A DNA stretch of 63,923 bases, filler included, from an uncultured Methanosarcinales archaeon (GTDB taxonomy: Archaea > Nanobdellota > Nanobdellia > Woesearchaeales > CAZXZL01), in the NCBI GenBank assembly GCA_964645415.1. It is 4 parts of 4 records of this genome, joined end to end, with 100 filler letters (N's around TTAATTAATTAA, not from the genome) between each part and the next. Parts side by side here need not be neighbours in the genome. Positions count along the whole stretch, not along the records: positions 1 to 19,769 come from CAZXZL010000014.1; positions 19,870 to 39,364 come from CAZXZL010000015.1; positions 39,465 to 58,707 come from CAZXZL010000016.1; positions 58,808 to 63,923 come from CAZXZL010000051.1. One strand, 5' to 3'. Positions 1-63,923 of the stretch are shown here, in pieces (position 1 is the stretch's first letter; each line of letters starts with the position of its first letter). The notes beneath the pieces are model-generated. The model made no database searches. It had not been told where the DNA came from and saw nothing but the letters and a program-made list of their open reading frames with translations. The position numbers were made by a program, and so were the translations under genes.

Positions 1-463
1 CCAATACATCCCTATTTTTTATGTGAGCTAATTCATGAGCAATTACTGCTTCGATTTCACTTTTTTCTAACCTATCAATTAACCCTTTTGTTACAGCTAC
101 AACACCATGTTCAGGATTTCGTCCTGTAGCAAAAGCATTTGGTTGATCTTCATTGATAATGTAAACTTTTGGCTTTGGTAAACCCTCAGATATAGCTAAG
201 TTTTCTACAATATTATGTATCTCAGGATAGTCTTTAACAGAAGCTTCTTTTGCATTACTCATAGCAAGAACAATTTTATCAGACTTCCAATATGAAATGA
301 ATGATGAAATTACTGCAAAACCTACAGCAATATATAAAATTAACATATCACCAAAAGCAAAAGATAAAGCCCAACCTACAATTATCAAAAATAAAGAAAA
401 AAAAGAAAGTAAAAACCAAGTTTTCATACTATTTTTTCTTGCTTCATTATAGAATGTTCCCAT
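1..463 (-). CDS. htpX: HtpX family M48 zinc metalloprotease (runs off window edge)
   Basis: Manual translation from ATG at 463: MGTFYNEARKNSMKTWFLL...PNAFATGRNPEHGVVAVTKGL...EAVIAHELAHIKNRD (HExxH). Follows lemA, the usual pairing. Confidence 0.93.
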   Translation of the reverse strand, partial: MGTFYNEARKNSMKTWFLLSFFSLFLIIVGWALSFAFGDMLILYIAVGFAVISSFISYWKSDKIVLAMSNAKEASVKDYPEIHNIVENLAISEGLPKPKVYIINEDQPNAFATGRNPEHGVVAVTKGLIDRLEKSEIEAVIAHELAHIKNRDVL

Positions 464-470
464 TTTTTAA

Positions 471-1028
471 TTAAAAGTTAACTTCAACGTTCTCTCTTTC
501 TTTTTCACTTGCTTCAAAAAAGTCTCTTTTTTCAAAGTTAAACATATTTGCAATCATATTTGTTGGAAACTTCTCAATTTTAATATTCATTGATTTTGCA
601 TTTCTATTATAAAATCTTCTTGCTGCTTGAATTTTATTTTCTGTATCAGTAAGCTCTCTTTGAAGCTCTTTGAAATTTTCAGATGCTTTTAAATCAGGAT
701 AATTTTCAGAGACTGCAAATAAACTTTTTAATGTTCCTTTAAGATTATTTTCTGCTTTTTGAATCTCTTCAGGATTTCCTTTCTCTTTAGCTTGCATTGC
801 CTCAGATCTTGCTTTTGTTACTTTTTCAAAAACTCCTTTTTCATGTTTTGCATATCCTTTAACAGTATTAACTAAATTAGGAATTAAATCATGTCTTCTT
901 TTTAATTGTACATCAATATCAGACCAAGCTTCCTTAACCCTATTTTTATACTTTACTAAACTATTATACGCTAAAATGACATAAAATAATAGTAATACTA
1001 AAATCCCAATTAGAATATATGATATCAT
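471..1028 (-). CDS. lemA: LemA family protein
   Basis: N-terminal [31 protein letters not shown] and [12 protein letters not shown] motifs. Confidence 0.96.
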
Positions 1029-1079
1029 TTTATATATGGAATATAATTATAATTAATAAATATTATTAATTAAAATGAT

Positions 1080-1388
1080 CTAAACAGTTAAGCCACCTAA
1101 AAAAGCTCCAAAAATGAGTGAAAAAGATTGTAAAATAACTACTACAAATACAGCACTTCCTAAAAATAAACCAAAAGATGGAGAAACTAAACTAAAAATC
1201 AAACCAACGATTAATCCTAAAATCAATGAAGGAAAGATTGCAGCTAAAAGACTATTTTTTAAACTACCTGACTTTCTACCCCCTATAAATCCAGCAATAA
1301 AAGGACCTAAAGGTAACCAAAATAAGATGATTGATAAAAAAATCATCCAACCTATTCCACTTCCTATACTTCTTTTAGATTTATTCAT
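1080..1388 (-). CDS. Small Gly-rich integral membrane protein (DUF5518-like)
   Basis: Three hydrophobic helices with GPFIAGFIGG and GAFLGG patterns. Confidence 0.6.
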   Translation of the reverse strand: MNKSKRSIGSGIGWMIFLSIILFWLPLGPFIAGFIGGRKSGSLKNSLLAAIFPSLILGLIVGLIFSLVSPSFGLFLGSAVFVVVILQSFSLIFGAFLGGLTV

Positions 1389-1425
1389 TATATAAAAGAA
1401 AGAGAAAATGATTTATAAAATATCT

Positions 1426-1974
1426 TTAAAATTTGTAATTAAATTTTTCAATCCAACTATTAAAAATGTCAACTTTGTTTTTTCCAAACTTTAAAAGACC
1501 TTTTCTAATTTCAGAAATTGATTCTTCTTGAGATAAATCCTCATTACTTTTTGAAAAAAACTTATCTGCAAAACACACTATTTCTTCTTCAATTGTCTTT
1601 GGAACCATGTCTCTTTTAGGAAGAGGGAGATTATTTTCAATAATATCTTTTTTAGTAATTCCTACACCAACATGTCTTTCACAAACTAAAGCATGTTTAT
1701 TAAAACCCTCATTTTCTAACATTTTTCTTCCTAATACACCATGACATAAATAAGGTTTATCTCCATTACAGTCAATTTCATTAGCATTTGTAAATAGAAT
1801 TCCAATATCATGAAGAAGTGAAGCTTCTTTTATAAAATCGATATCTACATCATAATCAATATTTTTTGAAATTGAAACAGCTTTTTTCATTACTGATTTA
1901 CTATGTTCTACCAAAAAATAGTAGGATTTAGAATTTTTTTGATAATATTTTTCTATTATTTTATATGGGTTCAT
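1426..1974 (-). CDS. HDIG-type HD-domain metal-dependent phosphohydrolase
   Basis: HS...LLHDIG...HG...ERHVGVG...ADKF motifs. Confidence 0.9.
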   Translation of the reverse strand: MNPYKIIEKYYQKNSKSYYFLVEHSKSVMKKAVSISKNIDYDVDIDFIKEASLLHDIGILFTNANEIDCNGDKPYLCHGVLGRKMLENEGFNKHALVCERHVGVGITKKDIIENNLPLPKRDMVPKTIEEEIVCFADKFFSKSNEDLSQEESISEIRKGLLKFGKNKVDIFNSWIEKFNYKF

Positions 1975-2016
1975 TATTTTATTTAAACTAATTAATTATT
2001 TAAAACTAACTAAGAT

Positions 2017-3270
2017 TTAATCTCTCCTTATTAAAAAATATACTAAAAATAACAAGACAATTCCAAAATAAATCCAAGACCAATTAAGATTTTGATTAAA
2101 TAAAAAAATCGATTTTGAAGCTTCAATTTGATAATGTAATGGAAGAAATTTTGAAAAAGATTGTATAAAAGAAGGCATTGTTTGAACAGGAAAAAATAAA
2201 CCAGACAAAAGCATTAAAGGAAAAGATATTATTAAAGAGATTAAAACAGCAACACCCTCATTTTCTGAGATTAAACCAATTAAAAGACCAATTAATGTAT
2301 TTATAATCGAGATAGAAAGAATTAATTTAAGCAATTCTGGAATATGAGAAAGACTAAGATTAATCGAAATACCAAATAAAAAGAATATAGCAAGTAATGA
2401 GATTAATACGATTGAAGTTAAAAGATAAAAGAAAAATAACTTAGATATCAAATAAACGATTGGTGATGTTGAAGTTTTAACTTTAGTAATAAAACCATTC
2501 TTCTTATCATAAATTAAAGAAGTAGAAGCTAACATTAAAACTAAAAATAAAGAGATAATTGGAAAAAGGAAAGATAGTGAAATAAACTCTATTTTCCCCA
2601 TATCATAAATACCTTCTCTTCTTGTTACAATTGGATCTACTAAAAAATCAGTATCTAATTCTTCAACTTTTTTTAAATCCGAATCAACATCTAAGATACG
2701 ATCATAAATAGCAGAAATATCTGATGAAAGATCTAAAGCAACTGAGATACTATCTCTTGTAACACTAACTCTTGATTTCAATTCTTGATTAAATTGATCA
2801 ATTATTTCTTTTTTAAAAGGTCTTAATGATTGATCAATACTCCATGAAACAAAATTAGAAAATGCAATATCAGTATTATCATAAACAACAGTTAAACTTG
2901 CTTGTTTCAAATCATCTATGTTTTTAGAAAAATCCTCTCCAATTATCAAACCTAAAGGATATTTTCCTTCTTCAATGTTATCATATAATTTATCTTCACA
3001 ATCTGTTCTGTCAATAAAATTTGTATTAAAACCATCAATATCCGAAAAAACATCTTTAATAATTTCTGATTCATCAAGATTACATATCCCTACATCTATT
3101 TCTGAGGTCGATGGAGATAAAAGTATTAAGAAAATAATTGCAATCAAAACAGGAAATAATAAGAACATGTAAAGATATTTTTTTCTCCGATAAAATAACA
3201 TTAAATCTTTTTTTAAATATCCATAAAATTTTCTAATTAATCCTAAAAATTGTTTAAATTTTTTTATCAT
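2017..3270 (-). CDS. ABC-2 type transporter permease
   Basis: N-terminal TM, extracellular loop, five C-terminal TMs with LSGLFFPVQTMP; adjacent to an ABC ATPase. Confidence 0.88.
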   Translation of the reverse strand: MIKKFKQFLGLIRKFYGYLKKDLMLFYRRKKYLYMFLLFPVLIAIIFLILLSPSTSEIDVGICNLDESEIIKDVFSDIDGFNTNFIDRTDCEDKLYDNIEEGKYPLGLIIGEDFSKNIDDLKQASLTVVYDNTDIAFSNFVSWSIDQSLRPFKKEIIDQFNQELKSRVSVTRDSISVALDLSSDISAIYDRILDVDSDLKKVEELDTDFLVDPIVTRREGIYDMGKIEFISLSFLFPIISLFLVLMLASTSLIYDKKNGFITKVKTSTSPIVYLISKLFFFYLLTSIVLISLLAIFFLFGISINLSLSHIPELLKLILSISIINTLIGLLIGLISENEGVAVLISLIISFPLMLLSGLFFPVQTMPSFIQSFSKFLPLHYQIEASKSIFLFNQNLNWSWIYFGIVLLFLVYFLIRRD

Positions 3271-3279
3271 CTTTTTAAT

Positions 3280-4236
3280 TTATGTTTTTAAAAAAATCTC
3301 ATCAAGATTTGGTTCTCTAAAACTAATAACATTAGATTTTAATCCTATTGTTTTAAATTTTCGATCTAATTTCTTTCTTTTCTTCTCAGAAGGTAAAGAA
3401 AACATAATATATTTTTCATATTTCTCTAATATTTGAATTTCTTCATAGATACAAAACTTTTTTAGTTTTTTCCACTTTTCTTTTGCAAGCCATGAAAATC
3501 TTACTTCATAAATATGATTAATTTTTAACTTTTTCTTTAAACTATCTAGTTTTCCGTTAAAAAATATTTTTCCATCTTTTAAAATAATTATCCTATCAAC
3601 ATGTTCTTGAATTTCAGCAAGTAAATGTGATGTTAAAATAATTGTTTTTCCATCAGAATTCAATTTTTCTAAAAAATGCCAAAGTAGTCTTCTATTCCTA
3701 AAATCTAAACCAGTAAATGGTTCATCAAGTATGATTATTTGAGGGTCATGAAGAATAGATAGAATTATATTAAGTCTTGTTTTTTGTCCACCAGATAACT
3801 GGTCAGGTTTTTTATTTAGATCTACTTCTAATTTTAAAAGACCCATTAATTTATTTGCTCTATTTAAAGCATCTTTTTCAGTAATTCCTTCATTTAATCC
3901 AAATACTTTGATATTATCTTCTAAACTTAAATCAGGAATGAATGAATTTTCTTGAGTAATAAAACCAAAATATTCTTTACTTAACGACTTTGACTTACCA
4001 AATATTTTTATTTTCCCACCGTGTTTTCTTGAAATTACACCTGCAATTAATTTTAAAAAAGTACTTTTTCCACTCCCAGATTTACCTACAATTGCAGAAA
4101 TCTTTTTTTCTTTTATACATAAATTTATGTTCCTTAATACTTCTTCGTTTTTATAAGAAAATTTAACTTTCTTACTTGTAATAGGATGCTTTTTTTTATT
4201 TAGTTTCTTAAGTAATTTTTTAAGCTTTTTAATCAT
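3280..4236 (-). CDS. ABC transporter ATP-binding protein
   Basis: Walker A GKSGSGKST, signature LSGGQ, Walker B ILDEP, H-loop SH. Confidence 0.95.
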   Translation of the reverse strand: MIKKLKKLLKKLNKKKHPITSKKVKFSYKNEEVLRNINLCIKEKKISAIVGKSGSGKSTFLKLIAGVISRKHGGKIKIFGKSKSLSKEYFGFITQENSFIPDLSLEDNIKVFGLNEGITEKDALNRANKLMGLLKLEVDLNKKPDQLSGGQKTRLNIILSILHDPQIIILDEPFTGLDFRNRRLLWHFLEKLNSDGKTIILTSHLLAEIQEHVDRIIILKDGKIFFNGKLDSLKKKLKINHIYEVRFSWLAKEKWKKLKKFCIYEEIQILEKYEKYIMFSLPSEKKRKKLDRKFKTIGLKSNVISFREPNLDEIFLKT

Positions 4237-4353
4237 ATAATCATTAATTCAAAATATGTTATAAAGTTTTTGTGTTTTACTTAACTAGAATCAAGTTAAA
4301 ATAATAAAAGTTATTAAGAATGAAAAGTTCTCTTTAATATAAAAAAAATTAAA

Positions 4354-5868
4354 ATGAATATTGAAGAAGTTGAAATAGATAAAAGAAGTGAAGATGAAGT
4401 TTTAGATTTAATACTCGATGCTGTTAGTAGAAATAAACAAGTTCTTGTATTTGTAAACTCAAAAAGAAGTGCAGAAAAAGTAGCTGAAGATTGTGCAAAA
4501 GAATTACTCAAACAATATGATTATCCTAATTTAAAGAATAAAATATTAGAAGCACTAAATAAACCAACTAAGCAATGTAGGCGACTTGCTAAAATAATAA
4601 GAAGAGGATGTGCATTTCACCATTCTGGACTAGTTCCAAAACAAAGAAACATTATAGAAGATGCATATAAAAATGATAAAATAAAAGTTATTTGTGCAAC
4701 ACCAACACTTGCTCAAGGAGTAAATTTACCGGCATTTAGAGTAATAATTAGAGATATAAAAAGATATAGTGATAATGGAATGAGGTTTTTACCAACTTTT
4801 GAGTATCACCAAATGTCAGGGAGAGCTGGTAGAGGAGGAAAAGAAGATATTGGTGAAGCAGTAATTGTTTCAAAGAAAAATGATCCTGATAAATTATTTG
4901 AAAAATATTGCTTTGCAAGTGCTGAAGAGATATACTCTAAGCTTGCAGTTGAACCAACTTTAAGAAAATTCTTATTAAGTTTAATTGAAAGAGATATGAA
5001 TTCAAAAGAAGAAATTATGGATTTTTTTTCAGACACTTTTTATGCACATCAATTTAAAGATATAAATAAAATAGAAGAATTAATTGAAAAAATAATGAGT
5101 GAACTAATAGAGGCTAATTTTATTATAAAAACAAAAAATAAACTTAAACTGAGTCCTGTTGGAAAAAGAATAAATCAACTTTATATTGACCCATTTTCAG
5201 CAAAATACATAATAGAATCATTTGAAGAGCTAGATGGATTTAGAAAGTCAGAAAGAGTTATTTCTTTATTATATATTGCATCAAGAACTTATGAGATGAG
5301 GCCACTTCCAAGAGTTAGAAATAGTGAATGGCATGAAATTCAAGAATTTATTTATAAAAATGAAGAAATGTTGTTTGAGGAAATGGATGTTTATGATAAT
5401 GATTACGAAGAGAAAATGAAGGCAATTAAACAAACACAAATCTTTTTTGACTGGATTAATGAAAAGAAAGAAGAAGAAATGTTAGAAAAATTCAACTTAA
5501 GACCTGGACAATTATATTATAAAATAACTAATTTAGATTGGATTATATATGTGATGAGAGAGATTTCAAGAATTGTAAAAAACGATTTAACAAAAGAATT
5601 AGATGAATTAAGATTGAGAACAAAGTATGGAACAAAACAAGAACTTGTTGGATTATTAAAATTAAAAGGAATTGGAAAAATTAGAGCAAGAAAACTCTAT
5701 AATAATGGAATAAAAAAGTTTAGTGATTTTAAAGAAAAATCCAAAGTTGCTAGAAAAGTATTAGGAGATAAAATATATGAAAAGGTTTCAGGAAACAAAT
5801 TAAAAGAGTATAAATATAAAAACAAAGGAAAAACGAAAAAAAGACAATCAAAACTTTCAAATTTTTAA
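4354..5868 (+). CDS. hel308: Hel308/Ski2-like helicase, C-terminal part only (RecA2, WH, ratchet, HhH); RecA1 domain absent
   Basis: VLVFVNSKR (IV), AFHHSGL, ATPTLAQGVNLPA (V), QMSGRAGR (VI), KGIGKIRARKLY HhH. No Walker A or DEAH. Confidence 0.85.
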   Translation: MNIEEVEIDKRSEDEVLDLILDAVSRNKQVLVFVNSKRSAEKVAEDCAKELLKQYDYPNLKNKILEALNKPTKQCRRLAKIIRRGCAFHHSGLVPKQRNIIEDAYKNDKIKVICATPTLAQGVNLPAFRVIIRDIKRYSDNGMRFLPTFEYHQMSGRAGRGGKEDIGEAVIVSKKNDPDKLFEKYCFASAEEIYSKLAVEPTLRKFLLSLIERDMNSKEEIMDFFSDTFYAHQFKDINKIEELIEKIMSELIEANFIIKTKNKLKLSPVGKRINQLYIDPFSAKYIIESFEELDGFRKSERVISLLYIASRTYEMRPLPRVRNSEWHEIQEFIYKNEEMLFEEMDVYDNDYEEKMKAIKQTQIFFDWINEKKEEEMLEKFNLRPGQLYYKITNLDWIIYVMREISRIVKNDLTKELDELRLRTKYGTKQELVGLLKLKGIGKIRARKLYNNGIKKFSDFKEKSKVARKVLGDKIYEKVSGNKLKEYKYKNKGKTKKRQSKLSNF

Positions 5869-5919
5869 AAATATCTTATTTTACCTTAAATTTCTAAAAA
5901 AATTATTTTTCTATGAATT

Positions 5920-5992
5920 AGATGAAAAGCGAAGATAAATTATCGAAGATGTATTAGCGAAGACACACTTCTTTAGCATAAATACGAATACT
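5920..5992. repeat. Mosaic intergenic element copy R1
   Basis: CGAAG at 5930, 5944 and 5958 (14-bp period), then ctttagcataaatacgaatac, a variant of 63346-63365. Confidence 0.65.
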
Positions 5993-6118
5993 AAATTAAA
6001 AAAAGAGATCATTAAGATTAAAAGAAAAGAAAATAAAATTCTATGAAAATAAACTAAAAATCATTAAAAATAGATAGTTTTAAAAAAACCCAATAATCTC
6101 CAACAAGTCGGTGAAAAA

Positions 6119-6661
6119 ATGATTTATAGAATAATATATATTTTTTTGATGGGAGTTATTATTAAAAGTATAAGTACGATACGTTTTATTTCAGAAGTTA
6201 AAGGTTATAAGTTTCTTAGTATGTTTTTAATTTCTGTTGATACAATACTTTTTATCTTGATATTTAATGATATATTGTCACAAGAACTTTCAGCACCTAT
6301 TATTGCATCATTAATTGCAGGATATTTAACAGGATATAATATTGGAACTTTTATTGAAGATAAAATTGCTCTCGGTAAAGTAACAGTGAATATAAAAATA
6401 AGAGAAAGTGATTCTGAAAAGTTAAAAGAGAAATTAAAAAAGAATGGATTTATCTTCGTAGAATCTGAATATAATTACTCACATAAAGGAAAAAAGAGAT
6501 GTATATATCAAGGAATTTTACTTAGAAAAGAATTACCAAAACTTAAGAAGGTTCTAAGTGAATTAGATGTTATTGCAACAGTACAAGAAGTTAAAGAAGT
6601 TTGTGGTAAAACAGTTATTCCTTCAAAGAAATATCTGAGATATCAAAACAGAAGTGATTAG
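6119..6661 (+). CDS. DUF2179/DUF5698 (YebE-like) membrane protein
   Basis: Three N-terminal TMs, STIRFI..VKG, GYLTGYNIGTFIEDKIALG, soluble C-terminal domain. Confidence 0.7.
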   Translation: MIYRIIYIFLMGVIIKSISTIRFISEVKGYKFLSMFLISVDTILFILIFNDILSQELSAPIIASLIAGYLTGYNIGTFIEDKIALGKVTVNIKIRESDSEKLKEKLKKNGFIFVESEYNYSHKGKKRCIYQGILLRKELPKLKKVLSELDVIATVQEVKEVCGKTVIPSKKYLRYQNRSD

Positions 6662-6676
6662 AAATGTTAGTGAAAA

Positions 6677-6705
6677 GTTTGATATTCGAACAATAAATTT
6701 ATATA
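6677..6705 (+). promoter_or_regulatory. Putative Lrp-type operator (GTTTGATATTCGAAC) plus TATA box of the peroxiredoxin gene
   Basis: 15-bp imperfect palindrome at 6677-6691, 6 nt upstream of TTTATATA at 6698-6705; 14/15 identical to the site upstream of rubrerythrin. Confidence 0.6.
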
Positions 6706-6725
6706 AATCAAAACATATTATTTGA

Positions 6726-7394
6726 ATGGTGAATAAAATGGAAAATAATATGCCACTCATCGGGGAAAAAATGCCAGAAATGGAAGTAAAAACTACAAAA
6801 GGAATGAAAAATTTACCAAAAGACTACAAAGGAAAATGGTATGTTTTATTTAGTCATCCAGGGGATTTTACACCTGTATGTACAACAGAATTTGTAGCTT
6901 TCCAAAAAAGGTATGACCAGTTTAGAGAATTAAATACAGAATTAATTGGTTTGAGTATTGATCAAGTATTCAGTCATATGAAATGGGTTGAATCTATTGA
7001 AGAACATTTTGATGAAGAAATTGAGTTCCCTATTATTGCAGACGACATGGGAAAAGTTTCAAAGAAATTAGGAATGATTCATCCTGCAAAAGGAACAAAC
7101 ACAGTAAGAGCAGTATTTATAGTTGATGATGAAGGAAAATTAAGAGCTACAATTTATTATCCACAAGAAGTTGGCAGAAATGTTGATGAAATACTGAGAA
7201 CTGTAAAAGCTTTACAGACAAGTGATGAGAAAAAAGTAGCAATGCCACATAATTGGCCAAAAAATGAATTATTAGATGATAAAGTTATAATTGAACCAGC
7301 ATCAAGTGATAAAGAAAAAGAAAAGAGATACAAATCAGTAAAAGATGGAGAAATTGAATGTAAAGATTGGTGGTTTTGTTATAAAGATCTTTAA
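6726..7394 (+). CDS. Peroxiredoxin (Prx6/TDXH archaeal type)
   Basis: [24 protein letters not shown] and C-terminal CKDWWFC. Confidence 0.95.
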
Positions 7395-7416
7395 TTGATT
7401 TTTATTTTTTATTTTT

Positions 7417-8673
7417 TTATTTTTTATTAAAATCTGATTCAAATAATGTCTTTTTTATAACTTCTACATCATCTTTTAGGTACTCAAAATCTTCTTTACT
7501 AACTAAAGAATCAGTTTTAGCTTCTATTTTTGAAAGTGATACAGTTAAATCTTTGACTGCTTCTTTATTACTCTCTGCAACATTATATGATTTTTTAATT
7601 TTAGAAAGACTTTCTTTTACATTTTGAACCATTACTTCAATTTTAGACTTAGCTTTTTCATTATCGATACTTAACTTTTCTACTCTTTTCTGAACTTTTT
7701 TCATTTTATCTAATTGATTAATAACATTTTCAAAACTTTTTATCCTTTTCATTAGTTTTATGAATTCAGAAATTTTATCTTTATTTAAGCTTGCTTGAGA
7801 CTCTAATTTTTCTAATTTACTATCTAAATTAAGTATTTTAGAATTTACATCATTAAATCTTTTATCTACGTTTTCTGGTTTAAAAGTATTTACTGTATAT
7901 TTAACTGTATTAAATTCGTCTTGAAGCTTATTAATCATCCTTTCTCTTCCCATAACTGTACTTCTTAACTCTCCAACTTTTTCATTAATTGTTTGTATTT
8001 GTTCATCAATATTTGTAGATTTTTCATTAATAATATCAATTTTACCACTTATTTTACCTTGTTCTACGTCTTGATCCTCAACTTGTTCAGAAATTTCTTT
8101 TATTTTTCTACTTAATTCTTTATTTGACATTACATCAAAGAAATCTTTATCATCTTCATCATCTTCACCCTCATCTTCGTCATCTTTATTAAATATTTTA
8201 GAAATAAAACCTTTTTTCTTTTCTTCTTGCTCAAGTTCTTTAAAATCATCTTGTGTAAAAACATTTTCATCTCTATCTATTCCTTCACCTTCTTCATCTC
8301 CTCCATCATCTTCATCTTCGTCATCATTGTTTTTCTCTTCTTTTTCCTTATTCTCTTCATCACTAATTTCTTTTTTATCCTCTTTCTTTTTTTTCTTTTC
8401 TTTATTATCAGATTTACTATCTTTTTTCTTTTTTGATTTTTCTTCTTTATCTTTACTTTTAGTTTCTTTATTTGATTTAGATTCTTTATTTTTATCTTTA
8501 TTTTGTTCAATAATTTTATTTAATATTTTAGTTGGTGATGCACCTCTATCTAATGCTTTTTGAAATGTATCAGCTTTTTGAGGATTAGAATCAATAATCT
8601 TTTTCAATATTTTTTCATCATCAAATCCGCCTTTACGGGCTTTTTCAATTGTTTTTTTTACAATTCCTGCCAT
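7417..8673 (-). CDS. Hypothetical protein: small helical N-domain, K/E/D-rich linker, long coiled coil
   Basis: 418-aa ORF with heptad pattern in the C-terminal ~230 aa. Confidence 0.75.
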   Translation of the reverse strand: MAGIVKKTIEKARKGGFDDEKILKKIIDSNPQKADTFQKALDRGASPTKILNKIIEQNKDKNKESKSNKETKSKDKEEKSKKKKDSKSDNKEKKKKKEDKKEISDEENKEKEEKNNDDEDEDDGGDEEGEGIDRDENVFTQDDFKELEQEEKKKGFISKIFNKDDEDEGEDDEDDKDFFDVMSNKELSRKIKEISEQVEDQDVEQGKISGKIDIINEKSTNIDEQIQTINEKVGELRSTVMGRERMINKLQDEFNTVKYTVNTFKPENVDKRFNDVNSKILNLDSKLEKLESQASLNKDKISEFIKLMKRIKSFENVINQLDKMKKVQKRVEKLSIDNEKAKSKIEVMVQNVKESLSKIKKSYNVAESNKEAVKDLTVSLSKIEAKTDSLVSKEDFEYLKDDVEVIKKTLFESDFNKK

Positions 8674-8678
8674 TTTTA

Positions 8679-10184
8679 TTATAATTCAAAATCTAAATCA
8701 GAAAGTTCAGAATCATCATCTTCTTCTTTTTCTTTTTTTGGTTTTTTATTTTTCTTTGAAATTGATTTACCAATATTTTTTAGTTTTTCAAGATCGTTTT
8801 TTATTTTTTTATTTTTATCTTCATTTTTCTTTTTCTCTTTACTATCTTTTTTATTTTTACTATCTTCATCATTGTTTTCTTTTTCATCCTCATCTTCATC
8901 ATCAATTTGAAATTCTAATTTACCTTTTAATTCATTTAAACCATCTTCAATATCTTTTAAATCTTCTCCTTTCTTTTCTTCTGATTTATCACTTTCTTTT
9001 TTCTTATCTGAGTTTTTATTTTTCTTCTTTTTATTTTCACTTTTTTTCTTTTCTTTTTTGGACTCTTCTTTTTCATCAGTGATCTTTTGTTTATCATTAC
9101 TTTCTTCTTTATCACTAACTTCTTTTAGTTCTTTCTTTCTTTTATTTACTGATTCTTTTAAGTCATCTAAATCTTTTTCTAAGTTAGAATTCTTTTCTTT
9201 GGTTTTTTCTTTGTTATTATCAGGTGTTTTTTCACTTTTATCTTCTTTGGTTTTTTCTTCTTTTTTACTATCGTTATCTTGACTTATACTATCTAATTTT
9301 TCTTTTATATTATCCTTTTCAATTTCATCTACATCTATGGTTGTTCCAAGTTTTTCACTTAATTTTTTAACCATCTCCTTTATTTCATTAATTTCTTCAT
9401 TTTCATTATTTTTATTAGCTGTTTTCTTATTTTTTTTGTTTGATTTTTTATTGTTTTTTTTGTTCTTATCTTTACTATCTTCTTTATTAGAATTATTTTC
9501 TTGGTTATCTTTTTCTTCACTTTCTTTCTTTTTCTCAGTAATCTCATCTAACTCTTCTCTTTTTAAATCAACTTTTTTAGTTAGATCTTTTAATTTTTCT
9601 TCAATTACTGATATTTCATTTTTTAATTTAATCTTTTTAGAATATAACTTTTCTTTTTTCATATCTTTTCTTTTACTAAGTAAATTCTCTAAATCACTCA
9701 TATCAGATTGAAGTTTTGATATAATTTCTTCTCTTTCTTTTAGGATTTCATCTCGCTTTTTTATCTCTTCTTTTAATATTTTTATTTTTTCATCTTTTTC
9801 TCTATCCTTTAGTTGAATATTTGATTGAGAAAAAGACCTCATTTTACTTTCATTAATAGGATAACTACAACGACGACAATAGTTTGATTCTTTATCTATA
9901 TTAGATTGACAATTAGGACATTCTATAAATGCATTTTGAACATTTTCTTTTTGATTGTTCATAGAAGGAATATTTTGTTCTCTATTTTTTTTAAATTCCT
10001 CTTTTGGACTATTATTACTATTTTTTATTTCATTACTTTTTGGAGAATTTTCTAAAAAGTGATTATAACTATCTATGAAAGACTTATAATCATACCCAGC
10101 TTCATAAATTCTTGCTATAAGAGAAGCGATAGGAAATTTATCTGCATTTTCTTCTAGATATTCTACAATCTCGTGCTCTATCAT
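8679..10184 (-). CDS. Zinc-ribbon and coiled-coil/low-complexity protein
   Basis: CPNC...CRRC ribbon and long K/E/D/N-rich region; paralog of 10265-10672. Confidence 0.75.
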   Translation of the reverse strand: MIEHEIVEYLEENADKFPIASLIARIYEAGYDYKSFIDSYNHFLENSPKSNEIKNSNNSPKEEFKKNREQNIPSMNNQKENVQNAFIECPNCQSNIDKESNYCRRCSYPINESKMRSFSQSNIQLKDREKDEKIKILKEEIKKRDEILKEREEIISKLQSDMSDLENLLSKRKDMKKEKLYSKKIKLKNEISVIEEKLKDLTKKVDLKREELDEITEKKKESEEKDNQENNSNKEDSKDKNKKNNKKSNKKNKKTANKNNENEEINEIKEMVKKLSEKLGTTIDVDEIEKDNIKEKLDSISQDNDSKKEEKTKEDKSEKTPDNNKEKTKEKNSNLEKDLDDLKESVNKRKKELKEVSDKEESNDKQKITDEKEESKKEKKKSENKKKKNKNSDKKKESDKSEEKKGEDLKDIEDGLNELKGKLEFQIDDEDEDEKENNDEDSKNKKDSKEKKKNEDKNKKIKNDLEKLKNIGKSISKKNKKPKKEKEEDDDSELSDLDFEL

Positions 10185-10264
10185 ACCTTATTTTAGAAAA
10201 AATTTTCTTAAAAAGTTTTGTTTTCATTACTGAAATGTTACATTAGTTTATTTTTTACCAGTAG

Positions 10265-10672
10265 TTAATTTTTAGAGATTTTACCTATGTTTTTCAACTT
10301 TTGAAGGTCCTTTTCAATGTTTTTTTTATTTTTTTTTATATTTTTCAACTTATTACCACAATAAGGACATAAATTATAGTTCCTTTTTACTTTATTATTA
10401 CAATTAGGACATTTTATAGAATTATTATTTCTATCATTTTTTATTTTTTTATTTAAATTATTTTTTAGTTTTTTTGATTTATTTTTGGTAGTATTTTTTT
10501 GTTTCTTTACTTTTATATTTTCTTTCTCTTTTTTTTGCTTTAAAAAATATTTATAACTTTCAATAAAAGAACTATAATCATATCCTGCTTCATAAATTCT
10601 CATAACAATAGAAGATAATGGATAATTATCAATATTTTTTTCTAGATATTCTACAATCTCTTTTTTAATCAT
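10265..10672 (-). CDS. Zinc-ribbon protein, short paralog of 8679-10184
   Basis: Shares EIVEYLE...RIYEAGYDY.SFI.SY..FL, a CPNC...CPYC ribbon and DL.KLKNIGK. Confidence 0.75.
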   Translation of the reverse strand: MIKKEIVEYLEKNIDNYPLSSIVMRIYEAGYDYSSFIESYKYFLKQKKEKENIKVKKQKNTTKNKSKKLKNNLNKKIKNDRNNNSIKCPNCNNKVKRNYNLCPYCGNKLKNIKKNKKNIEKDLQKLKNIGKISKN

Positions 10673-10755
10673 AAATAAATATTACAAATTTTTCTTAAAA
10701 AGTTTTGTATTTATAGAATAGTGGTTAAAATAAAAAAGAAAAAAAATGAGATGTT

Positions 10756-11343
10756 TTAGTAATAATTCTCATCTCTTGGTTTAAAATATTCTGTTGGATG
10801 TGAACAAGAAGGACATTCATCTATTGGTTTTTTTCCTTCATGGATATATCCACATTTTTGACAGACCCAATAAATTTTTTCATTTTTCTCAAAGAAAGTA
10901 TCATTTTCTATCTCTTCTAATAATGTTTTGTATCTTGATTCATGATAACTTTCTGCTTTTGCAATTGATCTTAATCTTTCTGCAATGTCTTCATAACCTT
11001 CCTCTTCAGCAATTTCTGCAAAATCAGGATACATTTCTGTATGTTCGTGATTTTCACCTTCAATAGCTGCTTTTAAATTTTCTTTTGTATTTCCATGAAT
11101 TGTTGGAGCAGAAGCATCAACATCAATCTCATCCCAATCTTCATCACTATCTTCTTTTAGTTGGTTAATTAATCTAAATAACCATTTTGCATGTTGTCTT
11201 TCATGATCAGCAGTTTCTAAAAAAATCTCACTGATTTGTGGATATCCTTCTTTTTTTGCAATACTAGCATAAATTGTATATCTGTTTCTTGCTTGGCTTT
11301 CACCAATAAAAGCTTTTGTTAAATTTTGTATTGTTTCTTCCAT
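10756..11343 (-). CDS. rbr: Rubrerythrin
   Basis: AFIGESQARNRY, ExxH diiron motifs, C-terminal CQKC..CPSC rubredoxin-like domain; GGTGAT SD before ATG at 11343. Confidence 0.95.
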   Translation of the reverse strand: MEETIQNLTKAFIGESQARNRYTIYASIAKKEGYPQISEIFLETADHERQHAKWLFRLINQLKEDSDEDWDEIDVDASAPTIHGNTKENLKAAIEGENHEHTEMYPDFAEIAEEEGYEDIAERLRSIAKAESYHESRYKTLLEEIENDTFFEKNEKIYWVCQKCGYIHEGKKPIDECPSCSHPTEYFKPRDENYY

Positions 11344-11387
11344 ATATATCACCTAAAATGTTCGACAATTTTATAAATAAGTTTTAA

Positions 11388-11417
11388 TATATAAAGTATA
11401 TGGTTCGATTATCAAAC
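11388..11417 (-). promoter_or_regulatory. Putative Lrp-type operator (GTTTGATAATCGAAC on minus strand) plus TATA box of rubrerythrin; overlaps lrp codons 2-6
   Basis: Site at 11403-11417, 7 nt upstream of TTTATATA (11395-11388, minus strand). Confidence 0.6.
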
Positions 11418-11822
11418 AAAAAAATTATTGATGAATTAGTAAAAAACGGTCGAATTAGTTATGTTGATTTGGCTAAAAAATTTGATGTAAGTGAAACTGC
11501 AATAAGAAAAAGAATAAGTAAATTAGAAGAGAATGATATTATTTTAGGTTATACTGTTGAGATAGATCCTAAGAAATTAGGTTATAATGTTAATGCTTTA
11601 GTAGGATTAGATACTGAACCAGAGGACTATTTTTCAGTTATAGAGAAATTAAAAGATTTTGATGAAATTTTAAAGTTATACTCCTCTAATGGAGATCATA
11701 TGTTAATGATAGAAGCTTGGTTTAAAGATTCTAATGATTTATCTGGATTTGTAAAAAAGTTAAACAATATTTCTGGTGTTAAAAGAGTATGTCCTGCAAA
11801 TATATTAGAAAGATTAATTTAG
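11400..11822 (+). CDS. lrpA: Lrp/AsnC family regulator (archaeal LrpA-like)
   Basis: HTH ISYVDLAKKFDVSETAIRKRISKLEE; C-terminal GDHMLM..W and GVKRVCPA.ILE typical of LrpA. Confidence 0.88.
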   Translation: MVRLSNKKIIDELVKNGRISYVDLAKKFDVSETAIRKRISKLEENDIILGYTVEIDPKKLGYNVNALVGLDTEPEDYFSVIEKLKDFDEILKLYSSNGDHMLMIEAWFKDSNDLSGFVKKLNNISGVKRVCPANILERLI

Positions 11823-11866
11823 ATTTTAATAATCTCATAATTCTTAAAAAAATTATTTTTAAAAAA

Positions 11867-12012
11867 GTATTCGTGTTTAGCTAAAGGAAGTAGAAATCAA
11901 AATCATCTAAAGAAAAAAAGAAATAGAAGCTTATAAAAACAAAAACATAAATAAATAGAATTTAATTGGAACCAACGTGCTATACGAAGTATAGTGCCAT
12001 TCGTTAGAATGG
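11867..12012 (+). repeat. Mosaic intergenic element copy R2
   Basis: 11867-11886 is the exact reverse complement of 63346-63365; caaaatcatctaaa module; hairpins gtgctatac-gaa-gtatagtgc (11977-11997) and ccattc-gtta-gaatgg. Confidence 0.85.
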
Positions 12013-12037
12013 TAACAGCTTTATAAAATTTGAACAA

Positions 12038-15000
12038 TTAAAAATCAGAATCACTTTTACTAAATTTATCTAATATATCTTTTTTCTTTCTTTCAAAATA
12101 TTTCTTTAACCTATACTTTTTAGAAGTTCTTTTTAAGTTCTCATTTTTCTTTTTAAGTTTATTTAATTTTTTTCCTAAATGCTCTTTTTCATCTTTTTTC
12201 AGGATATCATCTAAATCATCTATCTTATAACCTGTTCTTTTAATAACTCTACTAGCTTCATCAAGTTTTCCATCATTAATTAAATGTTTAATCTTTAATA
12301 TTTTAACAAAAATATCAAACTCTTTATTATCATCTTCTTCCTCAGGATTAACTTCTTCCTTTTTAGATTCTTTAGAAGATTCAGATGAGTCATCATCTTT
12401 AGACTTTTCAGTCTTTTTAGAACTATCTTCATTGATTTTTTCAGATTTTTCTTTTCTCTTAGAAGATTCTAAATCTTCTTTTTTAGATTTTTCTTTAATT
12501 AATAATAATTGATTTAAATCAGATATCCTTTTTGATAGATAATTCATTCTATCTTTAGTACTTTCATTTTCATTTTCTTTAATCATATCTAAATAACTAT
12601 CACTCAAATCGATAAGTTTAGAAAATACACTTCTTGCTTCTTTTAAGTTGTCACTTTTAATTAGTTTTTCTAAGTATCTTAATCTCAAATTAAGATCAGA
12701 GAAAGCTTTATTTACTTTAGGGTCTACAACACTACCTGATTTATTGAAAACTAAATAATTATCAGCTAGTTCAAATAAAAAATAAGACCTCTTTTTAAGA
12801 CCCATTAAATACTTATAAGGATTTTCATAAAGATCAGTGATGAAAAAATAAATATTATATAAGAAAAGTGAAAAAAGAGTTAAAAATATTACAAGCATCA
12901 TAGGAACGTAATAACTAAAATATTCCGATTTAAATTGATTTAATATCATACTACTTGTTCCAACAATATTTGTTATATCATCCACTTCTTTCATTTCAGG
13001 TGGACCAAGGAAAGGCTTTGTTAAATTTTCAGGATTTTGTATATGTAAATATAATTCTTCAAAATAAGTAGTATTCTCATTAAGAGTATTATTATAAATT
13101 TGATATTCAATAAGTACTGAATCAGTATAATTTAGATTAGGTAATCTAATTATAGTACCAGAAGAACTAATGTTTTGAATTTCAGTATAATTAAAAGAAT
13201 CATATTTAGAAATAATTTCATCATAAGGAATTAAATCTATTATAAAAAAATCACTTGTTAAATTTTTACAGTTATTACTAACACTTAATTTTACCATATT
13301 TGAACTTTTATTTAACTCTCGATAAGAATTAATACAGTTTAAGTTTTCTTCTGTTTTAGTGAAGTTAATGCTTGTAATATTAATTTCTTCGAGATAATCT
13401 TTTAAATAACTAGAATTATAATTTAAACTTTTAAATGTATTAATCATTGAAGTATAGTTCCATTTTTCAATTAAACTAGGTGGAGGCGGAGAAGAGATTG
13501 GACCAGTAGATTCATCACCACCACCTCCACCTGAAGGAGAAGGATAAGTTTTTTCAGAAATATCAATTATACCATAGCCTGTTCCATTCTCTAAAGAAGT
13601 TGAATTAATCTCAAGATATTGATCATCGGAAGAAGATATTAATTTTGGAGAAAAAGTCATCGATTCATTAGGACTTAAATTATAAATTAAAATAGAATTA
13701 TCTTCTTTCTCCATTTTTTTTATAGGAATAAGTTTTTCATTTTCGAGATATAGATAATTCAAAGTTAAATTACCGGAAGAATTAAAATCAAATATTAACT
13801 CTGATGAATTTGAATTCATAGGTAGACTAAATTTACATTTTTCAAAATTTTCCTGATATGAAATAGAACAATTTAGTTTTTCCGTTTGATTATCCTTTAA
13901 AAGAGAAATTGTCCCATTTTCACTCCCCTCATATTCATAAAAAATATTTAATTCTGAATTATTAACTAAATAATCATAAGTAAAATTAATAAAAAAACTT
14001 GTATCATTTTTCCACATAGAAGTAATATTTTTTGAATGATCCTCTCTAGATAAATTGATATAATTCTCATCAATCTCAGAAAAATTAGAACTATCTAAAA
14101 ATTCTTTTTCTAAAGAAGAATTATAAAATTCAGGTAAGATGATTTCCTCGATTCTTAAATTAGAAGAATTATAAAAATCTAATGTGATATTAGATTGATT
14201 CCGAGGAATAATATTTCGAATACTAAAATCAGTTATGAATTCTTGATTTAAATCTACATCTTTACTTAAAGATTCTATATCTAAAATTTCATTAGAAACG
14301 TTAAAAGAGATATTTTCAGAATAATTTATTCCTTGGTCTGAATAAAAACCAATTGTGAAATTTTTAAAACCACTTATTAAATGTTCAACAGTTAAATTAA
14401 TTACTTTACTTTCATTAGATTTAATATTAAATCCATGATTAGAAACATTATTAAAAATAGTTTTACTATGGTTATTATAATTTTTAATGTAAATATCATT
14501 CAAATCAAAAGGTTTATCATTAGAAATATTAATAGAAACTAAATCAAAATCATACAAATATGATTTTTCTGGATAATCAAAAGAAACAGAGAGATTATTT
14601 TCAACAGTCATAAAAGTTAAATTATGATAAGAAGATCCTCCAAACTCAGATGATGAATTTAATAAAATATTATGAACTTCATCAGTGGTATTTTCAAAGT
14701 TAAATGTTGAATTAAATATATCTTCTCCCTCTAAAAAATCTTTTTCTATACGATCATTAAATATATTAGTATTTTCAGTGGAATTGATAGATGAAAAATT
14801 CAAAGAACTATTAAAAGAAATAGATAAATTTTCTAAATTTGAAGGATGTAAATTTGTAAAATTAATAAAAAGTGATTCGTTATTAAATTCATTTACATAA
14901 CTATTATGTTCTGTTTCAATAATTTCTCCAATATTAGTTACAACTATTTGTTTACTATCTTCAAAACCTAAAACACGACAAAAATTTGAACTTCTACCAC

Positions 15001-17695
15001 CATATGTTAAATTGAGTAAAAAATTGAATTCTCTTGGTTCATCTCCTTCATTTAAGTCATTACCTATCTCTAATTCATGACTTTCAGGTTCAATTAGTTC
15101 TTGATCGGTAATTAACCTAATCTCTCTTTCACCAATAAGAGGATTCTCTTCATCTAAATTTCGTACAGTACAAGTCACATTAAGTTCATCATCCATTTTA
15201 CCAGTTTCATTACTGGTCATAATAATTTCTAACTCTTCAGGGTCATCTGTTGGAACATAATTCTCTTGTAAAGTTGAATAAGCGGATATCATTTTACCTT
15301 GTTCATGAGGGTAATCACAAGTATATTTTTGTGGATAATGTTCAGAATAGATAGGATTACAATATAAATCACCTTCTGGACCTAAATCAAATAATCTAAC
15401 TCCTAAAATATAAAACTCAGGTTCTCTAAAAACACCATAAGCTTTCCAAGCTGATTCTAAAAGAGTATAATAATATTCAAAATCACAATCATTTTCACTA
15501 CAATAATAAAAGGATGAATTTAATCCGTCATATACATAATCACTATGGTCTTCTTCTATGTGTACTGAAACAGAAGTAAGACCTAATAAATCAAAAGGAG
15601 TATTATAATCATTATCAATTAATTCAGAAGAAACTTCATCAATCCAATTTAGATAAAACTTATCACCAGTTTTCTCATATAAATAATTTAAGGAATAAAG
15701 TAGTTTTCCTTGATTTTTTTCACTACAATTAAAATCATTATTAAATAAATTACAATCACTCCATTCTTGATTCAACAATATCTCTGCATCTTTTAATAAA
15801 CGATTATCATTCGTTTTAGAATAAGTTTTTAAGTAACCTAAAGAAAGAGAAGAAGCACGATAAACCCCATCTTTGATAAATTCAAGAAAAGGATCTTCAC
15901 TATAAAGAGAACATTCATAATTATTTAAATTAGGATCACATGTAGAAAACCAAGGATTCAAATCTTGAGAAACAAGATTAGACAATACATCTACAAAAGA
16001 TTCATCAATATTATTCAAATTATTAAGTCCTGACAAATATTGACCTTGCATAAATTCATATCTACAATTAAAACTAGCATCTTCACTAAAAGGAGAACAA
16101 AAGTTATTAGGATTATAATGTCCTATTTCATAAAGAATATCTCTTGCTTGTGATTCTAAATGGACAGATTGTTTAAAATAACCATATTCAGGAAAGTTAA
16201 TATTACCATCAGAAAAATATATTTCTACAAAATTACTTCTATCAAGATAATCTTCAGGGATATCAAAAACACCATCATCATTTAATTCATAACTTTCAAA
16301 TTCATCTTCACCAAAATCTCTTATATTTATTTTAGGTTCATTAATTTCACCAGAAAACTTAATTGAAATGTTAGCATTATTTCTAGGATAAATACCACTA
16401 GATGAAAAATCAAAAAAACCTCTCTCAACATTTTCAATATGATAGGTTAATGAGTTAAAAATTCTAATCTGATAATTTTGAACTTCTGGATTATTACAAG
16501 AATAATTATCTTGATTATGACTACATGAAGATTCAAATTCATTAAATAAATCAAACATCTTACGATATACTTTATATTCAAAAGGATCATCAAACTCTCG
16601 AAAATTAATATAATTAGAAGAGATATAATTTAATGAATCAATTAACATTAATTGTTTTGAAAGGTAATCTCTTTTTTCACAATCAGAACACTCATTAAGT
16701 AATTCTTTTAACATTTTAAAAGAGTCATATAATAAATTTTCTTCAATAAACTTATTTGCCTTAAAAAAACCTCTAACTAATTCAGGATGTGGTTCTTCAA
16801 TAGAAATATAATCAATTAAGCCTTTAACAATATCAAGATAAGATTCATTTAAAGTATTTAAATAAGATTTAGAATAACCTTGAATTAATAATCCAATATC
16901 TTCACTCGTACCACAAGAATAATCACCATCAAATATATCACAAGAACTTGGTCCAGTGTTAGAAAAGTTAATAGCATATTCTTTAATAGTTTTATTTCTA
17001 TTAAATTTATAAGAGTCCCATAATTCTCTTAAAATTATACCTTGTCTCAAAGAACCACTATATTCTCTATTATCACCAATAGAAGAATCATCAGTAATAT
17101 CTCCACAACTGAAATCAGGTGGACTACAAGTTGGATTAACAGTACTATCAGACCAATTTGAATCAATTAATTTTTTTAATTTTTCATCATAGCCTTCAGA
17201 AGGATAAAAATGATTTAATTTAGAAAATCTATTTATTTCATATGCTTGAAAATGTTCATAACCACACTCAAAACTATTATTAAATGGTTCACAATAAACA
17301 CTGTTTGAATCATTTAAAACGTATTTATTTAAATGTTCCAAATAAAAAGACTCATCTCTTACAACATCTATTTTAAAATAACCAAACTTAGGAAAAAAAG
17401 TTTCATTTCCTTTATTGAATCTTAGTTTGTATGTTCCAGGAAGGTCGATATATTCTTCATTAAAAGAAAAGGTTTCATTTGAGCTTATTTCAGAATAAAA
17501 AATATCATAAGAAGGAGAAATTAATTCGGCTTTCAAACTATCAAAATCACCATCAACAATAACACTACCATTAATCTCATTATTAACAGTTATTCTATCA
17601 TTAATTAATGGTGATCTAATAAATGATTCGCTTAAAACATTTGGGGCAAATAGCAAAAATATTGCTATAAAAAATACTACTGTTTTTAAATTCAT
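12038..17695 (-). CDS. Giant (1885 aa) membrane-anchored surface protein
   Basis: Signal peptide, two tandem Cys-rich helical modules, beta-rich region with many N-x-S/T sequons, PSGGGG..PPPP linker, single TM (YYVPMMLVIFLTLFSLFLYNIYFFI), ~260-aa charged tail. Confidence 0.85.
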   Translation of the reverse strand: MNLKTVVFFIAIFLLFAPNVLSESFIRSPLINDRITVNNEINGSVIVDGDFDSLKAELISPSYDIFYSEISSNETFSFNEEYIDLPGTYKLRFNKGNETFFPKFGYFKIDVVRDESFYLEHLNKYVLNDSNSVYCEPFNNSFECGYEHFQAYEINRFSKLNHFYPSEGYDEKLKKLIDSNWSDSTVNPTCSPPDFSCGDITDDSSIGDNREYSGSLRQGIILRELWDSYKFNRNKTIKEYAINFSNTGPSSCDIFDGDYSCGTSEDIGLLIQGYSKSYLNTLNESYLDIVKGLIDYISIEEPHPELVRGFFKANKFIEENLLYDSFKMLKELLNECSDCEKRDYLSKQLMLIDSLNYISSNYINFREFDDPFEYKVYRKMFDLFNEFESSCSHNQDNYSCNNPEVQNYQIRIFNSLTYHIENVERGFFDFSSSGIYPRNNANISIKFSGEINEPKINIRDFGEDEFESYELNDDGVFDIPEDYLDRSNFVEIYFSDGNINFPEYGYFKQSVHLESQARDILYEIGHYNPNNFCSPFSEDASFNCRYEFMQGQYLSGLNNLNNIDESFVDVLSNLVSQDLNPWFSTCDPNLNNYECSLYSEDPFLEFIKDGVYRASSLSLGYLKTYSKTNDNRLLKDAEILLNQEWSDCNLFNNDFNCSEKNQGKLLYSLNYLYEKTGDKFYLNWIDEVSSELIDNDYNTPFDLLGLTSVSVHIEEDHSDYVYDGLNSSFYYCSENDCDFEYYYTLLESAWKAYGVFREPEFYILGVRLFDLGPEGDLYCNPIYSEHYPQKYTCDYPHEQGKMISAYSTLQENYVPTDDPEELEIIMTSNETGKMDDELNVTCTVRNLDEENPLIGEREIRLITDQELIEPESHELEIGNDLNEGDEPREFNFLLNLTYGGRSSNFCRVLGFEDSKQIVVTNIGEIIETEHNSYVNEFNNESLFINFTNLHPSNLENLSISFNSSLNFSSINSTENTNIFNDRIEKDFLEGEDIFNSTFNFENTTDEVHNILLNSSSEFGGSSYHNLTFMTVENNLSVSFDYPEKSYLYDFDLVSINISNDKPFDLNDIYIKNYNNHSKTIFNNVSNHGFNIKSNESKVINLTVEHLISGFKNFTIGFYSDQGINYSENISFNVSNEILDIESLSKDVDLNQEFITDFSIRNIIPRNQSNITLDFYNSSNLRIEEIILPEFYNSSLEKEFLDSSNFSEIDENYINLSREDHSKNITSMWKNDTSFFINFTYDYLVNNSELNIFYEYEGSENGTISLLKDNQTEKLNCSISYQENFEKCKFSLPMNSNSSELIFDFNSSGNLTLNYLYLENEKLIPIKKMEKEDNSILIYNLSPNESMTFSPKLISSSDDQYLEINSTSLENGTGYGIIDISEKTYPSPSGGGGGDESTGPISSPPPPSLIEKWNYTSMINTFKSLNYNSSYLKDYLEEINITSINFTKTEENLNCINSYRELNKSSNMVKLSVSNNCKNLTSDFFIIDLIPYDEIISKYDSFNYTEIQNISSSGTIIRLPNLNYTDSVLIEYQIYNNTLNENTTYFEELYLHIQNPENLTKPFLGPPEMKEVDDITNIVGTSSMILNQFKSEYFSYYVPMMLVIFLTLFSLFLYNIYFFITDLYENPYKYLMGLKKRSYFLFELADNYLVFNKSGSVVDPKVNKAFSDLNLRLRYLEKLIKSDNLKEARSVFSKLIDLSDSYLDMIKENENESTKDRMNYLSKRISDLNQLLLIKEKSKKEDLESSKRKEKSEKINEDSSKKTEKSKDDDSSESSKESKKEEVNPEEEDDNKEFDIFVKILKIKHLINDGKLDEASRVIKRTGYKIDDLDDILKKDEKEHLGKKLNKLKKKNENLKRTSKKYRLKKYFERKKKDILDKFSKSDSDF

Positions 17696-19698
17696 TTTAA
17701 TCCTAATTTTTCTTGAAGGCTCTGAATATAAATTTCGGTCATTTTAAAACGACCTTCTTTTAGTTTATTATTAGCAAGATTATAATCTAACTCTAAATCA
17801 CTAGTATCTTGATTAGAATCTTCTTTAGATTTAATTTCTTCTTTAATAACTTTAAGTTGGGAAGTAAATTTATTATATTTTTCTAAATCTTCTTCACTTA
17901 ATTTATGAGGATTGTGTAAAGGGGGTCTAAAGTGGATGAACCATGGTTTACCATCATTATATTGAGGATTTTGAACCATAGCAACTCCAACACCCTGACG
18001 AGTAATACGTTTTGCATACATCCCACCGTACTTTTCTTCAGCTTTTTTAATATCATTCATATTTTTAGTGTTAAGTTGAACTTCTGTTAAAACATTTCCG
18101 CCAATCTCACCTTTAAAATCACTACTTACCTGACTAGCCATTAATAAACCAATACCCCACTTACGAAATTCTCTAGCTCCTCTAATTAAACCAGCATAAC
18201 CATCACCAGAACAAGAAGAATCTAAGAGACGATGCACCTCATCAAAAACACATAAAAGTTTAAGTTCAGGATCTTCTTCCCAATTTTTTTCAAATATTTT
18301 TTCAATAATTTTAGCAACTGCTTGATCATAATCTTGTATGTTAAGATTAGCAAGGTTAAAAACAGTAATTTCACCAGGATTTAAGTATTCTTCAAAATTG
18401 AGTTCAAAGTTAGCATCTTCTGGAGTAAAAATTAAACCTTTATAACTACGAGCATCTTCTTTTTTTAGATTGAATTTTGGATAATATTTGAAAATATTTT
18501 TATCTTTTAAAGAACTTAAAAAGCCAGTCCATTGACTAGTAGGGTCAAATACAACAACAGGAATCTTCTCATTTAATGCTTCTTCAACAATAATACTAGC
18601 ACTAACAGATTTACCACTACCTGTACTACCAGCAACAAGACCGTGGGTAGTTAAATCACGAGCAGCAAGATAAGCCTTATGCCTTGTACCAGCTAATTTA
18701 CCAACTTCAAGCATTGTTGTATTCATATTTTTATTTGGTAAATCTTTTAGATCAGGAGTAATATATCTTTGTTTTTGTTGTTTATATTTTTTATACTTAT
18801 TATAACCCTTAATAGTTACAATTAAAAGTGGAGAACCTATTAAAAAAATCAAAATTATTCTAAAATAAATAGTATCAAAAAAGCTTTGTGATAAAGTAAA
18901 AACAGAAGTAGACTGATAAACAGTTTCATTTACAATTAAATTTGTAACAAGATTATATCTTCCTAAATTAACCTCACTACCATCCTCTTCATTTAAAAAA
19001 GTCTCTCTATCAAGTGTCTTTTGTCTCATATCTCTAAAACTTGATGTTGCAGTAATGTTATAAGAATCTATATAGAAAACCTCATCAGATTCTAAATGTG
19101 TAGCAAGTAACTCTATTTTTACATTTTCAAAGTCAATAGGAATATAAAAATCAAAACTAAGGAAATAAATTAATTCATCACCTAAGAAGACTTCAGAAGA
19201 GTATATCTCATTTGATAATGATACAGAACGATCTCTTTCAAAAATTATTTCTAAGGAGATAGGTAGCTCAACAGAATCATGTTCTGTTTCGATGTAGATA
19301 CTACCATATAAGTTTTCTTCTTGTAAATCTTCACTTACATTAAATGTAACAGGAAGAAGATGCATACCAGAATTTTCAATTGTTAAATTTTCAGATTCAA
19401 ATTCAACAACAGATTCGAACTCTTCAGAGAAATTTAATCGATAATCAATTGAATGATTTTGATATTGTCTTAGTTCAACAGGTATTGTTACAGAGTGTCC
19501 TCTGATAATATTAAGACTACTTGAGATACTAGCATCAAACCCTTCACAATCCTCAGGACAACTATAATAATCTAAATTATCATAACAAATTCCGTCTCCA
19601 CACTCACCTTCAAAAGAATAAACTGAAATTGAAAAAAAGAATAATGTGAGAACTAAAAAAATAAATACAAAATTCCTTATAAATTTTATATTAACCAT
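17692..19698 (-). CDS. Membrane-anchored HerA/FtsK-superfamily (DUF87-like) ATPase with extracellular domain
   Basis: Signal peptide from MVNIKF (ATG 19698), CGDGIC..CPEDC motif, Ig-like region, TM, then HGLVAGSTGSGKS, VVFDP, VFDEVHRL, REFRKWGIGLLMASQ. Overlaps the start of the next gene. Confidence 0.88.
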   Translation of the reverse strand: MVNIKFIRNFVFIFLVLTLFFFSISVYSFEGECGDGICYDNLDYYSCPEDCEGFDASISSSLNIIRGHSVTIPVELRQYQNHSIDYRLNFSEEFESVVEFESENLTIENSGMHLLPVTFNVSEDLQEENLYGSIYIETEHDSVELPISLEIIFERDRSVSLSNEIYSSEVFLGDELIYFLSFDFYIPIDFENVKIELLATHLESDEVFYIDSYNITATSSFRDMRQKTLDRETFLNEEDGSEVNLGRYNLVTNLIVNETVYQSTSVFTLSQSFFDTIYFRIILIFLIGSPLLIVTIKGYNKYKKYKQQKQRYITPDLKDLPNKNMNTTMLEVGKLAGTRHKAYLAARDLTTHGLVAGSTGSGKSVSASIIVEEALNEKIPVVVFDPTSQWTGFLSSLKDKNIFKYYPKFNLKKEDARSYKGLIFTPEDANFELNFEEYLNPGEITVFNLANLNIQDYDQAVAKIIEKIFEKNWEEDPELKLLCVFDEVHRLLDSSCSGDGYAGLIRGAREFRKWGIGLLMASQVSSDFKGEIGGNVLTEVQLNTKNMNDIKKAEEKYGGMYAKRITRQGVGVAMVQNPQYNDGKPWFIHFRPPLHNPHKLSEEDLEKYNKFTSQLKVIKEEIKSKEDSNQDTSDLELDYNLANNKLKEGRFKMTEIYIQSLQEKLGLK

Positions 19699-19769
19699 TC
19701 TTATTAAGTACTTGTTTAAGTTCATCTATATATATTTCGGTCATCTTGAAACGACCTTCTTTTAATTTA
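19691..19769 (-). CDS. C-terminal fragment of a second, paralogous HerA-like ATPase (cut by gap)
   Basis: Manual translation KLKEGRFKMTEIYIDELKQVLNKNG* versus KLKEGRFKMTEIYIQSLQEKLGLK* of the downstream gene; overlaps that gene's ATG. Confidence 0.8.
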
Positions 19770-19869
19770 NNNNNNNNNNNNNNNNNNNNNNNNNNNNNNN
19801 NNNNNNNNNNNNNTTAATTAATTAANNNNNNNNNNNNNNNNNNNNNNNNNNNNNNNNNNNNNNNNNNNN
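19770..19869. other. Assembly gap with artificial TTAATTAATTAA spacer
   Basis: N-run, 12-mer, N-run, 100 nt total; same design at 39365-39464 and 58708-58807. Confidence 0.95.
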
Positions 19870-19925
19870 TGATAAAAGCTGAGATCAAATCATCTAAAAA
19901 CAAAAAAGAAGAAGTTTATAAAATC
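19870..19925 (+). repeat. Mosaic intergenic element copy R6 (at contig edge)
   Basis: tgataaaagctgagatcaaatcatctaaaaacaaaaaagaagaa is a near-exact reverse complement of 63195-63238. Confidence 0.85.
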
Positions 19926-20013
19926 AAAAATAAAAATAAATAAAATATCATAAAATAATTAATAAAACATTAAGTTTATAAATTTAAACTATTTTTTTAT
20001 TGTAGGTGGTAGT

Positions 20014-21900
20014 ATGCCAAACGTTAAAATAAATAACAAAAAATATGAAATTGAAAAAGGAAGAAATCTATATGAGTTTATGAAAGAAAACATTGGAAAC
20101 TATAAAGACTTTATTGCAACAAAAGTTAATGGAAAACTTAAAGATTTAACTACTACCACTGTTACAGATGAAAAAGATATTGAACTTCTAAAATTTGAAG
20201 ATGTAAAAGAAGTATTTTGGCACTCTTCAGCCCATCTTATGGCTTATGCTATCAAAAGACTTTATCCTAATACAAAGTTAGCTATAGGTCCAGCAATTGA
20301 TAATGGTTTTTATTATGACTTAAAATCAAAAAAGAGATTTAATAAAGATGATTTTAAAGAAATAGAAAAAGAAATGAAAGCTATTGTTAAAAGTAAAGAA
20401 GATTTTAAAAGAAGAGAAGTTAGTTATGATAAAGCAAAAGAGATGTTTGAAAATAATGAATTTAAACTAGAATTAATTAAAGAATATAAAGATGAAAAAC
20501 TATCTATTTATAGTTTAGGTGATTTTGTTGATTTATGTAAAGGTCCTCATGTACCTAATTCTTCATATATAAAAGCATTTAAATTAACTAAAATCTCTGG
20601 TGCATATTGGAAAGGAGATTCAGAGAATGAACAACTTCAAAGAATTTATGGAATTTCATTTCCAACAAAAAAAGAACTGAGAAAATATATTCATCAAAGA
20701 AAAGAAGCAGAAAAGAGAGATCATAGAAAAATAGGAAAAGAATTAAACTTATTCAGTTTTCATGAAGAAGCTCCAGGAATGCCATTCTTCCATGATAAAG
20801 GTAGAATTTTATGGGATAAATTAAAAACATTTATGGTTGAATTAATGGAAGAAAGAGATTATCAAATTAATAAAACCCCTATTATTTTAAATAAAGATTT
20901 ATGGCATAGAAGTGGTCACTGGGACCATTATAAAGAAAACATGTATTTTACAAAAATAGATGATGACGATTATGCAGTAAAACCTATGAATTGTCCAGGA
21001 AATATTCTTGTTTTTAAGAATAATCCACATTCATATAGAGATTTACCAATAAGAGCTGGTGAATTTGGATTAGTTCATCGACATGAACTTTCCGGAGTTT
21101 TATCCGGTTTATTTAGAGTTAGATGTTTTACACAAGATGATGCTCATGTTTTTTGTACTAAAAAGCAAATTAAGGATGAATTAAAAGCTCTTTTAGAACT
21201 AATAGATGTTACTTATTCAACATTCGATTTTGATTATAATATTGAACTTTCAACAAGACCTGAAAAATCTACAGGTAATGATGAGCTTTGGGAATTAGCA
21301 GAAGGAAAATTAAAAGAGTTACTTGATGAAGAAGGTTATGATTATAAGATTAATGAAGGAGATGGTGCATTTTATGGTCCTAAAATAGATTTTCAACTTA
21401 AAGATGCATTAAATAGAAGTTGGCAATGTGGAACAGTTCAATTAGATTTTCAAATGCCTGAAAGATTCGATTTAGAATATAAAGGAAGTGATGGAGAAAA
21501 ACATAGACCAGTTATGATTCATCGGGCAATTTATGGTAGTTTGGAAAGATTCTTAGGTATATTAATAGAACATTATGCAGGAAAATTTCCTGTTTGGCTT
21601 AATCCAACTCAAGTAAAAATTTTACCTATTACTGATAGAAATAATGAGTATTGTGAAGAAATTAAATCAGATTTAGAAAAAGAAGGAATTAGAGTAGAAC
21701 TTAACAACAAATCTGAAACATTAAGTAAGAAAATAAGAAATGCTGAAAAACAAAAAGTAAATTACATTATAGTAGTAGGTGATCGTGAAGAGAAGAATAA
21801 TAAAATTAATGTAAGACATAGAGATTCTGGAGATCAAGAATCAATGGAATTAAGTGAATTTAAGAAAATGATTAAATCTGAAATAAAAAATAAAAAGTAG
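20014..21900 (+). CDS. thrS: Threonine--tRNA ligase (bacterial-type architecture)
   Basis: TGS domain, HSSAH and DLCKGPH editing motifs, KPMNCP, RHELSG, FTQDDAH, EGDGAFYGPKID. Confidence 0.98.
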   Translation: MPNVKINNKKYEIEKGRNLYEFMKENIGNYKDFIATKVNGKLKDLTTTTVTDEKDIELLKFEDVKEVFWHSSAHLMAYAIKRLYPNTKLAIGPAIDNGFYYDLKSKKRFNKDDFKEIEKEMKAIVKSKEDFKRREVSYDKAKEMFENNEFKLELIKEYKDEKLSIYSLGDFVDLCKGPHVPNSSYIKAFKLTKISGAYWKGDSENEQLQRIYGISFPTKKELRKYIHQRKEAEKRDHRKIGKELNLFSFHEEAPGMPFFHDKGRILWDKLKTFMVELMEERDYQINKTPIILNKDLWHRSGHWDHYKENMYFTKIDDDDYAVKPMNCPGNILVFKNNPHSYRDLPIRAGEFGLVHRHELSGVLSGLFRVRCFTQDDAHVFCTKKQIKDELKALLELIDVTYSTFDFDYNIELSTRPEKSTGNDELWELAEGKLKELLDEEGYDYKINEGDGAFYGPKIDFQLKDALNRSWQCGTVQLDFQMPERFDLEYKGSDGEKHRPVMIHRAIYGSLERFLGILIEHYAGKFPVWLNPTQVKILPITDRNNEYCEEIKSDLEKEGIRVELNNKSETLSKKIRNAEKQKVNYIIVVGDREEKNNKINVRHRDSGDQESMELSEFKKMIKSEIKNKK

Positions 21901-21930
21901 ATTTATTCCTTTTTTAAAAAGAGGTAGACT

Positions 21931-22764
21931 ATGGAATATGAAAAATTTAAATCAAACTTGAAAAAAAGAGCTTTAGAAAATGCTAAGGATAGAAAGAAAA
22001 TTAATAAGATTTTTTCAGAAGAAGTTGATTTTTTAAAAAATCTTTATGAACATTCATCGAAATATAATAAATTACTTACTAATATGAATATAGTAAGTAA
22101 AATAGGAAATTATAATGATAAAAATTCCGAACTTGAAGGAATTATTGCTTTAAATGGAGCTTCTGGAGTAGGTCAGTCCTATGTTATGAAATTTATTAGA
22201 GATGAATTAGATTCTAATAACATTGATTTTGAAAGAATTTATCTTTTAGGAATGAGAGATAAAAGGGAAGGTGAAGGTCATAAAGATCCATATATCTTTG
22301 TTGACAAAATAAAAAATAGTTTTAAATGTAGAGATACTAATAAAGTATATCATCCTAAAGATATCTATTATGAATATGAATCAAGACCTAATGCTTCTAA
22401 TGTTATCCTAAAAAAAGATATAAAAAAAGCTGATAACAAATTAATGTATCTTGAAACAGTAATTCCAACATTATTAAAAATGAAATATGAATCATTAAGT
22501 GGATTTTCTCCTTTAGAAGATAAGTTAAACGTAGTTTATTTGACAGCAGAGTCTGGAGAAGAGTGGCTAACAAGACTTGCTGCAAGAGAGCCAGATAAAT
22601 TAAATAATAACGATTATAAAAATAAATTAATCGGTAGGATAAAATCTTCTTTAAATGATATGGAAATTGTTTCTGAAAAGAATATTCCAAGTGTAGTAAA
22701 TGAATATAAGAAAGGAAGAGAAACAGCAAAAAAAGCATTAACCGCTTGGGGAATCTATAAGTAA
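21931..22764 (+). CDS. Guanylate kinase-like P-loop protein with degenerate Walker A
   Basis: IALNGASGVGQS, RDKREGE (cf. Gmk R.PR.GE), Y.FV, VVYLTA..RL..R lid. Confidence 0.55.
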   Translation: MEYEKFKSNLKKRALENAKDRKKINKIFSEEVDFLKNLYEHSSKYNKLLTNMNIVSKIGNYNDKNSELEGIIALNGASGVGQSYVMKFIRDELDSNNIDFERIYLLGMRDKREGEGHKDPYIFVDKIKNSFKCRDTNKVYHPKDIYYEYESRPNASNVILKKDIKKADNKLMYLETVIPTLLKMKYESLSGFSPLEDKLNVVYLTAESGEEWLTRLAAREPDKLNNNDYKNKLIGRIKSSLNDMEIVSEKNIPSVVNEYKKGRETAKKALTAWGIYK

Positions 22765-22849
22765 TAATTACTTATAGTTATTTTTTCTTTTTTTCTAATT
22801 TAACATAACAGATAAGTATTTTTTTGAATAAAAAAGATAAGAATAGTAA

Positions 22850-23470
22850 TTAATGTCTATTCTTATTACTTTCCATAGCAGTATATATTGGTCTAACACT
22901 CTTACTTTTTTTATCTATTGATTTAATACTATCATTAATTTTGTAACTAATATCTTCTGAATCAACTTTTAAACCAATTCCAATCTCTTCATTTTTTTTA
23001 ATTGCTATAATTCCTTCAATAAAATTTTCTTTGATTTTTTTGTTAATATTAGATCTTTTATTATATTGATTAATTTCATCAATTTTATTCTCTGCAACTT
23101 TATACAATTCAGGGCTTCCACCAATATCAGTATATAATTTTGCAGCTTTTTTGGCTTCCTTAAAATAATTATGTTCATCAAGAAAAGAACTTTTATTGGA
23201 AAATTCTTCAATAATATTTTCAAATGGAGAAATAATCTCTTCTAATGTACTTTCATTTGATTTATTATAAAAATTTAAAGTTTTATTTTTAAATTCATTT
23301 TTAATTTTTGAATAAATATTTTTTAATTCAGATTTATCTTCAGTTACATTATCTATTTTAATTAGATAATTTAAACTATCTTTATATAAATCCATAGCTT
23401 CAGATGTCTTTAGATACTCTTTCATTGTGTCCAATACATCTCTTTTTGATACCATAAAACAAAATCTCAA
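22850..23470 (-). CDS. Hypothetical helical protein
   Basis: 206-aa ORF, no recognised motif. Confidence 0.6.
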   Translation of the reverse strand: MRFCFMVSKRDVLDTMKEYLKTSEAMDLYKDSLNYLIKIDNVTEDKSELKNIYSKIKNEFKNKTLNFYNKSNESTLEEIISPFENIIEEFSNKSSFLDEHNYFKEAKKAAKLYTDIGGSPELYKVAENKIDEINQYNKRSNINKKIKENFIEGIIAIKKNEEIGIGLKVDSEDISYKINDSIKSIDKKSKSVRPIYTAMESNKNRH

Positions 23471-23587
23471 TCATATATATAAACTTTTTTATTCTTGTTG
23501 TTACTGTACAGAGTAAAAAATACCTTTTTAAAGAAATTTAAAGATCTATTTAGGTTCATTTATAAACTATTAATTTAATAATATTAC

Positions 23588-23791
23588 ATGGATTTAAATA
23601 AATTTTTAAAGAAGATAGACGTAATTGATATGAGTTTAATTAAGTTTAGTGTATTATTTTTTACTTTATGGATTGTTAGTTTATTTCCTGATTTTGGGGA
23701 ATGGATTATTTCAATTGATCATTGGTATTTTTTAATAGTTTTTTTAGTAATATCAATAAGACCAATTTATAGAGTGTATTTAAAAAAATAA
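23588..23791 (+). CDS. Small two-TM membrane protein
   Basis: 67 aa, two hydrophobic segments, DMSLIKFS and HWYFL..RP pattern. Confidence 0.65.
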   Translation: MDLNKFLKKIDVIDMSLIKFSVLFFTLWIVSLFPDFGEWIISIDHWYFLIVFLVISIRPIYRVYLKK

Positions 23792-23846
23792 AATAAGATA
23801 AACTAATATTAATTAGATTATAATAATAAATAAGAATTTATACAAG

Positions 23847-24773
23847 TTATTTAAAACTTAATAGATTAGATATTTTTTCACTAAATAGTCCAACTATTGT
23901 AAATAAAATAAATAATATTAATTCAATTTGACATTTAAAATCACTTAGTGTACATACCATGCAACTCTCACTTCTAAAAAAACAATGAAAAATAAATATC
24001 CCAATTAATCCAATTATTGAAAATATCTTTAAAATTAGACTTAATTTAAAATCATTAAAATTTAATATCGATAAAAATAAAGAAATAATCACATAAATAA
24101 AAATAACTACATTTAACCAAAATAAATTTACTTTTGAAATTTGATTTAAGTTTAATGAAGAAAATCCTTGGTAAAGAAAGTAATAAGATAATAGTAATAA
24201 TATATAATTAGAAAATGTTTTTATTTTTCTATAATGCTTTTGATATTTATCTACAATTAAATTTAACGAATTGAAAAAGAAAGCTAATATTAATATTGGT
24301 AAAATCAAACCAATTGAAAAAATAAGACCATTAAGTAAGGCTCCTATTATATTTGTATCAAATGAAAAACCTAATGATCCAACTAAAAATCCAAAACTAC
24401 ATGAGGTTAATGTAAAACCAAAAAAAAAGCCATATAAAAACAAATTATTTTTTCTTTTTGTTGATTTTGAGATAATATTTTTATCTTTAAATTGAGACAT
24501 ATAAAATATAAAAAATAGTAAAACTCCTGCAATAATTGTCATTAAACTTTGAAAAAATACAATATAATTTCTAAGAAAACTACTGAAAATGTTTATAATG
24601 CTAAAAATAAAAAATTGTGATAACATTAATCCAAAAGAAAATAAAAATAGTCCTTTTCTTGAATCTTTTTTTTCCTCATAAATATACTTTAAAAGAATTG
24701 GAAAGATCATAAAGATACAACCACTTAAACCAGCAAGAATTCCATTGAAAAAGACAATCATGAAATTAATCAT
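23847..24773 (-). CDS. CcdA/DsbD transmembrane electron transporter with C-terminal extension
   Basis: GILAGLSGCIFMIFP and GFTLTSCSFG Cys pair; overlaps a thioredoxin gene. Confidence 0.75.
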   Translation of the reverse strand: MINFMIVFFNGILAGLSGCIFMIFPILLKYIYEEKKDSRKGLFLFSFGLMLSQFFIFSIINIFSSFLRNYIVFFQSLMTIIAGVLLFFIFYMSQFKDKNIISKSTKRKNNLFLYGFFFGFTLTSCSFGFLVGSLGFSFDTNIIGALLNGLIFSIGLILPILILAFFFNSLNLIVDKYQKHYRKIKTFSNYILLLLSYYFLYQGFSSLNLNQISKVNLFWLNVVIFIYVIISLFLSILNFNDFKLSLILKIFSIIGLIGIFIFHCFFRSESCMVCTLSDFKCQIELILFILFTIVGLFSEKISNLLSFK

Positions 24774-25252
24774 TCACATTCACCATTATCTATTAAAATA
24801 TTACAATAATCCATGCTAGTAGTTTCATTTTCACTAATATATCCATTAACACTTTTATTCATTTTTAATTGATTTATGGACTCATTTAATGACTCTAAAT
24901 TCATTTCTCCTGTATAATCATAATAAGTATCATTAAAATTAAGAATAATACTTGGTACACTACTAATATCAAATTTTTCAACTTTATTATGATTATTTAA
25001 AACATTTATAGAAACAATATTATAATAATTTGATAAATCTATTATAAAAGGTAATTCTTCAACACAGTAAGGACAATTTGGTTGATAGAAAACAATTATA
25101 CTTTCATTATAATAATTAATATCACTTGTAAATTTTTCATAACGATGTATATTTCTTTGATAACCATAAAAACTTACAACTATAGCTATAATAATGAATA
25201 TTATAATTAAAAAATTATTTTCATTCTTATCTTTATTAATTTTTAAGTCCAT
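24770..25252 (-). CDS. Membrane-anchored thioredoxin-fold protein
   Basis: N-terminal TM, FYQPNCPYC, ISSVPS cis-Pro motif. Confidence 0.85.
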   Translation of the reverse strand: MDLKINKDKNENNFLIIIFIIIAIVVSFYGYQRNIHRYEKFTSDINYYNESIIVFYQPNCPYCVEELPFIIDLSNYYNIVSINVLNNHNKVEKFDISSVPSIILNFNDTYYDYTGEMNLESLNESINQLKMNKSVNGYISENETTSMDYCNILIDNGECE

Positions 25253-25364
25253 AATATATTTTTATTTATAAGTTAATTTAAAACTTATGAATATGTGAAG
25301 ATATAAAAGTTATAATTCACATTTAAAGAGAAAAGTATTAAAATAAGGAGATTTATAATAAAAT

Positions 25365-26204
25365 ATGGGGTTAATAGTATATTCTGATTATATACTTTTT
25401 GTAATTACATTACTTGTATTAATACTTGCAAGTATGATGGATTTTAAAAAAAGAGAAGTATATGATTTTTTTAGTGGTTCTTTAATATTATTAGGTTTAA
25501 TGATTAGAATATATACTTCAATTCTTGAATTAAATTTTAGATATACATACATACCTTTACTTTATTTTATTGTTGTATTTATTATTACATATATTCTTTA
25601 TAGATTTGGACAATGGGGAGGAGGCGATAGTAAAATACTATTAGGATTTACAATTTCATCTTCTTATTTACCAACTTTATTTTCTCATTTTAATTTTATG
25701 ATATCATTTTCTCCTTTTATACAGTTTATTTTATTAACTTTGATTATTGGTATGATCTATACTGTTATTTGGATGTTAGGTGTTTTTATATTAAATATTA
25801 AAGAGGGATTAAAATTATTTTATCAGGAAATAAAGAAAGAATACAATATCTTTTTTATTACTTTATTAATAGTATTTTTATTTTTTATAGAAAATAATCT
25901 ATTTTTATATTATTATATTATTTTAGTCTCACTTTTTTTATTGATAAATGTTGGTTTAGTTGTTGAAAGTAACTTTATGAATAAGTTAATAAAATCTAAA
26001 TATTTAAGAGAAGGAGATTGGATTATGGAAACTATAAAAGATGATAAACAAATAATTTATAAACCTAAAAAGAGTGGTATAGATTTAGAGAGTATAAATA
26101 AAATTAAAGATTATAATCCTAATTTATTAGTGAAAATTAAATTAGGAGTTCCTTTTGTCCCAGTGTTTTTACTCTCATATTTATTTATGATTTTTGTGAT
26201 GTAA
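25365..26204 (+). CDS. A24 prepilin/prearchaellin peptidase
   Basis: SMMDFKKREV, WGGGDSK and C-terminal GVPFVP. Confidence 0.9.
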   Translation: MGLIVYSDYILFVITLLVLILASMMDFKKREVYDFFSGSLILLGLMIRIYTSILELNFRYTYIPLLYFIVVFIITYILYRFGQWGGGDSKILLGFTISSSYLPTLFSHFNFMISFSPFIQFILLTLIIGMIYTVIWMLGVFILNIKEGLKLFYQEIKKEYNIFFITLLIVFLFFIENNLFLYYYIILVSLFLLINVGLVVESNFMNKLIKSKYLREGDWIMETIKDDKQIIYKPKKSGIDLESINKIKDYNPNLLVKIKLGVPFVPVFLLSYLFMIFVM

Positions 26205-26205
26205 A

Positions 26206-26562
26206 ATGCCTAAAGAAAAAGAAAAAGAACCAATTATTCATATTATTGTATTTATGTCTATAGCATCAATTGTAATTATTTTAATATATTCAGCATTAAA
26301 TCAGATGTTTAAAACAAGTTTTATTGTTACAATTTCACTTTTAATATTTATAATCTATTTAGCTTTTTTAATAAACAAAAAATTAATTTTAACTCCAACT
26401 GACAAAGCTAAAAATATTTTTAGTATGAATAGATTATCCTCACATCATTATGATGATCAGGTTGCTCATTTAAAGAAATTAGTTGATAATAGAAATGAGT
26501 ATCAATCAAATGTTGAGGATGAAATTAAAAGAGAGGGATTTGTAAATGAAAATAATAGATGA
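26206..26562 (+). CDS. Hypothetical two-TM protein
   Basis: 118 aa, tightly packed in the peptidase operon. Confidence 0.6.
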   Translation: MPKEKEKEPIIHIIVFMSIASIVIILIYSALNQMFKTSFIVTISLLIFIIYLAFLINKKLILTPTDKAKNIFSMNRLSSHHYDDQVAHLKKLVDNRNEYQSNVEDEIKREGFVNENNR

Positions 26563-27004
26563 ACTTAATTATTTATTAGAAGAATTAGATTCAAACTTTT
26601 TGGAAGAACACAAACTATCTTTTGTTTTTAAGATGTCAGGAAAAGATGAGTTTCATTTTGGCTTTTATAATGAGGAAAATGAAACTGTTACTGATTTTGG
26701 TATCTTTGATGGTGAAATAATCTCACGAGAAGAGGAAGAATCAAGAAGTAAAAGCAGTGAAATTAATGAAATTGATAAAGAATCAATTAAGAATTTTGAA
26801 AAATTACAAAAGAAAATTAATAAAAAAACAACGAAGTTAGACTTGATGAAAAAAATTTATTATCTTTCAAATAATGAAGAGCCTATCTGGAAAGTTACTT
26901 TTATAGATAATACTTTTAGTACAAAACATATTGAGTTTGATGCTAAAACTCTTGAAGCTAAATCAGAAGGTGTAAGTTCTTTAATTATGAGTGATAGTAA
27001 TTAA
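26546..27004 (+). CDS. Hypothetical protein (possible PepSY-like C-terminus)
   Basis: 152 aa; PIWKVTF...IEFDAKT pattern. Confidence 0.55.
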   Translation: MKIIDELNYLLEELDSNFLEEHKLSFVFKMSGKDEFHFGFYNEENETVTDFGIFDGEIISREEEESRSKSSEINEIDKESIKNFEKLQKKINKKTTKLDLMKKIYYLSNNEEPIWKVTFIDNTFSTKHIEFDAKTLEAKSEGVSSLIMSDSN

Positions 27005-27269
27005 CTCTCACTTTAAGTTTTTAATTTTATATATTAAAAGCTTATATTTTTTTATTATTTTAATTATAGTTTATTGTATTTTTATGTTACTATAATATAT
27101 CTTTTAAAATATATCTGATTTTTTATTATTCTTTTATTATAGTTTATAGATTAAATATTTTACAAAATAACTATTATTAAATATCTTTTTTATTATGTTT
27201 TTATAAAAATATATTTTAAAAAACATATTTAATAGAACAACTAAAAGTTTTTATCAATAATTAAAACAT

Positions 27270-27752
27270 TTATTTATTCTTTTTTTGTTTAGTTTTTCTG
27301 ATTTTTTCGTTTTTAATCTCACTTTGAAGTTCTTTAATTATCTTTTTAGTTTTTGAAAGGAAGTTATTTACTTTATATTCTGTTTTTTCAAAAGCTTCTT
27401 TTAGAGTATTTCCATTAATTCTATATCCTGTCTTTCTTTTTCCATCGACAACAACATTCTCTTTTACAATAATATCTAAATTCAACCACCTAGGTAAATA
27501 ATCATACATTGTTTGTCTAGAAATATCAGCATAAAATGCCATTTCATCGACAGACATTATTGCTTGATGAGCTCTTTTATTTCTGTTTGCCTTTTTTTTT
27601 CTTTCATAAAGTTCAAGTAATACTTTATGCATTTTTTTTGTACTATTTTTCTTTTTAGGTCCTAAGCCTAATCTTTCTATAATTACTTTTGCAATTTCTT
27701 CAGAAGAACCATTTATAGGTAAATCTTTTTCTTTAAAATTATAACTTCCCAT
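27270..27752 (-). CDS. Winged-helix DNA-binding protein
   Basis: SVDEMAFYADISRQTMYDYLPRW HTH, wing, C-terminal helix. Confidence 0.7.
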   Translation of the reverse strand: MGSYNFKEKDLPINGSSEEIAKVIIERLGLGPKKKNSTKKMHKVLLELYERKKKANRNKRAHQAIMSVDEMAFYADISRQTMYDYLPRWLNLDIIVKENVVVDGKRKTGYRINGNTLKEAFEKTEYKVNNFLSKTKKIIKELQSEIKNEKIRKTKQKKNK

Positions 27753-28051
27753 TTTCTATTATTTATCCTCACTTTTATATTAAATAATTTTTGTTAAAAT
27801 AAATTATATGATCTTGATTAAAATTGAAATAATTTTTTGTAATAAGCTATTTTTTGAAAACAATAAAGATATAATTTAAAATTAATAGAATACATAAATA
27901 AAAACTAATCATTGATTAAAACTTTTTATCATTCTTTAAAATATCACTATTGATAGATTTAATAAAAATTATAATAATAAAGTATTTTAACTTCAAGTTA
28001 TATTTCAGGAAATAAACCTATTTTATCGATTTTTTATTAAAAATGTTAAGG

Positions 28052-28180
28052 TGTCGATAAAATATCATAATTTCACTATTTTTGTTAAAACTGCCCGACT
28101 TTGCATACATCTTCATCAATTACCCCAACTTCATGAACAAACATACCTTAATGTAGTTTGTCGATAAAATATCATAATTT
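28052..28180. repeat. 22-bp perfect direct repeat tgtcgataaaatatcataattt (x2)
   Basis: Copies at 28052-28073 and 28159-28180, between divergent wHTH genes. Confidence 0.85.
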
Positions 28181-28321
28181 ATTGTATAATATAGACTATG
28201 TCGGCATAATACTATAATATCTTTGTTTACTCATAAATTGATTTCAATTACTTTTTCAAGTTATCGAAAAAATATTTCGAAAACTTTTTAATATACAAAA
28301 ATGTATATTAAATGAATGTAA

Positions 28322-28666
28322 ATGAAAAGAAAAAAATTATCAAAAATTTTGGATAATTTAGGGATCACAAAAAGTAAAAATATTAATGGAGATAAAGTTA
28401 TAACAATTTTAGAAGTATTAAGTGAGAATAAGAAATATTATGATGCAAAAACACTCTCAGAAAAAAGTAAAATTGATTATAAGTCTATATATATATATCT
28501 AAAAGAACTAAATAAATTAAATTTTATTAATATTGATGAGAAGTATTTTGGAAATAGAAAGAAATATGTTTATTCATTATCTAAAAGGACTATAAATGCT
28601 TGTATTAAAGAGTATATTGATAATAAAATTAATTATTTAAAAAAAATTAAAAGTAAAATAAGATAA
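28322..28666 (+). CDS. Winged-helix DNA-binding protein
   Basis: DAKTLSEKSKIDYKSIYIYLKELNKLNFI..RKKYVYSL. Confidence 0.75.
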   Translation: MKRKKLSKILDNLGITKSKNINGDKVITILEVLSENKKYYDAKTLSEKSKIDYKSIYIYLKELNKLNFINIDEKYFGNRKKYVYSLSKRTINACIKEYIDNKINYLKKIKSKIR

Positions 28667-28896
28667 AATAAATATTTTTATCATTGATTAAAACTTTTTG
28701 TTTTAAATATAATTGTTTTTGATTAAAACTTTTTGTTACATAATAAAATATATTATCTTAAATAAGTATTAAAGTAATTATTTATAATAGTATCTAATAT
28801 AAAATATTTAATCTAATATATCTGTTTTAAAATATCTTTCTTATAAAACATGTTTTTAATTTTAATAGTATTTTTTAAATAATATTAAGTATTTCT

Positions 28897-29964
28897 ATGA
28901 ATGATATCATGGTAAATAAAATTAATCTTAAGTTGAAAGAGTTTATAGAAAAAATAAAAGCTTCTGAAAATCCTATAATCATCTTTGATGATGATGCAGA
29001 TGGTGTTTCATCATTTTTATTACTATCAAAAATATTTGATCACTTAAACAAAGATTATAAATTTAGGATAGTTAAATCAAAACCATTACTTAATTCAAAA
29101 TATACTCATTATTTATACGGGCACGATATGGCTTTTGTATTAGATAAACCTGGTTTCAAAAAAGACTTTATTGATAATGTTGATATTCCTATTGTCTGGA
29201 TTGATCATCATGAACCTTTTGAAGTGCCTAATAATATGTTTTATTTTAATCCAAGATGTTATGATGATTCTGATAATCGAGCTACAACTTATTGGATTCA
29301 TAGAACAATGAAAATTTATGATGATATTAATGATACAAATCTTTATGATGAATATAAATGGATTGCATCAATTGGTATAATTGGTGACTGGTTTATCCCA
29401 GATTTTCTTGATGAACTTAAAGAAAGATATAGTGGTTACTATGAAGGAAATGATCAACTGAGTCTTTTATTTGATAGTAAAATAGGTAAAGTTATACAAA
29501 AAGTTTCATTTATGTTAAAAGGAAGAACTTCTGTTATTAAAAGAAGGTTAGATAAACTCTTAGAGTTTGAATCGTTAAAAGAATTAGATGAAAGTGAGAG
29601 TTTTAGTGAAATTAATGAAAAAATTGATGAATTTGAAGAACTTCTGAAATTAGCTAAAAAAAGATTTGATAATCAAAAAGGAAAGGTTAAGTATTTTATT
29701 TATGAAAGAAAAGAGAGCTATACTAGTTATCTTTCAAATAACTTAATGTATTTTTATCCAGATAGTGTTATTTTTGTATGTAGAAATACAAAAGGAGATT
29801 TAAAATGTAGTGTTCGCTCTAATGAATACTCACTTCCAGAAAGATTAGATGATGCTATGCAAAATATTGATGGTACTTCTGGAGGACATGAACATGCATG
29901 TGGTATGTTTATTTCAAAAGATGATTTTCCAGTTTTTTTAAATCGTTTTGAAACGAGTTTATAA
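28897..29964 (+). CDS. DHH/DHHA1 phosphoesterase (RecJ/NrnA-like)
   Basis: DDDADG, VLD, WIDHH, SVRS and GGHEHACG motifs. Confidence 0.92.
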   Translation: MNDIMVNKINLKLKEFIEKIKASENPIIIFDDDADGVSSFLLLSKIFDHLNKDYKFRIVKSKPLLNSKYTHYLYGHDMAFVLDKPGFKKDFIDNVDIPIVWIDHHEPFEVPNNMFYFNPRCYDDSDNRATTYWIHRTMKIYDDINDTNLYDEYKWIASIGIIGDWFIPDFLDELKERYSGYYEGNDQLSLLFDSKIGKVIQKVSFMLKGRTSVIKRRLDKLLEFESLKELDESESFSEINEKIDEFEELLKLAKKRFDNQKGKVKYFIYERKESYTSYLSNNLMYFYPDSVIFVCRNTKGDLKCSVRSNEYSLPERLDDAMQNIDGTSGGHEHACGMFISKDDFPVFLNRFETSL

Positions 29965-30553
29965 ATTCAAAATCATTAATATTTACTCTTTGATTTAAAG
30001 ATTTAGAAAATGTTGCTAATATAAATCTAAATCCAAATTTTTTTGATAGAGATATATTTTGGTTAATTCTTCCAAATAATTTATCATTCTTTTTATTATA
30101 GAGATTTTTCATATTAACTACATATATCCTATTCCAAACTTCTTTAGATAAATATTCGTTTAATCCAGACTTTCTAAAAGACATATAATCTCCTCTTTGT
30201 GAGAGTTCAATATTTGTAAAAAACTTAATATCATTTTTTGTAAGATATTTTCTTATAATAGATTGTTTTTTTCTTTCAAGGTTAATCATTTTTTCATAAC
30301 GTTTTAATTGATGATTAAATATTTTAATCAGTTTATTTTTAATAGAAAATGTTGGTTTATAATTTGAAGGATTACATTTTAATAAAAACTTAAATTTCTT
30401 TTTAGGATGTTCTTTTTTTATTTCTTCTAAAGTTTTAATACTTGTTTTAGGATTAATCAAGATCCAATCTGAATCCTTTTCAAATGCATTAGGATATACA
30501 ATATCTTCTTTTAGCCAATTTTTACTCCAAATTTTTTTCATATTAATTAACAT
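29909..30553 (-). CDS. Probable RNase P protein Rpp30
   Basis: RKSGLN.YL, GRINQNISLSKKFGFRFILAT resemble archaeal Rpp30 C-terminal motifs; divergent. Confidence 0.55.
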   Translation of the reverse strand: MLINMKKIWSKNWLKEDIVYPNAFEKDSDWILINPKTSIKTLEEIKKEHPKKKFKFLLKCNPSNYKPTFSIKNKLIKIFNHQLKRYEKMINLERKKQSIIRKYLTKNDIKFFTNIELSQRGDYMSFRKSGLNEYLSKEVWNRIYVVNMKNLYNKKNDKLFGRINQNISLSKKFGFRFILATFSKSLNQRVNINDFEFINSFQNDLKKLENHLLK

Positions 30554-30621
30554 TCTATATTGTTTATAAACTTTATCTAAATAAAGTAAAAATTATTAAA
30601 GAATTATTCTTTTCTTCAAAT

Positions 30622-31683
30622 ATGAGATTAGAAAAAGATAATGATTCCCTTGAAGATATAATTAATTTTGGAAGTAATTTTAATAGTGATAAATTTGAAA
30701 AAACAAGATATAATGTTAACAAAGAAAAATTAGAAAATGATCTAAAAAAAGTTATTGATATTTTTTCAAGATATATACTAATAAATGTTAAAGAAGATAA
30801 ACTACCAAATATAAAGTTAGGAAGTGAGTCATATATTTCAAATATTAAATCTTTATATAATCCTAAAAAAAACTTAATAACTATACACAAAGATCATATT
30901 AACAAAGGTGTTGTATATTTTGAAGAGGTTTCACATTTTTTGAGAACTTATATCAAAAAAAATTCAAATAATAGTGAGAATAATATTAACCTAAAAGTAC
31001 AAGAGTTTTTTGGAGGATTAGGAAGAATAATTGGTAAAGAATTAACATCTAAAAATAAAGAAATATCTCATTTAAAATATTATGATGAAGAATTTCCTGA
31101 CTTAAAAAAATTAAACGAAAAGAAAAAAAATATTGAAAAAAATTATAATTCAATCAAAAACAAATATAATTTATTTAGAGAAAAAAGGTACGATGTTAAT
31201 TCATTAATTAGAGGTTATTATAAAAATTTAAATGATGAGGTTAGTAATTATCTTTCTAAAAGTAATAATGAAAATATCGATGAAATTATTGAAACTATTG
31301 ATTTATATAAAGATAGTTTTAGAAATCATATTGAAAAATACAATTCTTTTCTAGAAAATTATGAAAAAGAAATGATAAAAAATAAATTTGAAATAAATTA
31401 TTTTGAAGGTTTAAAGGAGAAAATAAAAAATAATAAGGATAATGTTAAAAACATATTAAAAAGTAATCTAGAAAATAGATCTTTTAATCTTATTACACCT
31501 AATAACTTAAATCTTGAAAAGAAGTATAAAAAATTATTTTTAACTTATCATTCTATTAAAAGTCATTTAATTGGTTATAAATATTCTAAAATGCTAGATT
31601 TATCTAAAATAAGTAATAGTGACTTAAATAAAATCTATCTTATGAAAGATTCATCAATTGAAAAGTTTCTTTTCAAAGGATAA
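30622..31683 (+). CDS. Hypothetical protein with zincin-like EEVSH motif and coiled coil
   Basis: YNP...ITI...VYFEEVSHFLR...QEFFG. Confidence 0.55.
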   Translation: MRLEKDNDSLEDIINFGSNFNSDKFEKTRYNVNKEKLENDLKKVIDIFSRYILINVKEDKLPNIKLGSESYISNIKSLYNPKKNLITIHKDHINKGVVYFEEVSHFLRTYIKKNSNNSENNINLKVQEFFGGLGRIIGKELTSKNKEISHLKYYDEEFPDLKKLNEKKKNIEKNYNSIKNKYNLFREKRYDVNSLIRGYYKNLNDEVSNYLSKSNNENIDEIIETIDLYKDSFRNHIEKYNSFLENYEKEMIKNKFEINYFEGLKEKIKNNKDNVKNILKSNLENRSFNLITPNNLNLEKKYKKLFLTYHSIKSHLIGYKYSKMLDLSKISNSDLNKIYLMKDSSIEKFLFKG

Positions 31684-31773
31684 AATTAAATAAAGAATGT
31701 TATCTTATAGTAGTAACAACATTTATAAATAATCTTTTTCTACAATTAATAATATTAATATAACTTAATAAAA

Positions 31774-32571
31774 ATGAGATCTTTAGAAAATTTAATTGGG
31801 GAAATATATGAAAATAAAAAAAGAGTAGAAGAAGAGATTGATATGTATTTTCTTAAATGTGAAGAGAAATTTAACGGTTATATAAATAATGATACACTAA
31901 CACATTTTATAAAAGAAAATTATCCTTACCAAAAATCTAAAAAGTTAAGTGAGAGTATAAAAAATTCTTATCAAATAGAAAATATTGAACTTGATGAAGA
32001 AGAATTAGAATCAGAGAGAAAAAGATTAGTAGGTATTTCTAAAGAATTATATGATGAATTTAAAGAAAAAGAAACTCCTAAAATAAGTAGATTAATTTCA
32101 ATTTTATCTAAAGTAGAAAAAAACTCAAAATTAAGGACTGGACCTGTTTTAATAAATAAAGGAGATTATATTCCTCCTGAAACACCTAATGAAATCCAAG
32201 GTGAATTTTCTAATGTAGATTATACATTAAAAGAGAATGATTTAGATCCAATTGAAAAAGCTATTCATTACCATTATCATTTTGTTAGGATTCATCCATT
32301 TAAAGATGGAAATGGAAGGTCTGCACGTTTACTTTCTAACTCATATTTGTTTTCAAATGATATTTTACCAAGTGTTATTGAAAGAGGAGAAAGAATGAAT
32401 TATGCAAGATTATTAGATAAAGCATGTAATTCTAGAAAAAAAACTTACGAACCTCTTATCAATTTAACTGAAGAAGAAGAAACATTATTTACTTATCTTG
32501 CATCAAAAATAAATAATCAATATTATAATTTTATGAGCGAAATAAAAGATAATAAGTGTTACAATGAATAA
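31774..32571 (+). CDS. Fic domain protein
   Basis: Canonical HPFKDGNGRSAR motif. Confidence 0.93.
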   Translation: MRSLENLIGEIYENKKRVEEEIDMYFLKCEEKFNGYINNDTLTHFIKENYPYQKSKKLSESIKNSYQIENIELDEEELESERKRLVGISKELYDEFKEKETPKISRLISILSKVEKNSKLRTGPVLINKGDYIPPETPNEIQGEFSNVDYTLKENDLDPIEKAIHYHYHFVRIHPFKDGNGRSARLLSNSYLFSNDILPSVIERGERMNYARLLDKACNSRKKTYEPLINLTEEEETLFTYLASKINNQYYNFMSEIKDNKCYNE

Positions 32572-33133
32572 TTTAGAAAAAATTATCTCAGAAGAAAAAC
32601 CTAATGAAGATTATGGTAAAGTTCATGTTCTTTTTGGGAAAGGAAAAGGAAAAACAACTTCTACTTTAGGAATAACTATTAGAGCAGCAGTTTCAGGGTT
32701 ATCTGTAAAATATGTTCAGTTTATGAAAGGTAATGACTCTAATGATTCTAAAGTATTAAAAAACTTTCTAAATGTAGATTATTTTTGTCCAGGTAATCAT
32801 GATTGGGCTTATTTAAATGAAGGATTAGATGAAAAACAGAAAAAACATGCAGAACTGTGTTTTTCAGAAATTGAAAACATGAATAATAACTATAACATTT
32901 TAATATGTGATGAAATTTTAAATGTTCCTTTTTTTTCTATTAATAAAGATTTTGACTATTCAAAAATTAAAGATTTAATCAAAAATAAAGAAAAAAACTT
33001 AGAATTAGTTTTATCTGGTTTATATTGTCCCGAATCAGTATTAGAATTATCGGATTACGTTTCTAGAATAAAAAACATTAAACATCCATATAGTACTGAA
33101 GGATTACCTGCTAGAGAAGGAATTGAGTACTAA
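32564..33133 (+). CDS. cobO: Cob(I)alamin adenosyltransferase (CobO/BtuR family)
   Basis: GKGKGKTT, VQFMKG, ICDEI, ELVLSG, KHPY...AREGIEY. Confidence 0.9.
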   Translation: MNNLEKIISEEKPNEDYGKVHVLFGKGKGKTTSTLGITIRAAVSGLSVKYVQFMKGNDSNDSKVLKNFLNVDYFCPGNHDWAYLNEGLDEKQKKHAELCFSEIENMNNNYNILICDEILNVPFFSINKDFDYSKIKDLIKNKEKNLELVLSGLYCPESVLELSDYVSRIKNIKHPYSTEGLPAREGIEY

Positions 33134-33271
33134 TCTATTATTTGAATTTTTTTAATTAAATAAACTCTATTAAAGATTATATTGATATATTATTCTTGAA
33201 TATACAATTTTAAAGTTAGTTAATTTTTTTAAGAAAATTTATATAAAAATAATTAAAATATAATAGTTAAA

Positions 33272-34219
33272 ATGAAAAAAACAATATTAGTTACTGGGGG
33301 ATGTGGTTATATTGGTTCTGTTGCTGTAAAAAAACTTTTAGATAATAATTATAAAGTAATTTCTATAGATAATCTTAAAAATGGAGATAAAAAATTAATA
33401 GATCGTAGAGCAATTTCATATTACTTTGATTTATGTAATAAAGAAAAATTAAAGAAAGTTTTTAAAGAAAATAATATTGATTCTGTAATGCATTTTGCTG
33501 CTTATAAATCTGTTGGGGAATCAATGAAAAATGCTTCTAAATATTCAGATAATATTAGAGGATCAGTAAACTTATTAGATGTAATGGTTGAACATGATGT
33601 TAAAGAGATAATTTATTCCTCTTCAGCAGCTGTTTATGGGTCCCCTAAAGAGAAAAAAGTTAATGAAGATACCAAAACAAAACCTATTAATTATTATGGT
33701 TTTACAAAACTCAAAGTTGAAGAAATAATAAAATGGTATTCTAAAATAGAAAACATTAATTATGTTTCATTTAGGTATTTTAATGTTTGTGGAGATATGT
33801 TAGGATATATAGAAAAAGATCCAGAAAATATTTTTCCAATAATTATGGATGTTATCAGAGGAAAAAGAGAAAAACTAACTATTTTTGGAAATGATTATAA
33901 CACAAGAGATGGTACTTGTATAAGAGATTATATAGATGTTAGGGACTTAGTTGATGCTCATATATTAGCTTTAAATAATAAAAATGTTTCAAATGAGATT
34001 ATAAATTTAGGAACATCAAATGGTTATTCTGTTAAAGAATTAGTAGATTCATTTATAAAAGTTGCAGGTAAATTTAAATTTGAGTATGGTGATAGAAGAG
34101 AAGGTGATCCATCTAAATTGATATCTTCTAATGAAAAAGCAAAAAAATTATTAGGTTGGTCTCCAAAAAGAGATTTAGATGAAATGGTTAAATCAACTTA
34201 TAAAGCTTATAAGTTATAA
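33272..34219 (+). CDS. galE: UDP-glucose 4-epimerase
   Basis: TGGCGYIGS, HFAA..SVGES, SSSAAVYG, YGFTK, RYFN, DGTCIRDYI. Confidence 0.95.
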   Translation: MKKTILVTGGCGYIGSVAVKKLLDNNYKVISIDNLKNGDKKLIDRRAISYYFDLCNKEKLKKVFKENNIDSVMHFAAYKSVGESMKNASKYSDNIRGSVNLLDVMVEHDVKEIIYSSSAAVYGSPKEKKVNEDTKTKPINYYGFTKLKVEEIIKWYSKIENINYVSFRYFNVCGDMLGYIEKDPENIFPIIMDVIRGKREKLTIFGNDYNTRDGTCIRDYIDVRDLVDAHILALNNKNVSNEIINLGTSNGYSVKELVDSFIKVAGKFKFEYGDRREGDPSKLISSNEKAKKLLGWSPKRDLDEMVKSTYKAYKL

Positions 34220-34233
34220 TTTAAAGGAATTAT

Positions 34234-34635
34234 CTAATTAATTTTTTCATATTTTATTTTTTGAACATTATAATTATCAATGTAAATATTTATATTAAAA
34301 GTTTCATCAAGTTTAGTTTTAAATTGAAATATGTATTGATAACAATCTTTAGAAAAACACTCAATATCATATGTCTCTTTTTCTTTGATTTTTACTAAAT
34401 CATATCCTTTAAGTCTATTATATTCATAATGATTTTTAATATAATTCTCTGCAATATTTATTGATTCATCTACGTTATAATAATTGTCTAGTGTTTTTGA
34501 TTGATAATCCTCAATGTTACTATCTGAGATAATATCATGAGATTCAGTATAAGTGTATGTGAAAAATCCAATAAACATAACCATTGAAATTATAATTAAT
34601 ACAAATATGAAAATAAAGATTAAAATAAAACTCAA
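34234..34635 (-). CDS. Membrane-anchored extracellular protein, paralog of 35168-35524
   Basis: N-terminal TM; DESINIAENYIK..LKGYDL..C..CY motif. Confidence 0.65.
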   Translation of the reverse strand: MSFILIFIFIFVLIIISMVMFIGFFTYTYTESHDIISDSNIEDYQSKTLDNYYNVDESINIAENYIKNHYEYNRLKGYDLVKIKEKETYDIECFSKDCYQYIFQFKTKLDETFNINIYIDNYNVQKIKYEKIN

Positions 34636-35171
34636 ATTAGACTTTTTTTTTCATTACTATCTTTTTTTAATTCTTCTTTATCTTCATTTTCACTTTCTTT
34701 ATTTTTTTCTTCCTCTTTTTCACTTTTATTTGAAGAAGTTTCATCAGGAATAATTATTGCTGCAACAATATACAATAATAAACCTGTTCCTCTAAAAAAG
34801 AAAAGTAAAACTAAAAATAACCTTATAATTGTAGGATCAATATTAAAATATTTACCAAGACCCCCACAAACACCAAAAAATATTTTATTATCTTTACTCT
34901 TTGTTAAAACTTTATTTTGATTTGAAAATTTATTAGTCATATTTTCATCTTTTAATATAATATAAATTAAAACTCCAATTATATTTAAGAAAACAATAAT
35001 TAGAACCCAAATCAATTTTTCTGTTGAATCTTTGTTACTATTTAAACAATCAACAATTGCCCAAACAACAGCAACAACAGAAAGTAAACTTAACATAGCT
35101 AATATAAATATAAAAAATCCCATACCTAAAAAAGGTAGTATTGGTCCAAATATTAAATTATGCATATTCAT
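34632..35171 (-). CDS. PLDc_N plus PspC domain membrane protein
   Basis: WAIVDC..KLIWVLII..IGVLIY and NKIFFGVCGGLGKYFNIDPTIIRL..YIVAAIIIP. Confidence 0.9.
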   Translation of the reverse strand: MNMHNLIFGPILPFLGMGFFIFILAMLSLLSVVAVVWAIVDCLNSNKDSTEKLIWVLIIVFLNIIGVLIYIILKDENMTNKFSNQNKVLTKSKDNKIFFGVCGGLGKYFNIDPTIIRLFLVLLFFFRGTGLLLYIVAAIIIPDETSSNKSEKEEEKNKESENEDKEELKKDSNEKKSLI

Positions 35172-35524
35172 CCTGGTACCTCCGTAATTGAAATATTTTT
35201 AATTTTGTCTTCTATTATATATGAATCAACAATTAAATAATCAATTTTACTTGAGTTAACTCTATATCTATATGTGATTTCAAAACAATTTAAATATTTA
35301 TCATTAAATTTTGAAAACAAATTTTTACAATCTCTTTTTTTATATTCATTAACATTTACTAAAAGTAAACTATGACCTTCAAGTTTTTCAAATTTATTTG
35401 ATTGTGTAATATTTTTTCTAATTAATTCTATTGCTTCATCTTTATCAGTTTCTATCATTTCATATTGAGTACAACTATTTAAAAAAAATGTTAAAAATAA
35501 AATTAAATAAATTATTTTTTTCAT
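35168..35524 (-). CDS. Putative lipoprotein, paralog of 34234-34635
   Basis: MKK-hydrophobic-LNSC lipobox; DEAIELIRKNI..LEGHSL..C..CF. Confidence 0.65.
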   Translation of the reverse strand: MKKIIYLILFLTFFLNSCTQYEMIETDKDEAIELIRKNITQSNKFEKLEGHSLLLVNVNEYKKRDCKNLFSKFNDKYLNCFEITYRYRVNSSKIDYLIVDSYIIEDKIKNISITEVPG

Positions 35525-35623
35525 AAAACTATTAATTAAAGGTAGTTTATAAAGATATCACATTTTATTCGAATTATTTATAAATAATAAGTTTAATTTC
35601 ATTTAAATTATGGGGGTTTTAAA

Positions 35624-35962
35624 ATGAATAAAAAAATAATTATATCTGTTTTAATGATTGGTTTCTTTTTACTATCTGCTTGTGTTAGTCCAAGAATAGC
35701 TTCAGAGATTGAAGAGAATACAGAAAGGTTAATTGAGATATCTGACGAAATTGAAACATTATTAGAAGAATTAAATGAAGAAGAAGTTGATGAAGAAGAA
35801 GTTAATGAAATAGTCAATAAAATTGAAGAAATTAATCAAAATTATGAAGAAGCTGATAATGAATTTATTGATGGGGATATTAGTGGAGAAGAGTATTTAA
35901 ATAAACAAAATGAAATAATATCTGATTATGAAAGTGTTTTAAATTCACTTGAAGAACTATGA
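35624..35962 (+). CDS. Putative acidic helical lipoprotein
   Basis: LLSAC lipobox followed by E-rich helices. Confidence 0.65.
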   Translation: MNKKIIISVLMIGFFLLSACVSPRIASEIEENTERLIEISDEIETLLEELNEEEVDEEEVNEIVNKIEEINQNYEEADNEFIDGDISGEEYLNKQNEIISDYESVLNSLEEL

Positions 35963-36513
35963 ATCTTAATTTTAAATTAAATAGGATCTTTGTATTATTT
36001 TTTTTATTCTTTTTTGTTTTTAGTTTAATTGGTTGTGAAGAAAAAGAGACTGAAAATGAAGTTTTAGTTAATGAAGAATTAGGATTTTCAATTGAATTTC
36101 CTGTTAATTGGACTTCAAGGTTAAATGTTAGTAAAGAGGGTTACACTTATGAGGCTATTTCTTATGGTCCTACAAAAGCAGGCTATCAAACAAAAATGTA
36201 TCTTATAAGAGATGGGAGATTTAATGATGGTTTTGATGAATATGTTAATGTTTTAAGAAATTATATTATTGAAAATTTAGATAATGATTCAAGTTTAATT
36301 GATGAGGGAGATTATTTTAGGAATAATTCATATTACTTTTTATCTGAATCAAAAGAAAATGAAATTTTAGTTAATACAAAAAAAGCTATTTTTATGGATG
36401 GAGATGTTGGTTATGCTCTAATTTTTTCTATTAATAGTGATTTTTTCAATGAATCTAAAAGTGATTTTAAAAATGTATTTGAATCAATAACATTTTTAGA
36501 AGAAGAGAATTAA
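35959..36513 (+). CDS. Putative lipoprotein, PsbP/DcrB-like fold
   Basis: LIGC lipobox, GFSIEFPVNW, C-terminal FKNVFESITF. Confidence 0.7.
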   Translation: MNLNFKLNRIFVLFFLFFFVFSLIGCEEKETENEVLVNEELGFSIEFPVNWTSRLNVSKEGYTYEAISYGPTKAGYQTKMYLIRDGRFNDGFDEYVNVLRNYIIENLDNDSSLIDEGDYFRNNSYYFLSESKENEILVNTKKAIFMDGDVGYALIFSINSDFFNESKSDFKNVFESITFLEEEN

Positions 36514-36547
36514 ATTATAATTTATCTAATTAAAGTTATTAATTACA

Positions 36548-37006
36548 ATGAAAATAGAAGAGAATTTAATAATAAAAGAAGTTTGTAAAGAGACTGAAAG
36601 TTCTGCTAAAAATTTAGTCGTGTCTTGTTTAAAAGAATATTTTGATGATTATGATCATAGTCGAAATAAAGATTTAGATAGAATAATAAAAACTTATAAT
36701 GGAAATGGACACTTATTTTTAGTTGGTATTTATAATGAAGAAGTTGTTTGTACAGGTGGATTAATAGAAACTAAAGAAGGTTATGCAAGAGTTGTTAGGG
36801 TCTCAGTCAGAAAAGATTTACGTAGAAAAGGAATAGGGAAAAAGATTATGAAAGAATTAGAAAAAAGAGCAATAAAAAGAGGTTTTGATAGAATTGTTCT
36901 TGATACTAGAAAAAATTGGCATGGTGCTATAAAATTTTATAAAGACTTAAACTATAGTATTTATGGTAAAGACGATCTTAATTTATTTTTTGAAAAAAAA
37001 TTATAG
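36548..37006 (+). CDS. GNAT family N-acetyltransferase
   Basis: VSVRKDLRRKGIGKKIM and AIKFYKDLNY. Confidence 0.92.
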   Translation: MKIEENLIIKEVCKETESSAKNLVVSCLKEYFDDYDHSRNKDLDRIIKTYNGNGHLFLVGIYNEEVVCTGGLIETKEGYARVVRVSVRKDLRRKGIGKKIMKELEKRAIKRGFDRIVLDTRKNWHGAIKFYKDLNYSIYGKDDLNLFFEKKL

Positions 37007-37021
37007 TTATATCAATTATTA

Positions 37022-37053
<32 letters not shown>

Positions 37054-37079
37054 AATACTTCTTATTTTTCTTACAACTG

Positions 37080-38984
37080 TTATTGAGAATTATATATTCT
37101 TTTAACATTTTCAAGTGTATCAATTTCATTTAATTTTTTTTCTCTTAAAGATAAAAATCTTGGAAATCTTAGTGCATAACCTGAATTATAATTTGGTGAC
37201 TTTTGTATCTCTTCATAAGCAACTTCAATTACTACATTTGGTTCTAATAACATTGTATTTCCATCTTCACCTTTTTTATGTTTTTTCAATAACTTAGTCA
37301 TTTCTTTAAATGAAAAACCACTTGTTTCAAGTTCTTTAAGACCTGTTGAGACTTTTCCTACTTCTAAGAAATCATTATTATGTTTACATCCTACTGTATA
37401 ACTAGTTAACCATTTCCCTCTTTTTCCTCTTCCCCAATCTGCTTTCAAAATAACTAAGTCTAGTGGTTCAAGTGATTCTTTTAATTTCATACCATAACCA
37501 ACACGAGATCCAGGTTTATATTCTGCATTAATATTTTTAAACATAACTCCTTCTGTTCCTTTAGATTTTGCTTTTTTATAAAATTCATTAGCTTCTTTTA
37601 TATTTTTAGTAACTATTTTTTCAGAGAGCATAACTTTCTCATTTTCTGAAATAACTTTTTCAATTAATTCTCTTCTCTTTTTATAAGGATAATTTATTGT
37701 ATCTTTTCCATTATAATGTAGTATATCAAAGATTACAAATTTAATTGGAAAATCTTTTGCCATTTTATGAATTTTATATTTTCTGATAATCCTTTGAGAA
37801 ATTGTTTGAAAAGGAAGATAAATGTTTTTATCAAAATCATAAGATACTATTTCTCCATCTAATACAATACTATCTGCTTTAATTTGACTAATTAATTTAT
37901 CTATTTCAGGAAATTGTTTTGTTACATCATCTAATCCTCTTGTAAATATCTTTTTTAAATTATCTTCTTTATTGTAATGTAATTGATACCTAAAACCATC
38001 ATATTTGAATTCAACAGCAGCAGGTTTACCAACACTATCAAAAGCATCTTTAATATCTTCAGCTTTTTTAAATAACATTGATCTTAATGGTCTACCTAAT
38101 ATCAATGAAACATCAAATATTTTTTCAGAATTTTCGTTTAAAATTTTATAAACATCATTAAAACTATTTAGAACAGAGTATGCATCTTCTACTATGTCAA
38201 TTGCAATATTATATGCTTCTCTTGAACTATTATCTTTTAAAGTAATTTTTTTATCTTTAAAATTACCTTTTTTTAATATTTTTTTATATGATTCTAAATT
38301 TTCAATTTCTTCAATATCATTATTAAGCTCTTCTATGTTTTGATTATCACATGAGATACATTTTTCATCATTATTATAAATGAATTTTGAACATTTATTA
38401 CAATATTTAAATAATGGATAAATTTTAGGAAAGAAAGTCCAAACTAAAGCATCTCTAATTGTTGAAGAACCAACACCAGCTCTAATATTTTCTAAAAGAA
38501 TTCTTACAATATATTTTGTATCATCAGGGTTTACAGAATTCAATAGTTTAGTAATAATATTGATTTTAATTTCTCTACTTTTATTTCCAGATACATTTGC
38601 AAGTCTATTTATTTGTTTAAATATATTTTCTACATTAATTTTATTTGAAAATAGTACTGATTGTTTTTTACTTGAATAAATATTTTTAGAAACTTCTCCT
38701 AAATCTCCAGTTTGTGCAAGTTCTTTTTTTATTCTTTTTTCACTATAACCTGTTGCTTTATTAAGTGATTTTATCATTAAAGCATCTGATATTCCTGTTT
38801 GTTTATCATTCCATTCATTAAATATTTTTCCTCTAAATGTAAGAAAGATATGTTCTCTTGTTTTATCGTCAAGTTCTTTAAATTCTTTTGAATCAAAAAA
38901 TTCATACAAAATTGAAGTTTTTTTAAGTCTTTTAGAGTTAGATTCAAGCTCAGATAATATTTTTGATAGATCTTTAAATTTCAT
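37080..38984 (-). CDS. lig: ATP-dependent DNA ligase (archaeal type) with inserted Cys4 motif
   Basis: EFKYDGFR, LDGEIV, EGVMFK, LKESLEPLDLV, LRFPRF. Confidence 0.97.
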   Translation of the reverse strand: MKFKDLSKILSELESNSKRLKKTSILYEFFDSKEFKELDDKTREHIFLTFRGKIFNEWNDKQTGISDALMIKSLNKATGYSEKRIKKELAQTGDLGEVSKNIYSSKKQSVLFSNKINVENIFKQINRLANVSGNKSREIKINIITKLLNSVNPDDTKYIVRILLENIRAGVGSSTIRDALVWTFFPKIYPLFKYCNKCSKFIYNNDEKCISCDNQNIEELNNDIEEIENLESYKKILKKGNFKDKKITLKDNSSREAYNIAIDIVEDAYSVLNSFNDVYKILNENSEKIFDVSLILGRPLRSMLFKKAEDIKDAFDSVGKPAAVEFKYDGFRYQLHYNKEDNLKKIFTRGLDDVTKQFPEIDKLISQIKADSIVLDGEIVSYDFDKNIYLPFQTISQRIIRKYKIHKMAKDFPIKFVIFDILHYNGKDTINYPYKKRRELIEKVISENEKVMLSEKIVTKNIKEANEFYKKAKSKGTEGVMFKNINAEYKPGSRVGYGMKLKESLEPLDLVILKADWGRGKRGKWLTSYTVGCKHNNDFLEVGKVSTGLKELETSGFSFKEMTKLLKKHKKGEDGNTMLLEPNVVIEVAYEEIQKSPNYNSGYALRFPRFLSLREKKLNEIDTLENVKRIYNSQ

Positions 38985-39053
38985 ATTAATATAATAATAT
39001 CTTATCTTTTAATATTTTTGTATTATTTTTATAAGTTTTTATTTCTTTTTATT

Positions 39054-39300
39054 TCAATTTTTATCAATTACTAAAAACAAAGTTTTTAGAATAATTAAAA
39101 GTGTAACTTTTAAAACCAAAAAAAAAGTAAATTTTTTTGAGTATAGAAAAGCTATGCTTTTCGTATAAATTGGTTAGGATTGTACCATACTTCGTATGGC
39201 ACGTTAGTTCCCATAACTTTCTACCTGATTTTATTTTACTTAATTTGATTTTTACTTTCTTTAGCTCAGCTTTTATTACAGTTTGTAATCTTCGATTACA
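39054..39300 (-). repeat. Mosaic intergenic element copy R3
   Basis: 39054-39092 identical to 54629-54667; hairpins ctaaaaac-aaa-gtttttag, gaaaagc-tat-gcttttc, gtaccatac-ttc-gtatggcac (39182-39202), tgtaatc-ttc-gattaca (39284-39300). Confidence 0.9.
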
Positions 39301-39464
39301 TACTCTTAAAATCTCTGATTTTATTCACTTTTAAATTTCTAATTTAACAGTTCTAAACTTTAGTNNNNNNNNNNNNNNNNNNNNNNNNNNNNNNNNNNNN
39401 NNNNNNNNTTAATTAATTAANNNNNNNNNNNNNNNNNNNNNNNNNNNNNNNNNNNNNNNNNNNN

Positions 39465-39535
39465 AGGGCAAAATCATCTAAGTAAAAGTAACTTAAAAGA
39501 ATGAAATAAAAAGGAATAGAATATTATGGGGACTT
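39465..39535 (+). repeat. Mosaic intergenic element copy R7 (degenerate, at contig edge)
   Basis: agggcaaaatcatctaa module and atagaatattatggggact tail. Confidence 0.6.
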
Positions 39536-39649
39536 TGATTGGTACTTATAATTAATGTAAATTATGATGATTAATCAAAACATATTTATTTGTATAATTT
39601 GAAATAATAATATATTACTTTAAAGAACCCTGCTTTGTGAGATAGAAAG

Positions 39650-40570
39650 ATGGAATTAAAAAAAATTGATAAAAATACTTTTAACTTATATCTAAATAAA
39701 CCAAAGGAGAGTCTATTAAATAGAATTTCATTTACCAGAATTTTCTCTGTCGTTTCTACTCTTGGAATATGGTACTTTAAAGAAGAAAAATGGACTAAAT
39801 ATGATATTAGAATGCTTTTAAAAAATGCTGATAAAAAATTAATTGAAGATGATATCAAAAGTGAGATATTTCATGTCTGTAGTGGGAAAAAAAATGATTT
39901 CCTTATTACAACAAATGGAAAAAATGTAGTTTTTTATCGAATTGACCCTGATTACTTAAAAATTATAAAAGAATTAGAAATTGATGTTTCACAAGTTTTA
40001 TCTTATGGTGGAAGGTTCAAAACGTTTGAATTTAGAGAAAAAAATAAAAAAAATATAATAAAAAAACTCTATTTTAATGATAAAACTGATTTGATTAACT
40101 TCTTTAAAAAATTAAAAAAAGAGCTTAAAAAAGAAGAATACTACTATTATAAAGGAATTTGGGCAAGAAAAGAGTCTATTATGAAAATAAGAAATGCTTA
40201 TATTGGTGTTTCAACAAACTTTAAAAACTTCAATAAAAAACAATTTAATTACTTAATTTTAATTCTATTTAAAGAAATGGGACATGAAGCAAGTGTTATA
40301 AAAGGTAATAATGGTGTTGATATTCAAGCTAATGTTGATGATAAAAAAGTAGGAATCATTACTTATAGTAAACCCTCAAAAATAGGAAAAACAGAAATTA
40401 ATAAAGCTGTTAAAATATCAAAATCCAATAAATTTAATTATGTGATAATTATTACTAAATCAACATTTAAACTTTTTTCAAAAAAATATTCAAAAGACAC
40501 TCCTGTGATTTTGTGGGATAATAAAGTACTTAATAAAAAACTAAAAAAACACTTTCTTAATTTCATGTAA
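39650..40570 (+). CDS. Protein with C-terminal Mrr-like restriction endonuclease domain (degenerate)
   Basis: F..LILILFKEMGH..GNNGVDIQA..IGKTEI..IITKSTF..ILWD; QxK motif replaced. Confidence 0.7.
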   Translation: MELKKIDKNTFNLYLNKPKESLLNRISFTRIFSVVSTLGIWYFKEEKWTKYDIRMLLKNADKKLIEDDIKSEIFHVCSGKKNDFLITTNGKNVVFYRIDPDYLKIIKELEIDVSQVLSYGGRFKTFEFREKNKKNIIKKLYFNDKTDLINFFKKLKKELKKEEYYYYKGIWARKESIMKIRNAYIGVSTNFKNFNKKQFNYLILILFKEMGHEASVIKGNNGVDIQANVDDKKVGIITYSKPSKIGKTEINKAVKISKSNKFNYVIIITKSTFKLFSKKYSKDTPVILWDNKVLNKKLKKHFLNFM

Positions 40571-40603
40571 CATTGAAAATTTAATCAAAATATATTTATT
40601 ATA

Positions 40604-41728
40604 ATGTTTGTTTATTTAACCATGCTAAATAAATTCATGAAACCTTTGGATTCTTATGATGACTTTCTTTTTAATGATATTAATAAAGTAAAGGATTATG
40701 TGAAGAGATTTAAAAGTAGATATTCAAAGAATAAGAAAAAAAGAGGTCTTTTAATAGTTGGTCCTAGTGGTGTTGGTAAAACTCTTGCTGTAAAAACTGT
40801 ATCTAACTTAGAAGATTATGAACTTAAAGTAGTTTCAAGTGATGAAAAAAGAGATAAAAATAAGATTAAAGAAATTGAAAAAAATAGTGGACAATTTAGC
40901 TTATTTATGAAAAAAAGGTTAGTATTAATTGAGACAATTGAAAGTTTTACAAGGCAAGATAGAGGCGGTTTGAATGAAGTTGGTAGATTTATAAAAAAAT
41001 CTTCTGATCCTATTATTCTTACTGCAAATAATGTTGATCACTATAAATATAATAAAATAAAGAAAAAATGTAAAGTTATAAGATTTGAACCTATTCCTGA
41101 TTCTATAATTTATAAAAAGTTAAAAGAAATATCTAAAATAGAGAATTTTAACATAACTGATAGTAAACTTAAAGTGATTTCTAAAAAAAGTGAAGGTGAT
41201 TTTAGAGGTGCATTAATTAATTTGTTTGTATTTGGAGTTTCAGATACTAAAGATGAAGATAATATTGTTTTAAGAGAGAAAAGAGAACATATCAGAGAAT
41301 TAGTTAAATTATTTTTTTATGCAAATAGTGAGATTATTGAAAATAAATTAATTGATGTTGATGCTGAAAACTTAATATCATGGCTTGATGAAAACTTAAA
41401 AGAAACACAAGAAAACTTAGATCAATCTTATTACTGGTTAAAAAAATCTTCTAACATGATGAAAAATATTAAAGTTACTCAATACTGGAGACTTTTATAT
41501 TATGTTTTTAAATACATTACAAATGTCGCTGACTATGCTAAACCAAATAATAAGACAAAAAAAGGAATAAAAGAATCAAAAATTAACCTTAAGAAATGGT
41601 TTGCTAAAAGAAAATATAAAAAAATGATTGATCATAGTAAAAAAGTTGCAAAAGAATTAAATATTTCAAAGAAAGAGGTTTTAGATAACTATAATCTTTA
41701 TAAAAATATAATAATCGAAGGTGAATAA
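40604..41728 (+). CDS. rfcL: Replication factor C large subunit
   Basis: GPSGVGKT, SDEKR, DRGG, PIILTAN, GDFRGAL, WLDEN, QYWRL. Confidence 0.88.
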   Translation: MFVYLTMLNKFMKPLDSYDDFLFNDINKVKDYVKRFKSRYSKNKKKRGLLIVGPSGVGKTLAVKTVSNLEDYELKVVSSDEKRDKNKIKEIEKNSGQFSLFMKKRLVLIETIESFTRQDRGGLNEVGRFIKKSSDPIILTANNVDHYKYNKIKKKCKVIRFEPIPDSIIYKKLKEISKIENFNITDSKLKVISKKSEGDFRGALINLFVFGVSDTKDEDNIVLREKREHIRELVKLFFYANSEIIENKLIDVDAENLISWLDENLKETQENLDQSYYWLKKSSNMMKNIKVTQYWRLLYYVFKYITNVADYAKPNNKTKKGIKESKINLKKWFAKRKYKKMIDHSKKVAKELNISKKEVLDNYNLYKNIIIEGE

Positions 41729-43226
41729 AATGAAAAAAGAAGTTAAAAACTTAACAAGATTTATGACAGAGAATGGTTTTATTTGGGGACCAAGTCCAGA
41801 GATTTATGGTGGTTTTTCAGGATTTTATGCTTATGCTCCTCTTGGTAAATTACTAAAAGGAAGAGTTGAATCACAGATTAGGAATTTTTTCTCATCAAAT
41901 GATTTTTGGGAAGTTGAGATGCCTACTGTTATGCAAAGAGAAGTTTGGAAAGCATCAGGTCATTTAGATGAATTTAATGATCCTTTGGCAAGTTGTAAAA
42001 GATGTAAAGAAGAATTTGCAGTCGATAAAATTATCGAAAATGAGCTAAATTGTGAATGTCCTGCAAAAATTGATGAAATTAATGAAATGGTTGAAAAAAA
42101 TAATTTAAAATGTCCTGAGTGTGGTGGAAACTTAGGTAAAGCTTCTTTAAAATCATTAATGATAAAAACAGAAGTCGGTGAAAGAGAAGCTTATTTTAGA
42201 CCTGAAACTGCAACAACTACATATCTTCCTTTTAAAAGATATTATCATTACTTTAGAAGAAAATTACCTTTCGGTGTTTTCCAAATTGGAAAAGCTTATA
42301 GGAATGAAATTAGCCCTAGACAACATTTGATAAGAGGAAGAGAGTTTGTTCAAGCAGAAGCACAATTATTTTTATCTGAAGAACAAAAGCACAACTTTGA
42401 TAAAATTGATGACTTAAATAAAGATCAAAAAGTACCTATCTTAAAAGATGATAGTAGTGATTTAATTAAAGTAAAAGTTAGTAAAATGATTAATGACATT
42501 TTAAACAATGAATCTTATGCTTGGGCTTTAATAAAAACTTATAATTTCTTTAGATCCTTAGGTATTTCTGAAGATAAAATTAGATTGAGAAGACATGGTG
42601 ATGATGAGAAAGCATTTTATGCAGATGATGCTTGGGATGTTGAAATTAATATGAACTCTTTTGGATGGATTGAAGTATGTGGTGTTCATGATAGAACAGA
42701 TTATGATTTGAAAAAACATTCAGAACATTCTCATGAAGATCTTAACTTTAAAAAAGATGGTGAAATTATAGAACCACATATTATTGAAATTGCAGCAGGA
42801 GTTGATAGGATTGTTTATTCCATACTTGATTTAAGTTATGAAAAAAGAAAAGAAAGTGAAGGAAAAACAACACTTGAACTTAGTCCTCATATTGCTCCAA
42901 TTCCTATTGCAATATTTCCATTAATTAAAAAAGACGAATTAATTGATGTTGCAGAAGATATTAAAGATGATTTAAATAAAAGATTTGCAGTTTTTTATGA
43001 TGAATCATCAAATATTGGAAAAAGATATCTTAGAGCAAATAAGAAAGGAATTCCTTATGCAGTAACTGTTGATTTTGATACATTAGAAGATAGTACAGTT
43101 ACAATAAGGGACAGAGATACAGAAGAACAAAAAAGAATTAAAATATCAGAAATAAGGGAAATAGTAACTAAACTAGTTGAAAGAGATATGACTTTTGAAG
43201 ATATTGAAAATCAAGAAAATAAATAA
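41721..43226 (+). CDS. glyS: Glycine--tRNA ligase (archaeal/eukaryotic alpha2 type)
   Basis: EIYGG, WKASGH, RPETA, QIGKAYRNEISPR, REF.QAE, C-terminal anticodon-binding domain. Confidence 0.96.
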   Translation: MNKMKKEVKNLTRFMTENGFIWGPSPEIYGGFSGFYAYAPLGKLLKGRVESQIRNFFSSNDFWEVEMPTVMQREVWKASGHLDEFNDPLASCKRCKEEFAVDKIIENELNCECPAKIDEINEMVEKNNLKCPECGGNLGKASLKSLMIKTEVGEREAYFRPETATTTYLPFKRYYHYFRRKLPFGVFQIGKAYRNEISPRQHLIRGREFVQAEAQLFLSEEQKHNFDKIDDLNKDQKVPILKDDSSDLIKVKVSKMINDILNNESYAWALIKTYNFFRSLGISEDKIRLRRHGDDEKAFYADDAWDVEINMNSFGWIEVCGVHDRTDYDLKKHSEHSHEDLNFKKDGEIIEPHIIEIAAGVDRIVYSILDLSYEKRKESEGKTTLELSPHIAPIPIAIFPLIKKDELIDVAEDIKDDLNKRFAVFYDESSNIGKRYLRANKKGIPYAVTVDFDTLEDSTVTIRDRDTEEQKRIKISEIREIVTKLVERDMTFEDIENQENK

Positions 43227-43272
43227 TTTTTTTCTTTTTTTTCTTATTTCTTCATTTCTTTATTTATCTTAT

Positions 43273-44469
43273 TTAAAAATCTAATATTTTTAATTGATTT
43301 ACTTTTTTAGCAAAGTCTGGAAATATCATTCCTTCATCTTCAGGAGATTTAATAAAACCTTTTTCCATCATTTCTTCTATTAATTCAACGTAATTAAATG
43401 AAACTCTTCCAGTAAATAAAACTTTATAACTACCATTATAGTTTTTAATTTCTTCAAGTCCTTCAAAATAGATATGATCTTTAATACAACCTCCACCACG
43501 ATGAGCTCTCATTGAAATCTCCCAACTCATCTCTTCATCTAAATCATAACTTCTAAGTTTTTTAAAAGTACTTTTAAATGAATTTCCTTCAAGAACGTTA
43601 TAAACAGCTAAACATCTCACAGCATACTTTTTTAATTTAAAATCATTTAAACAATCTTTAGTTCTTTCAAAATACGTTGCAAGTCCTTCATTTGTTTTTG
43701 ATTGTAAAGGGAATCCAAAATTAAATATTTTGAATGGTTGTTTAGCACCATTATTTGCTAACACTGCATGGACTCCAACTTCATGTACCGCAAGACTATT
43801 TAATATGTTTTTTGGATACATTCTATTTCCAATCTTTATTTCTTTTGATAAAGAAGAAGTAAGAGTAGCTCTTTTTTTCTTTGAGATTTTACAAATCCAA
43901 CCATCTTTATCTAACCCATATTCTTTAATTTTGTCATACATCACTTTTTTTACATATTCTGGTTTAATATCACTTTTGGGAGATTCACATTTTTTTAAGT
44001 TATTTAAAACATCTTTTGCCTTTCTTACTGTATCTTCACTTGGAATTCCGTATATTTTTGCAGTCTCTTCTTTGATTATTTTAGAATTACCTAAATTATT
44101 TAATATCTTAATTTTAGCAAAAATATTTTTTACAACATTTAAATATGGAATAGATAACTTTCTCAATGTTTTATTTATCTTTTTGTTAGAAAATTTAACT
44201 TTATAATCATACATTCTTTCAATTCCTTCTGCCATATTTTTTAATCTATAATCTGGCTTAATTGGGATTACTATTTTTTTAAATGACTTTCTAACTTCTT
44301 TTTCATTAAAATTTGGATTAGTTCGATACTCAAAATTAGGTTCTTTTTGTTCTTTTAGAAATTTTTCTTTTTCTCTACTTTCATTAATTGGTCTTAAATA
44401 CTTTAAAACTTTTAATTTTCTATTTTGTTTAAGAATGCTTTTTTCTAATTCACTATATGGATTATTCAT
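43273..44469 (-). CDS. DUF1704/MATCAP-like zinc carboxypeptidase
   Basis: HEVGVH (HExxxH), NEGLA, RAHRGG..KDHIYFEG. Confidence 0.85.
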   Translation of the reverse strand: MNNPYSELEKSILKQNRKLKVLKYLRPINESREKEKFLKEQKEPNFEYRTNPNFNEKEVRKSFKKIVIPIKPDYRLKNMAEGIERMYDYKVKFSNKKINKTLRKLSIPYLNVVKNIFAKIKILNNLGNSKIIKEETAKIYGIPSEDTVRKAKDVLNNLKKCESPKSDIKPEYVKKVMYDKIKEYGLDKDGWICKISKKKRATLTSSLSKEIKIGNRMYPKNILNSLAVHEVGVHAVLANNGAKQPFKIFNFGFPLQSKTNEGLATYFERTKDCLNDFKLKKYAVRCLAVYNVLEGNSFKSTFKKLRSYDLDEEMSWEISMRAHRGGGCIKDHIYFEGLEEIKNYNGSYKVLFTGRVSFNYVELIEEMMEKGFIKSPEDEGMIFPDFAKKVNQLKILDF

Positions 44470-44601
44470 ATTTAAACTTAAAAAAATCGGTATAAATATT
44501 TTTCTTATATTATTAGCCTATAATATCTAGTTGAGAATAAATTAATAATTTTTTTGAGGTAATTTTTTATAATTTTTATTTTTAACATTAATGTATACAA
44601 A

Positions 44602-44907
44602 ATGAAAGATGATTCTAAAAAAAATTTGGTAACAGAAGAGAAGTTAGATAAATACATAAAAACTACAAAAAAAGCATTAAAAAAGGCAGAAATCTGTGTA
44701 CCTAAAAAAACTCATTTTTATAAAATTGCTAAAGATATAAAGAAAATGGCAAAAGATTATCTAAATGATTCTGAATACTTTAAAAAACAAGGAGACTATA
44801 TTAGGTCTTTTGGTGCAATTAATTACGCTCATGGTTGGCTTGACAGTGGAGCAAGACAAGGTTATTTCGATGTTGATCATGATAATAAACTTTTTACAGT
44901 AGATTGA
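44602..44907 (+). CDS. DUF357 protein
   Basis: MAKDYLNDSEYF..GD...FGAINYAHGWLDSG. Confidence 0.92.
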   Translation: MKDDSKKNLVTEEKLDKYIKTTKKALKKAEICVPKKTHFYKIAKDIKKMAKDYLNDSEYFKKQGDYIRSFGAINYAHGWLDSGARQGYFDVDHDNKLFTVD

Positions 44908-45896
44908 TATTTATGAAAGAAATTGTCGATTTAATCTCAAAGGAATTTGAAATAAAAAAAACTACTAATTCTTCTAAACTTAATATTAAAGCAAAAAACT
45001 TTCCTTTAAAAGAATCTAATTTTAAAAAAATATTAGATACTAATCATTCAAATAAATTAATGTTTGTAGACGGAGGTAACTCTAATATTTTTGATAATGG
45101 TGCATTATCTACTGATTTTTTGAGAATTGCAAATGTAAAATATCGATTGAAAGATAAAAATTTAAAGTTAAAAAATGTTGAAAAAAAAGATTACCTCTTG
45201 ATAACAAAAGTAAAAAATGAGAAGTATCATTGCCGTTTATTTGATTTTAATAATAGTAAACTGATTGATAATTTCATAATTAATCCTAAAGATCCTTCTT
45301 TAAGATATGGAAGAGATATGATGCCAATTTCTTCTACATCTTCCTTAATTAGAAGAATACTTGAAATAAAAGAATTTTATAAAGAAAATGATTCTCTTCT
45401 TGTAATTGATGGAAGTTTAGATTATAAAAAAGAACCAATAAAACCTTATATGCAAAAATTATTTAAAAATATTAAAGAAAATAACTGTAACCTTGTTGGA
45501 ATATCTAAGACAACAAAGTTAATTACAAAAAATGATGAATCTGTTCAATCTTTTTTAAAAAGGTTAAATTTTGAAAAATCCTTCATTAAAGCTTCTGAAA
45601 AAGAAAATTTTAGTATTTATTTTGCAAACTTTCATCCAAGATCAAAAATATTTAGGGTAGATTTATTTAATGAAAACACTAAAGATAGCTCTAAAGTTTT
45701 TTCAATATTAAAAAACATTAGTAATGATTCAAGTTTTTTAGGATATCCTTATGGTTTAATAAAAGTAGATGAATTTGCAAGAATCACAAATAAAGAGATT
45801 TCCTTAATTAAGTCTTTTATTAGAGCAACTAACAATAAAAACCTTTTTTCTTCAGACAATAATGCTCATAATGTTTTAGATACTATGAAATTTTGA
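44904..45896 (+). CDS. nurA: NurA nuclease
   Basis: FVDGG, RILE, IDGSL, GISK, GYPYGL..DEFARI. Confidence 0.88.
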   Translation: MIFMKEIVDLISKEFEIKKTTNSSKLNIKAKNFPLKESNFKKILDTNHSNKLMFVDGGNSNIFDNGALSTDFLRIANVKYRLKDKNLKLKNVEKKDYLLITKVKNEKYHCRLFDFNNSKLIDNFIINPKDPSLRYGRDMMPISSTSSLIRRILEIKEFYKENDSLLVIDGSLDYKKEPIKPYMQKLFKNIKENNCNLVGISKTTKLITKNDESVQSFLKRLNFEKSFIKASEKENFSIYFANFHPRSKIFRVDLFNENTKDSSKVFSILKNISNDSSFLGYPYGLIKVDEFARITNKEISLIKSFIRATNNKNLFSSDNNAHNVLDTMKF

Positions 45897-45935
45897 AAAG
45901 TTAATTTTATATAAATAAAGAATCAAATTATTAAT

Positions 45936-46418
45936 ATGAAACATCAAGAAAAAATAGAGGATAAGTTAAAAGATGCTGAAAAATTTTTAAAAAATACAAA
46001 TCATCTTATTAATGTAACATATCCTTTAGTTGAAGATGGAAAACTTCTTTTAGGAGTTGTAGAAAATTTATTCCTTGCTTCAACTTGTTCTATAGAGTCT
46101 CTTTTAATTTTAGAAAGATCTAAAAAAAATATTCCTCCATTTCATGACTCTTTTGAATCAAAATATCGTGTATTTAATGAAAACATTTTACAAAAATATC
46201 GTTTTGATGAAAAAGAATTAGAAACAATTCGTGAAATAAAAGATATCCTGATGAAACATAAAGAGAGTTCAATTGAATTCTCAAGAAAAGAAAAGTTTGT
46301 TATTTGGGATGACGACTATGATGCAACAACTTTAAAGTATGATAAGGTGAAACATTTTTATAATATCGTTAATACCTTTTATAATAAAGTGAAAGCTTTG
46401 GTGAAAAATAATGACTGA
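45936..46418 (+). CDS. Hypothetical helical (HEPN-like) protein
   Basis: 160 aa; similar N-terminal pattern to the next ORF. Confidence 0.6.
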   Translation: MKHQEKIEDKLKDAEKFLKNTNHLINVTYPLVEDGKLLLGVVENLFLASTCSIESLLILERSKKNIPPFHDSFESKYRVFNENILQKYRFDEKELETIREIKDILMKHKESSIEFSRKEKFVIWDDDYDATTLKYDKVKHFYNIVNTFYNKVKALVKNND

Positions 46419-46902
46419 ATATTTAGATTCTCTCGAAACAGCTTTAAGCGAACTTAAAAGGGCAGAACATTCAATTTATGTGAGTTTAAGGTATGCTAGA
46501 AATGTTGAGATTATGGAAAGTATTATTGAAAGAATTGTGAAGTCTTATGAGTCTATTTTTAATTCATTGTATTACTTTAAACTCGAAGAGGACGGTATTG
46601 AAAAGAAAGAAACTATTCGTGAAAGGATAGATATTATTAATAAACTTGAAGAAGAACATTGTTTAGATCAAGCGTCAAATTTTTATGAATTTATTAGACA
46701 TTTAAAAAACCAAAAGAACCTAATTGAAAATAGATATAGACGTTTCTTTGGTATTATATATTTCTTAGAAAATAATTATATTTACATGCTTGATATAGAC
46801 CAAATGAAAGAGTGGCTTGAATTATTGAAAAAACATTTCTTATCTGCTCAAGATATTATCTTGAGTGAGGAAGAATCTGTAAGAGGTAATGTAGGAGAAT
46901 GA
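46411..46902 (+). CDS. Hypothetical helical (HEPN-like) protein
   Basis: ALSELKRAEHSIYVSLRY; overlaps both neighbours. Confidence 0.6.
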   Translation: MTEYLDSLETALSELKRAEHSIYVSLRYARNVEIMESIIERIVKSYESIFNSLYYFKLEEDGIEKKETIRERIDIINKLEEEHCLDQASNFYEFIRHLKNQKNLIENRYRRFFGIIYFLENNYIYMLDIDQMKEWLELLKKHFLSAQDIILSEEESVRGNVGE

Positions 46903-47642
46903 ATATATTAGGAATATTTTCATCCAAAGGAGGTGTTGGAAAATCAACTGTTTCAGTTAACTTAGCTGTTTCCTTATCTCGTTTTGGTAGAAATGTTTCT
47001 TTAATAGATTTTAAAGGTGGAAGTCCTCATTTATCACATTTTTTTGGAAATGAAAGTATTCCTGGATTAAGTGAGCTTAGTAGTGGGGATTTATCGGGAG
47101 ATGAAGTAATATATGCTTATGATCCTACTTTAAAAGTTATTCCTGGTGGATTAAATAAAATAAATGAAATTAACTTAAATACATTTGATCCTTTCATAAA
47201 ACAAATAAAGAATTCTTCTGAGATTGTTATTTTTGATATGCCAAGTTATCATACTTCTATTTATGATCAAGTAATAGATTATGTTGATTATGGTATTTTA
47301 GTATCTAATTTAAATCGTACTAGTTTAAATAATTCATTAGAGATGATAAATAATATTAAAAACGATGTATCTTTTTTAGGAACCTTCATTAATAATAATA
47401 CAAAAAAGAAGTTTAAAAGAGAATCAATTGATAGTGATTATAATTTATTATTATACATACCTTATTCTTCAAAATTTGAGAAATCTTATGATGATGGAGT
47501 TCCTTTCATTGAAAAATACTACGATCACGATATTTCTTATGATTTTAAAGAGTTTTCTGCTCAATTAATTGGAGAAAATTATGAGATGAGTCGTAATATT
47601 AGTTTTAAACGTCTTTTTGAGCGTTTTATTAGTAAAATTTAA
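46899..47642 (+). CDS. MinD/ParA family ATPase
   Basis: Deviant Walker A KGGVGKST, LIDF, VIPGG, IFDMP, G.P. Confidence 0.9.
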   Translation: MNILGIFSSKGGVGKSTVSVNLAVSLSRFGRNVSLIDFKGGSPHLSHFFGNESIPGLSELSSGDLSGDEVIYAYDPTLKVIPGGLNKINEINLNTFDPFIKQIKNSSEIVIFDMPSYHTSIYDQVIDYVDYGILVSNLNRTSLNNSLEMINNIKNDVSFLGTFINNNTKKKFKRESIDSDYNLLLYIPYSSKFEKSYDDGVPFIEKYYDHDISYDFKEFSAQLIGENYEMSRNISFKRLFERFISKI

Positions 47643-47766
47643 CTTTTTTATCTCACTTTCTGCTTTCTAATATTCAACTTTACATATTCTATTATGTTAT
47701 TTTAATTACTTTATAATTAGTTTCTTCCTTTTAGTTAATTTAATTATCAATTTACCTTATTTATTG

Positions 47767-47980
<214 letters not shown>

Positions 47981-48100
47981 TCTAATTGCTTATTATAAAT
48001 CTAAATTCTTTTTGATATATTGTTAATTTTTTGATATAATATATATTCTATTTTTAGTAATTAAATTTGATTGTTTTTATTTGTATTCTTTAAATTTTTG

Positions 48101-48487
48101 TTTGTGTTCATGTGTTCAATCACTGTTCATTTGTGTTCATGTGTTCAATTACTGTTCATTTGTGTTCATGTGTTCAATCACTGTTCATTTGTGTTCATGT
48201 GTTGTTCAAAGTCCTTTATGTCTATTTTATGTGTGTTAGAGGCTTTCTCTCTTTTTGTGTTCATTGTTGTTCATTACTGTTCAAACATTATTGAACACTG
48301 TTTGAACGTTCATGAACAGTTCATGAACACTCTTGAACACTCTTGAACAGAAGATTTGTATTTGTTTTCTCATATTAGTTTTATTGTCGTTTTATGTAGG
48401 TTTTAGCTATTTTGTGATTATTTGAATATTTTGAACACTGTTCATGAACACCTTTGAACACTCTTGAACACTGTTCAAATTATGAAC
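48101..48487. repeat. Phased TGTTCA/TGAACA array including three 29-bp tandem units
   Basis: tttgtgttcatgtgttcaat(c/t)actgttca at 48101, 48130 and 48159; about 25 hexamers spaced 8-11 bp, with orientation flip near 48285. Confidence 0.92.
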
Positions 48488-48581
48488 TTATTTTGAAAAG
48501 AATTTATTTGTTTTTAATCAAACTTATTTAGAATTTCAATACAAATAATTTTATTAAGAACATTGATTTTAAGTTTATAAT

Positions 48582-49619
48582 ATGAAAAAAGGAATGAATT
48601 TTCTTGAAATAAATACTATTAAAGAAGAGATTGAAGAAATGATGCCTATTAGATTTGGTCAAATTTATCAAATTGATGATACTTTTTTAGTAAAGTTAAA
48701 AAAAGGATATTATATTAGAATTATTCTTCCTAATTTAATCTATTTATCTCATAAAAGAGAAAATATTGATAGAAGTGGTAACTTTGCTCTTTTCTTGAGA
48801 AGAAGAATAAAGGGAGCATATGTAAAAGAAGTGAAACAATTGAGAAGTGAGAGAATTGTTTATTTTAAACTAGTCTCTAAAGGCAAGGTTTTCTTTTTAT
48901 TTGTAGAACTATTTAGTAAGGGAAATATTATTCTTACTAATGAAGATAAAGAAATTATTGGTGCTTATCATTCAAAAATAGGTAGTAGTAGCTTTGAGAA
49001 AGGAGAAACTTATAATCTTGATAATCCTTATGATAATCTCTTTGAACTTTCTGAAAAAGACTTTAATGAAAAGTTTGAAGATGTAGATCTTTTTGAAGTG
49101 ATAAAAGGTGGTTTTGGAAAAGTTTTAGCACATGAGATATCTCTTAATGAAGATAAATCAAGGTATGAAAACTGGAAGGAGTTACTTTCACGTGAGAGAA
49201 AAGGAATACAGTATTTTGAAGAAGGGGAAGATGAGGATATTAAGGACATTTCACCAATAGAATTGAATTATTATTCTAATCTTAAAAAGAAAGAATTTGA
49301 TACATTCTCTGCTGCTTTAGATGACTTAACTAAGAGATTTTATGAAGTAGAAAATAAAGAAAAAAAAGCTTTAAAAAAATCTCTTCGAGATCAAAAAGGA
49401 AGAATTGATGAAATTAATGATGGTGTGAAGTTAAATAAGAAAAAAGCTGAGTTTTTATATCATAACTATCAAGAGATAGAAGAGATTTTAAAGATGATGA
49501 GAAAAAAGTTTGAAAAAGAAGGTGTTGATGGTTTAAAGAATTTCTTAAAAGAAAATAACATTCCATTTAAAAATATTAATTCAAAAGAAAAATCTGTTGT
49601 TTTAGAGTTTGATGATTAA
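48582..49619 (+). CDS. Rqc2/NFACT family protein, N-terminal domains only
   Basis: FALFLRRRIKGA, ERIV, VELFSKGNIIL, FDTFSAALDD, coiled coil; no NFACT-R domain. Confidence 0.85.
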   Translation: MKKGMNFLEINTIKEEIEEMMPIRFGQIYQIDDTFLVKLKKGYYIRIILPNLIYLSHKRENIDRSGNFALFLRRRIKGAYVKEVKQLRSERIVYFKLVSKGKVFFLFVELFSKGNIILTNEDKEIIGAYHSKIGSSSFEKGETYNLDNPYDNLFELSEKDFNEKFEDVDLFEVIKGGFGKVLAHEISLNEDKSRYENWKELLSRERKGIQYFEEGEDEDIKDISPIELNYYSNLKKKEFDTFSAALDDLTKRFYEVENKEKKALKKSLRDQKGRIDEINDGVKLNKKKAEFLYHNYQEIEEILKMMRKKFEKEGVDGLKNFLKENNIPFKNINSKEKSVVLEFDD

Positions 49620-49622
49620 CAT

Positions 49623-50339
49623 ATGAAAGCCATTATATTAGCTGCTGGAAAAGGTAAAAGATTAAGACCTTTAACTAAAAAAATTCCTAAACCTTTAGTT
49701 AAAGTATCAGGTTTTCCAATTTTAAGTTATCAAATAAATGCTTTAATTAATTTAGATATTACTAATATAATTATTTGTGTCGGTTATAAAGGTAAAAAAA
49801 TTATTGAATTTTGTAATTCAAATTATTCAAATGTTGATTTTACTTTTATAAATAAATCTAATCTTCAATCTACTAATAACTTATATAGTCTTTATTTAGC
49901 TGAAAAATATTTGAAAAAAGATATCCTTTTAATGAATGGAGATGTTATTTTTGATAAAGAAATATTAGAAGGTATGATTAAAAAACCTTATAGTCAAATT
50001 GCAGTAGATAAAAATAATTATCTTAAAGAGTCAATGAAAATAAAGCTAGATGATTCAGGTTATGTTAAATCAATTTCAAAAGAGATTTCTGAAGAACATT
50101 CTTATGGGTCTTCTATCGATATTTATTTAATTAAGGAAAATGAATTAATTTTTTTTAAAGAAATAATGAAAAAAATTATTGAAATAGATAAAAAACTTGA
50201 TGTTTGGACAGAATTTGCTTTAAATAAAACATTAAAAAATGAAAATGTTTGTTTTTTACCTTTTGAGATAAATGATTTAAATTGGATTGAAATTGATGAT
50301 TATGATGACCTTAATAAGTCTAAAGACCTTTTTAATTAA
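49623..50339 (+). CDS. Phosphocholine cytidylyltransferase (LicC)-like nucleotidyltransferase
   Basis: ILAAGKGKRL..PKPL, TNNLYSL, NGDV, WIEIDD.DDL. Confidence 0.85.
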   Translation: MKAIILAAGKGKRLRPLTKKIPKPLVKVSGFPILSYQINALINLDITNIIICVGYKGKKIIEFCNSNYSNVDFTFINKSNLQSTNNLYSLYLAEKYLKKDILLMNGDVIFDKEILEGMIKKPYSQIAVDKNNYLKESMKIKLDDSGYVKSISKEISEEHSYGSSIDIYLIKENELIFFKEIMKKIIEIDKKLDVWTEFALNKTLKNENVCFLPFEINDLNWIEIDDYDDLNKSKDLFN

Positions 50340-50347
50340 TTTTTTGT

Positions 50348-51550
50348 GTGGTTAAAATGATGTTAATAAAAATAATTAGTTCTTTTTTATATATCGTTTT
50401 AGATATTCTTTTATCTTTTTTATCCTACTTAATACCTAAAAAACAAGGTTTAATTGTTTTTACATCGCACTATGGAGAGAAGTATAAAAATAATAGTAAA
50501 TATTTATTTGAGTATTTAAATAGTAATCTTGATCTTGAAAATAAACTTAATGAAGGTAATTTTTTATTTATTTGGGCAACAAGATCTAAAGAAGTTTATA
50601 AAAGTTTACTTGAAAGAAACTTAAAATGTTCTTATACATATTCGCTTAAACACATATATTATATTCTAAGAAGTGAATCATTTGTTATTGATAATTCTTT
50701 AAAAGGAATTTTTTTTACAAATGTTTTTAGTTTTTTAGGAAGGTTTAATGTAATACAATTATGGCATGGTACAGGTTTTAAAAAAATAGTACATCAAGAT
50801 AAAAAAGTTAATTTTATTAAAAAAGTTTATTATTTCATGAGATCTTCAACAATTAATAAGGTTATTGCTTCTTCAGAATGTGATAAATCTAAAAAACAAG
50901 CAGCTTTTATAAATGATAATGTTATCATAACTGGAAATCCTCATGATGACATATTCTTTGAAAAGACTTTGGTTAAAACTAATTATGGTAAAAAATTAAA
51001 TTTTAAATCTTATAATAAAATTATTCTTTATGCTCCTACTTTCAGAGATAATAATTTTATTGAACCATTCAGTTCTTCTTTTTATCAGAGATTAAGTAGT
51101 TTTTTAGATCGAAAAAATTACTTTTTTTTAATAAAAAAACATCCTTATGACGATAATTTCAAAGTCCCTAATAATTATGAAAATATCGTAGATATTACTC
51201 CTTTTATTTCTGATGTTCATGATCTTTTGATTGATATTGATTTATTAATAAGTGATTATAGTAGTTTGATTACAAGTTTTATTTTTACTAATAAACCTAT
51301 TTTGTTCTATATTTATGATTATAAAAATTATGTTAAAAACTCAAGAGAGTTTTATTATGACAATTTATTGGATCTTCTTCCTGGACCTTTGATTAATAAT
51401 GAAGATAAACTTATTCATCACATTGAAAATGAATCTTGGTTTTATTCTGAAAGTAACATGAAAAAATATAATTCTTTTAAAAATAAATTCCATAAATTTC
51501 AAAATGGTGGTTTTTCAAAAAGAGTTTTTATTAATGTTTTAAATAACTAA
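50348..51550 (+). CDS. CDP-glycerol glycerophosphotransferase (TagB/TagF family)
   Basis: NSKYLF, QLWHGTGFKK, TGNP, ILYAPTFR, KKHP, LISDYSS, KPI.FY.YD. Confidence 0.92.
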   Translation: MVKMMLIKIISSFLYIVLDILLSFLSYLIPKKQGLIVFTSHYGEKYKNNSKYLFEYLNSNLDLENKLNEGNFLFIWATRSKEVYKSLLERNLKCSYTYSLKHIYYILRSESFVIDNSLKGIFFTNVFSFLGRFNVIQLWHGTGFKKIVHQDKKVNFIKKVYYFMRSSTINKVIASSECDKSKKQAAFINDNVIITGNPHDDIFFEKTLVKTNYGKKLNFKSYNKIILYAPTFRDNNFIEPFSSSFYQRLSSFLDRKNYFFLIKKHPYDDNFKVPNNYENIVDITPFISDVHDLLIDIDLLISDYSSLITSFIFTNKPILFYIYDYKNYVKNSREFYYDNLLDLLPGPLINNEDKLIHHIENESWFYSESNMKKYNSFKNKFHKFQNGGFSKRVFINVLNN

Positions 51551-51555
51551 TTAGG

Positions 51556-51972
51556 GTGTTTTTAATGAGTAAAATAATAGGTTATACTACAGGGGTTTTT
51601 GATTTATTTCATGTTGGTCATTTGAATATATTAAAGAAGTCAAAAGAATTTTGTGATATTTTAATTGTTGGAGTTACTATTGATAAAACAACTGAGAAAA
51701 TCAAAGGAAAAAGACCAATTATTTCATATAAAGATCGCTCAAGAATAGTTAGAAGTATTAAATATGTTGATGTAGTCATTCCTCAAAAAAAAATAGATGA
51801 AATTGAGGATTATCATTATCTGAAGTTTGATTGTATCTTTAAAGGTGATGATTGGGAGGGTACTGAAAAATGGAGAAAACTCAAATCTTTTTTTAAAAAT
51901 AAGGGTGTTGATGTTATCTTTTTCCCATATACTGAAAAAATTTCAAGTACTAAAATTAGAAATAATTTATAA
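51556..51972 (+). CDS. tagD: Glycerol-3-phosphate cytidylyltransferase (TagD-like)
   Basis: GVFDLFHVGH, IVGV, KGDDW, PYTEKISSTKIR. Confidence 0.85.
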   Translation: MFLMSKIIGYTTGVFDLFHVGHLNILKKSKEFCDILIVGVTIDKTTEKIKGKRPIISYKDRSRIVRSIKYVDVVIPQKKIDEIEDYHYLKFDCIFKGDDWEGTEKWRKLKSFFKNKGVDVIFFPYTEKISSTKIRNNL

Positions 51973-52060
51973 TTAATTTTTTATTATATCTCTTTTTTAT
52001 ACTTTAGATTTATCTAGAGATCTTTATTAAATCATTAATTATGGTTTATTTATTGTCAAA

Positions 52061-52684
52061 ATGCGATATAAATTAAAAGTTAAGGATATTATAAAAGAGA
52101 ACTATAATGTTAAAACATTTAGGCTTGAGAAAAAATTTGATTTTAATCCGGGAGAACATTGTTTTATTATTTATGAAGGTGCTAAGAGACCTTTCACAAT
52201 TTCTAGTTCTATTGATTCTAATTTTATTGATTTTACTATCAAAAAAGTAGGTTATGTCACTTCAAATTTGTTTAATAATATCTCTGTTTCAGATTATCTT
52301 GAAGTAGAAGGTCCTATGAAGAGTAATTTATCGATTAATCCAAATCCTAACAAAAAATATGTTTTTATTGCTGGAGGTACTGGTATTACTCCTTTTTCTT
52401 CAATATTACTTTCTTATCCTAAATATAAGGATAATTTCAAAGTTTTCTTTACTAATTCTACTAAGAAAGATATTTTTTTCAAAGATCGCCTTAAAGGTTT
52501 TAATGTTGATTTTATAGTAACAGAAAGAGATGGTAGAATAAATAAAGAGTTTTTATTGAAAAAAGTTGAAGATTTAAGTAATAAACATTTTGTATTGTGT
52601 GGTCCTAAACCTATGGAAGAGTCAATTAAAGTTTGCTTAAAAAAACTAAATGTTGATAATTCAAAAGTTATTTCTTTTTACTAG
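52061..52684 (+). CDS. FNR-like FAD/NAD(P)-binding oxidoreductase
   Basis: RPFTISS, G.VTS.L, EGP, IAGGTGITPF, LCGPKPM. Confidence 0.92.
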   Translation: MRYKLKVKDIIKENYNVKTFRLEKKFDFNPGEHCFIIYEGAKRPFTISSSIDSNFIDFTIKKVGYVTSNLFNNISVSDYLEVEGPMKSNLSINPNPNKKYVFIAGGTGITPFSSILLSYPKYKDNFKVFFTNSTKKDIFFKDRLKGFNVDFIVTERDGRINKEFLLKKVEDLSNKHFVLCGPKPMEESIKVCLKKLNVDNSKVISFY

Positions 52685-52846
52685 TTTTTAAGAATTTATT
52701 ATGTTGTTTTTATTTGTTCTCATTACTTTTATTCAGTTTTTTCTTCGTATTATATTTTGTTTTTCTTAATTTATTATAATTATTATTTACAGAAGTATTT
52801 TATTATTATATTAGAGTTATATTAAGAATTTAGAATGAAAAGAAAG

Positions 52847-52960
52847 ACAACGGCGAATTCAGGCTCCCAATTATAAAATCAGTACTACTGAAAACGTCGG
52901 TATGCTTAACTTCGGTGTTCGGAATGGGTACCGGTGTAACCATACCACTATGGCCGTTAC
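52847..52960 (-). rRNA. rrf: 5S ribosomal RNA
   Basis: Reverse complement GUAACGGCCAUAG...CCCAUUCCGAACACCGAAGUUAAGC...AGUACU...GGGA...GCCGUUG with paired ends. Confidence 0.95.
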
Positions 52961-53001
52961 AATATTTGTAAATATTCGGTGTTTTATATATTTTTCTCTA
53001 A

Positions 53002-54582
53002 TTAACTTTCATTGAGTTCATCTTTCAAACTTTTTTTTCTTCTTAGCTTATGGTAATTTATTCCAAATCGATGTGCTTCATTTCTAATATTTATTAAAAG
53101 CTTCATCATTGGTTCATTATTATCTATGTTTATTGGATCTTTTTTATGGTGTGTAAAAATTTCTTCTTCTCTTTTTGCAATTGAAATTATTGGAATTTCT
53201 AAGTTTAACTTGTTAAGAGCTTTTTTTGCAAATTTTAATTGTATTTTTCCTCCATCTATTAATATTAAGTTTGGCATATCTTTTTCTTCTTTTATCAATC
53301 TTTTATATCTTCTATGAACTACTTCTTTCATTGCTCTAAAGTCATCTACTCCTTCTACTGTTCTAATTTTAAATCTTCTATAATTATTTTTATCTTTTTT
53401 ACCATTCTTAAATCGAACCATACTTGCAACTGTTTCACTCCCTTGAGTATGAGATATATCAAAGCATTCAATTATTCTTGGTTCTTCTTTTAGTTTTAAT
53501 TTCTCTTTTAATTGTATCATTTGTCTGTATTCTTCTTTATATTTTGATTTTATGTTCTTTTTTGCTAGTTCAAGTAAGTCTTTTTTTAGACCTCTTTTTG
53601 GACTTATTACTTTTACTTTTTCTTCGGCTTTTGCTTCAAGATAATTTATTATACTTTCATCTTTTAGTTTTTCTGGGATTATTATTGTCTTAGGTACTTG
53701 TTTATCAGAGTAGTATGTTTTTATGAACTCTTCTAAATAATCTTCAGTTTTATCTATGGTATACCTATCTTTTCCTGTTAGTATCCCATTTCTCACATAA
53801 AAAACCATTATCGTAACTTTTTCTTCATCTTCAATATAATTTATTACGTCTTGATAACTTTTCTTCTTTTGTTCAATTATTTGTTTTTTCTCTATTTCTT
53901 TTATTGCTTCTATTTGTTCTTTTTTTTGCTTTGCTTTTTCATACTTTTTTTCTTCTGATAGTTTTTTCATCTCTTTTTTTATTTCTTTAATTATTTCTTT
54001 AGTTTTTCTTCTTTTTAGAAAATCTTTGACTTTCTCTATGTTTTTAGAGTATTCTTCTTTGCTAATTTTATTCACACATGGTGCTTTACATATGTCTATT
54101 TGATATCTTAAACATGGTCTTTTTGGAAATGTTCTACATGTTCTAATAAAGAATTTTTTTCGTAGTAATCTTACTATGTTATTTCTTAAATCGTTAACAG
54201 TATATGGTCCAAAATATTCTCCTTTTAGATTCTTTCTTCTAGTTACAATTAATCTTGGAAATTCTTCTTTTGTTATAACTAGATAAGGATATTTTTTTGA
54301 ATCTTTTAACAGTACATTATATTTTGGTTTATGTTTTTTTATAAGATTTTGTTCTAGTAATAATGCTTCTACTTCTGTTTTTGTTATCATAAATTCAACA
54401 TCACTTATTTTTTCAATTAGTTTTCTTGTTTTAATTCTTTTTTTTGAGTTATCAAAATAACTTCTAACTCTATTTTTAAGATTTTTTGCTTTACCTACAT
54501 AAATCACATTACCTTTTTTATCTTTATATAAATAACATCCAGTTTCCTTAGGTATTTTGTAATCATCTATTGAAAAGTCCAT
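53002..54582 (-). CDS. uvrC: Excinuclease ABC subunit C (lacks C-terminal HhH)
   Basis: GIY-YIG GCY..YVGKAKNL..RV, EALLLE, PKYN, Cys cluster, ECFDISH, IDGG, RNEAHRF. Confidence 0.96.
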   Translation of the reverse strand: MDFSIDDYKIPKETGCYLYKDKKGNVIYVGKAKNLKNRVRSYFDNSKKRIKTRKLIEKISDVEFMITKTEVEALLLEQNLIKKHKPKYNVLLKDSKKYPYLVITKEEFPRLIVTRRKNLKGEYFGPYTVNDLRNNIVRLLRKKFFIRTCRTFPKRPCLRYQIDICKAPCVNKISKEEYSKNIEKVKDFLKRRKTKEIIKEIKKEMKKLSEEKKYEKAKQKKEQIEAIKEIEKKQIIEQKKKSYQDVINYIEDEEKVTIMVFYVRNGILTGKDRYTIDKTEDYLEEFIKTYYSDKQVPKTIIIPEKLKDESIINYLEAKAEEKVKVISPKRGLKKDLLELAKKNIKSKYKEEYRQMIQLKEKLKLKEEPRIIECFDISHTQGSETVASMVRFKNGKKDKNNYRRFKIRTVEGVDDFRAMKEVVHRRYKRLIKEEKDMPNLILIDGGKIQLKFAKKALNKLNLEIPIISIAKREEEIFTHHKKDPINIDNNEPMMKLLINIRNEAHRFGINYHKLRRKKSLKDELNES

Positions 54583-54628
54583 ATTTATTTAATGTTAAAT
54601 ACTACAGTTTTTTATTTATTTTTATCCC

Positions 54629-54880
54629 TCAATTTTTATCAATTACTAAAAACAAAGTTTTTAGAATCTTTAAATCAAAGATTTAATAGAAATTGACTAG
54701 GATAGTACCATACGTTGTATGGCACGGTAGTTCCTATAAATTTCTATTTCTTTTTATTTTTGTTTTATTAGCTTCTTCTTTTTTGCTTTTGGATGATTTT
54801 GATCTCTATACTATCGAAGATGACTCTGCCCTACTATTTTTCGAAGAAGATAAGGCGAAGCTTTTTTCAAAGAAGATGAA
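54629..54880 (-). repeat. Mosaic intergenic element copy R4
   Basis: 39-bp block shared with R3; taaatc-aaa-gattta; gtaccatac-gtt-gtatggcac; atc-gaa-gat, ttttc-gaa-gaaga, aaggc-gaa-gcttt; gatgactctgccct module. Confidence 0.9.
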
Positions 54881-54915
54881 AAATGTATATTTTTAGACTT
54901 TTTCACCTAAAATTA

Positions 54916-56175
54916 CTACTCTTGAAGCATCCAATCTAATTGCTTTAAATTGTCTGAAATATCATAACCTGTTGCTTTTCTTATATAATCTGAAGCTTTG
55001 TAAAGATCATTAATATTATTTCCTGTTTGAATGTGAATGTGTGGGAAAAACCAACCACAACTTGTAAAACTTAATTGTGTATGATACTCTGCTTTCAATA
55101 AGTTTAATACTTTTTCTTCAATCTCATTTGAATAATCGCCTTTAAAATTATTTCTTATAAAATCCTCTCTTGATATATTATTTAATTTTAAGTCAATATA
55201 TTCATTTCTTGCTTTCCAAATATCTTTTAAATACATACTTGCTTTATTTTGATAAATTTCATGAACTTTATCTTCTTGATTTTCTGCAACATCTAATAAT
55301 GGTCTTTGATAATTTTTTTCTCCTCCTGCACAATCACATCCGTCAGTCCATCTACTTAAATTTCCACATAAACAACTCCAAGATGATCTTTCATGAATGT
55401 CACTTTCAATTGGGTCTACTTCTTTAATAATCTGATCTAAAGTTTTCATTTCAACATAATCTCTCTTTTCAACTGATTCTGGAAAGTATGCTGCCCACTT
55501 ATCTGCAAACTCATGATGATGCCCAAAAGTCTCACCATCATATGCTAAAAGCATAAAATCAGAATCTCTGTTCTCTACTAACTCATCTAGAGCTATGTCA
55601 GCATTATCTAAATATCTTGTATCCCCTCTTATTTTTCTGTTAAATGCAATATCACTACTAACTGGATTAAAGAAAAAATATATTATTGATTTATTATCTC
55701 CTAAATCTATTTTATGTGGTTTTGATGAATTTCCATAACCTCTCTTTTGATTCCAAGAACCAATAGTGTATTCAATTCCTTGATTAACTAATTCTTTACA
55801 CACTCTCTTATCTGTTGCTGTTTCTGGAAGCCACATTCCCTTTGGTTCTCTTTTGAAATATTTTTTGAAGTGTTTTTTCCCCCAAATAATTTGTGTTTTT
55901 AAGTCTTCGTCATATCTAATTAAGGGCATAATTCGATGATTATAAGGTTGAGCAATTGCTTGACCTTTATCAGACTGAATAATTGATTCAAGAGTTTCTT
56001 TATCATTCTCTTTAAACCACTCAATCAATGTTGGGCCAATATTGAAGCTAATATTTTCTAATATACCTGAGTTAGAATTTGGCTTATAGCACTCATTGTT
56101 TATTTGTGATGCCCAATAATCGTTTCCTCTCGGTTGATAGAAATGCCAATGTTGTGAAATACAGATCTCTCCCAT
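54916..56175 (-). CDS. GH57-family glycoside hydrolase (DUF3536-type)
   Basis: HFYQPR, INNECY.PN, SFNIGPTL..W, YNH.IMPL, GMWLPETA, DGETFGHH, SWSC, FTSCGWFF. Confidence 0.9.
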   Translation of the reverse strand: MGEICISQHWHFYQPRGNDYWASQINNECYKPNSNSGILENISFNIGPTLIEWFKENDKETLESIIQSDKGQAIAQPYNHRIMPLIRYDEDLKTQIIWGKKHFKKYFKREPKGMWLPETATDKRVCKELVNQGIEYTIGSWNQKRGYGNSSKPHKIDLGDNKSIIYFFFNPVSSDIAFNRKIRGDTRYLDNADIALDELVENRDSDFMLLAYDGETFGHHHEFADKWAAYFPESVEKRDYVEMKTLDQIIKEVDPIESDIHERSSWSCLCGNLSRWTDGCDCAGGEKNYQRPLLDVAENQEDKVHEIYQNKASMYLKDIWKARNEYIDLKLNNISREDFIRNNFKGDYSNEIEEKVLNLLKAEYHTQLSFTSCGWFFPHIHIQTGNNINDLYKASDYIRKATGYDISDNLKQLDWMLQE

Positions 56176-56290
56176 TTTCCTGATTCTTGTTTTTTGTTTA
56201 TTTAAATTTTCTGAAAACTTTCTTATTTAAACAATATTTTTATAATTTTATCACTTTCATATTTAAATTAACTTATAAGTTAGTTAATTA

Positions 56291-56980
56291 TTGGTGTTTA
56301 AAATGCCCCAACCTTCTATTAATCAGACATTAGATTATGCTAAAAAATATGCTAAAAGTTCTAGAGTTTTTAAAATGGAGAACCATCTTTCAAGCTTAGA
56401 TTACGATGATTTAGAAGATAATATTGTAGATAAAATAGATAACATTAGAAAATTAGGTTACAAAAAGATTATCTCTAACTACTTAGAAAAAGCTAAAAGA
56501 AAATCTAAATTAGGTGATTATTCAGGTTTTGATCATTATTCTAATAGGATTAAAATTTATTCAAAAAAAATAGATGTTGATTATCCAGAACAACTAAAAC
56601 AACTAGAAAAGAAAATGTATCCTAAAATGTTAAAAAAGAACAAAAAGAAACTTCAAAGTTATATTAAATCAAATAATTTAGAATTTTTAATTATGTCTTT
56701 AATAAAAATTAGAAAAGCTTCAGAAAGTTTAGGTAAGGATATAGATGACTTTATTTATGATTCTCAAAAACATTTTGATATCGAAGAATTAGTCTCACTT
56801 TATCATGATAATGCTTTAATTAGGGCTGAAATTGGAAACGTATATGAAGTTAGTTTAATTTTAAAAAATACTGAAAGATATTATGATAAATTACATCACT
56901 CATATTTTATAGAAAAAGAGTTAATCAAAGATATTTCTTATAAAAACTCTAAATATAATTATATCTCAAAAGAAAATTAA
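56291..56980 (+). CDS. Hypothetical helical-repeat protein
   Basis: 229-aa ORF; start may be the ATG of MPQPS. Confidence 0.6.
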   Translation: MVFKMPQPSINQTLDYAKKYAKSSRVFKMENHLSSLDYDDLEDNIVDKIDNIRKLGYKKIISNYLEKAKRKSKLGDYSGFDHYSNRIKIYSKKIDVDYPEQLKQLEKKMYPKMLKKNKKKLQSYIKSNNLEFLIMSLIKIRKASESLGKDIDDFIYDSQKHFDIEELVSLYHDNALIRAEIGNVYEVSLILKNTERYYDKLHHSYFIEKELIKDISYKNSKYNYISKEN

Positions 56981-56993
56981 AATATATATCTAG

Positions 56994-57050
56994 TATGCTA
57001 AAGATTATCTCTTCGTTAAAGTGCAGTGTGTAGGGCAAAATCCTCTTAAA
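56994..57050 (+). repeat. Mosaic intergenic element copy R8 (degenerate)
   Basis: tatgctaaag (cf. 5971-5980 reverse complement), cttcg, agggcaaaatcctct module. Confidence 0.5.
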
Positions 57051-57120
57051 AAAATATCATTATAAAAGTTGATATAATATTCTTAGAAAGATTTTTAAAG
57101 ATTACTTATGATTTTATTTT

Positions 57121-58377
57121 ATGGACCCCGGCTTGTTTTATGTAACTATATTCAGTTTAATGGTACTAATAGGGATTTTATCAGAGTATCTTGCTGACAA
57201 AACAAAAATTCCAGATATTCTTTATTTAATGATATTTGGAATGATTTTGGGAGTAATTCCTTATAATGGTTCTTATTTAATCTCATTTCCAGATGCATTT
57301 TTATCTTCAATTGGTATACTTGCCTTAGCAATGATTGTTTTTGATTCCACATCAAGACTTCCATTAAAGAGTTTTGACACTTTAAGTGGAGAAGTTATGA
57401 AGTATATATTTTTATTTGTTATTTCAATTTTAGTCTTTTTAAGTATCTTTATTCATTTCTTATTTGGTTTTGAATTTTTTCATTTATCTCTCATTTTAAG
57501 TTCATTAGTCATTGGATCATCTCCTGATGCTGTTGAAGCAATGTTTAATTATCTCAAAGAAAAAAAAGTTCAGATGGACTTTTTAGAAATAGAATCTATC
57601 ATAAATAGTCCTTTAACTTTAATTCTTCCATTTATCTTTATTGATTTTGGACTTAGAGCAACAGATTTTTCAATGGAAGTATTACTCTCTGGTTATATCT
57701 CTCCTTTCTTTCAGGAAGTTGTTACCGGTATTGGTGCAGGTGTTGTAGTAGGGATAATTGTATTTAGAGGGATGAGAAGAAATTACTCAGAAAAGATTTC
57801 ACCTCTCTTACTTTTAGCTTCAGCTTCTTTATCATATGTTTTAGCTGAAAACTTAGGTGGAAATGGAGTACTTGCTGTTACAACATTAGGAATTTTCTTT
57901 GGAAACATGTATGTAAAAGAAAAAGAAACCCTTCATGAATTTTCTTCTTTTCTATCAAATTTATTAAAAATATTAATCTTTGTATTATTAGGTATTGTAA
58001 CAAGAGTTGATCAGATGTCATTAATAGATATCTTAAGACCAATAATATTATTTTTAGCATTTATTTTATTACGTTTCATATTAACATATTTACTGTATAA
58101 AAATAAACTAAGTTTTGAAAAAATACTATTTCTCACTTTTAATGCTCCAAAAGGAATTGCTACAGCTATTGCGGCATTTACATTATTTTCAATATTCGAT
58201 CAATACTCATTTCTTTTACCAACAGTTCTTATATTTGTATTGATTAGTATTATTGTTTCTGGAATATCAGTTTATGTTTTCAAAAGAATAGAATCTCGTA
58301 GAGAAAAGATGAGGGAACACTTAAATCATGGAAAAGGAAAAAAAATTTTAAGTGAAAATGAACCGAATTCAATTTAA
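57121..58377 (+). CDS. CPA1/NhaP-type cation:proton antiporter
   Basis: About 12 TMs, IPDIL, LEIESIINSP, GGNGVLAV, PKGIA. Confidence 0.9.
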   Translation: MDPGLFYVTIFSLMVLIGILSEYLADKTKIPDILYLMIFGMILGVIPYNGSYLISFPDAFLSSIGILALAMIVFDSTSRLPLKSFDTLSGEVMKYIFLFVISILVFLSIFIHFLFGFEFFHLSLILSSLVIGSSPDAVEAMFNYLKEKKVQMDFLEIESIINSPLTLILPFIFIDFGLRATDFSMEVLLSGYISPFFQEVVTGIGAGVVVGIIVFRGMRRNYSEKISPLLLLASASLSYVLAENLGGNGVLAVTTLGIFFGNMYVKEKETLHEFSSFLSNLLKILIFVLLGIVTRVDQMSLIDILRPIILFLAFILLRFILTYLLYKNKLSFEKILFLTFNAPKGIATAIAAFTLFSIFDQYSFLLPTVLIFVLISIIVSGISVYVFKRIESRREKMREHLNHGKGKKILSENEPNSI

Positions 58378-58402
58378 TTATTCAGAAATTATAGATAATT
58401 TA

Positions 58403-58476
58403 TGGGTCTGCTGGGATTTGAACCCAGGCAAAACGGTCCGAAGCCGTTTATGCTATCCAAACTACATCACAGACCC
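58403..58476 (-). tRNA. tRNA-Arg(TCG), no intron, CCA not encoded
   Basis: Cloverleaf: GGGTCTG/CAGACCC acceptor, AACGG-CTTCGGA-CCGTT anticodon arm, CTGGG-TTCAAAT-CCCAG T arm. Confidence 0.95.
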
Positions 58477-58807
58477 AAACTAATTTTTTAAAACCATACA
58501 TTATTTTAAATATTTCCAAAAAAAATTCAATATAACTTAATGAGGTTATCTAATGAAAATATTACATTATTTATAAAATAAACTAGTTACTATTAACACA
58601 TAATTACATTTTTTTTTATATTTTGAATAACTGTTACTATTAGTATATATTTTAGTTTCAAGTATATTTTATTTTATATGGGGAATCATTTTTATTTAGT
58701 TTTAATTNNNNNNNNNNNNNNNNNNNNNNNNNNNNNNNNNNNNNNNNNNNNTTAATTAATTAANNNNNNNNNNNNNNNNNNNNNNNNNNNNNNNNNNNNN
58801 NNNNNNN

Positions 58808-59412
58808 ATTTCATGTAAATAATCAATATCAACTAAAACATCACTTGGTACTTGAACATCACCCTGTTCAAATATTCCATAAACTTCAGTAGAAATGTTA
58901 CTTATCAATAAATCATCTCCTCTTCTCACACGATCAGAAAATAATGATCTAGAACCTTCATAAGTTAAAACAACACCATCATCCCCACTACCAACTAAAT
59001 TTCCATCTTCAAGACGAACACCAGTCCCATATAAAATATGATCATATAATCTTTCTACATCAGTTCCCATTACAGAAGTTCTAATTTTTGTACCTTTAAA
59101 TTCAAGTTCTTGATTAGATATATAACCCGGTATTGCAACATCAACCCCTAAAATTCTTTCAATATCATCTACATCATCAATACTAAAGGAAATAGATTCA
59201 TCAAGTGGACCCATCTGAGGAGTGACTCGAATTATATCTGTTCCAAAACCTAAAACTTGATCTTCAATAACATTTTCTAAACCATCACCCATAAGCATAA
59301 AAGAGTAAACTGCCATAATTGAAATAACAATTCCTAATAAAGTTAAAAATGACCTTAATTTATGCTCTTTTAAGTTTTTTAATGCAAGTCCGATTCCATC
59401 ACTAATTATCAT
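58808..59412 (-). CDS. MacB/FtsX-type ABC permease (3' end lost in gap)
   Basis: LKEHKLRSFLTLLGIVISI, G.D.I.V, extracellular core. Confidence 0.88.
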
Positions 59413-59413
59413 A

Positions 59414-60595
59414 TTAATACCTCATAGCATCTACTGGGTCTAATTTAACAGCCTTCCTTGCTGGGAATAAAGATGAAACAATTCCAAAAATGATTGAAAA
59501 ACCTAATAATCCTAAAGCATAATGTAATTCAAATACAAAAGTTAGTGACATTCCAAATTCATTAATTAATTGAATTCCACCATATGCAATTAAAGAACCA
59601 ATTCCAACACCAACTAAATAGCTAGCAATAGTCATTATAATAGTTTCTGATAAAAATAAATTAAATATATCTTCGTTTTTTGCACCCATTGATTTCATAA
59701 TACCTATATCTTTAGTTCTTTCATGGACAGATGTAAAAAGAGTATTTGATATTCCAATTGACCCAACTAAAAGTGAGATTAAAGCAATTGCTAAAACAGC
59801 ATAATTAACAGTATTTAAAATATCCCCTGCAATCTCTTGAATATTATCCATTGTAATAAATTCATAATCATCTCCTTTATAATCCTCAAAATCATACTCT
59901 AAATCAGCGATCATTTCATCAGTTGGTTCATCATGTGTTAAAAGCATTAACATATTTACTTCATCTGGGTTATCAAAAAAATCACTCATTGCATCTTGAG
60001 TCATCCAAAACATAGCATCATCTTCAGGATGACCTAATTCTTCAACAATACCAACAACACGATAATCTCTTCCAGAAATTTCTAAGATATCATCAATTTC
60101 AACAACTTCATCAAAAACCCCATCAGCAATTAAAGAACCAATTAAAACTTCACGATCAGTAGAAGGAGCTCTACCTTTATTAATTCTAAAACCAAAATCA
60201 CCACCATCATCCATATATCTATAAAAGACATCATCAGTCCCTGTAACATAACCTCTACCTTCCTCACCACCATAAGTTGCTGAAGCCATACTATAAATCA
60301 TGTATGTACAATCTCTGATTTCACTTCGCCTATAGAAAAAGTCACAATCCTCAATTTCAAATTCTCTCCTTAAAGCTGATCCCATAATATCATCACTTCC
60401 ACCAAGAACCATAACTGTATTTGTTCCAAAAGCACCTAACATATCATTCACAGCATGAGATAAACTTGAACCTAAAATAAGAAGAGAAGTAATTAAAATA
60501 AGTGATATCGAGACCCCTATTATATTTAAAACAGTACGTGCTTTATTTTGCCTAATATACTTTGAGGCAATTAAAAAATAATCAAGAGGTCTCAT
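59414..60595 (-). CDS. MacB/FtsX-type ABC permease
   Basis: ISLLVGSIGISNTL..SVHERTKDIGIMKSMGA, PARKAVKLDPVDAMR. Confidence 0.95.
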   Translation of the reverse strand: MRPLDYFLIASKYIRQNKARTVLNIIGVSISLILITSLLILGSSLSHAVNDMLGAFGTNTVMVLGGSDDIMGSALRREFEIEDCDFFYRRSEIRDCTYMIYSMASATYGGEEGRGYVTGTDDVFYRYMDDGGDFGFRINKGRAPSTDREVLIGSLIADGVFDEVVEIDDILEISGRDYRVVGIVEELGHPEDDAMFWMTQDAMSDFFDNPDEVNMLMLLTHDEPTDEMIADLEYDFEDYKGDDYEFITMDNIQEIAGDILNTVNYAVLAIALISLLVGSIGISNTLFTSVHERTKDIGIMKSMGAKNEDIFNLFLSETIIMTIASYLVGVGIGSLIAYGGIQLINEFGMSLTFVFELHYALGLLGFSIIFGIVSSLFPARKAVKLDPVDAMRY

Positions 60596-60618
60596 TTTTT
60601 ATCAACTCATAACTCCTA

Positions 60619-61926
60619 TTAACGATACTTACTTCTTCCAAAAAGATAATACAATATTGCTCCTAGAAAGAATGTTAAAGCAACAACACCAATCCAAACA
60701 TTCTTTTTAAGTTTATTATCTCTTTCAGATTGAATAACATCTATTAACATAAATAGCCAGAAGATAAACATAGTTAATAGAACAACTAAACTAAAAATCA
60801 TTCCAGACAATCCATTGTCTTCCACAGCAGGAACATCTACATTAAAAGAATTTGTAAAAGTTTCAGAATGTTTATCATTAAAAAAATCATTCCATTCAAC
60901 TTTATATTCTATTTCAACTTCTTCTTCATGAGGAATTATAGTAAAATCTGCAGTTTCATAATCGTTAGTTTCAACTTCCCCTAAAAATACAGTCCCACTA
61001 ACAATATCATAATCCGGAGATTCAGCTAATTCAACAGTTGTAAATTTGATATCTTCAGTTCCTTTATTGATTATATTTACACTGATATCAGACTCTTCAT
61101 TTTTTGTTAATTCTGCTCTTCTAATATGTCTTTCAACAATATTTACAACATCAACAAAGAAATTAAAAGAATATTCTTTTTCAAAAGCTTCTGTTCTATC
61201 CTCGTTTTTATAAGTTAATAAAATGTTTCCCTCATGATTTCCTGGAGGAGTTGAAGGATGAACTAAATAATCAAAAGAGATTTCTCTTTGTCTATTAGGA
61301 TCAAAGTTAAGAAATGACCTAACATTTGTTGAATCAATTACTGAAAAACCTTCAGGTAATTGGAAATAAGTTTCTACATCTCTTGCTTTTACAGTTCCAT
61401 CATTTTTCAAGTAAAAATTTAAGCTACCTCTCTCAGAAGGTAAAATCTCTTTTGGGTTTAAATTAAGTTGAGGGATATCAAAAATAATTTCTTTATTTTC
61501 AATCTCAACAGGAATATTTTTTGTAACTGGTCTATCTTCATCACTATAATATCTTACTCTCAAGTCATATTCTCCTGGAGGCACATCATCTTTAATTAAT
61601 ATTTTAAAATTAAAAACAGCAGCATAATCATCTTCTTGAAAAGGAGGAAGTGATCCAACTTCAATTTTACTATCTCGATATATTTCAAAAGGATAATCTT
61701 CTAAAACTTCAATATTTAAATCATCTATATAATCATCTCCTACATTTTCAACTTTCAATCTCAAATTAAGTAATCTATTTGGTGCCGCAGGATTAGGATC
61801 TTGAGACATTTTATTTATCCTTAAATCTCCAAAAGCACTTACAAAATTACTCAACATTAAAATTCCAAATAAAAAAAGTACCAATACTAAAAACTTATTT
61901 TTCTTCATTCTTTTCATTATAATCAC
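60619..61926 (-). CDS. COG1361-like S-layer/Ig-fold protein with C-terminal PLDc_N-like anchor
   Basis: Signal peptide, QDPNPAAP..L.VEN.G, repeated Ig modules, FWLFMLID..WIGVV..GAILYY. Confidence 0.85.
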   Translation of the reverse strand: MIIMKRMKKNKFLVLVLFLFGILMLSNFVSAFGDLRINKMSQDPNPAAPNRLLNLRLKVENVGDDYIDDLNIEVLEDYPFEIYRDSKIEVGSLPPFQEDDYAAVFNFKILIKDDVPPGEYDLRVRYYSDEDRPVTKNIPVEIENKEIIFDIPQLNLNPKEILPSERGSLNFYLKNDGTVKARDVETYFQLPEGFSVIDSTNVRSFLNFDPNRQREISFDYLVHPSTPPGNHEGNILLTYKNEDRTEAFEKEYSFNFFVDVVNIVERHIRRAELTKNEESDISVNIINKGTEDIKFTTVELAESPDYDIVSGTVFLGEVETNDYETADFTIIPHEEEVEIEYKVEWNDFFNDKHSETFTNSFNVDVPAVEDNGLSGMIFSLVVLLTMFIFWLFMLIDVIQSERDNKLKKNVWIGVVALTFFLGAILYYLFGRSKYR

Positions 61927-62374
61927 CTAAATATTTTAAAGAAAGATCTACTAAATCATTAATGACTTTAGTTTGATCTTTAAGAGAATTAATTTTTTTA
62001 CTAACTTTTTGATTTGATTTATACTTTTCTTTTTCTGACAAAGAAGTTAAAGATTCTACCATAGGATTTATAATCTCATTTTTTATCATTTTATATTGAT
62101 TTATTTTTAAATTAATTAAATCTAAGTTTACTTCAACATACTTCTTTTTAGAACCAGGTTTAGTGAAAACATTCAATGCAGGCATATATCCTTTTAAAGC
62201 TAAACTTATACTTGAAATACTATAACCTGTTCTTTTCGATAGTTCATCATAAGTTAAAGGTTTTTCTGATAAAATACATTCAACAAAAATGTCAGAAACA
62301 GATGAAGGTTTACCAAAATATTTTAAATTTTTCTCCATTGATTGTTTTAATTTTTTAATATCAGGATCAGTCAT
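61895..62374 (-). CDS. GbsR/MarR-like wHTH regulator
   Basis: PLTYDELSKRTGYSISSIS, KPGSKKKY; likely start MTDPD at 62374. Confidence 0.8.
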   Translation of the reverse strand: MTDPDIKKLKQSMEKNLKYFGKPSSVSDIFVECILSEKPLTYDELSKRTGYSISSISLALKGYMPALNVFTKPGSKKKYVEVNLDLINLKINQYKMIKNEIINPMVESLTSLSEKEKYKSNQKVSKKINSLKDQTKVINDLVDLSLKYLGDYNEKNEEK

Positions 62375-63074
62375 TTTTTGAATCCTCCGTAACTTTCCCA
62401 TCCATAATTTTAACTGTTCTTGTTCCAACATCAGTAAATCTTGTATCATGGGTAACTAAAATAATTGTTTTACCTTTCTCATGTAATTTATTTAGTTGTT
62501 CCATTACATTTTCACCTGTTTTTGTATCAAGATTACCAGTAGGTTCATCAGCTAAAATAATTTCAGGTTCATTAGAAATAGCTCTTGCCATTGCAACTCT
62601 TTGTTGTTGACCACCAGATAATTCATTTGGTTTATGATCTAATCTTTCACCTAAACCAAGCTCAGTTAAAATCTTTTTTGCTTTTCTCATTCTAACTTCT
62701 GGAGCAATATCGTGAAAAATCATAGGTAAAGTTACATTTTCAATAGCGGATAAATTTGAAATTAAATTAAATTGTTGAAATACAAACCCGATTACTTTAC
62801 CTCTTAATTGTGCAAGGCCAGATTCAGTCAATTTTGAGATATTTTTTCCTTTTAATAAAATCTCTCCTTCAGTTGGTGTATCTAAACAACCAATCATATT
62901 TACTAAAGTACTTTTTCCACTACCACTTGGACCAACAATAACAACAAATTCTCCTTTATGAACATCTAAATTAAAATCTTTTAAAACTTTTACAGTCACT
63001 TCACCCATTTGGTAATTTTTATAGACATGGTTAAGTTTAATGATTGATTCCTTTTCATTAGAGTTATTTGACAT
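62367..63074 (-). CDS. LolD/MacB-type ABC ATP-binding protein
   Basis: GPSGSGKST, GFVFQQFNL, LSGGQQQRVA, LADEPTGNLD, VTHD. Confidence 0.96.
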   Translation of the reverse strand: MSNNSNEKESIIKLNHVYKNYQMGEVTVKVLKDFNLDVHKGEFVVIVGPSGSGKSTLVNMIGCLDTPTEGEILLKGKNISKLTESGLAQLRGKVIGFVFQQFNLISNLSAIENVTLPMIFHDIAPEVRMRKAKKILTELGLGERLDHKPNELSGGQQQRVAMARAISNEPEIILADEPTGNLDTKTGENVMEQLNKLHEKGKTIILVTHDTRFTDVGTRTVKIMDGKVTEDSKND

Positions 63075-63183
63075 TAAGAAATAGAATGAATAAAATTATA
63101 TAAATGTTTTGTATTTTTAAAAAATATTAAAAATAGTAAATATTAGTTTTACTACTCATTGAACAATAAATTAAAAGCTATTG

Positions 63184-63380
63184 TTTTTATAAAATTCTTC
63201 TTTTTTGTTTTTAGATGATTTGCTCTCAGCTTTTATCAAAGTTGGCAAGGATGGTACCATACTTCGTATGGCACTTTAGTTTCCATAAATTTCTACCTAA
63301 TTTTATTTTACTCTATTTATTTTACTTTTTTTTATTTTCTAATTTCTTTAGCTAAACACGAATACAATCATCGAAGATGA
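63184..63380 (-). repeat. Mosaic intergenic element copy R5
   Basis: Module shared with 19870-19925; hairpin 63254-63274 with ~40-bp tail shared with R3; 63346-63365 shared with R2; tcatc-gaa-gatga at 63368-63380. Confidence 0.9.
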
Positions 63381-63546
63381 ATAAACTTTTAAAAAAATTT
63401 GTTTTTAATTAAATAAAATATATCACTCAATTTATAATTAAATCTACTTTCTTTAGATTTCTTTTTATGAATTGATTTTCCAGAAGGAAGTAAATGTTTA
63501 GAAGCTACTAAATTAGAAGAAGATGATAGAGATGATTTTTAATTTT

Positions 63547-63923
63547 TTATATTATTTCATTTGCTCTATCAAATATCTCTTGATAATTACTAGGGAAAGT
63601 TTCTCTAATAAACTCTCTTGTTTCATCTACTAATTCATGTTGATTTAAACTTTCATTATCAAATCCATTTCTCGCATAACCAGTAGGAAGTAATGTAGAA
63701 GCATAAGTTAAAATATATTGTTTATTAAACTCTTTTACTCCTTTTTCTCCGTATGTATCATTTAGATATTGATACCATTCTGAATTTTTATCATTAAATA
63801 ATTCTTCTGATTCATCTACTAACTCCCATGCTTTTTCTACATACTCCATTCTTTCTTCTTTCTCTGCTTCCCATGACTCATTTAATGCCATTGTCATGTA
63901 TACTTTTGCTTTTGCCAATGGAT
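63547..63923 (-). CDS. Hypothetical protein (probably 5'-partial)
   Basis: Open frame continuing to the window edge. Confidence 0.55.
   Translation of the reverse strand, partial: PLAKAKVYMTMALNESWEAEKEERMEYVEKAWELVDESEELFNDKNSEWYQYLNDTYGEKGVKEFNKQYILTYASTLLPTGYARNGFDNESLNQHELVDETREFIRETFPSNYQEIFDRANEII

What the first reader, a model, noticed from the sequence alone, without database searches (positions are those of the whole stretch)
5920..63380. Dispersed mosaic intergenic elements made of shuffled modules and C-NNN-G triloop hairpins
Seen: about 8 loci (5920, 11867, 19870, 39054, 39465, 54629, 56994, 63184) share exact or near-exact blocks of 20-60 bp in different orders and orientations. 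They hold many short stems of unrelated sequence, mostly closed by C-NNN-G and often CGAAG: gtgccatac-gaa-gtatggtac, tgtaatc-gaa-gattaca, tcatc-gaa-gatga, aaggc-gaa-gcttt, ctaaaaac-aaa-gtttttag, taaatc-aaa-gattta, gaaaagc-tat-gcttttc. The core stem shows a compensatory change (C-G to T-A at 11981/11993), and its mismatches are G-T on the GAA strand. Two contig breaks abut copies. Known: cGNAg triloops form exceptionally stable ssDNA mini-hairpins, and hairpins are recognition elements for HUH transposases (REP/RAYT, IS200/IS605) and ssDNA origins. Inference: an undescribed REP/BIME-like family selected for single-strand structure, serving as mobile element ends, priming/uptake signals or a structured RNA.
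Basis: partly seen in the sequence, partly recalled or inferred. Interest (0 to 1): 0.85.

Follow-up and report, generated by a model that had tools for sequence, protein, structure and literature searches.

The report
Runaway two-hairpin insertion elements in archaeon
The repeats are real: a tiny archaeon carries about a hundred shuffled copies of a gene-less two-hairpin DNA element whose core, in related archaea, sits at the ends of genes beside a duplicate of that gene end, and no enzyme that could move it was found.

Summary
Observation confirmed and extended. The 8 window loci belong to a genome-wide family of 107 loci (2.2% of a 961-kb DPANN archaeal genome). C-NNN-G triloop hairpins number 90 against 0.9 in shuffles. 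Both core stems show compensatory changes.

The conserved core is hairpin H, an ATCCY linker and hairpin E (GATA loop). I recovered 28 copies from 12 other genomes. In 14 of 28 the module is flanked by an 11-60 nt duplicate of the adjoining sequence, which in the copies I read is a tRNA or protein-gene end. So it is an insertion element, not a REP.

Here it has expanded, gained extra hairpins, shuffled modules and lost simple duplications. Loops are DNA mini-hairpin types on both strands, which favours single-stranded DNA over RNA. No Y1, IS110, DDE_Tnp_1, serine or tyrosine recombinase, RT or Cas1 was found in the assembly, so the mechanism is inferred.

The scan noted this family before, in this genome and in relatives. 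I found no description in 7 paper searches.

The parts
5916..5991 (-). Accessory left-type modules only: three CGAAG (5930, 5944, 5958) plus a GCTAAAG module; no H, E or K
   Evidence: between a helicase gene and an unknown gene
11861..12015 (+). Left modules, K (11898-11909), A-rich spacer, and two H variants fused at a shared GTGC (11977-11997 and 11994-12015); no E
19870..19914 (+). Second half of E (19870-19881) and K (19885-19896) at a contig start
39054..39364 (-). Accessory hairpins, H (39182-39202), ATCCT linker, 100-nt multi-hairpin tail inside the E stem, E 3' arm (39055-39066); runs to a contig end
39465..39530 (+). K (39469-39480) and A-rich spacer at a contig start
54626..54870 (-). 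Complete internal element: S and D modules, K (54790-54801), H with AAC loop (54705-54725), 48-nt inverted two-hairpin tail, E 3' arm (54630-54641)
   Evidence: between uvrC and a GH57 gene
56994..57047 (+). Accessory modules and a K variant (57036-57047); no H or E
63180..63456 (-). D, G and B modules, H (63254-63274), linker, tail-less E (3' arm and loop at 63227-63238), K (63212-63223)
19770..19869 (.). Artificial contig join (also 39365-39464 and 58708-58807); not part of the element

Best explanation
A selfish, gene-less DNA insertion element of Woesearchaeales-type archaea that has run away in this genome.

Shown: the unit is hairpin H, a linker of about 9 nt (YATCCY-NN-Y or a variant) and hairpin E (7 bp, GATA loop). 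In relatives, half of the copies examined are flanked by a variable 11-60 nt duplicate of the adjoining sequence, which in the copies I read is a tRNA or protein-gene end. Here the unit is embedded in 107 loci, repeats head to tail with a fixed left arm (K plus an A-rich spacer), takes interchangeable two-hairpin tails inside the E stem, and its modules are unlinked.

Inferred: the folded single DNA strand is what is recognised. An unknown enzyme, host-encoded or supplied in trans, inserts the unit at staggered nicks. In this lineage a duplicated flank became part of the unit, so copies inserted into or recombined with other copies, and template switching or gene conversion shuffled and inverted modules. 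The enzyme, the intermediate and present-day mobility are not shown.
For: Hairpin excess and C-G closure.

H pairs over 70 copies, one a false match: pair 5 CG45/TA24/TG1, pair 8 AT50/TA19, pair 9 CG53/TA9. E arms fully paired in 38 of 55 copies against 12.6 permuted, and in 19 of 30 across 44-181 nt tails against 13.7 permuted within tail class (p=0.003). H variant is unlinked to the E 3' arm (p=0.22) or tail type (p=0.92). Six of 16 pairs change on both sides; 0 of 500 shuffles reach the covariation score.

Core found in 10 of the 150 genomes searched (9 of 17 inspected hits genuine, plus G072) and in 2 named DPANN records. One shares this genome's E variant letter for letter, mismatch included. 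Duplications in 14 of 28 modules, for example 17 nt of a tRNA-Arg end (L131) and 46 and 57 nt of what read as protein-gene ends (L133, L171).

Loops GAA, GCA, GTA and GTTA are DNA mini-hairpin types, and an RNA counterpart is far less stable (PMC13037366, passages). G054 looks like a second expansion with shared flanks.
Against: No mobilising gene in the assembly, and Y1, RT and tyrosine recombinases do not track with carriers. In this genome only 7 of 49 copies have a post-E sequence that matches their own upstream arm in the top tenth (mean rank 0.51, chance level). None of 12 terminal flanks tested showed a convincing second copy. No empty site was seen at 2 loci in 3 well-covered runs of one study (the joint table was cut). 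Compensatory changes can arise neutrally by template switching, and copies are not independent. 14 of 28 relative modules lack a local duplicate. Whole-locus folding is only modestly better than shuffles (median z about -2).
Confidence: 0.6

Rival explanations
1. Domesticated chromosomal sites (BIME-like): cruciform or single-strand hairpins used by gyrase, primase or repair proteins and kept by selection.
For: Gyrase A is present. BIMEs bind gyrase, Pol I and IHF (PMC3184786, passages). Mini-hairpins occur in G4 and ssiA priming signals and N4 promoters (PMC13037366). Mild excess between convergent genes: 8 of 38, against 22 of 198 co-directional and 7 of 95 divergent gaps.
Against: Relatives mostly have 1-11 detected copies with target duplications, so high copy number is lineage-specific. 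No element on the Cdc6 contig. No binding data.
Confidence: 0.13
2. A family of structured non-coding RNAs or UTR elements.
For: Covariation; the conserved G.T in H is a wobble on the K strand in 65 of 70 copies; RNA folding z is -2.0 for the K strand and -0.8 for the other.
Against: Purine-loop hairpins on both strands. Orientation to the downstream gene 41 against 39. In relatives tRNA transcripts would read K at 3' ends and anti-K at 5' ends. DNA-type loops. No Rfam family.
Confidence: 0.12
3. Spread through an RNA intermediate tied to tRNA splicing or ligation, followed by reverse transcription.
For: Five relative copies lie by eye in a tRNA D-loop; removing 70 nt from L132 gives an ARAGORN tRNA-Ile with the junction at position 20. 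Variable long duplications resemble target-primed insertion (recalled).
Against: No RT in this genome; RT over the cut-off in 1 of 10 carrier relatives. The other 4 D-loop cases were not confirmed. The tRNAs here show no introns in the listing seen, and elements lie 47-139 bp from 7 of 35 tRNAs.
Confidence: 0.1
4. The mosaic order is largely mis-assembly of a simpler repeat.
For: 60-74 of 158 contig ends carry the element, against 1.6% of internal 40-bp windows. No listed Logan contig spans a whole element.
Against: H variants and E 5' arms, within about 40 nt of each other, occur in 24 combinations. Complete internal loci with unique flanks are mosaic too. Pairing across tails is kept.
Confidence: 0.05

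Closest known systems
REP/BIME of enterobacteria and pseudomonads; NIME of Neisseria; BOX of Streptococcus pneumoniae
   Same: High-copy extragenic palindromic modules in variable order, a slight bias to convergent gaps, and a gyrase-bearing host (PMC3184786, passages).
   Different: No RAYT, no GTAG-footed palindrome, AT-rich stems with C-G closed triloops, an archaeal host, and a core that in relatives comes with long gene-end duplications.
MITEs
   Same: Gene-less, short, folded, flanked by direct repeats in relatives.
   Different: The H-E unit has no terminal inverted repeats; the duplication varies from 11 to 60 nt; no cognate transposase was found.
attL/attR of tRNA-targeting archaeal integrative elements (SSV1, pNOB8 type; PMC3293823, passages)
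   Same: The gene stays intact and a partial copy of the tRNA 5' or 3' end is left; linked to tRNA intron gain.
   Different: The insert is 40-80 nt with no integrase; many different tRNAs and protein-gene ends are hit; this genome's assembly has no tyrosine recombinase.
Double-hairpin elements of fungal mitochondria (PMC10085805, passages)
   Same: Two-hairpin, gene-less, putatively mobile intergenic elements; the passages read name no mobilising enzyme.
   Different: GC-rich and organellar; no sequence relation was tested or is expected.
IS200/IS605 ends and their non-autonomous derivatives
   Same: Sub-terminal single-strand DNA hairpins as recognition elements.
   Different: Those make no target duplication (recalled); no TnpA or TnpB here.
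'tRNA-linked hairpin insertion modules' of earlier notes of this scan (unpublished AI notes)
   Same: Most likely the same family: I recovered the core, the duplications and the tRNA-end position myself, though the notes' own sequences were not shown.
   Different: Here it is expanded about tenfold or more, mosaic, not at tRNA ends and mostly without local duplications.

Membership tests
REP/BIME | Short palindromes, many copies, extragenic, in mosaic clusters | tested here: met
   107 of 108 loci extragenic; module strings
REP/BIME | GTAG-type tag at the foot of the palindrome | tested here: not met
   H is preceded by ACTAAC/ACTACC-like letters; GTAG precedes K, which is not a palindrome
REP/BIME | RAYT (Y1) gene flanked by copies | tested here: not met
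   PF01797 0 of 1; 2 of 10 carriers against 2 of 10 non-carriers; assembly has gaps
MITE | Terminal inverted repeats | tested here: not met
   Unit ends are the H stem and the E hairpin; only the M sub-module has an inverted repeat of about 12 bp
MITE | Fixed-length target duplication | tested here: not met
   11-60 nt in relatives; not detectable at this genome's terminal flanks
MITE | Autonomous partner transposase | tested here: inconclusive
   PF01609 and PF01548 0 of 1; no transposase-like paralog family; other DDE families not searched by profile
IS200/IS605 non-autonomous derivative | Sub-terminal hairpins | tested here: met
IS200/IS605 non-autonomous derivative | No target duplication; TnpA or TnpB partner | tested here: not met
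   Duplications in 14 of 28 relative modules
tRNA-targeting integrative element | Partial tRNA repeat at the far end | tested here: inconclusive
   Met in relatives (L094, L121, L131, L137, L141); not seen here, and my stub search crashed
tRNA-targeting integrative element | Integrase gene in the element | tested here: not met
   Inserts of 40-80 nt; PF00589 0 in G000
Known structured RNA family | Rfam match and one consistent strand | tested here: not met
Known structured RNA family | Discrete transcript | not testable with these tools
   No RNA holder listed
CRISPR array or casposon | Repeat-spacer array or Cas1 | tested here: not met
   PF01867 0 of 1; no unique spacers in tandem units

The most novel reading that the evidence does not exclude
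A new class of prokaryotic mobile DNA: a two-hairpin single-strand element of about 55 nt, inserted by a host (non-transposase) enzyme at gene ends with long duplication. It can capture and carry the duplicated gene end, seed D-loop tRNA introns, and possibly copy coding tails between genes (the K arm is identical to DNA in Lys/Ser tails shared by four unrelated genes). This genome would be the runaway state of that system.
Probability: 0.3. Interest if true: 0.85.

Novelty: new variant of a known kind. Interest (0 to 1): 0.62.

Why it matters
Streamlined DPANN genomes are not expected to spend about a fifth of their intergenic DNA on one repeat (21 of 99 kb), and it accounts for about 40-45% of this assembly's contig ends. 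More important, the core is a small insertion element that makes long gene-end duplications without any recognisable transposase, integrase or RT. How archaeal tRNA introns arrive is stated as open, for Asgard archaea, in a recent preprint (10.64898/2026.10.13.758758, passages). A module that sits both beside tRNA ends and inside D-loops gives a concrete route to test. The 70 natural variants here define which stems and loops an enzyme would have to read.

Tried and rejected
Exact H-core pattern: 0 hits in genome contigs, viral and metagenome collections. BLAST of a whole element over 40 relatives hit only the A-rich spacer. A pattern over 400 genomes was one base short, missed even G000, and says nothing. 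Of 51 genome-contig loci for the E pattern, 4 (3 genomes) were genuine by context; 0 of 8 viral hits had a paired stem. 8 of 17 inspected R2 hits were chance; the weaker hits were not inspected. The handle pattern search missed linker variants, so it gives no copy number for G054.

An HUH-motif scan gave 9 candidates, none HUH: judged by eye, one confirmed as Fic by Pfam. My first repeat mask was too noisy and was replaced. The tRNA-stub search crashed. No RNA holder listed. No empty site among the listed joints.

Considered and dropped: iteron-like 10.5-bp phasing (spacings 13-14 and 24-25); a fixed TATA promoter in the A-rich spacer (not conserved, by eye); DNA-level homology of the A-rich spacer to coding tails (not above controls); K as a decayed tRNA T-arm (6 letters only); DGR target hairpins (no RT; PMC8632793 passages gave nothing on this).
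Full report
SETTING. The window is four joined contigs of G000 (961 kb, 79 contigs, about 25% GC, marker completeness 100). The proteins are archaeal housekeeping genes. None of the 40 relatives returned shares its family. I infer DPANN, most likely Woesearchaeales, from gene content and from the labels of two records that carry the same core. Three DNA runs labelled soda lake metagenome, all from one study and possibly the source, hold 84-91% of the words of one locus.

OBSERVATION. All seven quoted hairpins, the T-A change at 11981/11993 and the abutting contig ends are as described. A shared-13-mer mask finds 108 loci, one of them a false match inside a Lys/Ser-rich gene; they span 21 kb. 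Elements touch 60-74 of 158 contig ends, against 1.6% of internal 40-bp windows. Read depth is about 7-20 times higher on elements in the three well-covered runs. Perfect stems of 6 bp or more closed by C-G around a triloop number 90, against 0.9+-1.1 in 30 shuffles and 0.9 in other intergenic DNA; G-C closed ones number 0. CGAAG occurs 5.8 times per kb in elements and 0.29 elsewhere.

ANATOMY. Read in one orientation, a locus is: short accessory modules built on TTCG, CTACG or CTAAAG; then K (CAAAATCATCTAA); an A-rich spacer of about 60 nt; hairpin H (9 bp); the linker YATCCT-NN-Y; and hairpin E (7 bp, GATA loop). E is often followed by K again, giving 125-128 bp tandem units. Alternatively K is followed by a long inverted repeat, M. 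Thirty of 55 E stems enclose a 44-181 nt tail of small hairpins. By eye, the 48-nt tail at window 54642-54689 is an inverted homologue of the 44-49 nt tails. At 11977-12015 two H variants are fused at a shared 4-mer.

COVARIATION AND SHUFFLING. Three H pairs and three E pairs change on both sides. E arms are fully paired in 38 of 55 copies (permutation mean 12.6) and in 19 of 30 tail-bearing copies (13.7 within tail class, p=0.003). The H variant is only weakly linked to the adjacent E 5' arm (p=0.01) and unlinked to the 3' arm or the tail type. So the arms stay matched while neighbouring modules reassort. Caveat: copies are related, and template switching in palindromes can make compensatory changes without selection (established knowledge).

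DNA OR RNA. Loops are GAA, AAA, AGA, GTA, GTTA, TTTA and GATA, nearly always with C-G closure in the triloops. GNA and GTTA loops are DNA mini-hairpin motifs, and the RNA counterpart tested melts far lower (PMC13037366, passages). Purine-loop hairpins lie on both strands (63 and 39). The element points with the downstream gene in 41 loci and against it in 39. Whole-locus folding is modest: median z -2.0 and -1.8 for the two DNA strands, -2.0 and -0.8 for RNA, over 35 loci. Rfam has no match. DNA is favoured, not proven.

RELATIVES. A model of the H-E core gave weak hits in 3 of 150 genomes; those in G072 were genuine. A pattern scan added a Woesearchaeota and a Nanoarchaeota record; the second has the E variant seen here at C43, G.G mismatch included. 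A second model hit 62 of 150 genomes at E<=0.1. I inspected 17 hits outside G072 and 9 were genuine. With 20 more regions I collected 28 modules from 12 genomes. Their E stems pair in 112 of 120 cells over 20 distinct arm sets (permutation max 100). In 14 of 28, the sequence starting 0-4 nt after E repeats the sequence just before the module over 11-60 nt. In the copies I read, that sequence is the 3' or 5' end of a tRNA or what reads as the 3' end of a protein gene, with the module pointing away from the intact gene. Of the other 14, five lie by eye in a tRNA D-loop (one confirmed by ARAGORN after removal), two are in L074 and seven are in G054. G054 looks like a smaller expansion with shared flanks.

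WHAT DIFFERS HERE. Elements are near only 7 of 35 tRNAs and not at their ends. After E comes K or another module in 40 of 79 cases. A locus-specific match to the own upstream arm is seen in 7 of 49, with mean rank at chance. Terminal flanks have no convincing second copy. Where a terminal E faces a convergent gene, it ends 2-8 nt from the stop codon in 7 of 21 cases. The K 17-mer is identical to the DNA for KSKSSK in the tails of four unrelated genes; 8 of 8 peptide copies use nearly the same codons. K matches the tails better than all 40 synonymous recodings, but the A-rich spacer does not. K as a captured gene end is therefore suggestive only.

ENZYME. Not found: Y1, tyrosine recombinase (14), TnpB (15), RT (16), IS110 (39), DDE_Tnp_1 (40), resolvase (41), Cas1 (78); no HUH-like or transposase-like paralog family (36). 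Among 10 carrier and 10 non-carrier relatives, Y1 is in 2 and 2, RT over the cut-off in 1 and 3, and tyrosine recombinases in 9 and 10. Non-carriers may be false negatives. Gyrase A is present. The assembly breaks at these repeats, so absence is not proof.

MECHANISM. Shown: the two-hairpin core, its conservation by structure, gene-end duplications in relatives, and expansion and reassortment here. Inferred: recognition as folded single-stranded DNA, insertion at staggered nicks by an unidentified enzyme, capture of a flank as the fixed left arm, then self-targeting and ectopic recombination. Confidence 0.6. Rivals: domesticated site 0.13, structured RNA 0.12, RNA-intermediate route 0.10, assembly artefact 0.05.

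WHAT IS KNOWN. It works like BIME, NIME or BOX in layout and like a MITE or att scar in leaving duplications, but it fails defining tests of each (see the membership table). Papers seen as passages: PMC3184786, PMC12306157, PMC3293823, PMC13037366, PMC10085805, PMC8632793 and bioRxiv 10.64898/2026.10.13.758758. Seen as abstract and outline: 10.64898/2026.09.22.753630. All others were search listings only. Searches found no description of this family. The library lacks most subscription journals and I read no supplements, so a table of DPANN repeats could have been missed. Earlier notes of this scan describe what appears to be the same family here and in other genomes; they are leads, not support.

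VERDICT. Real, non-random and apparently undescribed in print. New variant of a known kind (non-autonomous palindromic repeat), with about a 0.3 chance of a new mobility mechanism. Interest 0.62.

Noticed in passing
G000 C4:29782-30354, C12:1-1314, C19:8057-8911, C42:1151-2140: Four unrelated genes (by eye L30, a ribosomal-stalk or similar protein, L31e-like and FKBP-like) have Lys/Ser-rich C-terminal tails that are 68-86% identical in DNA over 130-380 nt and contain the K motif; tails may have been copied between genes.
   Followed up: partly
G000 whole assembly: No tyrosine recombinase, not even XerA, whereas 19 of 20 relatives tested have one; real loss or assembly gap.
   Followed up: partly
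G054 (L138, L172-L179): A second, smaller expansion of the module with shared flanks, several copies near contig ends.
   Followed up: partly
L044:340-450, L132, L134, L139, L161: The module lies inside tRNA D-loops, with short inverted copies that could form a bulge-helix-bulge; only L132 was confirmed by ARAGORN.
   Followed up: partly
G000 C22:14847, C32:1, C46:147, C4:9837, C4:39756, C38:8759, C55:364: Terminal E ends 2-8 nt from the stop codon of a convergent gene in 7 of 21 cases, without a duplicate.
   Followed up: partly
window 47760-47985 and 48082-48197: A (TTAC)n microsatellite across a scaffold gap, and a 29-bp tandem repeat of about 3.6 copies, in one long intergenic region.
   Followed up: no
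window 17726-17767 and 19728-19769: A 42-nt direct repeat (90% identical) near the starts of two adjacent large secreted-protein genes.
   Followed up: no
window 10053-10218 and 10541-10706: A 166-nt repeat (72%) from paralogous N-termini of neighbouring genes with zinc-ribbon-like motifs.
   Followed up: no
G000 C6:31241-31730: A 50-bp perfect tandem repeat ending in a K motif, across a scaffold gap.
   Followed up: no
window 31774-32571 and 39650-40570: A Fic-domain gene and an Mrr-type nuclease gene; the Mrr gene starts about 120 bp after an element.
   Followed up: no

Follow-up and report, generated by a model that had tools for sequence, protein, structure and literature searches.

The locus analysed here is almost certainly the 3' part of a SPEARE-type gene cluster of DPANN archaea, comprising a giant adhesin-ATPase gene that is cut off by the contig end, a short ATPase, a surface protein with two toroidal domains and a coiled-coil protein. 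It lies within a window, the whole stretch of DNA that was analysed, of 63,923 nucleotides. The SPEARE arrangement, a giant surface protein with an ATPase, was published by Hamm 2019 (PMC6642349) and Reva et al. 2023 (PMC10266531) later read its ATPase as VirB4/TraG-like and described a further ATPase gene downstream of the giant. A sequence-only reading of the region had proposed an uncharacterised machine for host contact or translocation. Topology, superfamily and a host-contact role are supported, but the system is not uncharacterised: its ATPase domain is about 51% identical to that of the giant of Nanohaloarchaea SG9, the machine is already described although its function is unsolved, and the locus reveals no new system.

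SPEARE proteins are a main candidate for the means by which DPANN archaea attach to their hosts and exploit them, and the two models published for these proteins, DNA degradation and a secretion straw, contradict each other. The locus sharpens the parts list by a near-obligate coiled-coil partner and a glycosidase-fold protein that, judged from its modelled fold, looks like an overlooked sugar-binding part of the cluster. Literature searches found no account of a protein with two GH76-like toroids flanking the giant, of the coiled-coil gene as a near-constant companion of the ATPase, or of giant and short ATPases clustering by lineage, and the 'Giant genes' preprint (10.1101/2023.11.21.568195) contains no passage on a SPEARE-type family. 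The 677-aa short ATPase is a minimal version of the giant and is small enough to express.

Gene layout and the upstream paralogue

The features of the locus are collected in Table 1. Signal peptides and transmembrane (TM) helices were called from hydropathy, together with an AlphaFold model for the ATPase.

Table 1. Positions of the genes and protein features in the window
Feature	Position	Strand	Basis and remarks
Upstream paralogous ATPase gene, final 25 codons and stop, cut by contig end	19691..19769	-	
Short receptor-like SPEARE-family ATPase, 677 aa	17692..19725	-	ORF call; probable start Met10 at 19698
Signal-peptide-like N-terminus, aa 10-37	19615..19698	-	Hydropathy; present in short paralogues
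Four-Cys knot CGDGIC..CPEDC, aa 42-60	19546..19602	-	
Two Ig-like beta-sandwich domains, aa about 63-279	18889..19539	-	Model
Single TM helix, aa 285-303, poorly conserved	18817..18873	-	Hydropathy
HerA/VirB4/FtsK-superfamily ATPase domain; Walker A, Walker B, Arg-finger motif and sensor Gln intact	17899..18774	-	
C-terminal three-helix tail, conserved (..KLKEGxFKM.EIY)	17704..17895	-	
Type I surface protein, 1885 aa	12038..17695	-	ORF call, hydropathy, fold model
Toroid 1, Cys-stapled (alpha/alpha)6 six-hairpin-glycosidase-like, aa 114-421	16433..17356	-	GH76 4v1r, Z 19.0 on model 92-403
Toroid 2, aa 514-814	15254..16156	-	GH76 6shm, Z 21.4, rmsd 3.5, 267 aligned
Stalk rich in N-glycosylation sequons	12926..15208	-	
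TM helix of the 1885-aa protein, aa 1601-1619	12839..12895	-	Hydropathy
Coiled-coil partner, 418 aa, soluble, conserved IGELRS core	7417..8673	-	Outside the region of the sequence-only reading

The 677-aa and 1885-aa reading frames overlap, as had been noted from the sequence; the shared letters are ATGA. The translational coupling read from this overlap is not conserved: in relatives the ATPase gene and the homologue of the 1885-aa gene may be 2-131 nt apart, inverted or divergently placed, and adjacency alone is kept. On the upstream side, the ATPase gene likely starts at Met10, which would place its start in an 8-nt overlap with the stop codon of the preceding gene. A sigma-70 promoter scan stayed at chance level (29 vs 31.2), sigma-70 models being unsuited to archaea.

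The paralogous ATPase that had been seen to end immediately upstream is visible for 25 codons only, as contig C14 terminates at 19769 and is followed by N-spacers. Misassembly of the short ATPase gene was considered as its source and rejected. The fragment is taken as real because it differs from the short gene mainly at synonymous sites and because a Logan contig (run X3, record 22), which matches 18592-19765 with 0 differences, runs on for 255 nt as a diverged copy of 17764-18018 with 54 differences. The paralogous sequence shows up there at roughly double depth. As is characteristic of the SPEARE family, a second ATPase gene thus lies directly downstream of a gene with the same module. The cut-off gene probably encodes the C-terminus of a SPEARE-type giant, whose size lies beyond the contig end. 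A tblastn search found no further close ATPase copy elsewhere in the assembly, nor was a giant found there, the best candidate being an Ig region on C9 with 20-30% identity; a metagenome scan for the giant gave no match above 62% identity.

In relatives the gene upstream of the short ATPase is usually the giant, a name that the sequence-only reading had given to the 1885-aa protein. Among 28 such upstream genes, some from duplicated loci, 26 are long frames still open where the locus stops and two are complete (1677 and 2675 aa). The giant frames of the nearest relatives span 2,756-15,809 aa, and in genomes of the same order giant ORFs of 4,455-15,809 aa end in the ATPase module and are followed by a paralogue of 670-730 aa. 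The same order of giant and short gene occurs in SG9 and B1-Br10 and in the published pairs SVXNc_0300/0299 and BNXNv_0298/0297 (PMC10266531).

The present locus shares with these pairs the tandem genes, the protein anatomy (signal peptide, Ig ectodomain, one TM, cytosolic HerA/VirB4-like ATPase and helical tail), about 50% identity to the SG9 pair, and the coiled-coil and toroid neighbours, which are present in those genomes as well. It differs from the Nanohaloarchaeota clusters in host lineage, its closest named relatives being Woesearchaeota/Nanoarchaeia, in a toroid gene that is downstream and overlapping rather than upstream and divergent, in a coiled-coil gene displaced by 3.4 kb, and in a giant that is not assembled in the present genome. 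Host attachment in general does not depend on the giant, since 220 of 301 genomes of the order have no ATPase match and the cultivated Ca. Nanohalobium constans lacks a giant (PMC10266531).

The short ATPase

The 677-aa protein has the type I topology that had been predicted from its sequence. Hydropathy gives a signal-like N-terminal peak (aa 19-37) and a lone TM helix, and in the AlphaFold model (pLDDT 86.7) two beta-sandwiches are followed by a TM helix and the ATPase, with three helices at the C-terminus. The Ig-like pair resembles the tandem sandwiches of the RbmA/WxLIP type (Z 10.8-12.9). The preceding Cys-knot motif is found in 13/13 short, 10/16 giant and 80/109 single juxtamembrane modules scored. 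Across the relatives the cytoplasmic unit stays the same, whereas the ectodomain can measure anything between about 300 and more than 15,000 aa. Within seven pairs of tandem paralogues, identity is 68-93% in the ATPase core but 11-28% in the ectodomain and 0-35% in the TM.

All motifs reported for the ATPase are present, with GSTGSGKS at 366-373, FDEVHR at 494-499, REFRKWG at 518-524 and MASQ at 529-532. REFRKWG, which aligns with REGRK[FY]G of HerA, is invariant in 182/182 aligned ATPase domains, some of them from duplicated loci, and Walker A, Walker B and the SQ pair are intact. Pfam assigns the DUF87/HerA central domain (E 8e-13). The reported absence of a HAS barrel is borne out by both the Pfam listing and the model; the sole PF09378 match in the genome is weak and lies in a separate HerA-like gene on C20.

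Placement against HerA, VirB4, CedB and FtsK is based on fold scores and HMM scores. The closest fold is HerA (4d2i, Z 26.0, rmsd 2.9, 257 aligned), followed by DndH (Z 24.1), VirB4 (22.4), TrwB (18.1) and FtsK (17.2). With HerA (S. solfataricus HerA; also HerA-NurA and Sir2-HerA), the short ATPase shares the Walker motifs and the REGRK-type Arg-finger motif. It differs from HerA in the missing HAS barrel, in a helical insertion shorter by about 80 residues (Walker A-B spacing of 124 vs 202 in S. solfataricus HerA), in SQV instead of SQRP, and in being anchored in the membrane with an ectodomain and no nuclease partner seen. It resembles CedB/CedD and VirB4/VirD4 as a membrane-associated FtsK-HerA-superfamily ATPase at cell-cell contacts with two paralogues, but its N-terminal domain is extracellular and Ig-like, and its scores fall far below the family cut-offs. 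The best NCBIfam match is CedD with 35.5 bits against a cut-off of 600; HerA models reach 22-32 bits against 800-970, and no CedB model is listed at E ≤ 0.01. VirB6/TrbL (PF04610) was not found in the 79-contig genome. By these scores and this search, the locus does not map onto a described conjugation or Ced system.

The ATPase domain is 51% identical to that of the SG9 giant, 49% to that of its short neighbour and 51% to those of the B1-Br10 pair. In a quick tree of 78 rows (the window, tandem copies minus eight duplicate loci, plus the first 40 of the single copies), giant and short ATPases appear to cluster by lineage; there is no split into one clade of first and one of second copies, the tree requiring 12 changes against 13.2 when shuffled. 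A fixed specialisation of giant and short subunits finds no support in this tree. Homogenisation of the copies would be episodic, because 9 of 17 tandem pairs have a short ATPase that is nearer to the short copy of another genome than to its own giant.

The double-toroid protein

The 1885-aa protein is a type I protein with a signal peptide, two units of a beta-sandwich and a toroid, a stalk, a TM helix and a charged cytoplasmic tail of 265 aa. Its description as a single-pass surface protein agrees with hydropathy peaks at aa 3-21 and 1601-1619, and a C-terminal TM occurs in 53/57 members of the toroid family longer than 1000 aa. Of its 70 sequons, 51 fall within aa 901-1600.

The toroids share their fold with the six-hairpin (alpha/alpha)6 group (GH76, GH88/105, GH127, AGE/cellobiose epimerase, the viral tailspike 7xdi and the complement thioester domain; Z 17-21). 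For toroid 2, GH76 is tied at the top with epimerases and GH105. The SSV19 tailspike with its GH76-like domain (7xdi) matches the toroid fold at Z 19.5. In contrast to this group, the toroids form a tandem pair on a long stalk, have Cys-stapled loops and lack a conserved DD dyad. The catalytic Asp-Asp dyad of GH76 is situated at the start of an inner helix. Among 122 toroid repeats, DD occurs in at most 7% at any of four conserved Gln positions; the toroids instead conserve a Glu, an Arg and four Gln at helix starts.

At the sequence level, six-hairpin glycosidase-like families give weak matches (E 0.003-0.006), and PF07944 matches 10/20 homologues at E ≤ 0.001. The 1885-aa protein itself has no match in Pfam or NCBIfam and only scores under 0.8 in the ESM Atlas. 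A single-sequence scan of genome contigs with the toroid region gave 0/538 candidates, and profiles were needed to find homologues. These are present in 11/301 genomes of the order, ten of which carry the ATPase; in the eleventh the toroid gene lies beside a coiled-coil gene at a contig end. The homologue SVXNc_0301 adjoins the giant SVXNc_0300. The toroid protein is not a core part of the system, because 70/72 more distant ATPase-positive genomes lack it.

The coiled-coil partner

By its genomic linkage, the coiled-coil gene belongs to the SPEARE-type system. It is found in 77 of the 81 ATPase-positive genomes among the 301 surveyed and at 107/120 ATPase loci with at least 2 kb downstream, while 19/96 coiled-coil-positive genomes lack an ATPase at the thresholds used. 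Pfam and NCBIfam give only sub-threshold generic coiled-coil matches, and the ESM Atlas returns unnamed Nanobdellota/Woesearchaeota clusters. Some giants and coiled-coil proteins have a small three-helix module in common, which has no match in the proteins of the window.

Possible function

The leading reading, tentative and at somewhat under even chances, is an adhesion-coupled membrane motor, for which we infer the oligomer, the binding partners, the substrate and the direction of action as follows. The giant Ig-repeat ectodomain would tether the cell to its host, as has been proposed in the literature, and the two toroids, judged from their fold, would bind host surface glycans and may trim them. 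Giant and short subunits would assemble by way of their ATPase domains, forming HerA-type rings beneath the membrane; a mixed ring is suggested because the trans-acting Arg-finger motif is invariant and the paralogues are alike only in the ATPase domain. The target of ATP hydrolysis would be the coiled-coil partner in the cytoplasm, by which the contact site would be organised, tightened or remodelled, and polymers would not be pumped through a pore made of the subunits' own TM helices.

Most studied members of the HerA/VirB4/FtsK type pump DNA or protein, and the closeness of the predicted fold to polymer translocases, with HerA at the top, counts against a motor. The motor fits better than a channel, given that the searches turned up no Ced/T4SS channel genes and that the TM is not conserved. 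Several features argue against a self-made channel: each subunit has a single unconserved hydrophobic TM, SQRP is replaced by SQV, the Walker motifs are only 124 residues apart, and neither VirB6/TrbL nor the VirB4 N-domain was found in the genome.

The same features bear on a polymer importer, in which a membrane-anchored ring at the contact site would pull a polymer, host nucleic acid or some other, into the symbiont, as CedB/CedD do, after the toroids have loosened the host's glycan coat. Besides the HerA-like fold and the best, if far sub-threshold, family match to CedD, it draws on the make-up of CedD (TM, N-terminal domain, HerA-like ATPase), a protein without which DNA import fails (PMC11868833), on the proposal of host DNA uptake as a nucleotide source (Hamm 2019, PMC6642349), and on SSV19 virions, which cleave the host N-glycan (PMC12042106). 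Against this stand the lost SQRP arginine, the shortened helical insertion, the unconserved TM, the absence of a CedA/VirB6-like polytopic gene from the locus and its common neighbours, and the lack of any nuclease family in the 30 neighbour clusters that occur most often, inspected by eye; an importer is unlikely.

A further composite is distinctly unlikely: a trans-envelope machine for feeding that is specific to DPANN and has no relation to T4SS or Ced. Here giant and short single-pass ATPases would form a mixed ring, with recurrent gene conversion keeping the two compatible and the dedicated coiled-coil protein as a brace. Such a ring would draw in host macromolecules or drive membrane contact without a separate channel protein, and the stalk-mounted double toroid, as an enzyme of a new glycosidase/lyase family with a Glu/Arg/Gln pocket, would strip the host S-layer glycan.

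Type IV secretion systems pair the ATPases VirB4 and VirD4, and the tandem ATPases, together with the VirB4 and TrwB fold matches, recall such a pair. The two ATPases of the locus are close paralogues instead, the short protein begins with a signal peptide and an extracellular Ig region rather than a cytoplasmic VirB4 N-domain (PF03135, found neither in the genome nor in the ATPase model or its Pfam listing), and chained Ig domains are not known to enclose a lumen. The published secretion 'straw', through which VirB4/TraG-like ATPases would export effectors through the giant into the host (Reva et al. 2023, PMC10266531), is for these reasons, and for the missing VirB6, quite improbable.

Least probable of all is that ring and coiled-coil protein help to export, anchor, cluster or shed giants, or mediate contacts between symbionts, without being aimed at the host: the variable ectodomains on a constant cytoplasmic unit and the separate gel size fractions of ectodomain and cytoplasmic parts in Ca. 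Nha. antarcticus (PMC6642349) would agree with this, but many genomes carry only 700-1,400-aa versions, which need no special export help, and the glycosidase-fold partner points to a foreign glycan surface.

A giant to short stoichiometry from the published SVXNc expression table (13,131 vs 562 'RPKM') was dropped, as its values seem to scale with gene length, judging from RNA polymerase genes. SVXNc_0298-0301 are all transcribed, and these homologues in a cultivated symbiont make the models directly testable.

Locus organization and relation to SPEARE

The locus is as the sequence-only reading described it, with 677-aa (short ATPase) and 1885-aa (toroid protein) open reading frames, the ATPase motifs, one transmembrane (TM) segment and an ATGA overlap between the end of the former and the start of the latter on the minus strand of C14, the first contig of the window (1-19769). 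The paralogous ATPase placed directly upstream is likewise upheld. Just 25 of its codons are present before the contig ends, but the paralogue is real: its differences from the short ATPase gene are mostly synonymous, and one Logan contig (assembled from a public sequencing run) matches 18592-19765 with 0 differences and then runs into a diverged copy of 17764-18018. Three DNA runs, all from the same soda-lake study, supplied the Logan matches, and one of them may have given rise to this assembly. N spacers join the window's four contigs; beyond 19869, the genes belong to other contigs and do not neighbour the locus.

Features of the locus and of related loci and contigs
Feature	Position	Strand	Basis or context
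Short ATPase ORF, 677 aa	19725-17692	-	ORF call
Toroid protein ORF, 1885 aa	17695-12038	-	ORF call
Coiled-coil partner ORF, 418 aa	7417-8673	-	neighbour clustering
Zn-ribbon ORFs (two)	8679-10184, 10265-10672	-
Peroxiredoxin, rubrerythrin, Lrp/AsnC regulator	6726-7394, 10756-11352, 11400-11822
Dispersed repeat copy	11861-12015
Paralogous ATPase segment	18131-18462		Logan contigs
N spacers	19770-19869, 39365-39464, 58708-58807
Alternative surface protein (examples; others exist)	L104:8128-16467, L083:12945-21092, L058:7417-15207		single-ATPase loci
Giant ATPase, Hydrothermarchaeum profundi record	L085:2-11101
HerA-like gene, 676 aa	C20:12430-14457		same genome
Cys-rich surface-protein frame	C2:31626-43223		same genome

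The same reading took the system for uncharacterised; it maps instead to the published SPEARE cluster, and the ATPase pair belongs to this known kind, whose function is unsolved. In the available text of Hamm et al. (PMC6642349), SPEARE names the giants of Nanohaloarchaea SG9 and Ca. Nha. antarcticus, a 655-aa SG9 version is listed, and Woesearchaeota and Aenigmarchaeota are credited with similar intracellular domains. That of Reva et al. (PMC10266531) reads the giant's tail anew, as a VirB4/TraG-like ATPase with a coiled coil, and remarks on a second ATPase gene downstream. By these descriptions, the window holds the second gene of the published arrangement. Among 61 same-order genomes, the module (aa 41-674) terminates open frames of 15,809, 11,830, 9,862, 9,175, 8,155 and 4,455 aa, most of them followed immediately by a 670-730-aa paralogue.

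The best 70 of 479 confirmed genome-contig stretches include records named Woesearchaeota, Nanoarchaeota, Aenigmatarchaeota, Nanohaloarchaea (SG9, 51%), Pacearchaeota, Parvarchaeota and Hydrothermarchaeum, as well as records that depositors labelled Methanosarcinales. The Hydrothermarchaeum profundi record, whose name lies outside DPANN, carries a SPEARE-type giant ATPase of >3,699 aa, next to a coiled-coil gene; no toroid gene was found in that genome. Within the order, single-sequence and profile searches agree on the ATPase family in 81 of 301 genomes at least 80% complete. With no match in the other 220, and the giant absent from Ca. Nanohalobium constans according to the available text of PMC10266531, the system is optional. 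A 3,866-codon surface-protein frame rich in Cys (99 residues), with assembly gaps nearby, lies elsewhere in the window's genome and showed no relation to the cluster by tblastn.

The ATPase

The 677-aa protein opens with a hydrophobic, signal-like stretch (signal peptides were predicted from hydropathy and conservation) and contains a four-Cys knot and the TM segment at aa 285-303. In its model, built on a 28-sequence alignment (pLDDT 86.7), a pair of beta-sandwiches precedes a long TM helix, which leads into a RecA-like core and then three C-terminal helices. This core is closest to HerA (4d2i; Z 26.0, rmsd 2.9, 257 aligned), followed by DndH (Z 24.1), VirB4 (22.4), TrwB (18.1) and FtsK (17.2). 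Elsewhere, the genome encodes a 676-aa HerA-like protein that weakly matches the HAS barrel.

All 182 full domains, out of 189 ORFs matched in loci L031-L189 (the window counted, some loci duplicates), keep REFRKWG, the GxTGxGK[ST] Walker A, DE-x-H-R and SQ. REFRKWG aligns with REGRK[FY]G of HerA, whereas SQV stands where HerA has SQRP, and 124 residues separate the Walker A Lys from the Walker B Glu, compared to 202 in S. solfataricus HerA. In rings of this ATPase superfamily, the Arg finger works in trans. The protein is an active-looking, putatively ring-type ATPase under one unconserved TM.

In a quick tree of 78 domains, first/second copy labels required 12 changes versus 13.2 for shuffled labels, so the copies group by lineage. 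Seven tandem pairs share 68-93% identity in the core, 11-28% in the ectodomain and 0-35% in the TM. In 8 of 17 pairs, no other short copy is as close to the short ATPase as its own giant is; in the remaining 9 this does not hold. Repeated duplication and episodic gene conversion would fit this pattern alike.

The toroid protein

The 1885-aa protein has no match in Pfam or NCBIfam. A model of aa 23-830 (pLDDT 85.2) consists of two repeats, each a beta-sandwich and a helical toroid. The toroids resemble six-hairpin glycosidase-like folds, namely GH76 (Z 21.4), cellobiose epimerase (20.9), GH105-type YteR (20.6), the SSV19 tail (19.5) and complement C3 (17.1); as the top matches are tied, the fold assigns no function. 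The profile retrieves 103 representatives at 50% clustering; of the 65 proteins whose repeats are complete, 57 have two toroids, and a C-terminal TM is found in 53 of 57 long members. Polar residues conserved over 122 repeats comprise E147/E547 (0.74), R217/R613 (0.77) and, where helices start, four Gln (0.83-0.87); from their positions, these residues may line the toroid pocket. A DD pair occupies the Gln positions in at most 7%. The protein is not GH76, and its toroids are candidates for a lectin or an enzyme of different chemistry. SSV19 virions cut host N-glycan, which the available text of PMC12042106 ascribes, speculatively, to a mannanase-like tailspike, a precedent and not proof.

Among the toroid protein's named homologues, the closest carry the labels Woesearchaeota and Nanoarchaeia, which would place the window's organism near these groups. 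The family occurs in at least 11 of the 301 order genomes, a lower bound since a diverged member (in G033) surfaced only in a separate scan. Ten of these 11 carry the ATPase; in the eleventh, the toroid gene lies beside a coiled-coil gene at a contig end. The toroid gene is found in 8 of the 9 genomes with the closest ATPases versus 2 of the other 72, although related genomes do not count independently. It lies in the retrieved flanks of 10/20 tandem versus 2/129 single loci and, of 5 additional genomes checked, in 4. In SG9 it starts ~26 kb from the giant's stop, a distance that would fit a divergent gene immediately ahead of the 8,553-aa protein. Both SVXNc_0301 (P0028), from the cultivated Nanohaloarchaeota genome and adjoining giant SVXNc_0300, and P0039, a BNXNv protein labelled YyaL, have two toroids. 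SVXNc_0301 is annotated 'hypothetical' and transcribed in a table of the SVXNc paper; no mention of it was found in the main texts of the literature searched.

In 47 single-ATPase loci, many from Aenigmatarchaeota, the toroid protein's place is taken by another conserved surface protein, single-pass and up to 2,779 aa long, which the toroid profile does not match.

The coiled-coil partner

Neighbour clustering yields one dominant family, containing the window's 418-aa ORF, with generic coiled-coil matches only. Where at least 2 kb of sequence follows the ATPase, 107 of 120 loci encode a member; in 91 of 118 it lies within 300 nt of the ATPase's stop codon. It occurs in 96 of the 301 order genomes, covering 77 of the 81 with the ATPase; 19 genomes encode it but gave no ATPase match, and in 4 the situation is reversed. 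SVXNc_0298, annotated as a coiled-coil protein, probably belongs here, judging by position and by SG9.

Neither partner, nor the lineage-wise clustering, was found in the searched literature (few subscription papers; supplements may list neighbours), including the available text of PMC9563170, 10.1101/2023.02.24.529834 and 10.1101/2023.11.21.568195.

Possible functions

The ATPase is accompanied by a variable adhesin outside and a nearly obligate cytoplasmic coiled coil, to which the window's subtype adds a glycosidase-fold surface protein. An adhesion-coupled motor that would organise host contact is favoured over three rivals, albeit tentatively and at somewhat less than an even chance. Polymer import is a distinctly less probable candidate. 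Secretion resembling a T4SS, akin to the 'straw' proposed in the available text of Reva et al. (PMC10266531), appears unlikely, and a role in biogenesis or apart from hosts is the least probable. VirB6/TrbL and the VirB4 N-domain were not found in the genome (79 contigs, 100% marker completeness; absence not proven), and CedD, HerA, TraC and TraD gave no family-level scores for the window ATPase. Ced requires VirB6-like CedA (PMC11868833, available text). The system itself is already published; with its components catalogued and one member small enough to express, the open SPEARE question becomes testable.

Neighbouring genes and repeats

Logan contigs also reveal a paralogous ATPase segment with 43 differences over 322 nt, at ~2x local depth in all three runs, probably two more near-identical copies collapsed from the assembly, or else a co-varying relative. 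Genes for the peroxiredoxin, the rubrerythrin and the Lrp/AsnC regulator are interspersed with those of the cluster or adjoin them. Two Zn-ribbon ORFs that have their N-terminal domain in common (39% across 107 aa) lie directly upstream of the coiled-coil gene (gap 5 nt), with no homologues among neighbour ORFs of related loci. The dispersed intergenic repeat (~130-155 bp), REP/MITE-like with a hairpin of 7-bp stem and 3-nt loop, has 53 matches on 33 contigs of the genome, 32 of them <400 nt from a contig end, and probably accounts for much of the assembly's fragmentation.
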